From assembly GCF_044704955.1 (NCBI RefSeq), contig NC_092002.1:7564001-7628000 (forward strand): a stretch of DNA of 64,000 nucleotides, read 5' to 3'. The notes below the pieces were generated by a model that was not told where the DNA came from, ran no database searches, and worked only from the letters and a program-made list of their open reading frames with translations. Shown here in pieces: positions 1 to 64,000 of the stretch; position 1 is the first letter of the stretch, and the number at the start of each line of letters is the position of its first letter. The translations under genes were made by a program, and so were the position numbers. This DNA is from Pristiophorus japonicus (lineage: Eukaryota).

Positions 1-403
1 GCTCACACCGCCACCCAGCTTAGTGTCATCTGCAAACTTGGAGATATTACATTCAATTCCTTCGTCCAAGACAGAAGCGCCAAGGAGACATTGCACGCTG
101 GATAACATCACTATGCGGGTTGCGTTAGCCCGCGCAGCGTCAGCTCTTGGCGCCTCTGACAAAGAGCCGACTCAATTTGTGCGCAGGTGTGGACGCCGCT
201 TACCGTCGAAGGTAGGTCTTTGCCACCCGTTAGCCGCCTCCCGCGCGCGGTAATGGGTGGCGGTATAAACTGAACTTCGACCCCTCTGTGTATTCAGCAT
301 TTTGTGTTCTTATTTCAGTCTTCCAGCATTCCCAGCTTTTCGTTTCATCTATATTGAGATAGTTTTAGTGCTGAAAGAGCACGTCACCACCCGCACTCAC
401 CTT

Positions 404-830
404 CAGCCATGGCTCAGTGGATAGCACTCTCGCCTCTTGCGTCCGAAGGACATGGGTTCAAGCCCCACTCCAGAGACTTGAGCACATAATCCAAGCTGAC
501 CCTTCAGTGGAGCACTGAGGGAGTGCCGCACTGATGGAGGTGCCATCTTAAACCGAGGCCCCATCTGCCTGTTCAGGTGGATGTTAAAGATCCCACAAAG
601 AAAAACAGCGGAGATCTCCCGGTGCACTGTCCAAACATTTAGTCCCACATCCAAGCGCAGATTCACTGGTCAGTTAACTCACTGCTGTTTGTGGGACCTT
701 GCTGTGTGCCGTTTGTCTGCCGTGTTTGCATTACGACAGAGACTGCCATTCAAAAGTACTTAATTGGCTGCGAATCACTTTGGGAGGTCCTTATGGACAT
801 ATGAGGTGCTATATCAATGCAAGTTCTCTT
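404..830 (+). mobile_element. tRNA-headed DeuSINE (SacSINE1-like)
   Basis: A box TGGCTCAGTGG, B box GGTTCAAGCCC, Deu-like core (aaaccgaggcccc…aaagatccca), tail aggtgctatat..aatgcaagt; ends next to the MEIOSIN acceptor at 841. Confidence 0.8.
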
Positions 831-841
831 CTCTTTTACAG

Positions 842-947
842 AAGGAGGTTCTGAACCAGGTTTTGCGTTACATTGCATTTCTCAACAGGCACATTAGCAA
901 CACTAAATCCCTGCTGAAGAATCATTATGTGGAGATAGATGAAAGTG
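842..947 (+). CDS. MEIOSIN: MEIOSIN exon, bHLH helix 2 ([35 protein letters not shown])
   Basis: ctcttttacag|AAG acceptor; G|gtgagt donor; phase 0 to 1; bHLH helix-2 pattern K.E.L...L.YI..L. Confidence 0.88.
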
Positions 948-3900
948 GTGAGTGTAATCCATCTTCAACTGAAGCAGCATCTTTATTGCTTAACAAGTCC
1001 CCCGTGAGTTACCCGATCCACATGTGCTGTCTCTGAGCTCCCGGCTTGGTGGACTTAAAGGTCCTATCTTCTTCCAGGCTTCTTCATGCTTTGGGCTGAC
1101 TCCCAACTGCACAGTCACAAATAGGGCAGCAGAGTTCCCTGGTCTAGAGTCCAGCGACTTCCTCGTGATTTTGAGAGCTTGATAGGCAATTAGGAATCGT
1201 CTTTCTTTTATTTGTTCTCTGGATGTGGGCAAGGCCGGCATTTACTGCCCATCCCTAATTTCCCTTGAGAAGCTGGTGGTGGGCCGCCTTCTTGTAACGC
1301 TACTTAAGAGATCTGCAAAGTATATATCCTAACCCAATGTGAAAAATTCCAATTCTGAATTAAGAGATTTGAGCTATCCCATCTTATCGAGCAACAAAAA
1401 ACCCAATCATCCAATTGATATGGTTGGATTTGAACCCGGGTCAAAGTTAAAAGGACAATGCACTTGACTCTTGCACCACTGGAAAGACTAGTTATGTTGT
1501 TTAAAATATAATTGGATGCCACATGGCAGAGTGAATCTGCTAGAGGAATGAGCTTTGATGGGCCAGACATCCTTTTCTCATCTCTGAATTTTCTTATGCT
1601 TTTACAAACATTCTTGTCCAATCCCTCCGTGGCCTCATCCTTACCTCTCTCTATAACCTCCTCCAACCCTACAACCCTCCATGGTCTCTTCGCTTCTCCA
1701 ATTCTGACCTCTTGTGCAGCCCCCAATTTCCATCACTCCGCCATTGGCGGCTATGCCGACAGCTGATATTGCCCTCAGCACTGGAATACCTCCCTCAACC
1801 TCTCCGCCTATCTCTCCTTTTTTAAGACGTTCCTTAAAACTTACCTCCTTGACCAAACTTTTAGTCACCTGTCCTAATATTTCCTTAACTGTCAGCTGTG
1901 ACTCAGTGGGTTGCACACCCGCCTCTGAGTCAGAAGGTTGTGGGTTCAAATTCCACTCAAGGACTAAAGTACAGATGATCTGGTCATTATCACATTGCTG
2001 TTTGTGGGAGCTTGCTGTGCGTAAATTGGTTGCTGCGTTTCCCACATTACAACAGTGACTACACTCCAAAAGTACTTCATTGGTTTTGAGACATCCGGAG
2101 GTCATGAAAGGTGCTATGTAAATATAAGTCTTTTTCTATTTTTCTTATGTGGCTCGGTGTCAAATGTTGTTTGATAACACTCCTGTGAAGTGCCTTCGCA
2201 TGTTTTACTATGTTAATTTTACTACCTTCTACCGACGTAAACTATAGGTGATCCAAAACTCAGCAGCCCGTGTCCTAACTTGCACCGAGTCCCGCTCACT
2301 CATCACCCCCTGTGCTCGCTGACCTACATTGGCTCCCGGTTGAGCAACATCTCGATTTGAAAATTCTCATCCTTGTTTTCAAATCCCTCCATGGCCTCAC
2401 CTCTCCTTATCTCTGTAATCTCCTCCAGCCCCACAACCTCCCGAGATGTCTGCGCTCCTCTAATTCTGCGCTCTTGCGCATCCCTGATTATAACCGCTCC
2501 TTCAGCTGCCTGGGCCCCAAGCTGTGGAATTCCCTCCCTAAACCTCTCCGCCTCTCTTTCCTCCTTCAAGATGCTCCTTAAAACCTACCTCTTTGACAAA
2601 GCTTTTGGTCATCTGCCGTAATTTCTTCTTACTTGGCTCGGTGTCAAATTTATTTGTTTTGTCTTAAAACACTCCTGTGACGTGCCTTGGGATGTTTTAC
2701 TACGTTAAAGGTGCTATATAAATATACGTTGTTGTTGTAATGTACCTTCAACTCAAAAGTGGACAGCCAACCACGTTTTCTTTCCTAGAATATTGCTTAA
2801 ATGGAGAGGAGTCTACAAGCCCGGAGGAAGCGGCGCAGAGTAACACAGAGGAGATAAGCCCTCCCTCCACACCTCCAAGCATCAAGAAGATGAGGCTGAG
2901 GAACATCTGTCCCAAGCCAAGGAAAAAGAAACGGGTAGAAAAAACAGGTAGAGTATTCTGGGCAAGGACTCGGCGAGCTTTCTTTTGTGAACTCTGAGCT
3001 CATCAACGAGCCCCTCCATTGAACATTTTCCCATTTAATCATCCAGTGTCAGCAACAAGCACTCCCAACTGGGATAGCACAGAATAATGCTCCCTCCACA
3101 CAGTCTCATCTAGAACACCCAGGGCAGGTACAGCACGGGGTTAGATACAGAGTAAAACTCCCTCTGCGCTGTCCCATCAAACACTCCCAGGGCAGGTACA
3201 GCTCGAGTTAGATAAAGAATAAAGCTCCCTCTACACTGTCCCATCAAACACTCCCAGGGCAGGTACAGCACGGGGTTAGATATAGAGTAAAGCTCCCTCT
3301 ACACTGTCCCATCAAACACTCCAGGGCAGGTACAGCACAGGGTTAGATAGAGAGTAAAGCTCCCTCTGCACTGTCCCATCAAACACTCCCAGGGCAGGTA
3401 CAGCATGGGATTCGATACAGAGTAAAGCTCCCTGTACACTGTCCCATCACAGACTCCCAGCATGGGTTAGATACAGAGTAAAGCTCCCTCTACACTGTTC
3501 CATCAAACACTCCCAGGGCAGGTACAGTGTAAAGCTCCCTCTGCTCTGCTCCAAAAGTGTGTCTCAGCTGAACCTCAGCAGAGTGCCACCTATTACACCA
3601 GACAATTTTTCTCACTGGTTATTTTGTGGCGTGTCTGTCCAATATAGTTCTGAGTTAGTAGTTTTGCACTGTGGGCCCGTGCCCATTAGGAACTGAGTTG
3701 AGAATGCCCCAAATCCTTTCACCCGCAGCCAAATCCTTTGTCCCCAAATCCCAGAGCTGAACGTCTAGTGTCTTAATAGCAACAACCGTTATATACACCA
3801 TATTGTTTCCTCACAGTTGTATGGAAGGTAATCAGAGGAATGAAAGTAAAACATCTTTGACTGAGGTTTAGTATTAAAATATTGACCAATGTGTTAAAAA

Positions 3901-6900
3901 TTCACAATTTTAAGTTAAAAATGATCAGCCAATCCATAATGTCGACTGTAGACACTTTGTGTTTTGGATTGATGTACACATTGAAGGAGTTGAACATTTT
4001 GCTTCCATGGTACACGCAGAAGCATACATAATATACTTGAGCTATCAGCATAGCTATATGTGCTTAAGTATTCTCGATGATCAGGATATTTTGTTCGGGA
4101 CAGCTGTGGGTTTTGGGGGTAATTTGCCAGCACTGTTCAGTGGGGTGGAATTGGGTTGTGTTGTAACCCAGTTCCCTGACTGGGCATTATGCTGTATATT
4201 TGGCTGAAGGCAATTTTCTGTTAACCAAGTCTTGGGAACGCAAAGCCAAACCGACCTCTGCCTCCACACAAGTGTCAGCTGTGGCTCAGTGGGTAGCACA
4301 CTCGCCTCTGAGTCAGAAGGTCGTGGATCCAAGTCCCACTCCAGGAACTTGATCACATAAATCTAGGCTGACGCTCCCAGTGCAGTGCTGAGGGAACGCT
4401 GCACTGCCAGAGGTGCCGTCTTTCAGATGAGACGTTAAACCGAGGCTCCGTCTGCTCTCTCAGGTGGATGTAAAAGATCCCATGATACTATTTCGAAGAA
4501 GAGCAGGGGAGTTATCCCTCAATATTTATCCCTCAATCAACATCACTAAAACAGATTATCTGGTCATTGTCACATTGCTGTCTGCGGGAGCTTGCTGTAC
4601 GTAAGTCGGCTGGAGTGTTTCCCACATTACAACAGTGACTGCATTCCCAAAGTACTTCATTGGCTGTAAAATGCTTTGAGACATCTGGTGGTCGTGAAAG
4701 GCGCTATATAAATGCAAGTCTTTTCACTCTTCTGTGGGCCTCGGAGAGGCTGGTTCAGAAAGCAGTAAGCTATTCTTGTGCACACAAGCGGCCTCGACTG
4801 AGCCAGTGAAAGAAATGCAATAGTTTTCAGTTTAATTGGTAAGTTTGCTCATTTTTCCTCCTATCACAGAACGGCGACAGGTGCTGAAATCACGCCGCCG
4901 CCTTTACAATGAGCTGGCGCATTACGACTACTCGCGCACCGACAGCCAGCGGGAGGTTAAGCCAGCGTCCTTGGATACTTCGTCCTCCAGCTCCTGTTCA
5001 CAGGACAACACAGTCAGGTCCCAAGGCCGCACTCTGTTCCTTACCTTGCTGGAGGTGGCAGAGTCAAGAGACCTTGGAGGATCCAGCCTCAGCAGCACGG
5101 GTAACTACTTGAAAGAGGGTTTCAGCCCGAATGAGGGAAGCTATGCATTTCCTTTATCTGTTCTTTGAATTAAGATGTTATGGTGACGACCCAGTGTCAG
5201 CTTGGCTCAGTTGGTAGCACACTCATCTCTGAGTCAGAAAGCTGTAGATTGAAGTCCTACTGCAGGACTTGAGCACATAAATGAATATGTAGTGTAGTAC
5301 GCGGGGAGGTGTTGCAATGTCAGCGATGACGTGTTTTCGGATGCGACGTTAAGCCTGGATCCCAACTGCCTGGTTCGTTAGTTCAGGTGGACATTAATGA
5401 TCCCAGTGGCACTATTTGGATACAAGTAGGGAGTACATTCTCCCCTGAACCAACACCACCAAAAGCACATTAATTGGTCGTTCAATCTCAGTGGTGTCTG
5501 TGTGATCTTGCTGCTGCACAAAGCGGCTGCCACATTTGGCCATGTAACGGCGCTCACTTCAATTTGTCGGGCGGAAGCGGCGTGATTGAGGAGTAACTTA
5601 AGTTTCTGTCACTTGGGCAGGGAAGCACGAGACGAACAGTGACCCAAAGTGCTCTCCTGAAAACGATGAGAAAAAGATGAATGGCAGTCACGACTCCAGC
5701 TTGTACGACCCGCCGGTTGGCTCTCCGTATCCAAGGTAACAGACGCAAACCGTGGACTGCATCGGGTATTTTTTCCAGTTGTCCGCTCCGCGTTGAAGGT
5801 GTTGATTCACTTGGTACATTTCAGCCTGCAACAGTAGCCTTCTTGTACCCCCAAACCTCATCCATCACCCCTGTTCTCACTACATTGGCTCCCGGTTCGG
5901 CAACACCTCGCTTGTAAAATTCTCATCCTCGTGTTCAAATCCTTCCGTGGCCTCGCCTGTCTCTATCTCTGTAATGTTCTCCAGCCTCACCGTCCCCCCT
6001 GAGATCTCTGCGCTCCTCCAATTCTGGCCTCTTGAGCATCCCCAATTTTTACCGCTCCACCATTGGCAGCCGTGCCTTCAGCTGCCTCAGCCCTAAGCTC
6101 GGGAATTCCCTCCCTAAACCTCACTGTCTCTACCATCTCTCTCCTCTTTTAAGACGCTCCTTAAAACCTCATCATCATCATAGGCAGTCCCTCGAAATCG
6201 AGGAAGACTTGCTTCCACTCTAAAAGTGAGTTCTCAGGTGACTGAACAGTCCAATAGGGGAATTACAGTCCCTGTCACAGGTGGGACAGACAGTGGTTGA
6301 GGGAAAGGGAAGGTGGGACGGTTTGCCGCACACTCCTTCCGCTGCCTGTGCTTGCTTTCTGCATGCTCTCAGCAACGAGACTCAAGGTGCTCAGCGCCCT
6401 CCCGGATGCACTTCCTCCACTTAGGGCAGTCTTTGGATAGGGACTCCCACGTGCCGGTGGGGATGTTGCATTTTATCAGGGAGGCTTTGAGGGTGTCCTT
6501 GAAACATTTCCTCTGTCCACCTGGGGCTCACTTGCCATGTCGGAGTTCCGAGTAGAGCGCTTGCTTTGGCTTAAAACCTACCTCTTTGACCAAACTTATG
6601 GTCACCTATCCCAATATCTCCTTATGTGGCTCAGTGTCAAATTTTGTTCACTAACACTCCTGTGAAGCGCCTTGGAATGTTTTACTACGTTAAAGGTGCT
6701 ATATAAATGCAAGTTGATGTTATAATTGTCTGCAGGCTATTCCTTCATGGGAGCATTGGAACATTGCGCCCGACCCCGATTCTCTCGTCCCCTGCCACCC
6801 GCACAAACCCAATTGGGGAGCCTCTGTCCCTGCCATGCAAGATCAGTCAATTCAGCTCAGACTGGGGTTTCAAGCTGCCTTCGTCTGGTCTGTATTGGTC

Positions 6901-9900
6901 ACGCTGCTCCAGGGTCACTCGCCGCTCCTTTTATGGCTCCGACCTGCCGCTGATGGTGTCTCGCAGGCCCGCGAGAGGCCATCAGCGGCAGATTGGGGCC
7001 ATAAAAGGAGTGACGAGAGGCCCCTGGAGCAGCGTGGCGGCGTACCACTGCAAGGTACAGCGCGAGCTGGTGCAGGAGGGCGATGGCAGCGACAAGGGAC
7101 GTCATCAAGGTCCAGGTCGGTGATTGGCGTGTGGGCAGGTACAGCAGGTGCGGCGAGGTCGGGGAGAAGGAACGGCGAGAGATTGTAGAGGGACGTGATC
7201 GGGGCCCAGGAGAGGCGTGAGTTCAGGGCCAGAAGAGGAAAGGACCCAGGGGCAGCACGGGCCAGCCCACACTGTGATATGTGTGCGCAATAGGTCCATG
7301 CAGCAGAGCTGGTCTCCAGTTGTCTTGATTAACCCTTGCTACTGGACCAAGACCTAGCTCTGTCAAGCCCGTGTGGTGGCTGGTGTGCGACGGCCACCCC
7401 ACGTTAAAAAAATCCACGTGCAGGCATCTTCCAACCTTCAACATGTAGTTCGGGACCTGGAATATTAGCTCCTTCATTGAAACACCTGTGAACTCATCCT
7501 TTTTTGGCGGGGACGCAAGTCATCTTTGCTTCGAGGGACTGCCATTGGGGCGGATTTTCAGATCTTCAGTGCTGCATTTTTCTCCCCGGAGTGGCAGCAT
7601 TGGTGATGGTGAGGCTTTCTGGCCGGGCAGTCTGCCTCTAGCGCCCCGCAACGATCCTCGGGTCGGGTTTTGCGGCTGTGCAGAGCAGTACCGCCCGGAA
7701 AAGCTGTGTGCAATGCCCTTGGTTGCGACACCGGTGCAAGTTTTGACTTCAGCCCGACCCGTCGCCCCGCAACGCAGCCCGCAGTAACCACCTGGGAAAT
7801 CAGGCAGTCCAACAATACCGACTGCAGAGAGGTAAGTGATGGACTCCTAAGGTAAGTGTGCTTCTTTGTTCTTTTAATTTTCTTTTGCGATATGTGTTGT
7901 GGTGGTGTGGGCAATGTTTTAGGAATGTTTTTTTGTGGGGTATTTTACGGTTTTTGTTTACTCCTCAGGCGTATCTCGGAGCTCCATGCCCGGATCTTTG
8001 GCTCGGGATTTTCCCGGTGTACAACGCCTCCCTTAGCGCTCCGCCCCACTCAGGTCCCAATTTTACTTACTGAGGCGCAATCTGTTCCCGGGCGCAAACT
8101 TTACCGCCCGCCACCATTACTGCCCCGAAATCAACAAAGCCGAAAATCCAGCCCATTTAATGTGTTTACTCGCTGAGCCGTCAATGCGACCAAACATCGT
8201 GACAACAGGAAGCAAGGCTTGCGGGCCAGGAGTTGCGCTCCCAACCCAGGGTTTATAGTAACGTGTACAGATGCGTGAGTGAAGAAGACATATGAAACCA
8301 GGGGAAAGCTGCAAAATTTACGCTCTTGGTAATTGTACCGTCTCGCTCGTTCTTTTCTCGCACAGTCTGAAAGATCAAAAGCTGGTTCACTACCTCTCGT
8401 CCCACGACGAAGACGATGATATCGACCGGAGTCCCTGGCTTCCACAGGAGTTGTTTCGAGGTGTGACATTTTCTTTCTATACTGCTTCTTTGCCCTCCCC
8501 AAAAAATGCACTGTTTATGTAAGCAAATTAGAAAATATTACTGTTCTGACAAGTGGATCTTAGGCTCCACTGGTCATAAGAACATAAGAAATAGGAGCAG
8601 TAGTGTGCCAGCTTGGTTAAGTGAATAACTAGGATAAATGATTCTGTGTTAGTTTGGATAAGTGACTAATTTACTGGTTTTCAAATCCCTCCATGGCCTC
8701 AACCCCTCAGTATCTCTGTAACCTTCTCCAGCCCTACAATCCTCTGAGATCTCTGCTTTCCTCCAGTTCTGGCCTCTTGTGCATCCCCGATTTTTATCGC
8801 TGCTGGATGTGTCTTGGCTCCACTGGTCATAAGAACATAAGAAATAGGAGCAGTAGTAGGCCATATGGCCCCTCGAGCCTGCTCCGCCAATCAATAAGAT
8901 CATGGCTGATCTGATCTTGGCCTCAATTCCACTTTCCTGCCTGTTCCCCATAACCCCTATCGTTCAAAAATATCTCTATCTCAGCCTTTAATATATTCAA
9001 TGACTCAGTCTCATGGGGTAGAGAGTTTCAAAGATTCACAATCCTCCGAGAGAAAAAATTCCTCCTCATCCCCGTCTTAAATGGGCGACCCCTTATTCTG
9101 AAATAAGAGCCCCCTAGCCCCCTAGTTCTAGATTCCCCCACGAGGAGAAACATCCTCTCAGCATCAACCCAGTCAAGCCCCCTCAGAATCTTATACATTT
9201 CAATAAGATCACCTGTCATTCTTCTAAACTCCAATGAGTATAGACTCAACCTTCCCTCATAAGACAACCCCTTCATCTCAGGAATCAACCGAGTGAAACT
9301 TTTCTGAACTGCCTCCAATGCAAGTATATCCCTCCTTAAATAAGTAGACGAAAACTGTACGCAGTACTCCAGGTGAGGTCCCATCAACTGTGTCATACTG
9401 TATTCAGCAATATTAATTTAGCACAAAAACAGAGTGTGGTGAGACCTCATTCTCACAGTCACCCATGCCTCTCTCCCACAGCACCTCCTAGCATTCTGTT
9501 ATAGAGCAGACACCTGGGAGCAGGTCACTTGCTGAAATTTTGGTTGAGAACTGAGTGTAATTCGCGTGTGTTTATACTGCTAGCACAGCTGGTGTGAGCC
9601 TGCACCCTACCTACTAACGGTGAAAATGAATATTCTGCTGAAGCAGGGACAGGTGGCAGATGAAATTTAATCCTAACAGATGCAAAGTGTTGCTCAACGG
9701 ATGGAATAATGTGCGACATACGTACACAATGAACGGAATAGAATTAGTGCAAGGTGACTCAGAAAGGGACCTGTGATAGACTACTGTTCGGAACTTGTTG
9801 CATATCTGTGAAGCTTGTTGGGACATTTAAAGAAAAGAAAGACTTGCATTTATGTAGTGCCTTTCATGACCACCGGACGTCCCAACATGCTTTACAGCCA

Positions 9901-12900
9901 ATGAAATACTTTTTCAAGTGTAGTCACTGTTGTAATGTAGGAAATATGGCAATCAATTTGCACACAGCAAGCTCCCATAAACATCAATGTGATAATGACC
10001 AGATAATCTGTTTGTGATGTTGATTGAGGGATAAATATTGGCCCCAGGACATCAGATATAACTCCCCTGCTCTTCTTCGAAATAGTGCCATGTGATCTTT
10101 TATGTCCACTTGTGGGTTTAACGTCCCATCCGAAAGACAGCACTTCTGACAGTGCAGTGCTCCCTCAGTACTTCACTGGGAGTGTCAGCCTAGATGTATG
10201 TGCTCATGGGCTAGAACCTCCACTTTTTTTGCATGGTTAATGCCCACTTAATGCCCGTTTTACCGCTGAAATTATGTATAACGTCCATATAGCGCCCATT
10301 TTGGCACAAAATAGAAACTGACGGGCTTTTGTAGGAGACTTATCGCCGAGCGTTACTTTCCCCTTGTGCTTAACGCCGGGAAAAAATATTACTGCCTGCC
10401 CACCTTTTTTGAGCGGAATCAGCAGAATGAGAGAAATCAACGCCCATAATATTGCCCAGCGTTACTTTTCCACACGGAATTAACACAGAGATTCAATATA
10501 AACGCCTGCCCACTGTTTTTTGTCATATTTACCCAAACTAACGGCCATGGAGATCGACCATCATCAATTTCACCACCTCGCACACATATCGCAGAGAATA
10601 TCGCTCGCCCAAAAAAACTACCCACAAAAAGTGGAACTAACCGGAACGAACGCCAGCGGTGTGGCTGGTATTTGTTAAATCCCACTCTTACATGAGGAGC
10701 TGATATCTGAAAGATTTGCCTGAAAGAGCGCTGATGTGAGTGACAACGCTGACACACTGTTGTGTGTGTGCAGGTCAGACATCAATGGTGCCCATCACCT
10801 TGGTGCCAGTTAAAGTTTACGTTGATTGATGCTAAGTTGTATTTAACCCTTTCATGCTAAGGAATCACCAGTATGTAACGGTCCAGCTATCTGAGACAAT
10901 GTACAACAAAGTTATGGTCAATGACAAAAGTTTAATACCAACATTGGTCTGAAATCATAAGTATCACAGCCAATAACACCCAACCCCTGCCCACACCCCA
11001 CTTTTTCCACCATTGTCATAAATCACATGTTCAATATGTCCAGCAACACAGAATACAAAGGCAAAGCAGGAGCGTGGTCCCCAGCCCCCATACATTGCAA
11101 CAAATTGCATACACCTAGATGGAAATATAACACAGCCATCACCTGTGCACAAGCACCTCACTTTCCTTCCCCGCTCTCCTCCCCACCTCCTACCCCTTCC
11201 CCTTCTCACTCCACAGCGCCTGGCCAAGGAGCTCCTCAGGCGATACCTCATTGGGGGGGAGAATGAAGGCAGATGCGGTCGTTGCACGGGTATGGGAGCA
11301 GGGGGTGCCGAGGGGGCAACATTTTCTGATGCAGAAGCAGGATCTTGGTCCTTGCTCTCATCTGTTGTTTGCAGTGGTGGTGCGGAATCTAGGGATGGAG
11401 TGCTGCGCTCGGGGACCACTGCAGCAGTGTTCCTGGCTATCACATCCAGGGACTCCGCCATGCGCGGAATGTAGTTTGTCATGGTGGCCAGCTGTCGGGA
11501 TATGCCCCCCAATGCTTCGATGAGTTGGTCACCAATGTTTACAGTCCTCCTGGACAACTGTACCATCTCTCCGCTGTCATGTCGCGCTCATGGAACACAC
11601 CTGCCGTGTCCACGAGGCCTCCGCGTGGTCGGTGCCGATCTGGGGTCAAATGGGATGCCCTGTGGCGAGGTGCTTGGGGCTGGTACCTCCAGAGTGGAGG
11701 CGGGCATGACTGGAGGACCACTAGATGGCCTTGGGGTGGAATGGCTTCTGGAGCGTGGCGATGCAGGTTCTTCGAAGTCCACGCTCTCATCCGTCGAGAA
11801 CAGACCCAGCGGATTGACGGGCGAGAATCGGAGCTCCTCAGCATCAGATGTAGTAGGATCATCCACCGACTCCTGCCCTGCGCCCCACCTTCTGGCCTCT
11901 GTGGCCTTGCCTGGGGCCGCGCTGCTGGCTGAGCTGCAAAACACAAATGAGGTTATTAGTGGAGAAGGGGGTGCTAGAGTGACAAGGTGAGTCCAGCGCT
12001 ACACACACCATATGCACTACAAAAGCACCACCGCTATCAAAATTATTGCAGACATCACATTTCATGACCAACACGTTGTGCATTGCAATGATTTTCATTA
12101 GGCCAGCATTATTTCTATGACACTTTTAGAAATTATCTATCATATATAATTGTTCGGATATGCGTGGGTTTGGCATCTATGGACTTTACATGACGGAATG
12201 GTGTAAGCTTTACTCACGTGGCATCACTTCAGGGTCTGCAGATGCGTCCGTGGCTGTCCGGGGATGCTTCCCATAGCCGAACAATTATATATGATAAATA
12301 ATTTCTAAAAGTGTCATGGAAATAATGCTGGCCTAATGAAAATCATTGCAATGCACAATGTGTTGATGGTCATGAAATGTGATGTTTGCGATGATTTTGA
12401 TAGCGGTGGTGCTTTTGTCGTGCATATGCTGTGTGTAGCACTCGTTCCTTCATCTCTGTAATGTCGTTGGAGACTGGTGGCCCCCCACCCGTTCACCTCT
12501 GCACAGACCTCATCGTCGATAGCTTCTTCTGTAAAAGGTGATTGGACGACATGGCATAAGATCATTGCATGATATCATTGCTAGATACTGTCACAGACAC
12601 TGATACAATACATAACTGACAGATGTAATCATGATTATTATGATTATTATCATTCTTTACCTAAAGACGTACACCGTGACCGCAGGCTTTGAGTAAAACC
12701 TTCCCGGTAAAAGTGGAAGACCTCACATCTGCTGATAGTCACTCATGACTATTAAAAATCAAATTATATAAATACATAAGTACATGTAAATCAATGTAAT
12801 ACTTACTCTTGCCGGTCCCACAAGGTCGTTCCATCATTTGCGGCATTGGTTTCCCTCAAGCACCTCGTTGGTCGCTGACGAGACCACCTCTGGTAGGCCT

Positions 12901-15900
12901 TTGGGGTGGGCTTCCCCACGCCTTCCCTGTGTCAAATCACCCCAACGTAACTCGACCTCCTGTAGGAGGGAGGCATTTGTCTCGTCCGAGAACCTCCTGG
13001 CCCTTTTGCGGCCTCCAATGTAATTCTCTCCCACCTCACTGCTCTCTCCTGCGTCAGTCTCCACAGCGTGCTGTGATGCCTCCTCTTCTCTCTCCATTAT
13101 AGGCCAAATTCGGTCAAATATGTGGCTGGTAACAGCTAATTTTTGCTTGCCTACTTGATGTGAAGCTCTAAAGTCTCCCTCCTTCCTCCCAAAGCAGCCA
13201 CACCACACCCAGCCACACCTTCAATCCCTCTGAGCTCTCTCTCTCTCTCTGTCTCCTCTTCTGCTCATGTCATGGTGACCGTTGACCTCCAGAATCGCGG
13301 GAATCGAGTGTTGCCATGCCGTTGCTAAGGACGGCCACACTTTACGGCAGAAGGTCAAAATAATTTTATGCTACCGCCCATTTGATATCGCTCGCGGTAA
13401 CGCCCATTTAAAAAAATGCAAACTAGGTGTTTTGAGAATGGGCGCTCTGAAAACTCTTTTTTAACTCCCACTCCCGAAATAATGCCCATTTTTCGGCGAT
13501 AAGCACAAAAGTAGAAGTTCTATCCCCAAGTCTCTGGAGTGGGACTTGAACCCACAGAGTCAGAGGCAAGGGTGACATGAGGAGAAAAGGGGGAAATATT
13601 AAGGAATAAAGTGGATAAATATAATTAATAAAGAAAAGCACTGCAAAAGATATTTGGGGTAAAATCTTTCTTTGCAGTATTCGCACTGACAGTGTGGAAG
13701 GGTTTAATAAGAAGGAAAATCTGCTGGAAATACATACAGATCAGTCAGAATCTGTGACGAGAAAAGACAGGTTATGATGCTCCAGGTGTAACACTTTATC
13801 AGAACAGTGATGACTGTTTTATTTATTGTTGAGGGGTTCGCACCATTGTTAAAATAACAGTGAAGTAGTTTGCTAAAATCATGTTGCATAACTGCACCCA
13901 AATTGGGATTTGTTGGCGCCCTCTAATTGACGTCATCCTTTCCTAAGGAGCAGCAGAGATTCATTCTCCCGTCAGTGGCTCTCTAACTACGTCGGGGCTG
14001 CAGGCGACACTAGGCTTGAGTCCTTCTCTCTTCTCCTCTCCAGGCCGCCACGTTCCATTTCTGCAGGACGGGAAGGAAAACCTGGCTCAAGGTAACGGGG
14101 CTGGGTCAACACGGTTTGTCAGACCCCTCGAAATGTTTGCCAAAACTGGCCGCTTTCCCAGCGCTAACCCCAGCTCTCGCTCTGATCAGCACAAAAAACA
14201 ACACTTGTCATTAAGAGTAGAAATTCTTCCACATAAGAAATAGGAGCAGGAGTAGGCCATTTGGTCTCTCGAGCCTGCGCCGCCATTCAATAAGATCATG
14301 GCTGATCTGATCCTGGCCTCAGCTCCACTTCCCCGCCCGCTCCCCATAACCCTTTATTCCCTTATCGCTCAAAAATCTGTCTATCTCCACCTTAAATATA
14401 TTCACTGACCCAGCCTCCACAGCTCTCTACCCCAGAGAGCTGAGGAGGCTGGGTCATTGAATATATTTAAGGTGGCGATAGACAGATTTTTGAACAATAG
14501 GGGAGTTGAGGGTTATGGGGAGCGGGCGGGGAAGTGGAGTTGAGGCCAATATCAGATCAGCCATGATCTTACTGAATGGTGGAGCAGGCTCGAGGGGCAG
14601 AATGGCCGACTCCTGCTCCTATTTCTTATGTTCGAAAGGGGCTTTTGCCTTTGGCTCTACTATGGTTCGGCTCGTGGGGAGTGGTACCAATGACTTGATC
14701 TCTGCCCTCACAGCGCTAAACCCAACTTCCTCAGTCCAAATGCAGAAACGTGCAGTTGAAACTAGCCACAAAAGTGGTCACAATCAGCAGCTTTCATTAC
14801 ACAAGTCAATAGCAAGCTCTCTGCACATCGGGATTTTACCATTCCACGTTATTTTCGCATGAAGTAAAACTGAGACCTGAAACTAACACTGGTTTGGCTA
14901 AAAGCTCCGATTAGCACATGCCCTAGAGTCTGTTCCCATTACACTATGAGTTTATCACTAGTGATCACACGCTATTGCATGCCCTAATTGACTTAGTCAG
15001 TGAATGCACTGGGTGATACAATACTCAGCCACACTGACCAAGAAAGTCCCAGGTGTAATGTATGCACCTGTGAATATTGGGTACTTGGCCTGGAGGGTGT
15101 TGCACGACCGGGGCTGTCCCATGCAATAGGTTTTTAAGTTGGTTTACGGACTCCCAGGCTGCATGCAATTTCTGCGGTCTGGAGGAACCTGTGTTCCGTG
15201 TGTATGTACAGTGTGTGAGGTTGCAGCTCCCTATTCCATAATTTGAAGGGGCTGCTCCTCGATTTCTGGTTGCACTTCAGTCCCACGCTCCTGATGTTTG
15301 GGCATCCTGTGCGGAGGGGAGTAGGCAGGTTGGAGGGCCACCCTGTAGGTCTGCTCTTGGGCATGGTCAAGGGGGCCATTAACCAGATTAGGCAGCGGGC
15401 GGTCGAGGGGGCCGTTCAGCCCGACTGCCTGCCTCTTCTGCGGCTACGTTCGCGCCAGGGTGTCCCTGGAGATGGAGCACGCGGTGTCCACCGGTACGCT
15501 CGCGGCCTTCCGCGAGAGGTAGGCACCGGTGGGACTGGGATGCATCATCACCCCCAGCAACTAAATTTTTATTTGATTTAAGTTTCCGTAAAGGTTTATT
15601 TTGAAATTTGTGGGTTCTAGTGCCCTTGTCAAAAGGGGGTGCTTGATTTTATGTTCTATTAAAATAGTTGTAGAACTGTTACCCTGATCTTTGGGCACCC
15701 GGTGCGGAGGGGAGTGGGCAGGTCGGAGGGCCTCCTCGTTGGACTGCTCCTGGGCCTGGCCACAGTGGCCATTAACTGGACCAGGCAGCGGGCTGTCGAG
15801 GGGGTCGTTCAGTCTGACTGCCTGCCTATCTTCCGCGGTTATGTTCGCGCCAGGGTGTCCCTGGAGATGGAGCATGCAGTGTCCACCGGTACGCTTGCGG

Positions 15901-18900
15901 CTTTCCGCGGGAGGTGGGCACCCGAAGGACTGGGGTGCATAATTTCAACAGGGAACAACATTTTAATTGAATTTGATTTGACAAAATTCCCTTTAATGTT
16001 TAATTGTTAATTTGTGGGTTTTGGTGTCCTTAAAAAAAAAAGGGGGCACTTGATTTAAAAGCTTTACCAAAATAGGTATAGAGCTGTTTCATTGTGAGTG
16101 GCGTAGCCAGTCACGTGATGTTCAGAAGACTCAATGAATCCTCAGCGAGTTGGGTCTAGGTCATCCACGATGAGGTATGCAGTTGTGAGCCTGGTGGATG
16201 AACCGGTAATGTGTAGTGTGATTGTTAAACCTTTGTTAATAAACCAACTAGTTGTTAACAGCAATGTGTTGCTATGAATTCTTAAGCAAAGAACCCATGA
16301 AGCAAATACATTACATTATACCAGGTTCAATCCACTGTGCTGAGCTAGCTGATGGGAGGCAGGTGGCTTGCAGTTTTTTTGGAGGGGCTGGGGGGGTGGG
16401 GGCGCAACAAGTGGCCTCAGCACCTTGGCCAAGAGATAAAGAGGAAAACAAAATATTAGCAAAGGGTCTCACACCAGCAACCTTTTCCCACAAGGTGCAT
16501 GCATCCGCATATCGCGTAAGGTCAGGATTGGGCATGAATGCTCACATGGTCAAATAGCCTGCTGACACTCGAGGTTAGATTTTCCCCCATTTTACCACTT
16601 GTTTTCAGGTGGAACCGGGTCGACTAGAGGAGGATCATCAGGCCTGGGGACCGAAATTGCCCCTTTCTTTCAGAGCCGTGACCGCCTCTTTCGGTAATGA
16701 CTCTCCGCCTCGTCGGTGCAGAGTAAGGGTCATTTTGTAAATTGCCCAATCTGGGTTTTGCAGCGGTAATCACTACCTCGCCGCCCTTGCTCCCGCTCCG
16801 TCGGTCATGTGCGGACCCCCCCCCCCCCCCCCCATCGACCGGCGGCAACCCCCTTTCCGCGCCACGCAGGAGCAGATCATCCCCCGGCGGATGGCATTTT
16901 ATTTTATTTGGTGGCCGACTGCCAGGTCAGCCCGACAATGGTGCCCAGCAGTTCAGCCGGGCCACCAACAGGCAGGCCGGCACCCCCTCTCGGGTGCCAG
17001 GCCGCTGGCCCGGCCGAAACCTTCCCCGGTGGCCCAGTGGACCTAACTCCACCCCGTGCCGAGTTCACAGCGGCGCTCCCCTTTAACGGAAGGGGAGGGA
17101 CGTTGGGACATCATCAGCGTGGCAGACTCGACCGAATGCCACTTCCGCCCCACACCCGCCTGGATAACCTTCCCCCACCCCCACTGGAAAAAAATATTGT
17201 AAAACCTGAATTTCTGTCGGATCCGTGCCCCATGGATTGGTGAGTGTGCCCCGTTTGGGGTGGGCCTCAATTTCGACCCCCTGGTGTTTTTCCTCCAGCA
17301 CTTCACCGGTGGAATGATGACAGATGCTGAATACGCTCTTGACTTTTTCCTTTTAAATCTATTTTTTCTCTCTCAGGAGATGGGAAAGGCTGACATTTCT
17401 TGCCCTGAGAAGGTGGTGGTACTCAGCCTTCTGGAATTGCTGCATTTCTTGTGGCAACGGTGTTCCCACAGTGGGATTGGCTAGGGGATTGCAGGATTTG
17501 GACCCTGTTGTGTATGAGTGTTACAAGTTGCTCATAGCTCTTGGTGGTTGTCTTCTCCGGGGCTAGTAAGTCCCTGACGAGACCGTACATGGTGGGCCCA
17601 TAACTGCTAAGCAGGATGGCCCTGCGTTTGTTCGATAGTGTAGCCGGTGTGTCCCCGTCCAGATCGTTGGCTACAAAGAAATGTTCCAATCTTTCCACCA
17701 AAGCTTCCCTATCTTCCCCCTCTGTAAATTGCTGGAAGTTGCTGAGGTTAGACATGTTGAGTGTGTAGTTCGTGACCTCCTGTGCTTGAGGCTGGCCTCG
17801 TCCGTTTCCCCTCCCTCACACACAAACCAAGTGGGTGTCACTGTTGTGGGATCCCTCGGGGAGGTAGCCACAGCACCAGTGGGTGGTGTGTATACACTGT
17901 GATGTGGGTAGTTGTGGGGTGGTGTGCAGGGCCACAAGACTGGGTGGGCTCCTTGTCCACCAATTGGGATGAGGGTCAGGTCATCCCAGAGTTTGCCAGG
18001 GAAACTGGAGGGTATTGGCCTCGTACGTTTCCCCTTTGCACGCGTGGGTTCGGATCTCATCCTCGTCGCCAGTTGTAGAGTATGTAGGCACCTTTAGTAA
18101 TTACTCCACGAGGCAGGTATGATACTTAAACTGTGAAGACCCGTAGTCCTTTATTTGCAGTTCCTGAGTGACAACAACAAGCTGTGAGTTCCCTTTTATA
18201 CTGGGTTACCTGCCGTGGGCAGGCAACCCCTAGGTCTCCAGCAGCAGCACCCTCTGGTGTACCGGTAAGTTGTGTGCAGTATAAGGATACATTCAATGTG
18301 GCATAAGTGTTATAGACATCACACAGTAAACAGGCACGCATACACAACAGACCCAACCTTGCTAAGAAGACAGAGGGGGTACTTAAACTTTAAATAGGCT
18401 GCAAACACCGTGCAGCTGATCAACGCACCGATTTAAAAAAAAAAAAGAATTGTCAAGTTCTTCATCTACTCTGGAGGCACCCAGCCATGCACCAGTACTG
18501 CAGGCGCTCGAAGCTGACAGCCTCGATACTACTCCCTCACTCACAGATGGGCTTCCCAGTAGGTTTCATCTGTGGCTCAGTTGGTAGTACTCTCACCTCT
18601 GAGTCAGTAAGTTGCGGGTTCAAGTCCCAGAGACGTGAGCACATAATCTAGGCTGCGTGCGTACACTCAGAGTTGTTGTGATCGGTGATATCTGTTTCTT
18701 TTTGTTCATCATCATCATCATAGGCAGTCCCTCGGAATCGAGGAAGACTTGCTTCCACTCTTAAAGATGAGTCCTTAGTGGTACACTCACTATAAAGGAT
18801 GAAACTGAGTACTGTGTACAATGAGCAAGTATGACCTTAGCTCCTTTATTAAGACTCCAGAGTGCAGCTATCTCGTGGGTGGCCTGCTTATATACCGTGC

Positions 18901-21900
18901 TCCCAAGGGATGATGGGATCCCTTGGGACTCCAACAGGTGGGCCCTCTGGTGGTCAGGTGTCATACAGGTTACAAGAGGTTAAATACATACCACTTAGGT
19001 GGCTGAACAGTCCAATATGAGAACCACAGTCCCTGTCACAGGTGGGACAGATAATCATTGAAGGAAAGGGTGGGTGGGGAGTCTGGTTTGCCACACACTT
19101 CTTCCGCTGCTTGCGCTTGATTTCTGCATGCTCTCGGCGACGAGACTCGAGGTGCTCAGCGCCCTCCCGGATGCACTTCCTCCACTTAGGGCGGTCTTTG
19201 GCCAGGGACTCCCAGGTGTCGGTGGGGATGTTGCACTTTATCAGGGAGGCTTTGAGGGTGTCCCTGTAACTTTTCCACTGCCCACCAGTCTGTCAGATTA
19301 CAAATTTTAGACCGAAAAGCAGACCTATGATTTCCTGCCACCAACTTGTGATTTTTCCTCCTTACAGCCTTGTTTGGTGCCGTGTGCCTTAGTCCGGAGC
19401 TCCCAGCGACCAGACCTGGAGACTTGAAGCTGTCTAATGCAGGTCAAGCTCAGCAATATCTGAATGGTTGCTGGAATCTCACTTTAAAGGTACGAATACC
19501 ATGGGTCCAGCACGAAGCTCTTAGAATATAGACAAATTTATTATCAAATATCTCATCTTGTTCCCGCTCCTCTCCTTTCCGCTTCTGAAGGCACTTATCC
19601 CTGGGTAGCAATGTCGCCTCTGAGTCAGAAAGTCGTGGGTTCGAGACTTAAGCACATAATCTAGTCAGCCTGGATTTATTGTGCTCAAGTTCCTGGAGTG
19701 GGACTTGAACCCACAACCTTCTGACTCGGAGGCGAGGGCGCTACCGGTAGAGGTGTAGTACTCGGCCACGCAGGCCTGGAGGTCTCGGGATCGATCCCTG
19801 GTGTGCGCGGTCACCTGAACTGAGCCACTGCAGCAACTTGGGCATTAAAATGGCCTCTGCGCCCCTGAATTAGAGGGAAGAAAAATCTGTCAAGGTTTCC
19901 ACCCCCAGTCACTCCCGCTGGAAAGTGGGTGTTGACAGGCTGCGACTTGGCTGTAATGCTACCCGTAGTCGAATAGCTGACCAGCAATCGCTCATGAAGA
20001 TTGGACACTTGGGTGACATGGGGGAAAGGACACTGTCCGGGGAACTGTAACCTAGCATGAATCAGTGTCTTCAGGGAAACGGGGGGGGTGGGTGGAGGGA
20101 AAGGCTGAAAGTTGAGTTATACGCTTACAAGGGGCGAGCTGCATTGAGGAGCGGGTGCAGTAGATAATAAATATCTCCCCGCTTTGCTTTGCCCAGGACG
20201 ATCCAGATCAAACTGTGCCGGCAACTCCGCCAATGACCTCCGACTCGTTCCAGTCGACCTTCATTTTCGACCACTGCTACCTGCCGTACAGCGAGACAAG
20301 TCGGACCGACTCCAGCCAGGCCGACAGTACATCTTCAGGGGACAATTCCTGCCAGATCTGTCCAAGCTCTGAGAAGTGGGACAGACATCTTCTGCAGGAG
20401 GTTACTTACTGCATCACAATCATCCCTCCTGCATGCAGATATTCTTTTGTGTGGCTTTTATTTTCTTTTGTGCTCATCAAGGAGATTTCAGGCTCTCCCA
20501 ATGTCTCCCAGGTCAGGTACAGCATGGCCGAGATGCAGAGCAAAGCTCCCTCGACCCTGCCCCGTCAATCTGCCTGTGCCAACTTCAGACTGTAACAGTC
20601 AGAAGGTTGCGGGTTCAAGTCCCACTCCAGTCACTTGAGCACAGAATCTAGGCTGGCACACCAGGCTTGTGCTGAACTGTCTCAGGTGCCATCTTTCAGA
20701 TGAGAAGTTAAGCAAGGTCACATCTGCCCTCTCAGATGGACGTAAAAGAGCCCAAGGCCACTATTTCGAAGGGTTTTTCTGCAACCAACATCACTAAAAC
20801 ATACTATCTGATCATTATCACATTGCTGTTTGTGGGAGCTTGCTGTGCGCAAATTAGCGGCCGCATTTCCTACATTACAACAGTGACTGCACTCCAAATG
20901 TACCTATTTGGCTGTAGAGAGCCTTTGGATGGATTGAGGCAATGAAATGCACCGTATAAATACATTCTCTGCTAGCAGCATGATAAACTTTTGTGGACCT
21001 GAGTCCATGATCGGATCAGCCATGATCGTATTAAATGGCGGAGCAAGCTCAAGGGGCCGTATGACCTACTCCTGCTCCTATTTCTTATGTTCTAAGCCTT
21101 TATTTTTCAATTTGTCTCACCTGTCATTCTATGTCATTTCTGAGTGAGATTTCTATCTGATGCCTTTTAGGGGTAGCTTTATACTGTGTACGAGTAATTG
21201 GATTGAGACTGCTCGTTAGTCTGACTGGATTTGAACCCAGGTCCCTGAGATGAAAGGTCAGTGCTAAACCCCTTGTGCTGCCCAATCAGTCATATACTTA
21301 TTTATTATGCTCTTAAAATGAGAGTCTTGCTGTCATTTCTCGGACCAGGGTTCACACCCAGCCTCAGCTAATGACACAAAAGTCGTAACTGTCTGCTAAG
21401 TTTGTTATGTGAAGTCAATTTTGCATAATCGCAATCCAGTTGAACTGTCAATCACACACAGAGAAGCAACAACTTGGGTAATCCAAGAAAGATAAGATAC
21501 TGGTGCAGGGTAATGCTTCTGTGAGGTTGGGGCTGCGCTACAGCAGGGAACAAGACTCCATCGCAGATCGGTGAATACCCCATGCCCAGGTGGATCATGA
21601 ATGGAGGCCCAGAAACACACAGCGTAGCACAATTCAACAGAAAGTGAACTGCAAGTGGCTCCCTGGCAGGATTGAGTATCATTGAGCATCGAGACGTTCA
21701 TAAAATCATGGGAATTTCAGCAGAGAGCAAGGACACTGAGCCCGTTGTGGCCGCCAGTGATAGCTCCACATCAAGAGATATCTCCTCCATTCCCATTTCC
21801 TCGCTCTTTCTCTGTACCCTTCCTCTTAAATATCAGGATTGACTCAGCATCAGCAGTCATGTGCGGTAATGGTTTCATAGTCTAGTAACCCTTGCATAAA

Positions 21901-24900
21901 AAAATCTTCTAACCGCCCCTTTATGCTTTTACGGGAATAATAGAATTTTTACAGCACAATACGAGGCCACTCAGCCCATTGCACCTGTGCCAGCTCTCTG
22001 AAAGGGCTATCCACTTGGTCCCATTCCCATCCTTTTTCCCATAAACCTTTTTAGTTTTTTTCCCTTTTCAAATATTTATTTACTTTCCTTTTAAAGCTAT
22101 TATCGAATCTGCTTCCACCCCTGTTTTTGATGCAGTATTCTTTGTCCTAACTATCATTATGGGGGGGAAATAATTCCTAATATCTCCCTTAATTTTTTTT
22201 GGTGATAATCTTAAATGTATGCCCTTGAGTTACTGCTTCACCGTCCCGTGGGAATAATCTTTCACTATCTTGTCGCTCAAACTCTCAAAACTTTCATCCG
22301 CTTTATTAGACTCTCCTCTCCCAAATACAGATCTGGCTTGTTGAGTCTCTCATCCTGACTATCTCAAATAGGTGCTCTTTGTTGTGTCCTTACTCTCTAC
22401 TGTAAATCAACATGAGGCACATACTGGAGACAAGGGCACTCTGTGACCTGAACCTTTATTCACAGGACCAAGAAATGATGACCCTGCGTGGGACCTCCCT
22501 TTATATACCTGGATGACCAGGTGAGGAGTGTCTCCCACAAGTTCACCCCCTGTGGTCAAGGTGTGCATTTCTTAGGTGTATACAGTGTTGTTACATGAAG
22601 GTTACAGTTACATGAAGGTTACATACATGACATCACCTCCCCCCCAAACGTCTTTGGGTTAAAGATTGAGTCTTTCAGGTGGTCGATGCTCTCTCGTGGA
22701 GCACCGCAGTTAGGGCTCTGGTTGTTGAGCCTTGGCATGCATCTTTGTCACCTGTGGTGATTCCGGCTCGTCCGGGCTGGCCGCAGGGTCTGTGCATGTT
22801 GCTGAAGATTCTTGTTACTCGTTCACTGGCAGTGGTGTGGGCAGCATCTCATGATTTTCCTCAGTGTCCATGCTGAACCTTGTTTTTACTTGGTCCAGAT
22901 GCATGCGGCATATCTGTCCATTGTTAGTCTGACCACTATGACTCCATTCCCCTCTTTGCCAATTACAGTACCCTCAGGCCACTTGGGCCCCAAAGCGTGA
23001 TTAAGAACAAATACAGGGTCATCGATTTCTATACATCTCCACTTTGAGTTACGGTCATTGCACTCATTTTGGGACTGGCGCTTGCCCTCAACAATGTCTG
23101 ACAGGACTGGGTGAATGAGGGACAGCTGAGTTTTAAGTGTGCGTTTCATGAGTAGTTCCGCTGGTGGGACTCTGTGAGCGAATGCGGTCGGGACCTGTAG
23201 GCCAGCAGGAAGCGTGATAGGCGGCATTGAAGGGAGGGTCCTTGAATCCGGAGCATGCCTTGTTTTATGATTTGGACCGCACGTTCCACCTGGCCATTGG
23301 AAGCCGGCTTGAACGGTGCTGTTCTGACATGTTTGATGCCATTACCCGACATGAACTCCCGGAATTCATAGCTAGTGAAGCACGGGCCGTTGTTGCGAAC
23401 CAGAATGTCCAGCAAGCCGTGGGTCGCAAAGACCGCACGCAGACTCTCCACTGTGGTGGATGTCGTGCACGAGTTCAATATGATGCACACGATCCATTTT
23501 GAGTACGCATCAACAACGATGAGGAACATTTTCCCCATGAACGGGCCCGGGTAGTCTACGGGATGAGTGGGGCCTCCCTGGGAGCATTGCCAAGCTGGGC
23601 ATACGTCGTGCACCTGCAAACACAGTGTTCCAGGTCTGCATCAATTCCCGGCCACCATACATGTGACAAGGCTAATGGTCTTCATTAGCACAATGCTGGG
23701 ATTCTTGCTGTGGAGTTCCCTGATAAATGCTTCCCTTCCCTTCTGGGGCATGACTACCCGGCTGCCCCATAGTAGGCAGTCAGCTTGGATGGAGAGTTCA
23801 TCCATCCGTCTGTGAAACGGTCTGGCCTCTTCAGGGCATGCTCCGTGTGCGGGCGCCCAATCCCCAGTCAAGACACATTTCTTAATCAAGGATAGGAGGG
23901 GATCTCTGTTTGTCCAGGTTTTGATCTGGTGGGCTGTGATGGGGGAGCTTGCGCTGTCGAAAGCATCGACAGCCATGACCATCTCCGGTGCCGTATGGTG
24001 TAGTCATACGCAGCCAGCGTGAGAGCCCTTTGCTGTATGCGAGCTGACGCATTGGCATTGACAGCTTTGCTGTCGGACAACAGGGATGTTAACGGCTTAT
24101 GGTCCGTTTCTAACGCGAACCTTCTGCCAAAAAGGTACTGGTGCGTCTTTTTCACTCCGTAGACACATGCGAGTGCTTTCTTTTCAACCATCCCCCCCCC
24201 TTCCTGCTGGGAGAGCGACCCGGAAGCATAAGCCACAGGTTGGAGTTAACCCTCATCATTACTCTGCTGCAACACGCACCCAACCCCATAGGATGATGCA
24301 TCGCATGTCAAAACCAATTTCTTACAGGGGTTGTACAGGGTCAACAGCTTATTAGAACAAAGCAGGTTCCGCGCCCGATTGAAAGCCCATTCCTGACAGA
24401 CCCCCAAAACCAATCGCAACCCTTACGCAGGAGCACGTGTAGCGGCTCCAACAATATGCTTAAGTTCGGCAGAAAGTTCCCGAAATAGTTCAATAGTCCC
24501 AGAAATGAACGCAACTCCGATGTGTTGCCGGGCCTGGGCGCGCGACGGACCCGTTTTTGATTCGGTGGGCCGGATCCTGTCTGCGGCAACCCTCCTGCCC
24601 AAAAACTCGACATCTGGGGCCAAAAACACACACTTGGACTTATTTAGTCGCAGGCCTACCCGGTCCAGTCGGCGTAGCACCTCCTCTAGGTTGTGGAGGT
24701 GTTCCTCGGTGCCTCAACCCGTGATAAGGATGAAATACAATTGTTCCGGGGATGGATTTGAGCAGGCTTTCCATGTTCCTTTGAAAGATAGCGGCTGCTG
24801 AACGAATGCCAAACGGACACCTGTTGTAAACAAAACAGCCCCTTGTGCGCGGTGATGATAGTCAGTAGCTTGGATTCTTCGGCCAGCTCTTGGGTCATGT

Positions 24901-27900
24901 AGGCCGAAGTGAGGTCCACCTTGGTGAACAGCTTGCCGCCTGCCAGCGTGGCAAAAAGATCCTCCGCTCTCGGAAGCGGGTATTGGTCTTGTAGTGACAC
25001 TCGGTTGATGATGGCCTTGTAGTCGCCATAGATCCTGACCGAGCCATCCGTTTTTAGGACGGGGCCAATGGTGTTTGCCCAGTCGCTGAATTCAACGGGC
25101 GAAATTATGCCCTCTCTTAGCAACCTGTCCAGCTCACTCACAATTTTCTCCAGCATCACATACGGCACAGCTCTGGCTTTATGGTGCACTGGTCTGGCGT
25201 CCGGGGTGATGCGCATCACTACTTTGGTACCTTTGAAAGTCCCGACACCAGTTTGAAATAGTGACTCAAACTTTTGTAGGACCTGTGAGCATGAACTTCG
25301 CTCCACAGATGAAATGGCGTGCACATCCCCCCCTTTTCCAGTTCATCTCGGCTAGCCAGCTCCTCCCCAAAAGCGCGGGACCATTTCCCAGGACAATCCA
25401 GAGTGGCAGCCGGTTCTCTGATCCATTATGTGTGACCACCAACATTGCACTGCATAGCACTGGGATTTTCTCTTTGGTGTACGTCCGTAATTGCGTGTCA
25501 ATGCATTCTAGTTTGGGTCTGCTATGAGTGGCCATAGTTTCTCGAATTGTTGGACACTCATAAATGACTGGCTGGCTCCTGTGTCCAGCTCCATGTGTAC
25601 CGGGGTGCCGTTTAACAGTACTCTCATCATCATAGGTGGCGTCTTTGTGTATGAGCTGTGGATGTTTGCCTGAACCCGCTGAACTTCAGCGTCCATTGCT
25701 GTGTCCCAAGCATAACCCTGCCTTGCAGACCCCTCTTGTGGTTCATCCGCTTCGTAAACCAGCCTTGCTGCGGGCTTCCTGCACATTCTGGCTAAATGTC
25801 CACTGAAGTTACAATTTCTGCAGATAAATTGTTGAAACCTGCAGGTTTTCGCAGCATGTCTGCCCCCGCACCTCCATCATGAGCTGAGATTGTTGTGAAC
25901 AAAAGAGCTGTTACCAGGCATTCCTCTCCGATTATCTCTGATTACTCTTGAGCACTCTGTTTGTGGGTGTCAATGGTCCCATCCTGGGACGTATTGTCCC
26001 TTGTGATGGTGTAAATGTCTGTTCAACCTGCCATTGTCTCTGTTGAGGACCCACCCTAGAGTCTGTTACTGCCTGGTTGGTGCCGAATTGCCCTTGCCTG
26101 CCTGCGGGGTTTTGAGTCGCGTTTACCATGTTAACTCCCTGCTCCATCGCCACGTTGGGAGCAGAGTTGCGCGCGTATATGATCTTGGTTTCCTCCTCCA
26201 CCGCCATGAAGGTTTGAGCCATCAATGCCGCTTCTTCCAAGGTCAAGTCCTTGGTCTCAATTAGCTTCCTAAAAATCCCGGCATGACCAATGCCCAATGA
26301 AGAAATCCCGTAACATCTCCCCTCTGCAGGTGACTGCGAACTTAGAGGCTGGCCAAGCGCCGAAGGTCCGCAACAAAGTCTGGTATGCTCTGCCCTTCCC
26401 GATGTCAGTGCGTATAGAATCGGTGTCGGGCCATGTGTATACTACTCGCCGGTTTGAGGTACTCACCGATCAGTTTGCTGAGCTCCTCAAAGGTCTTCTC
26501 TGCCGGCTTCTCGGGTGCGAGCAGGTCTTTCTTCAGCGCGTACGTCTTAGGTCTACAGCTGGTCAGTAGATGCGCCCTTCGCTTGTCAGCCGCTGCCGCT
26601 CCCAGCCAGTCCTTTGTGACAAAGCTCTGCTGGAGCCTCAACGAAATCGTCCCAGTCCTCACCAACACAGTACCGTTCCTCTGTGCTACTGGTGGCCATT
26701 CTCGTGAGTCGTTGATTCCCGTTTCTCGTCGCCAAATGTTGTGTCCTTAGACTCTACTGTAAATCAACACAAGGCACATACTGGAGACAAGGTCACTCTG
26801 ACCTGTACCTTTATTCAGGACCAAGTAGTGATGACCCTGCATGAGACCTCCCTTTTATATACCTGGATGACCAGGTGAGGAGTGTCTCCCACAAGTTCAC
26901 CCCCTGTGGTCAAGGTGTGCATTTCTTAGGTGTATACAGTGTACAGTGTTACATGAAGGTTACAGTTAAATGAAGGTTACATACATGGCTCTCTTGATGT
27001 TGAATTAGGGAGAGAAGTACAAATATCTAATTGTGACAATTCCAGCCTTAGAATCGTAGAATCTTACAGCACAGGATGAGGTCGTTTAGCCCACTAGGCC
27101 CATGCCAGCTCTTTTGAAAGAGCTATCCAATTAGTCCCACTCATTCCCCACAGCCCTGCAACATTTTTCCTTTTTAAGCACATATCCACATCCTTTTTGA
27201 AAGTTACTGTTGAATCTGCTTCCATCGCCCTTTCAGGCAGCTTCTTCCAGATCACAACAACTCGCTGCGTAAAGAAAGTCTCCTCATCTCCCTCTTGGTA
27301 CCTTTTGCCAATATCTTCAATCTCTGTCCTCCAGTTATCGACTCTCCTGCCAGTGGAAACAGTTTCTCCCTACCTACTCCGTCAAAACTTTCACAATTTT
27401 GAACACCTCTATTAAATCTCCCCTTAGCCTTCTCTGCTCTAAAGGAAATAATCCCATCTTCTCCAGTCTCTTCACATAACTGAAGTCACTCATCCCTAAT
27501 ACCATCCTAGTAAATCTTCCTCCACACCCTCACCAAGACCTTCCCACCCTTCCTAAAGTATGATGCCCAGAATTGGACACAATACTCCAGCTGAGGCTTA
27601 ACCAGTGATTTATAAAGGTCTTACATTTCGCTCAGTGATTTATGGAGGTTTAGCATAACTACCAGTGATTTATAAAGGTATTGCATAACTACTAGTGATT
27701 TATAAAGGTGTCGCATAACTACCAGTGATTTATGGAGGTTTAACATGGTTACCAGTGATTTATGAAGGTTTAACATAGTTACCAGTGATTTATGGAGGTT
27801 TAACATAACTTAGCGTCTCGTCTGTTGAAGGGAGAGTTGTGCATTGGAGTGTAGCTGGTTATCTGACTCCCTGACTGTCATCTCCAGGACAGCGATGAAA

Positions 27901-30900
27901 GCGAACGTTGGCTGTCCTCGAGTGATAACATGGAAGACAATGACATCACCTGGACCCCGTACTGCAGAGGAAAGCTTTCGCAGCAAACTGCTTCGAGCAA
28001 GCAGAAGCGCACCAAGAACGTCAGCCAAGCCAACCACAGCAAGATGCGCAGGAAGAGGAGCTGCACCCTCCAGCTCAAGAAGAAATGTGTCAACGGCTTC
28101 ATCATGTTCTGTCGTATTAACCGGAGGCTGTACATCAGGTAGAGAGGCATGCGGGCACATTATACAGTGCATCAGCGAGAGGGGAGAGAGTGAGATATGG
28201 TACATCAGAGAGAGGGTGAGATACAGTACATCAGAGAGAGGAGAAGGTGAGATACAGTACATCATAGAGGGGAGAGGGTGGGATTATGGTACATCACAGA
28301 GGGGAGGGGGTGAGATATGGTACATCAGAGAGGGGGGACAGTGTGAGAGAAGAGTTTTTTTTATTCGTTCATTATTACCTTAACAATACTATAAATCACT
28401 GGCAAAGCCAATATTTATTGCCCATCCCTAGCTGCCCTTGAGAAGGTGGTGGTGAGCCGCTGCCTTGAACCGCTGCAGTCCATTTGGTGAAGGTGCTCCC
28501 ACAGTGCTGACTTTGTCAACAAGGTTTTGGTACAACCGAGTATCTCGCTGGGCCATTTCAGAGGGCAGTTAAGGGTCAACCACATTGCTGTAGGTCTGGA
28601 GTCACATATAGGCCCAGACCAGGTAGATTTCCTTCCCTAAAGGACATTAATAAACATGTGTGGGTTTTTACAACAATCCGGTAGTTTCATGGTTACTAGC
28701 TTTTCATTCCAGATTTATTTAATTAACTGAATTTAAATTTCCCCAGCTGCCGTGGTGGGATTTGAACTCGCGTATCTGGATCACTAGTCCAGTAATATTG
28801 CTATTATGCTACTGTACTCTTAGCATATAGAATGTGACACAGTACATCAGTTACGAAGATTGAGTCTTCATTCCTGTTCTTTCAGCAAGTTTGCATTATC
28901 TCCCTGCGCTCCCCTCCACTCCTGCTTAGGACCACAGAGTCTTCACTCACCTCAGTCCTGCACTTCGCAAAGATATTCCTTAAACCCTTCTGTGCTACTA
29001 CCTCCCCCCCGCCCTCCCCATCTCTGATCTCAAAGTCTACCCCTTTGCTCACCTCCCCGAACCTTGCTCCCATTACTGTCCAGCTGTCGCCTCTGCGAAG
29101 CGCACTGGGACACTTTATTACCTTAATGACGCGATAAAAATTCATGCCCTTGTTGCAAATTCTAGAAGAAAGGGGAGGTGAGAGGATCCACTATTATGAG
29201 TCCTGGGTAGAAATGAATTAAAGCAGGAACATAGTACATTGAGTCTTGATTTCACAGCGGGGAATCCGGGGTGGAGGAAGGGCTTGAATAAAGCAACATC
29301 TTGTGGTTGCTAAGTAACCATGCACTGTCGTGCCAGATTCTCTACTGTTCATATTTAAGTCAAAGTGATTGATCAGAATCCCTCGTGTTTCCACAGTGAC
29401 CATCCCGGAACTGCTTCTACGGTTGCTACCAAAGCTTTGGCTCACGTGTGGCGCACCATGTCAAAAAATGAACGCCGGCCATACTGGTAAGTTGGGCAGA
29501 AAAATGGTGCACCACGGAGACTCACGGTGGCAGCTATCTAATCAGCAGGGGAAAGCGTAGGAGTTTTGTTTTGACCAAGAGAGGGCAAGAGCTCCTCCAG
29601 TGGCTCTGTTGGTGTTTTGCTTATTCATTCTCAGGATGTGGGCATCGTTGGCAAGGCCGGCATTTATTGCCCATCCCTAATTGCCCCTTGAGAAGGTGGT
29701 GGTGAGCCGCCTTCTTGAACCGCTGCAGTCCGTGTGGTGAAGGTGCTCCCACAGTGCCGTTAAGGAGGGAGTTCCAGGATTTTGACCTAGCCACGATGAA
29801 GGAACGGCTGATATATTTCCAAGTCAAGATGGTGTGTGACTTGGGGGTGATGGTGTTCCCATGCGCCCGCTGCCCTTGTCCTTCGAGGTGGCAGTGGTCA
29901 CGGGTTTTGGAGGTGCTGCCGAAGGTAGTCATATTGCCCTGTGTAGAACTGAGGCATACAGACCAGAAAGATCCCAGGATCGATCTCTGGTCCGTGCTGA
30001 GGTGACTGTTCACCGCGGGCAACGGCAGGACAATGCAATTGGTCCCAGTGCCCACGGGCTAGGGAGAGGAAAAATTCCGATCACAAAGCAAAGAAGTTGC
30101 GCTAAACGTTTGCAAATTACTGGTTAGACCTCAGCTGGAGTATTGTGTCCAATTCTGGGCCCCACGCTTTGGGAAGGATGTCAAAGCCTTGGAGTGGGTG
30201 CAGAGGAGGAAGGTACCAGGGACTTCAGTTATGTGAGGAGAATAGAGAAGGTGGGATTACTCTCCTTGGAGCAGAAAAGGGTAAGAGGAGATTTAATAGA
30301 GGTGTTCACAGTTATGAAAGGTTTTGATAAAGTAGATGGGGGAGAAACTGTTTCCAGTGGCAGGAGTGTTGGTAACCAGTGGACACAGATTTAAGATAAT
30401 TGGCAAAAGAACTAAGAGGGAGATGAAGAGAATTTTCTTTACTTGGCGAGTTGTTGTGATCTGGAACGCGCTGCCTGAAAGGGCGGTGAGAGCAGATTCG
30501 GTAGTAAACTTCAAAGGGAAATTGGATAAATGCTCGTAACAAAGAAATTGCTGGGCTATGGGGAAAGAGCGGGGGAGTGCGACCAATTAGATAGCTCTTT
30601 CAAACAGCCGGCACAGACACAATGAGCCAAGTTATCACCTCCTGTGCTGTATAATTTCTATGGTTCACTATTTGTGCTGGAAAGTGAGTGGATGGTACAT
30701 TGAGGATTTGATCAGGCTTGGCTGTGATGCCCCCTGTAGCCAAGCAGCCTGCCAACAAAAAAGAAAAAGAATGACTTACATTTCTATAGCGCTGTCCCAA
30801 AGCGCTTTACAACCAATGAAGTACTTTTGGAGTGTAGTCACTGTTGTAATGTGGCAGCCAATTTGCGCACAGCAAGCTCCCACAAACAGCAATAATGACC

Positions 30901-31663
30901 AGATGACCTGTTTTTTTAGTGATGTTGGTTGAGGGATAAATATTGGCCAGGATACCAGGAATAACTCCCCTGCTCTTCTTCGCAATAGTGCCCGTGAGAT
31001 CTTTTACATCCACCTGAGAGGGCAGACGGGGCCTCGGTTTAAGGTCTCCTACGAAAGACGGCACCTCTGACAGTGCAGCACTCCCTCAGCACTGCACTGG
31101 GAGCGTCAGCCTAGATTTATGTGCTCCAGTCCCTGGAGTTGCTTCTTGGATGAGGAGCCAGAGGGCTGCCTGCACCCACGGTGCTGCACCACACCACAAG
31201 TCAGCATCTTTAGGAGACGAAGGGAGAAAACTGATTAGAAAAAGAGCCAGACGGTGTTCCCACCCCAGATTGTTACCCAGTGACTCATGTGTATCGAGTG
31301 AGAATCAGGCTCGAGTAATCGAAAACAAAAAATAAACAATGGGACAGTATGTAAACTGAAAGTACACCGCCCTCCCACACACTTACTTTCTCTTTTATGC
31401 TGTCACCTGCCCTTATTAAACCTGTATCTTCGTTTACATACAGTAATCCCATTAATCACAGAAAGTGGATACTGCAATCCCACTAATCACAGAAAGTGGC
31501 TGTGGGGTCGCTGGCTTAAGCCGGCTCTTAGCAAGATGAGAATTTTATTTAAATTTTCTATCCCCTCTTTCTCGTCTCATCTCTCTTGATTCTTTCCAGA
31601 GGACAGTTCCACTGCCCTAGCTGCCGCTATGGTACCTCGCTAAAGTGCCCATTTTCCCTGAGT

Positions 31664-31700
<37 letters not shown>

Positions 31701-34356
31701 GTTTATCAGGTACAACACAGGCTAGATGTAGAGGAAAGTTCTCTCTGCTCAATCCCAACCTAAGAGCGTCCGTAACACCGCCCGTAACATCACCCGCCTC
31801 CGCCCTTACCATCTGCTGCTAAAGCCCTCATCCATGCCTTTGTTACCGCTAGACTTGACTATTCCAACGCACTCCTGGCTGGCTTCCCACATTCTACCCT
31901 ACATAAACTAGAGGTGATCCAAATCTCGGCTGCCCGTGTCTTAACTCGCACCTTGGTGTCCTGCTCACCCATTACCCCCTGTGCTCGCCGACCTACATTG
32001 GCTTCCAGTTAAGCAACGTTTCGATTTCAAAATTCTTATCCTAATTTTCAAATCCCTCCATGGCCTCACCCCTCCCTGTCTCTGTAATCTCCTCCAGCCC
32101 CACAACCACCCGAGATGTCTGCGCTCCTCTAATTCTGCCCTCTTGAGCATCCCTGATTAGAATCATTCAACTATTGGTGGCCATGCCTTCTGTTGCCTGG
32201 GCCCCAAGCTCTGGCACTCCCTGCCTAAACCTCTCCGCCTCTCTAACTCTCTTTCCTCCTTCAAGATTCTCCTTAAAACATACCTCTTTGACCAAGCTTT
32301 TGGTCACCTGCCCTAATTTCTACTTATGTGGCTCGGTGTCAAATTTTTTAACTCATAATACTCCTGTGAAGCGCCTTGGAACATTTCACTATGTTAAAGG
32401 CGCTATATAAATATGTTTTGTTGCTGTTTTCCCATATTGCAGCGGTGTAAGTTGTTCCACTTATCTCACCAGTCATATCTGAGTGAGGAGAGATTGAATA
32501 GATTGAGCCTATACTCCCTGGAGTTTTGAAGATTGAGGGATGATCTCATTGAAACATATAAGATTCTGAGAGAGATTGACAGGGTAGACATTGAGCTGGC
32601 TGGGGAGTCTGGAGCTAGGGGGTCACGGTCTCAGGATAAGGGGTCGGCCATTTAAGACTGAGATGAGGAGGAATTTCTTCACTGAGTGTTGAGAACCTTT
32701 GGAATTCTCTATCCCAGAGGGCTGTGGATGCTCAGTCAATGAATATATTCAAGGTTGAGATCGCTAGGTTTTTGGACTGTTAACGGAATCGAGGGATATG
32801 GGGATAGGGTGGGAAAGTGGAGTTGAGGTCGAAGATCAGCTATGATCTTATTGAATGGCGGAGCAGGCTCGAGGGGGCGTGTGGCCTACTTCTGCTCCTA
32901 ATTCTTATGTTCTTAAGAGTGGCATCTCTGAGTAAGATGGGCAGTTTGGTGGCAAGCTGTGGGATATTTAGTACAGTGGGTTGACACTGCTGAAGTGGAT
33001 GTTAAAGATCCAATGGCTCTCTCCCAGTATCCTAGCCAACTCCCTCAACCAACACCACCAAAAGTTAGCTGCTCATTCATCCCATTCCTGTTTGTTGGAT
33101 CTTGCTAGTGTAAAATGGCTGCCACGTTTTCCAACATCACAAGGGGCGTTATTCTTCAAAGTAATTGTGTGAGACACGCTTTGAAATGTTTCTGCGAGAT
33201 GTGATAAGATGCCGCACAAATGTTTTCAATTTGTCATGTCATGTTAGTGCACTGCTTTGCCACCGAAAAAAAAATTTTTTATTACTGACTCTAAATTTCC
33301 AAATTAATTTTGCAATCCTAGTCCGAATGAGGTGCTTAAATTGCACCATTAACCACTTTTTTTTAGCCAGGCTCTTTAACTTTCTCAACCTGCAGCGAAG
33401 GTTCACCAGACTGATTCCTGGGATGGGGGGATTGTCCTATGAGGAGAGATTGAGTAGACTAGGCCGATATTCTCTAGAGTTTAGAAGAATGAGAGGTGAT
33501 CTAATTGAAACATACAAAATTCTTGCAGGGCTTGACAGGGTAGATGCAGGGAGGATGTTTCCCCTGGCTGGGGAGACTAGAACCAGGGGTCATATAGTCT
33601 CAGAATAAGGGGTCGGCCATTTAGGACTGAGATGAGGAGAAATCTCTTTACTCAGAGGGTGGCGAATCTTTGGAATTCTCTACCCCAGAGAACTTGAAGG
33701 CTCAGTTGTTGAGTACATTCAAGGCTGAGATCGATAGATTTTTGACTATTAAGGGAATCAAGGGATATGGGAACAGTGCAGGAAAATGGAGTTGAGGTAT
33801 AAGATCAGCCGTGATCTCATTGAATGGCGGAGCAGGCTCGAGGGGCCAAACGGCCGATTCCTGCTCCACTTCTTATGTTCTTCTGTTCTTTAGAAGAGAT
33901 TTGTTAAGCAAAGGGATCTTTTAAACTCTCTTGATAAAGTCTGCAATTTTGCAACAGTCCCTTAAGCCAATTGAAATTTGTGCTCTTTCATGGTAACCTT
34001 CAGCATGCCTGCCAAGCGGCAGTGTGTTAAACGGGTGGAAATTGGGACAGCAATAAGTGCGGTTTTCAGCAGGAGGAGCTGATCGGCTGATATTTGATAA
34101 CCTGGGAGTTGTGCGTTGTGCTGCTTCTACAGTCAGAGGTTGGGCCTGATTAAAGCAGGAGGGGAGGAGATATGATCTTTTAGCCAATACTCAATGTGCC
34201 TCTCTCTCTCTTTCTCCTTTTTTTTTTCTCTCTGTCATTCTCAGTATCAAGGCCCGTGAATTCAGCAAGATGAATAACCGCATCGTGAGGCTGGATAGCT
34301 CGTCGAGCGAAGAGAGGGAGGAGGTGGAAATGCCCGAACCTCTCCACCTCCTGTAA
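842..34356 (+). CDS. MEIOSIN: MEIOSIN/BHMG1 orthologue (bHLH + HMG-box meiosis initiator), 5'-partial; coding exons 842-947, 2789-2947, 4870-5100, 5621-5735, 8366-8460, 13948-14091, 19368-19489, 20197-20400, 27888-28138, 29397-29486, 34245-34356
   Basis: All 11 exons have AG acceptors, the 10 internal ones have GT donors, and the phases match; total 1629 nt, open to TAA at 34354-34356. Motifs recalled from mammalian MEIOSIN appear in the right order: [11 protein letters not shown] (bHLH helix 2), [92 protein letters not shown]. Confidence 0.92.
1615..2738 (+). mobile_element. Two L2-like LINE 3' ends with a nested SINE fragment (about 1890-2135)
   Basis: [30 protein letters not shown] is the typical L2 ORF2 C-terminus; tail tacgttaaaggtgctatataaat followed by (gtt)n. 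Confidence 0.8.
2789..2947 (+). CDS. MEIOSIN: MEIOSIN exon with basic NLS-like PKPRKKKR
   Basis: ttttctttcctag| acceptor; ACAG|gtagag donor; phase 1 to 1; EYCLNG...STPPS...[13 protein letters not shown]. Confidence 0.88.
3085..3545. repeat. Tandem minisatellite, about 67-68 bp unit, about 7 copies
   Basis: Repeated unit agggcaggtacagcacggggttagatacagagtaaagctccctctacactgtcccatcaaacactccc. Confidence 0.92.
4273..4722 (+). mobile_element. Near full-length DeuSINE (SacSINE1-like)
   Basis: tRNA head with A/B boxes, Deu-like core gatgagacgttaaaccgagg…gatcccatg…gaagagcagggg, L2-like tail gaaaggcgctatataaatgcaagtcttt. Confidence 0.88.
4870..5100 (+). CDS. MEIOSIN: MEIOSIN exon ([12 protein letters not shown]...[11 protein letters not shown]...)
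   Basis: tttttcctcctatcacag| acceptor; CGG|gtaact donor; phase 1 to 1; open frame. Confidence 0.82.
5195..5560 (+). mobile_element. Older, diverged DeuSINE
   Basis: ttggctcagttggtagcac head and a degenerate Deu-like core. Confidence 0.65.
5621..5735 (+). CDS. MEIOSIN: MEIOSIN exon ([19 protein letters not shown]...GSPYP)
   Basis: tttctgtcacttgggcag| acceptor; CAAG|gtaaca donor; phase 1 to 2, which is needed to join the 5100 and 8366 exons. Confidence 0.72.
5860..6720 (+). mobile_element. L2 3' end interrupted by an RTE insertion
   Basis: L2 sequence resumes after the RTE (cttaaaacct|acctctttgacc…) and ends with the aaaggtgctatataaatgcaagtt tail. Confidence 0.8.
6170..6569 (-). mobile_element. 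RTE-clade LINE 3' end with 10-bp TSD
   Basis: (TGA)n tail (catcatcat on +) after gggactgccta; TSD cttaaaacct at 6160-6169 and 6570-6579. Confidence 0.85.
6903..7543 (+). mobile_element. Non-autonomous element with RTE-type 3' end
   Basis: Same family at about 50020-50410 (+) and 62970-63460 (-); ends in caagtcatc…tcgagggactgcc like the RTE 3' end. Confidence 0.7.
7547..8154. mobile_element. PIF/Harbinger-like MITE
   Basis: TIRs ggggcggattttc … gaaaatccagccc; 3-bp TSD ATT at 7544-7546 and 8155-8157. Confidence 0.8.
8366..8460 (+). CDS. MEIOSIN: MEIOSIN exon ([31 protein letters not shown])
   Basis: tcttttctcgcacag| acceptor; GAG|gtgtga donor; phase 2 to 1; resembles the mammalian QKLVFY..acidic..PWLP segment. 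Confidence 0.85.
8828..9385 (-). mobile_element. CR1 LINE 3' fragment
   Basis: Minus-strand PHLEYCVQF…[20 protein letters not shown]…SLEFRRM.GDLIE; terminal ttcttatgttcttatg repeat. Confidence 0.88.
9835..13575 (-). mobile_element. DeuSINE split by a 3.3-kb DNA transposon (SINE parts 9835-10207 and 13527-13575)
   Basis: The SINE sequence …tatgtgctc|aagtctctggagtgggacttgaaccc resumes exactly after the transposon. Confidence 0.8.
10208..13526 (-). mobile_element. Harbinger/PIF-type DNA transposon carrying a degenerate Myb/SANT-like gene; no transposase seen
   Basis: TIRs gggctagaacctccactttt / revcomp gggatagaacttctactttt; 3-bp TSD CAT/CAA; minus-strand [23 protein letters not shown]…QCRK motif, ATG at 13097, GTAAGT donor at 12806-12801; further coding remnants at about 11150-11935. 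Confidence 0.8.
13948..14091 (+). CDS. MEIOSIN: MEIOSIN exon (…[27 protein letters not shown])
   Basis: Conserved [10 protein letters not shown] motif; CAAG|gtaacg donor; exact acceptor ambiguous among in-frame AGs ending at 13947/13950/13953/13956. Confidence 0.85.
14231..14631. repeat. Fold-back palindrome of two CR1 3' ends (about 198-bp arms, 5-nt loop)
   Basis: Minus-strand CR1 tail 14231-14428 and plus-strand CR1 tail 14434-14631 meet at ctctct-acccc-agagag. Confidence 0.9.
15054..16320. mobile_element. Solo LTR (TGTAATG…) inside a SINE head, itself interrupted by Tx1-like LINE copies
   Basis: TSD CCAGG at 15049-15053 and 16321-16325; LTR body (gagtggc.tagccagtcacgtgatg…gaacccatgaagcaaatacattaca) matches the uninterrupted copies at 42282 and 57074. 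Confidence 0.78.
15078..16072 (+). mobile_element. Two tandem 5'-truncated Tx1/L1-like LINE 3' ends (about 15078-15662 and 15680-16072)
   Basis: ORF2 C-terminal remnants ([34 protein letters not shown]) occur twice, each followed by an AT-rich 3' UTR. Confidence 0.72.
16647..17280. mobile_element. PIF/Harbinger-like MITE
   Basis: TIRs gggaccgaaattg … caatttcgacccc; 3-bp TSD CTG at 16644-16646 and 17281-17283. Confidence 0.78.
17505..18349 (-). mobile_element. Truncated Gypsy element: 5' LTR (18074-18349), PBS and gag N-terminus
   Basis: TG…CA LTR; PBS TGGCGACGAG (revcomp at 18062-18071); gag [31 protein letters not shown]…[14 protein letters not shown]. Confidence 0.8.
18706..19285 (-). mobile_element. 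RTE 3' end interrupted by a solo LTR
   Basis: (cat)n aggcagtccctcg end; same RTE sequence as 6170-6569. Confidence 0.8.
18779..18993. mobile_element. Solo LTR with 5-bp TSD CTTAG
   Basis: TG…CA ends; cttag at 18774-18778 and 18994-18998. Confidence 0.82.
19368..19489 (+). CDS. MEIOSIN: MEIOSIN exon ([11 protein letters not shown]...NLTLK)
   Basis: atttttcctccttacag| acceptor; AAG|gtacga donor; phase 1 to 0; matches the mammalian (A)FFEEVCL motif. Confidence 0.82.
20197..20400 (+). CDS. MEIOSIN: MEIOSIN exon (DDPDQ...[12 protein letters not shown]...LLQE)
   Basis: ctttgctttgcccag| acceptor; GAG|gttact donor; phase 0 to 0; DHCYL motif followed by a Ser-rich stretch. Confidence 0.85.
20590..20960 (+). 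mobile_element. DeuSINE
   Basis: B box, Deu-like core and the cattgctgtttgtgggagcttgctgtgcgc segment. Confidence 0.75.
22380..26990 (-). mobile_element. Near full-length, frameshifted Ty3/Gypsy LTR retrotransposon
   Basis: LTRs 22380-22632 and 26737-26990; TSD CTCTT; PBS TGGCGACGAG next to the 5' LTR; PPT gggggggaggtga next to the 3' LTR; gag ATG at 26699; protease LDTGAS; RT ([17 protein letters not shown]); RNase H (LETDHKPL); integrase ([24 protein letters not shown]), in Gypsy order. Confidence 0.95.
27050..27620 (-). mobile_element. CR1 LINE 3' fragment
   Basis: Revcomp of ggagtattgtgtccaattctggg… CR1 ORF2 end and 3' UTR. Confidence 0.78.
27601..27810. repeat. 30-bp tandem repeat, about 7 copies, CR1-derived
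   Basis: accagtgatttat(g/a)(g/a)aggtt(t)a(g/a)cata(a/g)ct in exact 30-bp register. Confidence 0.9.
27888..28138 (+). CDS. MEIOSIN: MEIOSIN exon, start of HMG box (…TWTP…[20 protein letters not shown])
   Basis: gtcatctccag| acceptor; CAG|gtagag donor; phase 0 to 2; HMG helix 1 N-G-F-I-M-F. Confidence 0.93.
28160..28345. repeat. Degenerate GA-rich tandem repeat, about 27-32 bp unit
   Basis: gagata(c/t)(a/g)gtacatcagagagggg repeated about 6 times. Confidence 0.75.
29397..29486 (+). CDS. MEIOSIN: MEIOSIN exon, HMG box middle ([30 protein letters not shown])
   Basis: gtgtttccacag| acceptor; TG|gtaagt donor; phase 2 to 2; HMG W..M...E..PY signature. Confidence 0.93.
29621..29925 (-). mobile_element. 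LINE 3' end (CR1/L2 superfamily; same family at 28360-28510, 54080-54795 and 61625-62410)
   Basis: Shared ttattcattc…gatgtgggc…gcaaggccggcatttattgcccatccc end; ORF2 remnant SWNSL..TV….GLQRFKK. Confidence 0.75.
30120..30662 (+). mobile_element. CR1 LINE 3' fragment
   Basis: [10 protein letters not shown]…[15 protein letters not shown]…[14 protein letters not shown]. Confidence 0.85.
30765..31140 (-). mobile_element. DeuSINE
   Basis: Reverse complement of the 4273-4722 family. Confidence 0.8.
31765..32425 (+). mobile_element. L2 LINE 3' fragment
   Basis: [17 protein letters not shown]…[13 protein letters not shown]; tail aaaggcgctatataaat. Confidence 0.85.
32475..33890 (+). mobile_element. 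Two CR1 3' ends (32475-32915 and 33390-33890)
   Basis: [44 protein letters not shown]; ttcttatgttct ends. Confidence 0.85.
34245..34356 (+). CDS. MEIOSIN: MEIOSIN last coding exon ([36 protein letters not shown])
   Basis: Long polypyrimidine tract ending in tctcag|; phase 2; end of HMG helix 3; TAA at 34354-34356. Confidence 0.9.
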
Positions 34357-34383
34357 GACGTCTTCCTATTCTGAGACACGCAG

Positions 34384-34384
<1 letters not shown>

Positions 34385-34426
<42 letters not shown>
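34385..34426. repeat. (CG)n(CA)n microsatellite just after the MEIOSIN stop codon
   Basis: gcgcgcgcgc acacacac…. Confidence 0.9.
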
Positions 34427-34430
<4 letters not shown>

Positions 34431-36384
34431 CAGAGAGGGGCGTCTGACCCGAGCCACGCGAGACCACGAAAAATGCTTGAGGTGGGCAGGCCTGATGCGC
34501 TCACACGCTCAGCAAACGCAGCAATGTCTAACTCGGATCTCCAAGGCAAGGTTACAATCCGGGAAATCATTGTGTCTCTTTTAATATATGTGGAGAATTG
34601 TGAAACAGAATTTTTGTCTATAGTTAATATCGAACAACAGTACTTGCCTGAATATTTATTAGGGAAAACATTGGCATTGGTGCTAAAGTTTAGGTGAATG
34701 ACGGTGTTCCCAATGAAGTGTATAGCTGTAACAATGCACAGTCCAGCAGTAGTTGAACTTGATGCAGTTTTCATTCATGTCCAGTAGATCTTTTTAAGTC
34801 TATATTTAAAGCAGTCTGATTCTGAGCCACTGCTGTGACCCTGGGGGTATAGTTTAATTCGAGGCTAACACGCCTTTCGTGCACAGCCAGAATTCTATAC
34901 CCCGCAGCACCTTGACCTCCGACTATACGAAAAATCTAGTTGGATAGTTGAGAACTTATTATCACAAGCAATGACGCCATCTCCCTGAAATTCCTCTTTG
35001 GCCTTTCACCCCGTAGATTTAAATCCAACCCTCTCTTTTATTGGCTGTGGTGGTCCAACCAGATGTGAGTTGTGGACAGACCCCCCTCCGCACCCCCCCA
35101 TTTCCACCTGGGCATGAGCAAGAGTGCACACTACCTCTAGTTCGGCGTTAAATTGCAATCTTGCCAAGAGGCCAGAGGGGCGGCGGGTGTGGGAAATGGA
35201 CAGTGTCTCACTGGTGCAGTCGGAGGCGCTCATTGGAGTTTGGGGCCGGGGTGTACAGTTGGAGCAGAGCAGAGGGATCTTTACCTTAGCATCAATCTGA
35301 GATCGTGTAATGGGGCAGGGGTCGAAGGAGTTTTACTCAGCATCCAATCAGGCTTTACTTGACCTGGGAATGTTTAAGCATTAGGCTCTGGGTGCCTAAT
35401 GCTTAAAAAAAAAAAAGCACGAAGATCCCTCATCTTAACCACTACCAAATTTGCAACCAACTTTTGTGCTTCAAGCCAATAACATAATTCAGAACTGATT
35501 CTTATAAAAGGACATTCTGCAATCAGTAAAATGTGCATTTAATATTAAAACATGCACGTAATTCATCACTTTAATTAACAGGGCCTATAAATGATACACA
35601 ATGAGGATAATTTATCTTCTACTTGCAACGCTGATCATAACTCAAGGCACTTTTATGTTGCAGTCGCGCAGTTGACAGCAATTGCGTCTCTCATTGTCAG
35701 CCACACTGGTCAGTATAAATTCCTGCACTCAGCCTGTCCTGGCTCAATTTGCAGTTGAACTGATCGCCGACGGTGACCTGCCAGTTCATTATGCCTGCGT
35801 GCTTGACGGGAGCTCGCTGTCAACACTGGACTGGCTCACCGTCGAATGTTCGCGGCCCGCCCAGCACATGCTACGGAATCGGTGCGTGATGTTCCTGGGC
35901 ACCACCCCATGAGCCGGTTTCCCGTCAGGCCTGCAGCGAGACCAGTACGAGGCAGCGGGGGGGGGGGGGGGGGGAACGCTCTTGAGTCGTGCCCCAGGGT
36001 CAGTGAAAGTCACGCAACGTGGTCACGCGTCCGATCCTGCCGCCGGAGGTAGCACAGCCAGATTTTGTGGCTCTCAAATTATCAATTAAAACAGCGGCGG
36101 GGTGAACAAAACAGGCATTGACCTGCAGCCTGAAATTTACAGTGACACCACCCACTGACTGACCTCAGCTGTTTATAAACAGCCATGGGGGGAGACAGCA
36201 GGGGGGAGTGTGGCTAATTGGACAGCTCTGTGAAAGAGCAGGCACAGGGACGATGGCCCAAACAGCCTCTTTCTGTACTATATGATTCTATTCTATCTTG
36301 AAAAAAGCAATAAAACCCTTTCGCTCTTGACTCAGTCTCTCCTGAGTTATCAGTTTCGTCAAGTCGTGTCCCACATCTCGGACA

Positions 36385-36865
36385 TAGAACATAAGAAATA
36401 GGAGCAGGAGTCGGCCATTCGGCCCCTTGAGTCTGCTCTGCCATTCAATAAGATCGTGGCTGATCTGATCTTGGCCTCAACTCCACTTCCCTGCCCACTC
36501 CCCATAACCCTTGACTCCCTTATCATTCAAAAATCTGTATATCCCCACCTTAAATATATTCAATGACCCAGCCTCCACAGCGCTCTGGGGCAGAGAATTC
36601 CACAGATTCACCACCCTCAGAGAGAAGAAATTCCTCCTCATTTCCATCTTAAATGGGCGACCTCTTATTCTGAAACTATGCCCCCCTAGTTCTAGATTCC
36701 CCCACGAGGGAAAACATCCTCTCTGCATCTACCCTGTCGCGCCCCCTCAGAATCTTATACGTTTCAATAAGATCACCTCTCATTCTTCTAAACTCCAATG
36801 AGTACAGGCCCAACTTGCTCAACCTTTCATCATAACATAACCCCTTCATCTCAGGAATCAACCTC
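36385..36865 (-). mobile_element. CR1 LINE 3' end
   Basis: Minus-strand [39 protein letters not shown]; agaacataagaaatagg tail. Confidence 0.88.
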
Positions 36866-38714
36866 ATACACCCATTAAATTAAAAACATAAAATCTAATT
36901 ATTTCAAAGGGACATTTTCATTAATATAATTTACAACAGAAAGACTTGTACTCGTACTGCGCCATCTCAAAGGACCTCAGGCACTGTTAATTACTTTGAA
37001 GTGCAGTCACTGTGGTTACCTAGGCAAAAACGGAATCATTTTTGCATACACGCAAGATTCTCACCGCTAATGAGATGACTGGCCAGATAATCTTATCATT
37101 TTGGTTGAGGAGGAGGAGGAACAATAACTAGGGCACTGGTAGAACGGCCCACTCTTTTTTTAAACAGTGCTATGGGATTGTTAACATATACCTAAACAGT
37201 CAGAGTCTAATTTTAGGATTTCATGGATAGGACAACATGCTCCCGACAATGCAGAACTCCCACACTACTGCACCGGAGTGCCACCCTCAATTATGTATGC
37301 AAGTCTTGGAGTGGGGTTTCTGACCCAGAGGCGAGAATGCTACCCACTGAGCCAAACTTGACTTCCGGTTATGACAATGTCCCTTTACAAAGAATTATAA
37401 TTGAAAATTATGCCAGCTATTTGTGCCACTTTTGTACGGGAGGGTTTTGGAATAGTGACGCCCTTTATCACTGATCCAAATGTAGCATGACAGGTACACT
37501 CGGGCCTCTATGTAGGACGATCGCAGAGCAGTGAGCACGGGCGTGGTGGCGACAATCGCATTGTATATTATCCCTGTCCATCGCCTAACGGACGGTGTGT
37601 GGAGGGAACAATAATGATGGAAGTATTGCGGAGTTGGCTGTCTCCGGTGAGAGCGGGTGCTACTTGGCCTGGTGTTACTGGCGCATGTTACATCTCCACT
37701 CCAATGGGAGACCGTTTCTATTGTTCCACTGCTAACTTCAGTGTTAAGGTAACTAAGTTTCAGAACTGATTTACAATTTGGACAGTTGAGAAAATAAAGT
37801 CGCACATTGCTGTTGTTTGACAAAGCCATTATTAATCTGTTATTATGGTTCCTATTTATTGTTGTGGCTGTTTTTAAGTTTCTATAAATTAAATTATTGT
37901 GACCCTGTTGAGAAGACTGTGTTTGTATTCATCAGTTTCAGTAAATTCTGACCTTGGAACAGAGTTAGGGGGCACCGGTGATCGCTAGGTTAGCGGAGGT
38001 GTCTGCACGTGGTGATTCACCGGGCACAAGAGGGCGGGAGCTCGGGCAGGGGGACCCCTGCACGCTCCGACATTGTGCGCCAGCTCTCTGAGCATTTCTC
38101 AAGTCGATGCCCGTGAGCCTTGTTCGGTAGCCTGGGCACTCGAAGTCGGCATCCGTGTCCTCTGCAGCAGGGCTAGTATGCCACCCCGCCCTCGGGCGAG
38201 CCGGCACCCACAGCGTCCTATCCCCGGCAATCTGGCCCATGAAGCCCGGGCAACCCAGTTTTATTAGCCCTTGTATCTCTCACTCGCCGGTTTGTCCTGT
38301 TTGAATTTTGTGGGCCTGGAGGTTTGGAAAAGGCTGTTCTTAGCCCTTCATTGATCGTAAATCAGAACACCAGGATCTGTTGGTATCAGCAAAGATAGAG
38401 AAGCAACTTGCATTTATGTAGCGCCTTTCACATCTTTAAGCTTTTTTTTCCGTTAATTAATTCTCGGGATGTGGGCATAACTGACGAGGGTGGCATTTAT
38501 TGCCCACCCCTAGTTGTCCTTAACTGAGTGTCTCGCTGGGCCATTTCAGAGGGCAGTTAAGAGTCAACCACATTGTTGTGGGACTGGAGTCACATATCGG
38601 CCAGACCAGGTAAGGGCGGCAGATTTCCTTGAAAAGTGAACCTATTGGATTTTTAATGTTTTTACTGATGTCAACTTTTTATTACCAGTTTTATTTTATT
38701 TAAACTGAATTTGG

Positions 38715-39435
38715 AGGGAGAGAAATTCGGTCGGGGCACTAACTTTTGAAAGCTGGAAAAATTAGCACCAGGCGCTAATGAACCTCCGCTTTCACTAAAT
38801 TGGGTGTTAGCGCTCCAGGAAGGAAGTGGAGCGCTAAATCAAATGCTTACACTTCCGTTGGAGCACTAAACCACACAGGCAGAGCAGCAGTGGTGCAGCA
38901 CTGCACAATGTCCCGTGCAGCGCTGCCGGACTCCAAGGCTCCTTCTCTCCCTTACAGGGAAGGGTCTTCACTGCAGGCTCTGCATTGCAAAGAGTTAGCT
39001 CATCACCCACGGCAGCCACGATCCGGCCCAATGAGCCCCACGTACTCTAGCACAGTGGCGGGCTGATCGATTGCGGCTGAAGAAAATGCGGAAAAATTGC
39101 CAATATGCATTCACGCAATTTTTTTATTTCCCCTTTAACTTGTCTCCCCCTTCCCCACCCCCCCCCCCCCCCCCAAGCACCCGAACAACGCCTCCTGTAG
39201 CTGTCGGCGTTGTCGTTCAGCGATGCTGCAGGGAACAGAACTAAAGTTCAGGTCTGGGGGCACTACCAGGACGATGCGCAGGACGATGACATAGTGTTCA
39301 GCAGCCGCCAGGGGTGACCGCGGCGCAAACCTCGCGGGTAATTTAGCGGGAGTCGTGTCTTTCGTCTCGCCCGGTTGATAAGTCGTTAGCGCCCCGTTCT
39401 CCCCACCCCCGGAGGCGCAAAGGAGGCCAATTTCT
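38715..39435. mobile_element. GC-rich MITE-like relic (Harbinger type)
   Basis: ggagagaaattcgg… and …gccaatttc ends resemble the other MITE termini in this window; TSD not clear. Confidence 0.45.
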
Positions 39436-40437
39436 TAAACTTGAACTTGAACTCACACTCTCTGGATTATGAGTCCAAACCTCTGGATTACTAGCCCAGT
39501 AACATAACCACTAGGCTACCGGACTGGCTTATACTGCACTATGAGGCCCATCATTGCTCTGCTGAACAATACCAAGCTGTAAGGCTTTGTCCCATGTGCA
39601 CGCAGGAAGTGGCAACTTTGTGACATAGTTAAAGAGAGAATGACGCGTGTGCAAGTGATGAGATCATGTCATTGTGTCATAGCAATGGCATCAGATGCGT
39701 GCTGTCGCCACGGAAGCATCTTGCTTCCAGGCCCCAGGAAGGCCGGAGGCTGCCGAGAGGAATAAAGTGGCCACTGATCTTATAAGATGCAGTAATTTTC
39801 TTTGATTTGATGTGGCCATTGGCTGCGCTCAGAGCCATGGGAACCAGTGCCTGAAGCAGCCCTTGATGAGGACAAATTTCATGGGGAAAAAAAAAGTTTT
39901 AAAATAAATAACTTGGACCTCCCCCAATGCCAGTAACAGCGGAGGAACAGGGACACTCCAGCAGATAGATTCCATGCGGTTGCCACTTTAATCTCTCCAG
40001 TTTGCAAATGCTACCCACAAAAAGGAAAAGGCTGTGGTTTCCTTGTGTGACAGAAAAAGATTATGTTTGAAGGTTTGGGGTTTTGAACCGAGGAGAAGAA
40101 TTCGCTGATCCAGCGTCTAGCTGTCATCTGAACTCTGGGATTAGATTATTGTCTAGAGTTCATTCCACATTATTGTTTTCTTTATTCCAACTTTCCGTGT
40201 TGATTCATGCTGGAGTATGGTTCCACCACACTGCTGTTCCATGCCCACATTGCTGTTCTCCATGTATGAGCTTTGATAGTGACCAGGATACAGCCACACC
40301 CAATTCTGTCCTCATGTTTTCCAGCAGGGATCATCCGAGCAGTAATCAAGACTGGAAGCTATGGGTCGTTAACCTTCCAGGATTGCCCTGGAATTTCTTA
40401 GGAATTAAAGATTCTTCTTCTTAAGCAGTTCCCTGGA

Positions 40438-42025
40438 GTGGACTTGCTTCCACACTAAAATGAGTTCTTAGGTGACTGATGAGACCAATGCAGGACCTAC
40501 AGTCTCTGTCACAGGTGGGGCGGATGGTGGTTGGAGGGACGGGTGGGTGGGGTGCTTGGGTTGTTGTACGCTCCTTCCGCTGTTTGTACTTGGCTTCCCC
40601 ATGCTCCCGGCTACCTCATCGTCATAGGCCGTCCCTCGAAATCGAGGAAGACTTGCTTCCACTCTCAAAGTGAATTCGTAGGTAACTGAACAGTCCAATA
40701 CGGGAATGACAGTCTCTGTATGACAGACAGTGGTTGAAGGAAAGGATGGGTGGGATTGGTTTGCCGCAAGCTCCTTCTGCTGCCTGCGCTTTTCTGCATG
40801 CTCTCGGCGACGAGACTCAAGGTGCTCAGCGCCCTCCCCGATGCACTTCCTCCACTTAGGACGGTCTTTGGCCAGGGACTCCCAGGTGTCGGTGGAAATG
40901 TTGCATTTTATCCCGGCTACAGGGCAGTAGTGATACCCGCCCTCCTATATGGCTCAGAGACATAGACCGTATACAGTAGACCTCTCAAAGCACTGGAGAA
41001 GTACCACCAGCGCTGCCTCCGCAAGATCCTGCAAATCCACTGGGAGGATAGACGCAGCAACGTCAGTGTTCTCGACCGAAGCACTGACCACACTCGACCA
41101 GCTCCGCTGGGCGGGCCACATCATCCGCATGCCCAACACGAGACTCCCAAAACAAGCACTCTACTCGGAACTCCTACACAGCAAGTGAGCCCCAGCTCTA
41201 CAGATGGCTGAAGGCCGAGGTCCAACAAAAAACCCACGACCTAAGGAATAGATGGTGGGTGGAGAAAGCACAGGAGATTCAGCAGCTGGCTGACAGCCGT
41301 GATGTGCGAGGATTCTTCACCGCAGTCAAGTCCACCAACGACCCAAGGCCCCACCCCACTGCTGACCAAAGACAGGGAGACACTCATCGAGGCAGAGGAA
41401 ATGTTTTAAGGACATCCTCAAAGCCTTCTTGATAAAGTACAACGTCCCCACCGTACCTGGGAGTCCCTGGCCCAAGACCACCCTAAGTGGAGGAAGAGCA
41501 TCTGGGAGGGCACTGAGCACCTCGAGTCTTGTCGCCGAGAGCATGCAGAAACCAAGCGCAGGCAACGCGGGGAAAACCAGACTCCCCACCCTCCCTTTCC
41601 TTCAATCACTGTCCCACCTGTGACAGAGACTGTAATTCCCGTATTGGACTGTACAGTGACCTGAGAACTCACTTTTAGAGTGGAAGCAAGTCTTCCTCGA
41701 TTTTGAGGGACTGCCTATGATGATGCTCCCGGTGAAGAGACTCGAAGTGTTCGGCACCTTCTCGAACGCTTCTCCAATTTGAGCGGTCTTCGGCCAGGGA
41801 TTCTCAAGAGAGTCATTACATTTTTTCAAGGAGGCTTTGAGGGTGTCATTGAAACGTTTTCTCTGCCCTCCTGGGACCCGCCTGCTGTGACGTAGCTCGG
41901 AGTAGAGTGCTTGTGTCGGGAGTTTAGTATCAGGCATGCGGACAATGTGGTCCGCCCATCGGAGCTGATCGAGTGTGGTCAATGCTTCGATACTGGGGAT
42001 GTTGGCCCGAGAGAGAACGCTAAAG
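40438..42025. mobile_element. Cluster of rearranged RTE LINE fragments in both orientations
   Basis: [40 protein letters not shown] (+); QLRWADHIVRMPD (-); (tga)n tails at 41719-41725 (+) and about 40617 (-). Confidence 0.82.
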
Positions 42026-42281
42026 ATTCATCTCCAAGGCACTGCTGTGAACAAAACCCGGAAGAAAAATCATAAGGGGCCGTTATAATTAGAGGGTTTT
42101 AAAAAAAATACTCAATGAACGCTTTTGTTTATTAGCTATACAAATATTGGACGTGGGAATAAAGGCTGTTTGACAATCAAGAATCATCCAATTGGGGGAT
42201 GAAGAGTTAATTTGCTGTCCAATTGGTGGGAAGGCGGGGCAGCCATGAGGATGGACATGTCGGATGACCAATGGTGGAAGC

Positions 42282-42546
42282 TGTAATGTAATGAACCATG
42301 TGAGTGTGCTCACAGGGTTATAGAGCTGATGAGCTGTGAGTGGCTTAGCCAGTCATGTGTTATTCACAAGACTCAATAAAACCCCAGCCAGTTGGGTTCA
42401 GGAGATCCATGATGAGGCATGTGGTTGTGAGCTCGGTGGATGAACTGGTAATGTGTAGTGTGATGGTTAAACCTTTGCTAATAAATCAACGAGTTCTTAA
42501 TAACAATGTATTGCTATGAATTCTTAAGCAAAGAACTCATGAAACA
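42282..42546. mobile_element. Solo LTR, same family as 15054-16320, no Tx1 insertion
   Basis: tgtaatg start; gagtggcttagccagtca…aataaaacccc…gctatgaattcttaagcaaagaac. Confidence 0.75.
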
Positions 42547-43629
42547 TGAAAGAAAAGCCAGGAAGCGGGGTGAATGAAGGCGGGAAGTCACATGATGAAA
42601 CCTCCAGGAATACGACTGCTAGAGTTGGCGACCCGACTTGGAACCCTGGTTAGTTACTCTTGTTTGCCCCAGATCACGGACATCCAAGAGCTACAGCATG
42701 TGAGGTCAAGTAACTCTCCCACAGACCTGGGACTTTCCTGACTGATCTCTTTGCCTCCGCACCACACAGCATGGTGCCACTACCAACTAATCCACTGAGG
42801 CAGCTAACTCTTTGCGTTGATAAACTATCTTGAGCAGAGACCCAAGGAGGAAAAGGCCGAGAAATTCGGCCGCGCAGTGGCCGTTCTTCGGCCGCGCAGT
42901 GGCCGTTCTTCAGCCACTAACCGACCTGCTAAGGTCCCAATTTGGCGGGCAGGAAAGGCACATGCATTTCCAGCAGAAATTGCGCTGCCTGCCATATTGG
43001 TTGAGGTAGATGCACTGGTGTCGGGAGCGGACGTTGTGATTAGTTAAAGGTCTGAATATTTTATTTAAACTGGGGCCCTGCGCCTCTTGCAGTCACGCTT
43101 TCCTATTCGGTCCAGACTGGGCAGAACGGTCTCCGTGCCGTGCGTGACATGTTCGTGCTGGACTCCTCCATCCACATTGTGCTCCAGCTCTCTGGCAGGC
43201 TGCCCAGTACACCGAGAATTTCCTGGTAGAAGCCCATGCACCTCCTTCGGTGGCCTCGTCCCTCGAAGTCCGAGTCCTCTGCAGCAGGACTAATATGCGA
43301 CCTTGCCCTCCGGCAAGCTGGCACCTGTGATGTCCTACCCACCTTTGCCCTTGCTCCAGATTTGAATCGTCATTTCTTTGGTGCAAATTATTTTTTTTAA
43401 AGCAGGTGTGTTCGATTTTATTTTTCAATTGTTTCAGTGATTAACCCTCTCTACCCCACCCTGCCCAGAAGACTATTCCACATGTTATGTGAAAAAGAAT
43501 TTGTGTCCCTTTGTCTCAATTCTTTTAATTGAACCCATAAGGAGATGATGGGTTGCCCCAGTGTCATTGTCCCTTTTTCCTGCAGTTTAAACCTGAAAGA
43601 CTTTCTTTTTCTAGACTGTTTCATAACAT

Positions 43630-44640
43630 ACATAAGAACATAAGAAATAGGAGCAGGAGTCGGCCATTCGGCCCCTCGAGCCTGCTCCGTCATTCAATAA
43701 GATCATGGCTGATCCGATCTTGGACTCAGCTCCACTTCCCTGCCCGCTCCTCATAACCCTTGCCTCCCTTATCATTCAAAAATCTGTCTATCTCCACCTT
43801 GAATATATTCAATGGCCCAGCCTCCACAGCTCTGGGGCAGAGAATTCCACAGATTCATGACCCTCTGAGAGAAGAAATTCCTCCTCATCTCCGTTTGAGT
43901 GATTCCCATTCCTGGTATGAGAGGGGTTGTCCTATGAGAAGAGATTGAGTGAATTGGGGCTATACTCTCTGGAGGTTAGAAGAATGAGAGGTGATCTCAT
44001 TGAAAGATACAAGATTCTGAGAGAGCTTGACAGGGTAGATGCAGGGAGGATGTTTTCCCTTGGCTGAAGAGTCTAGAACCAGGGGTCACAGTCTCAGATT
44101 AAGAGGTCGGCCATTTAGGACTGAGATGAGGAGGAATTTCTTCACTCAGAGGGTGGTGAATCTTTGGAATTCTCTGCCCCAGAGGGCTCAGTCGATGAGC
44201 AATATTCCCTCTAATTATTTTTTTGGCACCGTACATATGCGGTTTTTGCATTGACAAGCCGGTTGCCCAGGAACCCTGGACCGCTGTGTAGTTGTTGATG
44301 AGTATATGAAAAAAGAAAGACTTGCATTTGTATAGCGCCTTTCACGACCGCCGGACGTCTCAAAAGCGCTTTACAGCCAATGAAATACTTGAAGTATTGT
44401 AATGTGGGAAACGCGGCAGCCAGTTTACGCACAGCAAGCTCCCACACACAGCAATGTGATAACGACCCAGATAATCTGTTTTAGTGATGTTGAATGAGGG
44501 ATAAATATTGGCCGGGACAGATATGAAATCGATAGATTTTTGCTCTCTCGGGGAATCGAGGGGATATGGCGATCGTGTGGGAAAGTGGAGTTGAGGTTGG
44601 AGATCAACCATGATCTTATTTAATGGCAGAGCAGGCTCGA
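43630..44640. mobile_element. CR1 fragments (43630-43895 minus; 43905-44200 and 44525-44680 plus) and a DeuSINE tail (44310-44520 minus)
   Basis: Same CR1 and SINE consensus as elsewhere in the window. Confidence 0.78.
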
Positions 44641-45133
44641 GGGGCTGCAGGTCCTACTCCTGCCCCTATTTCTTATGTTCTTGTGTTCCTGTGCCATTGC
44701 CCTTTTAAGACAATGTGTGCCATTGCCCTTTTAAATAGTGTGGTGTTGGCGGAAGTGCATGGCTGTGCATTGTGGGGCCAGGCGGGTGTGTGAATACTGG
44801 GATCAGGGAGTGGAGGGAATGAAATGTAACTCAGGGTGGTTACTGTGTAGTGAGGAACAGCTAAGGGGGAAACATGTTGCAACAGGATTGTGTTCACTGT
44901 TGAAGTGGCTACACATAGTGCCGTGAAGGAGGGGGTATCCAGAGACCAACAAACAGCGGAAAATACACCCTCGCAGGTTAATAACTCGTTTTTTGCCTTG
45001 AAAGAAACAAGAGGAAGCGAGAGAGAGAGAGAAATTGTGTGCAATCAGATATACGCCAGACCAGGAAATTGCTTTACAGAACCTCCGCTAGCCACGAAAG
45101 ACTGAAGAGGGAGAATTTTTTCTCAAGCCAAAC

Positions 45134-45138
45134 ATGAG
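45134..45138 (+). CDS. Candidate 5-nt first coding exon (ATG AG|gtagga) of a downstream gene, possibly Ena/VASP family
   Basis: aaacATGAG followed by a GTAGGA donor, in non-repetitive sequence after a GA-rich leader. No matching exon 2 was found in the window. Confidence 0.3.
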
Positions 45139-46884
45139 GTAGGATTTCAGCATTTGTCGATTTCCGGATGTGTGTGTGTGTTTCAAAGAGTTAATAACCT
45201 GTCGTTTTTTGGGTCGCTAAATGCAATTAATCTCCTCCTGCTCTTTTGAAATTAAGGGCACTGGTCCAGTTCTGACTTTGCAATGTTACCTAAACTTTCT
45301 GCAGATCTCGCGTTTGAAAATTATGAACTTTTTAAACAAAATGGCCCAACTTAATTGCCATTATATGATTTAATTAAGTTTTTTTTTAGACAAAAAACCC
45401 TAAGGGAAGAATTTTTGCTTTGGTGTAGAGCACTGTGAGATTGAAAGTTAAGCCTTATCTGTTTTGATTCTATCTGTGTCTAAGTTGGGAGTATCCTCTC
45501 GTTGCGGAATGTAGATTGATTTTTATTTTGTATGTTGTGTGCAGAGATATATTTCCAAATTCTATAAGTTTGCGTGCTAGAGATTGCCATGTTCTTCATT
45601 ATCATGTGAAGAAACTCTAATCTCGAGCATAGAATTGTGGAAATTTACAGCATAAAAGGAGGCCATTTCGGCCCATCGTGTCTGTGCTGACCAAAAAAAA
45701 AGCCAGCTCTCGGTCTGTAGCCCTGTAGGTTTTGGCACCTCAAGTGCACATCCAAGTACTTTTTAAATGTGGTGAGGGTTTCTGCCTCTACCACCCTTTC
45801 AGGTAGTGAGTTCCAGACCCCCACCACCCTCTGGGTGAAAAAAGTTCTCCTCAACTCCCCTCTAATCCTGCCGTTTACTTTAAATCTATGTCTCCTGGTT
45901 ATTGACCTCTGCTAAAGGAGCACTTTATTCACACAGATTTGCTCAATTTCCTTTAAAATATTACAACATAGATTTTAACCCTGGTTATTGCATTTCCTGT
46001 TATTCAATAGTTGCCTGCTAATACGGAAAAAAAAAAGTTGCTTTTAATAAGATCTGTGTGTAACGGAAGATTTGGTGAATGTGGTTTCGGTGATCTCGGT
46101 TAATTGCAACAGCTCCATTTGGCTTTTGAAGTGCATTGCAGCAACCAATTGTACCACAGCCAAGAGTAAAATGCTGAACTGCAAATACCCGGCCCCCTGC
46201 GTTTTGCATTAACACCAAGACTGGTCACACCGTCTCCTCCTGTAGCCCACTCTTTTCCAAGACTCCAGGCGGAGGAGTCTCTCCGCCGTCCCTCACTCCG
46301 AGAATCGACGAGCTTTTGAAACCCAAGCTTGTCATTTGCCCTACCACCACTTCCTGATCTGCCTCCTCGAACTCTGCTGTTTTATTGCAGACTTGGCCCT
46401 GCACCCAGGTTACTTGGTAACAAAATACATACATACACACGCACACCTTGCATGTGTTTGAATATAAAATGCCCTTTTTTCACCTGGATTAATTGTACAG
46501 TTCCTGTTGCTGCGTGGCTATGTAGGCTACCCGTTCAAGGAGAGCGTAACCGAAGGGAAAATAGTTGGTGTGTGGTGTATTTTAGTGCAAACGTTTTGTC
46601 GGGATTAAACACATTCTGCTTGCTGGAATGTAATCAATAAGTTCTACAGCCTGAGTTTTTTTTTTAAAAAACCGTAATGCCTTTTTCGAGTCGAATATTT
46701 AGCTCATCAAGATGAAGAATGGAAGAGCTGGGAAAGGGTTGACTAGTATCAGTGGTAAACATTCCCTAGGCAGGCACAGCACAAGCTAGATAAAGAGTAT
46801 AAAAGTCCACCTGAGCAGGCAGATGGAGCCTCGGTTTAACGGCTCATTCGAAAGGCGGCACCTCCTTCAGCACCGCACTGAAAA

Positions 46885-47345
46885 TAAAAGAAAGACTTGC
46901 ATTTATGTAGCGCCCTTCACGACCACCAGACGTCCCAAAGTGCTTTACAACCAATTAAGTACTTTTTTGAAGTGTAGTCACTGTTGTAATGTGGGAAGCA
47001 CAGCAGCTAATTTACGCACAGTAAGCTCCCACAAACAGCAATGTGATGACCAGATACACTTTTTTAATGTTCTGTTAATTGAGGGATAAATACTGGCCCA
47101 GGGCACCAGGGATAACTCCCCTGCTCTTCTTCGAAGTAGTGCCATGGGATCTTTTACATCCACCTGAGAGAGCAGACGGAGCCTCGATTTGACGGCAACT
47201 CTGACAGTGCAGCGCTCCCTCAACATTGCACTGCTCCCTCAGCACTGCAATGGAGTGTCAGCCTATATATTTTTTTTTTATGTGCTCAGCTTGAATCCAC
47301 AACCTTCTGACTCAGAGGTGAGAGTGCTGCCCACTGAGTCACAGC
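46885..47345 (-). mobile_element. DeuSINE, near full length
   Basis: Revcomp tail aaagacttgcatttatgtagcgcc through head agtgctgcccactgag. Confidence 0.82.
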
Positions 47346-47656
47346 AGTAACCCTGCACCTTCCTCCTACACTGCTCATCAAACACTCCCAGGTCGAAATA
47401 TAGAACAGGCTAGTTGCAAAGAAAAGTTCTTTCTACACTGCTCCGTCAAAAGAAAGACAGACTTTCATTCATATAGTGTATTTCATGACCACCAGACATC
47501 CCAAAGCGCTTTACAGCCAATGAAGTGCTTTTGGAGTGTAGTCACTGTTGTAATGTGGGAAATGCGGCAGCCAATTTGTGCACAGCAAGCTCCCACAAAC
47601 AGCAATGTGATAATGACCCAGATCATCTGTTTTTGTTATGTTGATTGAGGGATAGC

Positions 47657-48250
47657 ATTGTAGGGAAGTTATACTAACCCTGTATCGAACCTTGGTTAGG
47701 CCGCACTTGGAGCACTGCGTACAGTTCTGGTCGCCATATTATAAAAAGGGTATAGAGGCACTGGAGAGGGTGCAGAGAAGATTGACGAGGGCGATACCAG
47801 AAATGTGAGGGTAGACATATCCGGAAAGGATCAACAGGCTGGCTCTCTTTTTTTTTTTCTTGAAACCATATAGGCTGAGGGGGTGACTTAATAGATCTTT
47901 GAAATTATGAAAGGTTTTGATAATGGATACAGAGAGAGTGCTTCCACTTGTGGGGAAGAGCATAACTAGAGGCCATCAATATAAGATAGTCACCTAGAAA
48001 TCCAATAGGGAATTCAGAAGAAAATTCTTTACCCAGAGAGCGGTGAGAATGTGAAACTCGCTGCCACAGGGAGTGGTTGAGGTGAATAGTATCGATGCAT
48101 TTAAGGGGAGGCTGGACAAGCGTATGGGGGAGAAGGGAATAGAGGGTTACGCAAATAGTTAGATAAGGAAAGACGGCAGGAGGCTCGAGTGGAGCATAAA
48201 CACCAGCACGGACTGGTTGGGCCGAATGGCCTGTTTCTGTGCTGTATAAG
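47657..48250 (+). mobile_element. CR1 LINE 3' fragment
   Basis: [37 protein letters not shown]. Confidence 0.85.
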
Positions 48251-49169
48251 CTGTGTTACCAGACCAATATTGACACTGAGCTACAGGAATTATTGGGATG
48301 GGTTGGTCACTGGGGTAGATTTTTAACAGGCATCTTAAAGGAGGGGAGAGAGAGAGAGAGAGAGGCGGAGAGGCTTGGGAAGAGAATTCCAGGGCTTGGG
48401 GCCTTGGCGGCTGAAGGCACAGCCTAGCAATGGTTGAGCGATGAAATGTGACTCCTCTGCACCAGAATGACATCCTGTGCTCGCTCTTGTGATTGCCAAA
48501 GTAAGGACGGAGTGGTGTGGTGGGGCCACAATGACTCGCATTTGTGTGGAGTGTGGCAAAGCGGGAGGGAAATTGATCTTGCACGAATTTGGAGAAGTAT
48601 ATCACTGGAGACAGCATCTTAACAGCTGACGTGTGCAGTGGATGGTAAAGTGAGAGGAAACAAATATCAGTCTTGACTGACTGCGTTTTGTTTCCTAACT
48701 TTTGCTATATTTATGAGGAAATATCTGAAATGTTGAAATAAGATCATTAAGGATTCGGAGCAGGCGTAGGCCATTCAGTGAGATCATGGCTGATCTTCGA
48801 CCTCGACTCCACTTTCCTGCCCGATCCCCATTTCCCTCGAGTCCAAAAATCTATTGATCTCAGCCTTGAATATACTCAACGACTCAGCATCTAGAAATAT
48901 AATCCCCCTGTAGTGCAAAGCAACTTGGTTGCATTGTAAAGGAAACTTATTGCGCCTTTTACAACCTCAGGACGTCTTAAAGCGCTTTACAGCCAATGAA
49001 GTACTTTTGGAGTGTAGTCACTGTTGTAATGTGGGAAACGTGGCAGCCAATTTGCGCACAGCAAGCTCCCACAAACAGCAATGTGATAATGACCAGATAA
49101 TCTGCTTGTTTTTGGTGATGTTGGTTGAGGGATAAATATTACCAAGACATTAACGACATTCTATAAATG

Positions 49170-49303
49170 TAAAAGGAAAATACCGTGGATGCTGGAAATC
49201 TGAAATAAAAACCGAAAATGCTGGAAATACTCAGCGGGTCAGGCAGCATCTGTGGAGAGAGAAACAGAGTTAAGGTTTCAGGTCTGTGACCCTTCGTCAG
49301 AAC
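49170..49303 (-). mobile_element. Penelope-like terminal repeat fragment with a degenerate minimal hammerhead core
   Basis: Minus strand: agtt CTGACGA agggtc aca gacct GAAAC cttaact…ccacagatgctgcctgacccgctgagtatttccagc. Confidence 0.6.
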
Positions 49304-49933
49304 TGTCATTCAATAAGATCATGGCTGATCTTTGATCTTGTCTCCACTTTCCCGCCCGATCCCATTGGGGCTGCCTGACCTGAGTATTTCCAGCATTTTC
49401 TGTTTTTGTAAAGTGTAAAGTTTGGTTGCAGAAGACCCTTTCAGCTTCAATATTCTCCTCTCGTGTCCTAAAGATGCTGACTCCTACCGAATGGTGGCCC
49501 ATTCTTCATGTACGAGCCTAGACGGTGAAGTGTATGCTGGCTATTTGACTGTAGGATGCCTCACACCTCCCACCCCTCTCCTCCTCTGGCTGGGATCAGC
49601 ACAAACATGCTTGAACTTGGGCGCGGGGGGCTGGTGGTGGGGGACTCGCCTGGTCTGCCCATCTCTGGTTTCTAAAAATTAACAAAAATATTATATATAT
49701 AGTAACTGGTTTGTAGAGAGACTGACAGTAGTCAGTTGCAACAAGTGAAGATAAAAATGCAACATAATCGCTACAGAATACAATGACTCGAGAATGAGGT
49801 GTTGTGTGTAAGGTTTGGTCATTCTGGGTATAGTTTGAGATATTAGTAACCGGGCAAGGCCATTAGACCCAAACCACAGGGAGTGGTTAAAGTGAATAGT
49901 ACAGATGCATTTAAGGGGAGGCTAGACGAGCAT

Positions 49934-50410
49934 CTAAATAAACTTGATGTGGAGTATTGTGAGATGAAAACAGCATTTTGCTGTGTGGTGCAGTCCATTT
50001 GATAAACAATCTAACATCGCGGGCCGCCCCGACCTGTGTGAGACCACCACCGCAGGTCGGGGCTATAAATGGAGCTGGAGCGCCGGGCCCTGGAACATCG
50101 CGGGTAAAGGTGCGGCGAATGAGAGTTGAGGGCCTAGGGGCAGCACGGGCCCAGCCCACACTGCGATATGTGCGCGCACTAGGTCCGTGCAGCAGAGTAG
50201 GTCTCCAGTCGTCCTGGTTAACCCTTGCCACTGGATAAAGACCTCGCTCTGTCGAGCCCCGTGTGGTGGCTGGTGTGCAACGGCCACCCCAGGTTAAAAT
50301 AATCCACACACAGGCATCTTCCATCCCCTCAATTGAAACATCTGTGAACTCTTGTTGGAAGCAAGTCATCCTCGTTCGAGGGACCGTCTATGATGATGAT
50401 GATGATGATG
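49934..50410 (+). mobile_element. Non-autonomous RTE-tailed element inside a CR1, with 10-bp TSD
   Basis: (gat)n tail; TSD agacgagcat / agacaagcat. Confidence 0.7.
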
Positions 50411-51829
50411 AGACAAGCATGAGGGAGAAGGGAATAGAGAGTTATGCAGATAGAGTTAGATGAGAAAAGACTGGAGGAGGCTCGAGTGGAGTATGGACTG
50501 GTTGGGCCGAATGGCCTGTTTCTGTGCCGTATATCCTAGGTAAAAAAAATTCTGCCTCTTTGATGGCTCAACTCTCGTTTACTCACGAAATCCCATCTAG
50601 GAACGCATTGAAACCATTTAAAACGTCTGTCTCTCTTTTCTTCCCCCGCACCCCCAACAATAACTTATTCCATGGATTGTTGGATGAAAAAGTTTCCCCT
50701 CGTGCTACTAACTTCCTGATCTTTGAACCCATCATTTTTATCACCTTCTCGAGTGCCTTGTGTGTATAATTTCGCTGTGCTGTTTACAGCGGTCCATCCA
50801 TCCGTCGTGTTCAAACCACCCCCCCCCCGTTGCCCCCGAGGCAGCCCCCAACTGGAGTCTCATGTGACGCTTAGCCACTTACTGCAGAGTGCAGGTGGTT
50901 TGCGTTTTGGGGGTTTTAATCTTTTGGATTGTCTTCTCCTACTTGCCCTTAACAATGGGGGTGGGTGCGGGGACCATGGGATGCGAGGACCCCTCGCTGA
51001 CCATCGATCCAGTATTCCGAGCCAACGCTCCGGTGAGTTAGGCAAACGCATGAGGGGGGAAAGGGATAGAAGGTAAGTAGAATGAGCATAAACCCCAGCA
51101 TGGACCAGTTGGGCTGAATGGCCCCACCAGACCTGTCTGGTGTGCAGCCCAAACCCAACTCTCCAGACTCTGGCGACTATATGACCACTGAGCTAGATGG
51201 ACGTCCACCCTGTAAGTATTTGGAGACCGTATTCTGGTCTCCAGCCTCTGCGACTGTCTGGTGTCGGGTTCAAACCCTTCACCTTCTGGCTCGGAGGCAG
51301 GAATGCTACACCCGAGCCAAAGGCTCGCTCCTGTGGTGTCAAAATATTAAACTCCAGCCTAGTTGAAGGGTTATTAACATCAGCAGTAACAAACGCCAAC
51401 TAACAGAATGAACACGATTCATTGAAACTGCTCATTGAAACACCTGTGAACTCCTCCCTTTTTAGTATGGCAGTGGGTCATCCTCTATACGAGGGACTGC
51501 CGAATACCTGTGGTGTAGGCTTGTAATGGATATATCTATTATTCAAACAGGATGTTCCCCAGACTTTATGAAAGGGACAGGGTGGGGATGTTGGTTGGCC
51601 TTTGAGCTCTATTCAATTCGCATCGAGCCCTAGTGGATGGGGATAAAAAGGCTCCTGTGAGCGTTTGCTGGAAAGGGTCTTGGCGAAATGAGTTTGGGAT
51701 ACTCTGGGCCTAAGTTTTCTGTACCCAGAGAGTAGGACGTGTGGCCACTAGTAAGAGTTGATGTGAATAGCATAGATGCATTTAAGGGGAAGCTAGATAA
51801 GCATGAGGGAGAAAGGAATAGAATCATGG

Positions 51830-52330
51830 AACGGTTACAGCACAGAAGGAGGCCATTCGGCCCGTCGAGCCCGTGCCGGCTCTCTGCAAGAGCCCCTCAG
51901 CCAGTCTCCCTCCCCCGCTCTTTCCCCGTAGCCCTGCAAATTTTTTCCTTCAGGTACTTCTCCAACTCCCTTTTGAAAGCCGCGATCGAGTCTGCCTCCA
52001 CCACCCTCTCGGGCAGCGCATTCCAGATCCTAACCACTTGCTGTGTAAAAACGTTTTTCCTCGTGTCGCCTTTGGTTCTTCTGCCAATCGCCTTAAATCT
52101 GTGTCCTCTGGTTCTCCACCCTTCCACCAATGGGAACAGTTTCTCTCGATCTACTCTGTCCAGACTCCGTCGTGATTTTGAACACCTCGATCAAATCTCC
52201 TCTCAACCTTCGCTGCTCCAAGGAGAAAAACCCAGCTTCTCCAGTCTATCCACCGTCACTGAAGTCCCTCATCCCTGGAACCATTCTTGTAAATCTTTCC
52301 TTCACCTGCTCTAAGGCCTTCATATCCTTT
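51830..52330 (-). mobile_element. CR1 3' end nested in another CR1 tail
   Basis: Minus-strand RTRGHRFK…[31 protein letters not shown]. Confidence 0.82.
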
Positions 52331-53271
52331 CTAGAGAAGGTTATGTTGATGGGGTGAGATGAAGAGGGGTGGGAGGAGGCTGGTATGGAGCATAAACACC
52401 GGCACGGACCGGTTGGGCCCAATGGCCTGTTTCTGTGATGTAACGTGGCAGTGATGGCACAGAGTTGCTGGTAAATAGTCAGTGGGGGAACGGCTGATGC
52501 GGGGGAATCAAATTGTCACCCCGGTGCAGTTGTGTCCAATACATTAGTCACTGGTCAGATGTGGCGAATTGGAATCCAGATGTGGCTATTTGCATTTCCG
52601 ATGAGTGAGTACATAACAAGAACAACTTGCATATAACGTAGAATGAGTAATAGACATCTTCATTGGGCCGTGACCTCAATATTCATTTGCATGGTGTAGC
52701 TACGGGAACTTGAACCTCTTCGAGTGTCATTTGATTATTGAGTGCTTTTACTTCCTTGGTTACTGAATGGTGGTTGAAGTTTAAGTAAAAGGCACACATG
52801 AAGTGCATTTACCTGTGTTATGAGAGTGCTTGCAAGGCGTTTTCTACTAAAATTAGCTGCATGTGGCTAAGCGAGTATCACCGTAGCCACATCTATAGTC
52901 AGTGACTCCCATCAAACACTGCCCTAGCACAGCAAGAGATACTCTTCTGAGGGTTCTGGGTTAAGGCGCACTGTTGGCGCAGAGTAGATGGAGCTTAGCT
53001 CTGTGTCCAACAGCCTTGTACCTAACCCCAGAGTGTTTGGTAGCACCTGAGTCGGATTTGGTGACTCTGTCCTGCCCCGTCCCGACTGTGGTGTGTGCAG
53101 TCGGACACTGCTCCTTCCAATGGCATCGTATAAACATCTGGAGTGGTGACAGTCCCAGTGGGAATTAACTCCCTGCACTTAACAATTCAAAGCTATTCTT
53201 TGAAGAAGACGAGCAGGGGAGCGTCTCTCTGTCTCTCTGAATCAAGATAACTAAAAACAGATTATCTGGTC

Positions 53272-53466
53272 TGTTGTGTATGAATAGAGTCTGACTCGAT
53301 ACTGTGAGCTCAAAGTAAAGTGTCTTTGCAGGTCTCGAGTGCACCTCCAGCCTGTGAAGCCTCCTTAAGTACCTGTGCTCCCAAGGGATTGTGGGATCCC
53401 TTGGGACTCCAGGGGATGAGCTCTCTGGTGGCTGTACAAGGTATATACAAGTTTACATATATAACA
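53272..53466. mobile_element. Solo LTR inside a DeuSINE, TSD TGGTC
   Basis: TGTTGTG…TAACA; tggtc at 53267-53271 and 53467-53471. Confidence 0.85.
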
Positions 53467-54079
53467 TGGTCATTATCACATTGCTGTCTGTGGGAGCTTG
53501 CTGTGCGCAAATTGGTTGCCGCATTTCCCACAATACAACAGTGACTACACTTCAAAAGTACTTCATTGGCTGTAAAGTGCTTTGGAACGTTCTAAGGTGG
53601 TGAAAGGCTCTGCACGAAGATAAATCTTGCTTTAAAAATGACCAGAGAAAGGACACTGTGATGTTAGTAGTGTCAGAATGTATGTACAACGGTGAGGAAT
53701 GTACTGAATATTCAAACTTGCATTGATAGTGACTCTGTTTTAAGTAAAGCGACTGTGTCTTAAAGCTCGGCAGCTGTTTTATGTCAATAACAACATGCAG
53801 CGTTGAGATGAACAACCTGGTGATGTGTTTTGGTCGAGGGTGGAATGTTGGCCAGGACACCAGGAGACCTCGTGCTTTAACCTCAGGGTGACATCCATTT
53901 GAGCCACTACAATAGACAGATGTTAGTTTAGCATCTCCTCCTGAAGGACACTGCGTTGCTCCCTTCAGTGCTGCACTCCAGTGTCGGTCGAGGTTATGTG
54001 CTTGAACTATTCCACTGCGTCTTGAGCCCTCAACATTCTGGCCAAGACTGTGAGAGAGCTATCAACTGATGAGACAAAT

Positions 54080-54795
54080 GCACTGAATAAAGTGGCAAGT
54101 AACATTCACACCACACAAGTGCTAGACAATGCCTATCTCCAACAAGTGAGAGTCTAACCACCTCCCCTTGACATTCAACGGCATTACCATCGCCGAATCC
54201 CCCACCATCAACATCCTGGGGTCACCATTGTCCAGAAACCTAACTGGACCAGCTGACTCCCCAAAGCCTTTCCACCATCTACAAGGCACAAGTCAGGAGT
54301 GTGATGGAATACTCTACTTGTCTGGATGAGTGCAGCTCCAACAACACTCAAAAAGCTCGACACCATCCAGGACGAAGCAGCCTGCTTGATCGGCACGCTA
54401 CCCACCACCTTCAACACTCACTCCCTCCACCACCGGCGCACCGTGGCTGCAGTGTGCACCATCTACAAGATGCACTGCAGCAACTCGTCAAGGCTTCTTC
54501 GGCAGCACCTCCCAAACCCGTGACCTCTGCCCCCTAGAAGGACAAGGGCAGCAGGCACATCCTGAAAGTTTCCGTCCTAAGTTGCACACCATCCTGACTT
54601 GGAAATATATCGGCCGTTTCTTCATCGTCGCTGGGTCAAAATCCTGGAACTGGCTCCCTAACAGCACTGTGGGAGCACCTTCACCACACGGACTGCAGCG
54701 GTTCAAGAAGGCGGCTCACCACCACCTTCTCAAGGGGCAATTAGGGATGGGCAATAAATGACGGCCTTGCCAGCGACACCCACATCCCATGAGCA
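54080..54795 (+). mobile_element. LINE 3' fragment (CR1/L2 superfamily)
   Basis: TIYKAQVRSVMEY…APTTLKKLDTIQDEAACLIG…SLHHRRTVAAVCTIYKMH. Confidence 0.82.
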
Positions 54796-55307
54796 TGTCA
54801 TTGATGCCCGGACTTCGTGTTTTTAAAAAAAAAAAGAATTTTTTTTCTGTGTATGACGGCAGTAATTTACAATTCTGAATAGTTATTACCTGTTCAGTCG
54901 CTAGACAGAGTAGCATGCGTCATCTTGTTTAGCTAGGTGGGTGTTGGGCTGCAGCCAGCATTTAGGTCCACCTACACAAGTTCGACATCCTCCTTGGATC
55001 TTCTGTCTCTGCACAGAATGTTTGCAATCCCCCTCTCGTCCCCCATAGTTCTGATCAGCTGACTTAAGGTCCACAATATTAAAACTATTGGGCGAGGGGG
55101 GGTTTGCTTAACGAGCAATTCTGCATCTCTTTGAGCTCAGTGCACGTAGAAAAGGTATTGATCTCAGCTGTGTATACTAATAAGATTTACTGTAACCAAT
55201 TGGTATCAATTTTGAATCCTTATGAATTCTTACAATAGCTGTCCTCTGCATCCTTGAGCTGGGAAGGTTTTAACAAAAAGACAATAAATTGGGATTTCTG
55301 ATTGTTG

Positions 55308-55605
55308 GACACAGTCTAAGGATAAGGGGTAAGCCATTTAGGACCGAGATGAGGAGAAACTTCTTCACTCAGAGAATTGTGAACCTGTGGGATTCTCTAC
55401 CACAGAGAGTTGTTGAGGCCAGTTCGTTAGATATATTCAAAAGGGAGTTAGATGTGGCCCTTATGGCTAAAGGGATCAAGGGGTATGGAGAGAAAGCAGG
55501 AATGGGGTACTGAAGTTGCATGATCAGCCATGATCATATTGAATGGTGGTGCAGGCTCGAAGGGCCGAATGGCCTACTCCTGCACCTATTTTCTATGTTT
55601 CTATG
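55308..55605 (+). mobile_element. CR1 3' end
   Basis: [32 protein letters not shown]; ttctatgtttctatg tail. Confidence 0.85.
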
Positions 55606-57073
55606 TCTTCTGCTGGAAAGTATGATCACTGGCTGAAGACCAGATCAGGTTGGGCTGGGCTGATGATGCCCCTTGTGGTTGAGCAGCCTGCCGACACTCA
55701 TTTTGACTTGTTGGCAGAGGACGGACAATTGGCTGAAGACTCCGAAGGCAGCCGGTGTTTGTTGGAGCTGTGCCCGTGCCTTTCAGACGGGAAGACATTT
55801 GGAGAATATAACCGTCGGATGTGAAAGTCGCTGTGTAAACGTTTGGATTGCTGTCGCAAAATAACTCAGTGCCGAGCATTCAACTGAATTTTGCTTCTCT
55901 GAGCCTGAGCCCATTAACTCCATTCCATTTCTGAAAACGAAGATTTAAAAAAAAAAAGATATATTTACAGTTTTTAAGCCACTTCTGTAGTTTTTGCCCA
56001 TAGCTTTATCGCACAAAGGGTAGTGAAAATTTGGAATTTCTTTGCCCAAAAAGCTGTTGAGGCTGTGGTCAATTGAAAATTTCAAAACCGTGCGATTGAT
56101 AGATTTTTGTCCGGCAAGTGTAGGAAGGGATATGGAACTAAGGCAGGTAAATGGAGTTCCGATACAGATCAGCCGCGATCCAATTGAATGGCGGAACAGG
56201 TTCAAGGAGCTGACTTGCCTCCTCCTCCTGCTCCTATGTAACTCAATTCTTGCTTTCAAATCCCTCCATGGCCTCTTCCCCCTTTGCATCTCTCTGTAAC
56301 CTGCTCCTCCAGCCCTACAATCCTCCGTGGTCTCTCCGCTCCTCCAATTCTGGCCACATCGTTCCACCATTGATGGGCGTGCCTTCAGCTGAAGGGTCCC
56401 AAGCTCTGGAATTCCCTCCCTATAAACCCCTCCACCTCTTGCTCCTTTTTAAGATGCTCCTTAAAACCTATTACTTTGAGCAAGGTTTCAGTTAACTGTC
56501 CTAATTATGCGGCTTGGAATGACCATTTGTTTTGATAGTGCTCCCATGAAGTGTTTTGGGAAGTTTTACTACGTTGAAGGCATAATATAAATACAAGTTG
56601 AATCCAGAAATAACTTCTTCGAAGTAGAAAATTGTCCGATCTCCGCCTTCAGACGAGGCTTGATTTGCAAGGCCCTGTGTTCTAAACCTGTTCTGTCTAT
56701 GTTAGAAAATGAGATACGAGGAGGCACAGCAGCTCATTGCTTTTCAGTCACCCTGACCAAGAAGCCATTTTGTTCGAAAACCTTGCATTTATCTGATTTC
56801 TTTGATCCCGTCTCTCTCTCTGAAGCAGCCCACCGTGCCTTGTGGTCGTAATTTTCAGTCGTAATTGTGTAGGTGAGTGCAGCTGTCATTTTGAGCACAG
56901 CAAGATCTCTCAAACAGTCGTGCGATGACTGAGCAGCTGACCCTCGTGATTGGTGGTGGTGGTGTCGTCTGAGGGACAAATACTGGCCTGTACATAGAAT
57001 CATAGAAATTTACAGCACGGAAGGAGGCCATTTCGGCCCATCTTGTCCGCGCCGGCCGACAAAGCTATCCAGC

Positions 57074-57332
57074 TCGTAGTGTATGCACCTGTGAGCATGC
57101 GCAAAGGGGAGTGGCTCAGCCAGTCACGTGATGTTCACAAGAATCAATAAAACCCCGGCCAGTTGGGTTCGGGGGATCCACGATGGGGCAGGTGGTTGTG
57201 AGCCTGGTGGATGAGCTGGTAATGTGTAGTGTGATTGTTAAACCTTTTGCTAATAAACCAACTAGTTCTTAATAATAGCAATGTGTTGCTATGAATTCTT
57301 AAGCAAAGAACCCTTTGAAGCAAATACATTAC
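57074..57332. mobile_element. Solo LTR (15054 family) inside a CR1 tail, TSD CCAGC
   Basis: ccagc at 57069-57073 and 57333-57337; LTR body as at 16080-16315. Confidence 0.8.
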
Positions 57333-58066
57333 CCAGCCTAATCCCACTTTCCAGCTCTCGGTCCATAGCCCTGTAGGTTACGGCATTTCAAGTGCACATC
57401 CAAGTACTTTTTAAAATGTGGTGAGGGTTTCTGCCTCTACCACCCTTTCATGGCAGTGGTGTACAGCGTCAGGACTCCCCGTTCTTCTTCCGACAGTGGC
57501 CGTGGGGTCCATCTGAACAGGCAGGTGGGGCATCACCCAGAGTGTGCACCATTTGACGATACCCAAGTTAGAAAAAGTCGTCTTTTCGCAGTGGGGCGGG
57601 GAGTGGGAATGTCATTTTCTGCTACCAGCCATTATTGAAGCTGGGTCCATAAAGTCTTTTTTTAAATGGCAGTGAGAAGGTTGCTTGAGAACGAGAAATA
57701 TTGAAGGGTACGAGGAACATGGGATTAGACTAGGCAGCTCTTGTGATGGGCCAAATGGCCTCTTTCTGTGCCACTGCATGCGGTGGCTTTATGACTGAAA
57801 GTATCCCTGTGCTGTTGCGCTCTCTGTTCAGGTGCAGAATCTAGTGCAGAATCTAGTGCAGAATGCAAAGTGCAGGTCATTATTACTTTTTCATGTACGG
57901 AGATTGCATGTATGTGGTGTAGATTGCCTGATAGCTGAACGCGTAAGCCCAGCTCATGGGGCATCGAATCTCCTCACACTTTTATGTGGGTGTATTTAGG
58001 GGAGAGGAAAACAAAATTCACACTATCTGATTCAGCTATCCCACAATCTAAATTTCTGTCATGCAA

Positions 58067-58282
58067 NNNNNNNNNNNNNNNNNNNNNNNNNNNNNNNNNN
58101 NNNNNNNNNNNNNNNNNNNNNNNNNNNNNNNNNNNNNNNNNNNNNNNNNNNNNNNNNNNNNNNNNNNNNNNNNNNNNNNNNNNNNNNNNNNNNNNNNNNN
58201 NNNNNNNNNNNNNNNNNNNNNNNNNNNNNNNNNNNNNNNNNNNNNNNNNNNNNNNNNNNNNNNNNNNNNNNNNNNNNNNNNN
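58067..58282. other. Assembly gap (216 N)
   Basis: Run of n. Confidence 0.99.
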
Positions 58283-58534
58283 AAGTTTTTGCTGCCTAGG
58301 AGGACAGCCACCTGACCAGAGCAAAGGAGGAATAGTGGCTGGGCAGAGAGGGTGGTGAAGAGACTGAGTTTTCTGATAGATTTGCATTTCTGCAGCATCT
58401 TTCACCATCCCTGGCTTGAGCGTTTTGGGAAGTGTGGTCACTGTTGTAATGTCGGAAACGCAGCAGCCAATTTGCACACAGCAAGCTCCCACAAACCGCA
58501 ATGAGACAGAGACCAGATCATTTGTTAATGTTTG

Positions 58535-58708
58535 TGTTGTGTATGCAATAACTGTTAGACTGAGTACTGTTTAACTCCAAGAGGTATGACCTTGGCTTTG
58601 CTTTATCAAGGCCCAAAGTGACTAATATACAAAATGGCTGGCCTTTTATACTTGGGCTGCACAGTGACGCATCTAGTGGCTAGTGATCCCAAAAGTACAT
58701 ACATGACA
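58535..58708. mobile_element. Solo LTR inside a DeuSINE, TSD GTTTG
   Basis: TGTTGTG…ATGACA; gtttg at 58530-58534 and 58709-58713. Confidence 0.85.
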
Positions 58709-59649
58709 GTTTGATTGAGGGACACCGGGGTGAACTCTCCCTGCTCTTCTTCCAATTAGTGGCCGTGGGATCTTTTATGTCCAGCTGAGAGAGCAGACGG
58801 GGCCTCGGTTTAACGTCTGAACCGAAGGACGGCACCTCCGACAGTGCGGCGCTCCCTCGATGCTGCACTGCAGTGTCGGCCTAGATTTTGGTGCTTAAGT
58901 CTCTGGAGTGGGACTCAAACCCACGACCTTCTGACTCGGAGGCTGACTCTAGTTAAAACAGTAGCTTGCTTGACTGTCTTAAGCATTTGGGGAGGAACTT
59001 CCCAGAGTTTGTTCTTGACTGTTGCTCTCAGGGAAAGCGTTAAGTGGCTGGTGAGGGCGAAAGCTGTGTTGGACTGCCCAGTGGACAGGTTGAGTGTTGA
59101 TGAGGCCCAACTGCCTTTCACTTGCCTTTTTGTCTGTTCTAGGGACCAAGTGCTTGTTGAGCCTTGGGCTGGCAGAATTGTGGATCGAATTTGTAAGGGA
59201 GCCTCGATAGCTTCCGGTGAGAGTGGAAGGGAGGAGGCATGGGAAGCTGGAATGGCTTTGGGAAGAAGTTCTATCCTTGATTTAACAAGATTGCACAAGT
59301 GAGGTTGTTAGTACCCAATGACAAGTCCAGAACTGTGCAACATTGCTCAACCCTGAATAAGAAATATTTTATTTTCACAAGAAAAATTATTTTTGGTCAT
59401 TATGTGTTATTTCTTTAACCTGAGGGGATGAATTGTTGATCACTTTCAGTGTGTTCTTGAAGGTGGGGGGGAACACCAATGGGCCAGAAATGTTTCTTCA
59501 GTTAAAACGTTAGGTTGTAGTCCTTTCCTTCCTTGGAGGTTATTGTAGGGTTTATATTTAAAGGGGAACTGCATTTGTTGAGTTGCATCATGTCCTGATT
59601 ATTTGTCAAGAGTTGTGGAAATGCTTCTTCATTCGCCCTTCTGTTTTTT

Positions 59650-60066
59650 CTGTCGCTTTTCACAACCTCCGGATGTCCCAGAGCACTTTACAGCTAATTA
59701 AGTGCTTAATTTTTTGAACTGCAGTCACTGTATGAAACTCAGCAGCCAATTTGCAAGCAGCAGTGTGATAAATGACCAGATCGTCTGTTTTTAGGAGTTG
59801 GTTGAAGGATAAATGTTGGCCAGGACAACTCCCCCCACCCTGCTCTGTCGTGGAATCCTTTTACGCCCGCTTGAGAGGGCAGACGGGGCCTCGGTTTAAC
59901 ACCTCATTCGAATGACGGCCCCTCCGACAGTGCGGCGCTCCCTCAGCACTGCCCCTCCGACAGTTAGCCTGGAATTTATGTGCTCAAGTCCCTGGAGTGG
60001 TGCATGAACTCGCAACCTTCTGACTCCGAGGCGAGAGAGAGTGCTGCCCACTGAGCCACGGCTGAC
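59650..60066 (-). mobile_element. DeuSINE
   Basis: Revcomp Deu-like core and tRNA head (cccactgagccacggctgac). Confidence 0.78.
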
Positions 60067-61624
60067 ACTAGAGCAAGGAAATAGAGCAGCCAAGGCCTGT
60101 GTTAGTATACCACCCATAGCAGAGGCAGGGCAATAATCGAGGCAGTAATAGCTGTTGGAATATCCACATTTTCCCAGCCATTTAGACACGGCGGGGGCAG
60201 TGCTGCCATGGGTGCCCCCGGCCAGGGTCCGTGCCACTGCGAGCACACAGGCAAGAGTTGGCACCTTCGGGGGAGGAGGAGGCTAACGCCTCGTGCTTTT
60301 TAGTTTAAGAAAAACTAAGACTTGGATTTATATAGCACCTTTCACGACCATTAGATGTCTCAAAGCGCCTGACAGCCAGTGAAGTACTATTTGAAGTGTA
60401 GTCACTGTTGTAATGTGGGAAACGCGGCCACAGCCAGCTCCCACATGCAGCAATGTATGATGACCAGCTAACTGAGTACTAGGTGAAGTGCCGCGTGATG
60501 TTTTTGCAGTTGGCAGACGGAATGGCCTTCAGTATCCCGTACTTGACTCTGTGAAAACTCCGCAAGGCCCCCGTGTAGGGTCGCTAACTCTGGTTGGACG
60601 TATGCCTGGAGGCTCCATCACATGACCTCCCGCCCCAAAATTTTCCCAATCTCCGATTTTTTTTTTTTTGCCATCCGAGGTAATTTAAAACAAAAGCACT
60701 CCCACATCTTATTTTAATACCCCTATATTGTTTTTCTCCTGGCTTTTGCTCGTGGAGATTTACTCTCGTTTCTAGAGATTCTAGGGCTATCCAGGAGGGT
60801 TGGTAACCCCCTAGCTCTTGGGCCTGTGCAAAAGTTTGAACAGCAGCAGTTTTATTTGTTCAAGGTCCTACTGAAACGGAAAGTGTTCTTGCAGTCGGAC
60901 CCTGGGGGTTTAACTTGCAACAGACTGTGTGTGTGCAAATGGGAGGTTGGGATATGAGGCTGATTCAGGCATGTCTGAGGGAAATGACCATATAGAGTCA
61001 TCTGTAGTCTAGCGCTCCCGAGTCAAATGTAGGCATACACACACACACACACACACACACACATTTAGTCATCGTGCTGAGGTTAGTCAGTTCCTCTGTT
61101 GGTTTGTGAGCTGACATCCTTATCAGATTGGCCAGCTCAATTATTGGCCGACTGGAGAGATCTGTGTGTGCCTCATTTCTCAACTACTCACTGTTTGACT
61201 TGGTAGTTTTGCATTTTTGCTCCTTGCAATTTTATTTTTTATAAACCGATAGTTTCAGCACTGCAATAAGCACGTGGCTTCCCTATATTTATTGTAGACG
61301 TCATTCAAGTCAAAAAGGATTCGTAACGGAAATAAAGGACTTTGCATTTTATATAGCGCCTTTCACAACTGCTGGACATCCCAAAGCACTTTGCAGCCAA
61401 TGAAGTACTTTTTGAGGTGTATTAACGTAGGAAACATGGCAGCTGATTTGCGTACAGCAAGCTCCCACAGGCAGCAGTGTGATAATGACCAGATAATCTG
61501 TTTTTAGGTGTTGGATTTAAATAGTGGCCCAGGACACTGGGGAGAACTCCCCTGCTCTTCTTCCAATAGTGCCATGAGATCTTTTAGGACCACCCAAGAG
61601 GGCAGACGGGGTCTCAGTTTTTTA

Positions 61625-62410
61625 AATTCATTCCTGGGATGTGGGCGTCGCTGGCAAGGCCGGCATTTATTGCTCATCCCTAACTGCCCCTTGAGAAGGT
61701 GGTGGTGAGCTGCCTTCTTGAACCGCTGCAGTCCGTGTGGTGAAGGTGCTCCCACAGTGCTGTTAGGGAGGGAGTTCCAGGATTTTGACCCAATGACGAT
61801 GAAGGAACGGCCGATATATTTCCAAGTCGGGATGGTGTGTGACTTGGAGGGGAACGTGGAGGTGGTGGTGTTCCCATGCGCCTACTGCCCTTGTCCTTCT
61901 AGGGGGTAGAGGTCGCGGGTTTGGGAGGTGCTGCCGAAGAAGCCTTGGTGAGTTGCCGCAGTGCATCTTGTAGAAGGTGCACACTGCAGCCAGGGGGCGC
62001 CGGTGGTGGAGGGAGTGAATGTTGAAGGTGGTGGATGGGGTGCCAATCAAAGCGGGCTGCTTTATCCTGGATGGTGTCGAGCTTTTTGAGTGTTGTTGGA
62101 GCTGCACTCATCCAGGCAAGTGGCGAGGGTTCCATCACACTCCTGACTGGTGCCTTGTAGATGGTGGAAAGGCTTTGGGGAGTCAGGAGGTGAGACACTC
62201 GCCGCAGAATACCCAGCCCCTGACCTGCTCTTGTAGCCACAATATTTATGTAGCGGGTCCAGTTAAGTTTCTGGTCAATGGTGACCCCCAGGATGTGGAT
62301 GGTGGGGATTTGGCGATGGTAATGCCGGTGAATATCCAGGGGCGGTGCTTACACTCGGCCTGATGGAGATGGCCATTGCCTCGCATATGTGTGGCGTGAA
62401 TGTTACTTGC
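61625..62410 (-). mobile_element. LINE 3' fragment (same family as 54080-54795)
   Basis: Minus-strand RAGQGLGILRRVSHLLTPQSLSTIYKAPVRSVME…LDTIQDKAAR. Confidence 0.85.
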
Positions 62411-62969
62411 AATTTAGCCCAGAGTCTCATTCAAAAGACGGCAGTGCTGCGCTGGCATGTCGGCCTAGATTTCATGCTCAGGTCTCTGGAGTGGGACTTG
62501 AACCCACAACCTTCTGGCTCCGAGGCGAGTGTGCTACCCACTGAGCCAAGGCTGACGCCAGCTGAATGAAAAAAATATGGGCTGCTCTCCAAACCCAGCA
62601 TGTGGCGAGGTGATATGCAGAGAATGGCATTTGTAGAGCAAGGGTCTTTGCCTGGCCACTGGTTCCCAACATTCAAGATAAAAACAGCTGAGGTGTCCCT
62701 GCTGCTCATGATGCAATAATTCTTGTAGATAGTATTTATGTTTTGGGAAGGAAAGAATGCATGAGGAATGCAGGGACCCTAATTTATCTGCTTTGAAGGA
62801 ATGTTGGCTTTCATGGCCAAATGTTAGCCCTGCTCTCGCTCTCTCTAACTTATGATGTAATTTAATGCAAAGGAAGGATTTACATAGCACCCTATCCCTT
62901 TTCTCAAACATCTCAACACTTCACATACACCTCAGTTACTTTTCCAGTGAAGCGATCTCTAGCTATGTC

Positions 62970-63460
62970 GTCATCATCATAGGCAGTCCCTCGAATTGAG
63001 GATGACTTGCTTCCACGTCAAAAAGTTTGCGGGTGTTTCAATGAAGGACCTAATATTCCGGATCCCGAACTTCATCCTGAAGGGTGGAAGATGCCTGTGC
63101 GTAGATTTTTTTTTTTTAACGTGGGGTGGCCGTTGCACACCAGCCACCACACGGGGCTTGACAGAGCGAGGTCTTGGTCCAGTGGCAAGGGTTAACCAGG
63201 ACGACTGGAGACCTGCTCTGCTGCACGGACCGAGTGCGCACACATATCGCACAGTGTGGGCTGGGCCCGTGCTGCCCCTGGGCCCTCGCCTCTCCTGGGC
63301 CCCGATCACGTCCCTCTACAATCTCTCGCCGCTCCTTTGCCCCGACCTCGCTGCCCCTGCTGTACCTGCCCGCGCTCCAATCACTGATCTGGATCTTGGT
63401 GATGTCACTCTTCACTGCCGTTGCTCTCCTGCTCCAGCACGTGCTACTCCCTGGAGTGGG
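62970..63460 (-). mobile_element. Non-autonomous RTE-tailed element
   Basis: catcatcataggcagtccctcg end; body matches 6903-7543. Confidence 0.75.
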
Positions 63461-63479
63461 CAGACACTGACTGCAGCCA

Positions 63480-63790
63480 TCTGGTGCATAGCAAGATCCT
63501 ACCGGCTTCCGTGAGGTGTATGGGCCTGTTCCTTTTATTTTTGGGTGTTGCTGGCTGAGGAGAATGCCGGCCTGCGGTGGGGAGGGGCGCGACGACATGT
63601 TGGTCGCGTAAGCTTCGCCCTGGAGCAGCCCGACTTCGATTGGACTCCCGCTGCCTTTTGCCCAACGATTGATTGACGCGATGGCTCTCGCTCCGCTTTC
63701 TAAATTTGCAGATTACACACAATTGCCGGTTGGGGTGGGGGGTGCAGGGGGCGGGTGGGGGGTGCAGGGGGAGGGGGGAGGGAAGGGAAT
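63480..63790. promoter_or_regulatory. CpG-rich promoter-like patch
   Basis: High CpG density in non-repeat sequence, GC box-like ggggaggggcgc, inverted CCAAT (gattgg), G-run tract at 63731-63785. Confidence 0.3.
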
Positions 63791-64000
63791 AGTCAATACC
63801 GAGAGGACTGCACCAAATTATAGAAGGACATTAAAGTTGTAGAATGGGCATATAATTGGCAGATAAATGTGAGGGGTTGCATTTTGGAAGGAAGAATGGG
63901 AAGAATGGGGTTTCCAACATTCCATAGACTCTGGCTACCCTCCACTCCATAGGAACTAATCCAATGTAACCCCACTTTTTTAAAAAAAAGAGGGAGAGAG

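What the first reader, a model, noticed from the sequence alone, without database searches (positions are those of the whole stretch)
842..34356. Probable chondrichthyan MEIOSIN with an intact HMG box, hidden in 33 kb of TE-filled introns
Seen: 11 exons splice in consistent phase into one 542-aa open frame containing bHLH helix 2 and a complete HMG box. Known: MEIOSIN works with STRA8 to start meiosis in mammals and has this bHLH+HMG layout. Inference: the two-domain meiotic switch, with short linker motifs ([23 protein letters not shown]), predates the split between cartilaginous and bony vertebrates. Those conserved motifs in an otherwise divergent linker are candidate interaction or phosphorylation sites.
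Basis: partly seen in the sequence, partly recalled or inferred. Interest (0 to 1): 0.7.

Follow-up and report, generated by a model that had tools for sequence, protein, structure and literature searches.

The report
Sawshark MEIOSIN gene, already annotated
These are 11 of the 14 coding exons of a shark's MEIOSIN gene, which likely helps switch germ cells into meiosis as it does in mice; the gene is already named in databases and cloned from another shark, so it is ordinary apart from two side leads.

Summary
Confirmed, but known. Eleven AG/GT exons (842-34356) give one 542-aa frame identical to residues 92-633 of the database protein 'meiosis initiator protein isoform X1' of Pristiophorus japonicus; three more coding exons lie upstream of the window. 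Orthologues are named in 16 elasmobranch species, and Shimada et al. 2026 (PMC13637641) cloned catshark Meiosin with testis co-expression of Stra8. Stra8 with a bHLH is in this genome. Two side leads: (1) DHCY fits the HCF-1 binding motif (human MEIOSIN peptide bound HCF1 in a 2026 preprint) and lies on a phase 0-0 exon missing exactly from 8 of 27 elasmobranch records; against: sharks carry a disfavoured proline at Y+2, and mouse MEIOSIN IP-MS lists no HCF. (2) bHLH+HMG proteins of amphioxus and molluscs group with MEIOSIN in both domain trees and keep the basic-region Glu/Arg that 10 of 10 vertebrate MEIOSINs lack, so the layout likely predates vertebrates. The scan noted an invertebrate (sea urchin) counterpart before, on other DNA. 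Splice junctions were not tested with reads.

The parts
842..947 (+). Coding exon 4 of 14 (first in window): bHLH helix 2, aa 92-126 of P0061
   Evidence: helix 91-117 predicted
2789..2947 (+). Exon, phase 1-1, aa 127-179; basic KPRK stretch, candidate nuclear localisation signal (inferred)
   Evidence: KPRK shared with tetrapods
4870..5100 (+). Exon, phase 1-1, aa 180-256, disordered linker
5621..5735 (+). Exon, phase 1-2, aa 257-294, disordered linker
8366..8460 (+). Exon, phase 2-1, aa 295-326, carries PWLP (8433-8444)
13948..14091 (+). Exon, phase 1-1, aa 327-374, carries [12 protein letters not shown] (motif at 14016); alternative acceptors in database isoforms X2 and X3
19368..19489 (+). 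Exon, phase 1-0, aa 375-415, carries LFxxVxLSP
20197..20400 (+). Window exon 8, phase 0-0, 68 aa (416-483); weakest donor of the ten; missing exactly in 8 elasmobranch database isoforms (likely cassette exon)
20269..20280 (+). DHCY (aa 440-443): matches the D/E-H-x-Y HCF-1 binding consensus; followed by L-P in sharks
27888..28138 (+). Exon, phase 0-2, aa 484-566: TWTP, basic stretch and HMG helix 1
29397..29486 (+). Exon, phase 2-2, aa 567-596: HMG helix 2 and start of helix 3
34245..34356 (+). Last coding exon, aa 597-633 and TAA: end of HMG helix 3, acidic tail
23149..25342 (-). Broken LTR-retrotransposon pieces in the intron after window exon 8: integrase core (23149-23640) and reverse transcriptase (24689-25342); not part of the protein
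   Evidence: rve E 9.9e-11; RVT_1 E 0.008, under the cut-off

Best explanation
This is the 3' part (11 of 14 coding exons) of a shark MEIOSIN gene encoding a 633-aa protein with a helix-loop-helix, a long predicted-disordered linker and an HMG box, which likely starts meiosis by binding meiotic promoters together with STRA8. By analogy with mouse, the HMG box likely binds DNA; the bHLH, which lacks the usual basic-region Glu/Arg, likely serves to dimerise with STRA8; short fixed linker motifs ([18 protein letters not shown]) likely recruit co-activators such as TRRAP/NuA4 and possibly HCF-1. Shown here: exon structure, identity, domains, a Stra8 gene with bHLH in the same genome. Inferred: expression, partners, function.
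For: Identity to the named record P0061; 18 of 20 best hits named meiosis initiator; 75-92% identity to 9 other elasmobranch and 37-43% to 11 tetrapod proteins; HMG and bHLH trees place it inside vertebrate MEIOSIN; one DNA match for exon 9 in G000; AlphaFold2 gives two bHLH helices and three HMG helices, the rest pLDDT under 50; Stra8 bHLH exons at G000:C15:56230103-56230303 and from 56231806; flanking EML-family and VASP-like genes and OPA3 on the same contig (their human neighbourhood of MEIOSIN on 19q13 is recalled). PMC13637641: catshark Meiosin cloned and co-expressed with Stra8 in testis; mouse bHLH needed for STRA8 binding; TRRAP, RUVBL1 and STRA8 in mouse IP-MS.
Against: P0061 has no Pfam HLH hit at E<=0.5; 7 of the 9 other elasmobranch proteins scanned score 12-19 bits, under the 20.7 cut-off, and 1 has no HLH hit at all besides P0001. 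Expression, junctions and partners were not tested in this species. SIX4/5-type and DMPK-type matches are not on this contig near the gene. All function is carried over from mouse and zebrafish.
Confidence: 0.9

Rival explanations
1. Window exon 8 is a splice switch for HCF-1: the long isoform would dock HCF-1 (and through it OGT and H3K4/H4 modifiers) by DHCY, and the isoform without the exon would not.
For: DHCY in 56 of 69 named-search proteins; all 13 without it have a 39-68 aa gap over the motif in the pairwise alignments run. Exactly exon 8 is missing in 8 of 27 elasmobranch records (8 species; 4 of them also have a full form among the hits), against 1 of 27 for the size-matched 77-aa phase 1-1 exon. 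A matching block is missing in lizard (P0023, P0036, Logan-derived P0027), snake, caecilian, newt and ground-squirrel records. Weakest donor. Human MEIOSIN is named among 41 new HCF1-binding peptides; aromatic H-4 and small x residue fit. Three Kelch_HCF genes in G000. HCFC1 and OGT act at meiotic entry in mice.
Against: 19 of 19 elasmobranch motifs have proline at Y+2, which the same preprint found strongly disfavoured (44 of 44 lobe-finned/tetrapod motifs have serine). No 'hcf' or 'host cell' entry in the mouse MEIOSIN IP-MS file (the mouse motif was not seen here). Only 66 of 347 consensus peptides bound; a shuffled linker gives the pattern 3.5% of the time. Motif absent in bowfin, Dallia, lamprey, amphioxus, pangolin, kangaroo rat and echidna records. 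No exon-8-less isoform among the 3 records of this species. Isoforms are database models; 90% clustering favours seeing large skips.
Confidence: 0.35
2. Shark MEIOSIN would act mainly without STRA8, through its HMG box, as proposed for zebrafish and hagfish, the bHLH being a decaying relic.
For: Weak Pfam HLH scores; basic-region Glu/Arg absent; mouse protein keeps partial activity without bHLH (PMC13637641).
Against: The bHLH is nearly invariant among 10 elasmobranchs and 21 of 60 positions match tetrapods; Stra8 with open bHLH exons is present; catshark co-expression; tetrapods lack the same basic residues yet need the bHLH for STRA8 binding.
Confidence: 0.07
3. It is another HMG factor (SOX, HBP1/BBX/CIC, HMGB) or a dead copy, and the exons are not spliced together.
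For: PDB hits are SOX/HMGB boxes, best E 8.8e-07; no read-level test of junctions was obtained.
Against: No solved MEIOSIN appeared among the 42 PDB hits, so these are the nearest on file; trees separate it from SOX, HMGB and CIC/BBX-like boxes at 98/98; open frame, canonical sites, one copy, and a 634-aa relative with every exon comes from a 2,099-base Logan contig (P0017).
Confidence: 0.02

Closest known systems
Pristiophorus japonicus 'meiosis initiator protein isoform X1' (UniRef100_UPI00398F8A3A, P0061)
   Same: Identical over all 542 residues encoded in the window.
   Different: Nothing; the record has 91 more N-terminal residues from three upstream exons.
Cloudy catshark Meiosin (Shimada et al. 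2026, PMC13637641; P0005 is a 564-aa record of that species)
   Same: bHLH + HMG layout, cloned, testis co-expression with Stra8.
   Different: The 564-aa record lacks window exon 8 with DHCY; which form the paper cloned is in a figure I could not see.
Mammalian MEIOSIN/BHMG1 (e.g. ground squirrel P0073, elephant P0074, koala P0070)
   Same: Both domains, [20 protein letters not shown] in the same order.
   Different: Shark keeps His56 and a longer basic region, has DHCYLP instead of DHCYLS, and ends 21 residues after the HMG helix.
Amphioxus BHMG1-like (P0139, P0252) and mollusc bHLH+HMG proteins (P0154, P0156)
   Same: bHLH then HMG; first 12 HMG residues identical in amphioxus and shark; same clade in both domain trees.
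   Different: They keep H-R-x-x-E-R-x-R-H in the basic region (14 of 14) and lack the vertebrate linker motifs; role in meiosis untested.
HCF-1 binding motif D/E-H-x-Y (bioRxiv 10.64898/2026.03.19.712392)
   Same: Core consensus in a disordered region, aromatic H-4, small x.
   Different: Proline at Y+2 and leucine at Y+1, both disfavoured in that study.

Membership tests
MEIOSIN/BHMG1 | C-terminal HMG box of MEIOSIN type | tested here: met
   PF00505 29.0 bits over cut-off 25.4; three helices; nested in vertebrate MEIOSIN
MEIOSIN/BHMG1 | N-terminal bHLH | tested here: met
   Helices 53-76 and 91-117 predicted; groups with tetrapod MEIOSIN bHLH at 100/98. Pfam HLH alone does not detect it. Only helix 2 is in the window
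MEIOSIN/BHMG1 | Best hits are MEIOSIN, single copy | tested here: met
   one DNA match in G000
MEIOSIN/BHMG1 | Conserved neighbourhood (reader: FBXO46, SIX5, DMPK) | tested here: inconclusive
   EML-family exon 78 kb upstream, VASP-like exon at +107 kb, OPA3 1.5 Mb away on C28; SIX4/5-type on unplaced C586, DMPK_coil on other contigs; FBXO46 not searched; human gene order recalled
MEIOSIN/BHMG1 | Germ-cell expression at meiotic entry; exons joined in RNA | not testable with these tools
   No read-level test obtained; shown for catshark testis in PMC13637641
MEIOSIN/BHMG1 | Binds STRA8 through the bHLH | not tested
   Stra8 bHLH exons present; binding shown in mouse only
HCF-1 binding motif | D/E-H-x-Y in a disordered region | tested here: met
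   DHCY 440-443, pLDDT about 32-35
HCF-1 binding motif | Hydrophobic H-4 and small x residue | tested here: met
   Phe at H-4, Cys at x against rules
HCF-1 binding motif | No proline at Y+2 | tested here: not met
   Pro in 19 of 19 elasmobranch motifs; disfavoured
HCF-1 binding motif | Measured binding to the HCF-1 Kelch domain | not testable with these tools
   Reported for a human MEIOSIN peptide; which peptide is in Table S1, not seen
Canonical E-box-binding bHLH | E-[RK]-x-R in the basic region (DNA-contact role recalled) | tested here: not met
   0 of 10 vertebrate MEIOSIN; 67 of 70 other G000 bHLH; 14 of 14 invertebrate bHLH+HMG
SOX / HMGB / CIC-BBX HMG factors | HMG box falls in these clades | tested here: not met

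The most novel reading that the evidence does not exclude
MEIOSIN is older than vertebrates and than STRA8: it descends from a bilaterian bHLH+HMG factor, kept in amphioxus and molluscs, whose bHLH bound DNA itself. Vertebrates lost the DNA-reading Glu/Arg and turned the bHLH into a STRA8 dock (the shark basic region is the half-way state; lamprey still has helix 2, so hagfish loss is secondary), and jawed vertebrates added an HCF-1 motif on a cassette exon whose skipping is shared from sharks to mammals and tunes meiotic entry.
Probability: 0.3. Interest if true: 0.65.

Novelty: already known. Interest (0 to 1): 0.3.

Why it matters
The finding as given adds nothing new: the gene is annotated and a shark orthologue is cloned. 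The side leads could matter. Shimada et al. leave open whether the ancestral MEIOSIN had a bHLH because they did not sample more distant species; amphioxus, mollusc and lamprey records found here speak to that directly and suggest a candidate meiotic-entry regulator for invertebrates. A skippable HCF-1 motif would link MEIOSIN to HCFC1 and OGT, both already tied to meiotic entry in mice, and is testable with one RT-PCR and one peptide assay.

Tried and rejected
RNA support: no RNA holder listed (one run of unknown kind); no reads were laid, so junctions and exon skipping in this species remain untested by reads. STRA8 and MEIOSIN as sister copies of the invertebrate gene: rejected for now; the shark STRA8 bHLH ranks other bHLHs above the invertebrate ones, falls elsewhere on a long branch, and bHLH_STRA8 does not hit the invertebrate proteins; only a sub-0.9 Atlas score (0.76-0.78) points that way. 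Whole-protein search of G000 with the amphioxus protein ranks window exon 9 first but at E 1.13, not significant. Synteny with SIX5/DMPK: not found. Pfam on single exons: only a weak HMG hit. A minor-spliceosome link: the paper uses MEIOSIN only as a marker. The alignment search for invertebrate relatives returned only 3 amphioxus records, so the range beyond amphioxus and molluscs is not settled. Literature searches 59, 60 and 101 let MEIOSIN drop out of the terms and are uninformative. No other Pfam-detectable gene among 9 non-transposon window ORFs scanned; short exons may be missed. No complex prediction was run: no whole STRA8 or HCF-1 protein was held.

Full report
Observation. Splice-site inspection gave 11 exons from 842 to 34356, all AG/GT with matching phases, 1629 nt, 542 aa and a stop. 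Introns total 31,886 nt, and 58% of these bases have a second copy in the DNA fetched here; one intron holds broken integrase and reverse-transcriptase pieces. The window is G000:C28:7564001-7628000; exon 9 DNA has one match in the genome.

Identity. A search with exon 9 returned 60 proteins; the best is 100% identical and named meiosis initiator protein of Pristiophorus japonicus, and 18 of the 20 best are so named. The 542 aa equal residues 92-633 of isoform X1, P0061. The missing 91 residues lie in three exons upstream of the window, at about C28:7552991, 7554436 and 7559500. Counting, orthologues are named in 16 elasmobranch species. The HMG box passes Pfam (29.0 bits, cut-off 25.4); the bHLH does not, but AlphaFold2 gives two helices there and three in the HMG box, with 498 of 633 residues under pLDDT 50.

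What is in print. Shimada et al. 2026 (PMC13637641; I read the outline, sections 3, 5, 8, 13, 39, passages, the legends of the supplementary PDF and searched the tables; figures not seen) cloned cloudy catshark Meiosin, found it co-expressed with Stra8 in testis and aligned it with bHLH and HMG marked. They show that mouse MEIOSIN binds STRA8 through the bHLH and co-purifies with TRRAP, RUVBL1 and RUVBL2. Ishiguro 2020 was not read; it is cited through these papers.

Partner and neighbourhood. A Stra8 gene is on C15: last exon, bHLH_STRA8 match of 64.4 bits, two open bHLH exons. An EML-family exon lies 78 kb upstream and a VASP-like exon at +107 kb; OPA3 is 1.5 Mb away on the same contig. That these neighbour MEIOSIN in human is recalled. 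The only SIX match on C28 is 3.9 Mb away and of SIX1/2 type by its recalled signature; the SIX4/5-type match is on unplaced C586, and DMPK_coil matches are on other contigs.

Linker motifs. Against 11 tetrapod rows, 66 of 420 linker positions are fixed, versus 41 of 64 in the HMG box; the runs are [26 protein letters not shown] and SSS. DHCY fits the D/E-H-x-Y consensus bound by HCF-1. A 2026 preprint (10.64898/2026.03.19.712392; passages and sections 5-6 read, supplements closed) names MEIOSIN among 41 new binders; that the bound peptide is this DHCY is my inference. DHCY is in 56 of 69 proteins from the named searches, DHSY in frogs, and no such motif in bowfin, Dallia, lamprey, amphioxus, pangolin, kangaroo rat or echidna records. 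Against: sharks have proline at Y+2 (19 of 19; serine in 44 of 44 lobe-finned and tetrapod motifs), which that study found strongly disfavoured; the mouse IP-MS file has no HCF entry. HCFC1 and OGT are tied to meiotic entry in PMC11448500 and PMC13625397 (passages), neither through MEIOSIN protein in what I saw.

Cassette exon. The motif lies on window exon 8 (204 nt, phase 0-0, weakest donor by a crude matrix). Exactly these 68 residues are missing in 8 of 27 elasmobranch records from 8 species; 18 of the 27 were aligned pairwise, the rest carry the motif. The 77-aa phase 1-1 exon is missing in 1, the 53-aa one in 1, parts of exon 6 in 3. A matching 39-59 aa block is missing in 7 tetrapod records, including a Logan-derived lizard-like protein and a ground-squirrel isoform; exon boundaries there were not checked in DNA. 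None of the 3 records of this species lacks it. These are database models, and 90% clustering favours large skips. A search for MEIOSIN + isoform + exon skipping gave 3 papers; one reports altered Meiosin splicing after hnRNPC loss without naming the exon in the passages seen (PMC11967818).

Deeper origin. The profile search also found a lamprey protein (P0126), amphioxus proteins (P0139; one source already calls a relative BHMG1) and mollusc proteins (P0154, P0156). Amphioxus and mollusc-type proteins carry HLH and HMG hits. In the HMG tree (63 rows, 64 columns) vertebrate MEIOSIN, amphioxus and mollusc-type rows form one side at 98/98, and at 100/98 and 98/99 when either invertebrate group and six long outgroups are dropped. 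In the bHLH tree (61 rows; 5 fragmentary outgroups dropped and 70 thinned to 36) MEIOSIN joins amphioxus at 99/90 and molluscs at 97/83. The amphioxus bHLH scores shark MEIOSIN at 30-31 bits against 20.8 for the best of 70 other G000 bHLHs; the pooled invertebrate profile separates them by only 1 bit. The ESM Atlas puts MEIOSIN clusters first for the amphioxus protein (0.93) and second for the mollusc one (0.91). Caveats: short alignments, long branches flagged by the tool, ingroup chosen by similarity. All 14 invertebrate bHLHs keep H-R-x-x-E-R-x-R-H; 0 of 10 vertebrate MEIOSINs have E-[RK]-x-R, against 67 of 70 other bHLHs; the shark keeps the His and has Gln at the Glu and Arg places. The lamprey model starts in a helix-2-like stretch (6 bits, a lead only). 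MEIOSIN + amphioxus gave 0 papers; MEIOSIN + invertebrate gave 9, of which a sea-anemone preprint lists Meiosin as lost in some species without domain detail in the passages seen; one search gave no paper on this origin. Most subscription papers are not searched.

Verdict. Real gene, correctly read, already known: interest 0.3. The most novel reading (pre-vertebrate origin with loss of DNA-reading residues, plus a skippable HCF-1 motif) is put at 0.3; its origin half is better supported than its HCF-1 half.

Noticed in passing
P0139, P0247-P0252 (amphioxus); P0154, P0156 (molluscs); 11 unnamed similar proteins: bHLH+HMG proteins that group with MEIOSIN in both domain trees and keep an intact basic region; candidate invertebrate MEIOSIN orthologues.
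   Followed up: yes
P0126, P0246 (Lampetra, 690 aa): Lamprey MEIOSIN-like model begins in a helix-2-like stretch, so upstream bHLH exons may be missing from the model; bears on whether hagfish lost the bHLH secondarily.
   Followed up: partly
G000:C15:56230103-56270615 (L033, L016): Stra8 gene with open bHLH exons and last exon; no LxCxE motif was located in a quick regular-expression scan of part of the locus, middle exons not mapped.
   Followed up: partly
G000:C12:72.37-72.41 Mb, C15:1.43-1.46 Mb, C34:4.45-4.47 Mb and 2.61 Mb: Three Kelch_HCF gene loci; on C34 the last Kelch exon match lies 1.8 Mb from the others, perhaps an assembly or duplication issue.
   Followed up: no
L009:1925-2440 (-), L027:2986-3420 (+), L032:795-1673 (-): Neighbours: EML-family coiled-coil exon upstream, VASP-like EVH1 exon and a sphingolipid delta-4 desaturase exon downstream.
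   Followed up: partly
P0076, P0226-P0228 (pangolins); P0079, P0229-P0232 (kangaroo rats); P0084/P0233, P0086 (ray-finned fish): MEIOSIN records that lack any D/E-H-x-Y; frogs have DHSY.
   Followed up: partly
window 22886-26746 (-): Degenerate LTR-retrotransposon (integrase, RT and protease-like ORF pieces in several frames) inside the intron after exon 8; similar gag-like pieces at 17423-17815.
   Followed up: partly
window 34383-34425; 35544; 36309: (CA)n tract just after the stop codon; first ATTAAA at 35544 and AATAAA at 36309, so the 3' UTR may be 1.2-2 kb.
   Followed up: no
window 3110-3540 and 27700-27810, 28170-28340: Short tandem-like repeats beside exons 2 and 9, seen.
   Followed up: no

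Follow-up and report, generated by a model that had tools for sequence, protein, structure and literature searches.

Ordered stacks of a Tx1-type LINE at a preferred site in a Gypsy-type LTR of Pristiophorus japonicus, and a young subfamily at a CR1-type LINE

The stacked insertion in the window

The window, meaning the whole analysed stretch of 64,000 nucleotides, contains a solo LTR (15054-16320) into which two LINE 3' ends have been inserted one behind the other. Its features are as follows.

15049..15053, + strand: left 5-bp target-site duplication of the LTR, CCAGG
15054..15077, + strand: Gypsy-type solo LTR, bases 1-24
15076..15667 (about), + strand: Tx1 LINE copy a, 5'-truncated, with an end of the older AAAATAG type (tblastn to YTX2_XENLA, E 1.6e-14)
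15668..15681, + strand: 14-bp target-site duplication separating copies a and b
15682..16075 (about), + strand: Tx1 LINE copy b, 5'-truncated, with an AAAATAG-type end (tblastn to YTX2_XENLA, E 5.7e-07)
16076..16089, + strand: right copy of the 14-bp target site, corresponding to LTR positions 35-48
16090..16320, + strand: remainder of the solo LTR up to its natural 3' end
16321..16325, + strand: right 5-bp target-site duplication of the LTR, CCAGG
42284..42546, + strand: empty copy of the same LTR, with the target site at 42318-42331 (2 mismatches)
57080..57332 (start approximate), + strand: empty copy of the same LTR, entirely without the target site

The LTR runs from TGTAATGT to ACATTA(C/T)A. 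An earlier note, made from the letters of the window, had correctly recognized its CCAGG duplications, the two tandem 5'-truncated Tx1-like 3' ends that split it, and the recurrence of their downstream motif in the uninterrupted LTR near 42316. The split had been placed about 25 bp from the LTR start, but the true site lies at LTR positions 35-48. Likewise, nearly the same motif does follow each copy, but the A-rich run described before it is a fixed terminus, AAAA(T/G)AG(T), and not a poly(A) tail. Compared with the usual 14-mer, the motifs at 15668-15681 and 16076-16089 carry 2 and 3 mismatches, respectively. On the scale of a 7,166-base full-length copy, copy a starts at 6443 and copy b at 6652; the two agree at 78% of 406 aligned columns and have different 3' UTRs, which upholds the view that they were inserted independently. 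The left 14-bp duplication and 10 LTR bases are missing owing to a 24-bp deletion, and the joint retains an overlap of 2 bases.

The proposal that the LTR sits in the head of a SINE was not borne out. Used as a query against the genome, in a search that is blind to diverged repeats, the left flank returned the self match only, and both flanks gave no other match in 1.92 Mb of loci. A word spanning the right CCAGG resembles a B box.

The LINE, its LTR host and the preferred site

Pfam domains Exo_endo_phos, RVT_1 and, below the cut-off, zf-RVT were found in one copy (L203), and the endonuclease matches L1-EN/LTx structures. YTX2 can be aligned along ORF2 with three full-length copies at the LTR site (L252, L259 and L270). 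ORF1, of 702 aa, has no Pfam hit at 0.001, and a partial ORF1 in L214 shows a weak zf-CCHC below the cut-off. Placement in a Tx1 phylogeny, a check suggested by the earlier note, groups the proteins of the LTR-site copies and of the CR1-site copies described below with P0004 (YTX2_XENLA) and the turtle protein P0005 (SH-aLRT 97), in a midpoint-rooted tree of 16 rows with one named reference. By its predicted proteins, the LINE is a Tx1-clade non-LTR retrotransposon. Its host has TG...CA LTRs and a 5-bp duplication, with RT_RNaseH in L361, RVT_1 in L363 and a weak rve_3 in L364, the homologous stretch of which lies after RNase H in L361. With LTRs, duplication, RT, RNase H and then a putative integrase, the host is classed from its sequence as a Ty3/Gypsy-type retrotransposon, the name Gypsy being given by this domain order and by motifs.

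The target site is a 14-bp spot at LTR positions 35-48. In a consecutive sample of older 3' ends from C1, 0-92 Mb (65 read out of 66 listed), 42 of 65 lie on the site within 3 mismatches, while the other 23 are off it and dispersed. The proposed Tx1-type LINE with a fixed LTR target is thereby supported as a preference, the LTR motif being enriched in 3' flanks that are not random; the LTR site is not an exclusive target, about one third of the copies lying elsewhere. With a target-free query, 24 of 29 non-self matches run on into the site, and exact joints of LINE end and LTR site number 9,018. Exact, intact LTR sites amount to 4,603, with 2,464 filled and 898 empty, an occupancy of 73% that holds for LTRs with a perfect site only; among LTR sites read individually, 19 of 30 are filled. 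Pattern searches returned 99 full-length LTR-site copies, and 132 kb of background sequence contained no LTR copy. Samples of loci come nearly all from C1, the exceptions including the target-free query and the full-length LTR-site pattern searches with their fetched regions. A Gypsy element nested in L151 was also considered as a target and was rejected, its LTR being a different one.

Of 30 complete loci, 29 have a target-site duplication of 14 bases plus 0-2 more. Under Kojima's rule, a Tx1 family is target-specific when more than 20% of its flanks are one repeat; the flanks of this LINE exceed that share, with a common flank and a duplication of fixed length. LTR flanks, 5-bp duplications, truncation points and LINE subtypes differ from locus to locus, most filled LTRs extend to their natural 3' end, and two elements have a filled 5' LTR alongside an empty 3' LTR.

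Stack order, shared 5' joints and the CR1-site subfamily

Stacks are ordered, with younger copies upstream of older ones. G-type copies precede T-type copies 38:1, the order is strict in 10 of 11 mixed stacks (L300 violates it), and the tree branches of T-type copies are longer than those of G-type copies. Furthermore, in 8 of 10 stacks, two of the eight marginally, outside copies are nearer to the upstream copy. Both copies in the window are T-type ended, and their relative age is not ordered by end type. The longer copy lies upstream in the window stack and in that of L312.

Stacked neighbours share a 5' joint yet resemble each other no more than unrelated copies do, and are not duplicates. 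The 5' breakpoint is common to 24 of 28 adjacent pairs, as against 11 of 2,297 cross-locus pairs. In 19 of these 24 pairs ORF2 is 81-92% alike and the UTRs are different; two pairs are 99-100% identical, so that duplication or conversion also occurs, two are misaligned and one is unscorable. Over the first 10 bases the match is 0.92 in neighbours versus 0.76 in controls. In arrays at the CR1 site, a non-random sample chosen for even spacing, neighbours are 96.8-98.7% alike versus 97.8 +/- 0.6% across loci, their first mismatch lies 13-66 bases in, and they are not paired in the tree.

The youngest subfamily is nested within the LTR-targeting lineage and is located at a different 14-bp site, in a putative CR1-type LINE, no CR1 name appearing among its matches. 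This host has an RT on the opposite strand adjoining the site, the nearest relatives being unnamed RT proteins of cartilaginous fish, turtles and birds. Young ends lie on the CR1 site in 52 of 60 cases and never on the LTR site; none of the 65 older ends lies on the CR1 site. Exact CR1-site joints number 15,691, and among the matches listed 100 of 100 are G-type. The young 5' end agrees with the LTR 14-mer at 11 of 14 bases. The endonuclease versions of LTR-site and CR1-site copies differ at about 8 majority positions, and no difference is fixed between the two targets: LTR-site copies show each of the eight at a frequency of 6-26%. To account for the CR1-site copies, the tree requires 2 changes; it has a midpoint root and little resolution in that part.

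Proposed mechanism and known systems

The reading preferred here, with a probability of about 0.8, is that a Tx1 lineage prefers a single site of 14 bp in a Gypsy-type LTR, where it stacks in order, likely through an endonuclease nick, duplication of the site and reuse of the upstream duplicate. Target-primed reverse transcription would start at a bottom-strand nick just 5' of a TG, and recognition of sequence upstream of the nick would favour the upstream duplicate. On reaching the truncation point of the resident, the new cDNA may anneal to the resident's first bases on the top strand; second-strand priming at that pairing would let the newcomer inherit the resident's joint. In the window the usual joint presumably failed: copy a may have passed the breakpoint of b and been joined with the 24-bp deletion, or copy a may have come first, with that deletion, and b have taken the sole remaining site. 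The switch to CR1 could reflect a few endonuclease changes in combination. A bolder proposal, to which we give even odds, is that of a LINE lineage changing its address, having filled most intact LTR sites and then an unrelated CR1 site with a near-identical endonuclease, while newcomers borrow the resident's 5' joint and the stacks serve as dated records. If so, neighbour-templated joining would let full-length residents seed full-length arrays.

An address held mainly in the RNA is distinctly unlikely; here read-through transcripts would pair with the nicked strand, and a single copy landed in CR1 would have re-addressed its descendants with the endonuclease unchanged. Off-target ends do echo the main site of each subfamily (most of the 23 older ends have a TTGT-like flank, and 6 of 8 young ends have TTTC), the first T past the LINE terminus is element-derived at 9 of the 15 loci where the duplication is clear, the endonuclease differences are not fixed, and an R2 lineage with target-derived sequence in its 3' UTR is a loose precedent, as far as the available text of PMC5035012 goes. 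A tail of this kind would be expected to pair best with the downstream duplicate, from which the LTR runs on, yet newcomers are found upstream; in 15 of 15 cases the DNA of the off-target site itself contains a TG, and a nick preference fits equally well; and in vitro, according to the available part of PMC1950540, the nicks made by the Tx1L endonuclease fall almost exclusively at its target. It is unlikely that targeting is real and the shared 5' ends are a later product, not of integration but of gene conversion or unequal exchange among copies already stacked. The two nearly identical pairs and some short perfect unit repeats (L300, L031) would suit such exchange, but past the first tens of bases neighbours are as unlike as unrelated copies, and neighbours with different UTR types stand in strict age order and do not cluster in the tree.

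A scenario with no targeting, in which a composite LINE-bearing LTR was amplified or LINE transcripts carried an LTR tail (3' transduction), is very improbable. It could draw on the 27 of 59 filled loci for which parsing yielded no left site up to 5 kb away (one locus was unparsed and two left sites were false in this survey), several of which have an LTR start and a damaged site; it is contradicted by the locus-specific truncation points, LINE subtypes and 5-bp duplications, by filled LTRs that mostly reach their natural 3' end and by paired LTRs that differ in occupancy. Vanishingly improbable is a motif that belongs to the LINE's own 3' UTR, with the window copies as a tandem duplication. 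The first T does derive from the element, but the motif is present in the 898 empty LTRs and also 5' of insertions, which marks it as target DNA, as the earlier note had read it, and at off-target loci other duplicated sequence takes its place; tandem duplication is refuted by the divergence and different starts of the two copies.

How LINEs join their 5' ends and how AP-type endonucleases change target are open questions. The LTR preference alone would be a fresh example of a known habit, but thousands of natural insertions reveal where the 5' joint falls beside a homologous neighbour, and two endonuclease versions accompany two unrelated targets. The stacks and the switched subfamily are thus likely a natural record of insertion completion and of target change, by which both become bench-testable, with relevance to retrotransposon-based gene insertion. 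An open-access literature search gave no relevant publication on the inheritance of a truncation point, on Tx1 inserted in Gypsy LTRs or in CR1, or on targeting by shark Tx1, and neither the shared 5' joints of neighbours nor the CR1-site subfamily was found in print.

Among the LINEs compared, R1 is, like the shark LINE, of the APE type, and the endonuclease of R2 belongs to a different class. The LTR target had been thought new, but its class has already been reported: the crocodilian Tx1-8_Crp and Tx1-4_AMi are, like the shark LINE, of the Tx1 clade and prefer specific LTR retrotransposons (Kojima 2015, PMC4494074). The available main text reports this preference but not the site, the type of LTR, its occupancy, the order of stacks or any sharing of breakpoints. 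Tx1-Mar and SINEU-3, the sister group of these families, target a Mariner, with tandem copies around a duplication (same source, as available). Along its full length, the shark ORF2 has 49% identity to that of Tx1L of Xenopus laevis (YTX2_XENLA). Tx1L, too, has a single insertion site within a different mobile element, Tx1D (PMC4494074, in part); that target is a DNA transposon, whereas the shark LINE has a Gypsy-type LTR as its first target and a CR1-type LINE as its second, and about one third of the older shark copies are dispersed. For R1 arrays of Drosophila, growth by insertion into the duplicate at the resident's 5' end was proposed (Stage and Eickbush 2009, PMC2718515); R1 shares with the shark LINE a 14-bp duplication, and short pairings were proposed to prime its second strand, but its target is 28S rDNA and inheritance of the resident's truncation point is not reported in the available text. 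In R2 lineages, target specificity was changed or lost within a lineage, as here (Kojima, Seto and Fujiwara 2016, PMC5035012, in part); those cases are shifts inside 28S or losses of specificity, whereas here the jump is between unrelated repeats, among copies about 90% alike.

The interrupted LTR and its LINE

The feature, an LTR interrupted by LINE 3' ends, is real, and the same LTR recurs in the window:

15054-16320: solo LTR, interrupted by two LINE 3' ends, with the word CCAGG on either side
from 42284: same LTR, uninterrupted
near 57080: same LTR, motif absent

Each of the two LINE 3' ends in the solo LTR is directly followed by the 14-base motif. Similarity between the truncated copies, a (~15076-15667) and b (~15682-16075), is 78%, and on a full-length relative their starts fall at 6443 and 6652. 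Because 30 empty LTRs, those without a LINE, place the motif at LTR positions 35-48, the window LTR was found to lack 24 bases, the left duplication among them. The SINE once named as host of the LTR was not confirmed by a genome search with the left flank, which gave a self match only and which diverged repeats would escape. The N stretch at 58067-58282 lies outside the feature. Elsewhere in the window, a dispersed repeat contributes two 198-base arms, which are inverted relative to each other with a 90% match and lie 5 bases apart (14231-14631), and tandem arrays with units of ~67 and ~30 bases occupy 3072-3581 and 27601-27840.

The full-length LINE of ~7.2 kb contains an ORF1 of 702 aa and an ORF2 of ~1,299 aa with endonuclease, RT and a zinc motif. 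ORF2 shares 49% identity over its length with Xenopus Tx1 ORF2 and groups with it in the tree; the available tests place the LINE in the Tx1 clade. Exact full-length 5' joints on the LTR motif number 99, and in the 30 that were read another copy precedes 25 and LTR flank precedes 5. The LTR host is probably a Gypsy-type element, with internal frames matching RT, RNase H and, weakly, integrase. Truncation points and the 5-bp duplications of the LTR vary from locus to locus, and two elements carry a filled 5' LTR and an empty 3' LTR. At L151:100-6700, one of the stacked Tx1 copies harbours a different, decayed Gypsy-type element, and two LTR copies abut in opposite orientation at L014:1712-1989 (both fetched loci).

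Site preference and stack order

With a LINE-only query there were 4,207 candidates; 40 received scores, and among the 30 loci retrieved, 24 of 29 non-self ones run on into the motif and LTR. To avoid best-hit bias, 65 of the first 66 matches on one contig, C1, were read from the 5,639 matches of a 3' UTR pattern, and the motif (≤3 mismatches) followed 42 of these consecutive 3' ends. Exact sites that run on into the LTR number 4,603; a LINE end precedes 2,464 of them and the LTR's own flank 898. The chance of striking that single position is by our arithmetic <1 in 20,000, even at the window density of 3 LTRs per 64 kb. Together with the motif flanking insertions on both sides (in 29 of 30 complete loci with 0-2 bases added), these 42 ends and 2,464 filled sites bear out, as a preference, the LTR-site targeting proposed in the earlier note. 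Off-target copies with their own 14-base duplications were also examined: the duplication was clear in 15 of 34, TG follows the first base in all 15, and the first T is element-supplied in nine. Such sites are reused too: at L029 and L030, away from the LTR, copies are stacked around duplications of their own.

From the first 100 filled LTRs listed, 60 were fetched and 59 parsed, and at least two 3' joints were found in 24. In these multi-joint stacks, AAAAGAG (G-type) ends lie upstream of AAAATAG (T-type) ends 38:1, and in a 74-row tree AAAATAG copies form the oldest grade and AAAAGAG copies are younger. This order and the tree ages argue that the upstream duplicate would be the entry point of new copies.

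A probable switch to a CR1-type site

The nearest copies to a G-type RT query lie outside the LTR, antisense in another LINE, which we take to be CR1, where they occupy another duplicated site of 14 bases; its exact joints number 15,691. Among 60 young 3' ends (UTR pattern), 52 are at the CR1 site (40 via list overlap, 12 read) and none at the LTR site; six of the other eight begin TTTC. The CR1-site copies have the shortest branches and are nested, as two groups unjoined in the tree, in the G-type grade of LTR-site copies; their 5' end matches 11 of the 14 bases of the LTR motif. No report of an LTR-to-CR1 switch was found in openly accessible papers.

In the endonuclease, the majority residue of LTR-site copies is not that of young CR1-site copies at eight positions. 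The differences at 65, 67, 163 and 201 are common to most or all of three older CR1-site copies, but each of the eight also occurs in some LTR-site copies. Structure comparison puts position 201 directly after the hairpin loop, which tunes nicking in the L1 endonuclease according to PMC1950540. The switch could instead have proceeded through long RNA pairing, against which the reuse of the upstream duplicate speaks; for that reason a protein-based switch is the preferred reading of these sequences.

At L365:3606 and L212, a third site, possibly an intermediate target, is occupied by a full-length tandem copy whose 5' end looks like that of the CR1 subfamily; the duplication, TCTGTGG, is shorter and the flank presumably CR1-like. 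Within a CR1-site stack at L428 (G000:C1:11274630-11275080), a short piece follows part of the site; we take it to resemble the 5' arm of a tRNA, and it is possibly host RNA copied in by the LINE.

Shared, probably inherited 5' joints and known systems

Neighbours share a 5' breakpoint (within 2 bases) in 24 of 28 adjacent mappable pairs, versus 11 of 2,297 cross-locus control pairs, 8 of those 11 from one locus pair. ORF2 is 81-92% alike, near control values, in 19 of the 24, and most of the similarity excess of neighbours is at the very start of the copy, over some tens of bases (0.92 vs 0.76 in controls over the first 10). The upstream copy is not longer in 27 of the 28 adjacent pairs, L312 and the window being the exceptions. 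Five CR1-site arrays, picked for even spacing, again have breakpoints common to neighbours that are as unlike as unrelated copies. We infer that new cDNA may pair with the first bases of the resident copy, where the second strand would be primed. Exchange after insertion remains a rival explanation of shared joints and accounts for two near-identical pairs; the other three of the five remaining shared-joint pairs were misaligned (two) or could not be scored (one). Inherited truncation points were not found reported in openly accessible papers. Breakpoint 6202 is common to the unrelated loci L301 and L312, possibly a truncation hot spot, and nine exact CR1-site joints, mostly ~7.2 kb apart, form a long head-to-tail full-length array at G000:C1:9710120-9765208.

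Entry at the upstream duplicate resembles that proposed for Drosophila R1 in PMC2718515. The earlier note knew of no description of an LTR target; the class is nonetheless known, because Kojima 2015 (PMC4494074) describes LTR retrotransposons as targets of Tx1-8_Crp and Tx1-4_AMi, and also tandem SINEU-3 around a duplication. The shark LINE shares this class of target with both families, and its LTR preference is a habit already known. In conclusion, what goes beyond that habit is the dated target switch and the probably inherited 5' joints.
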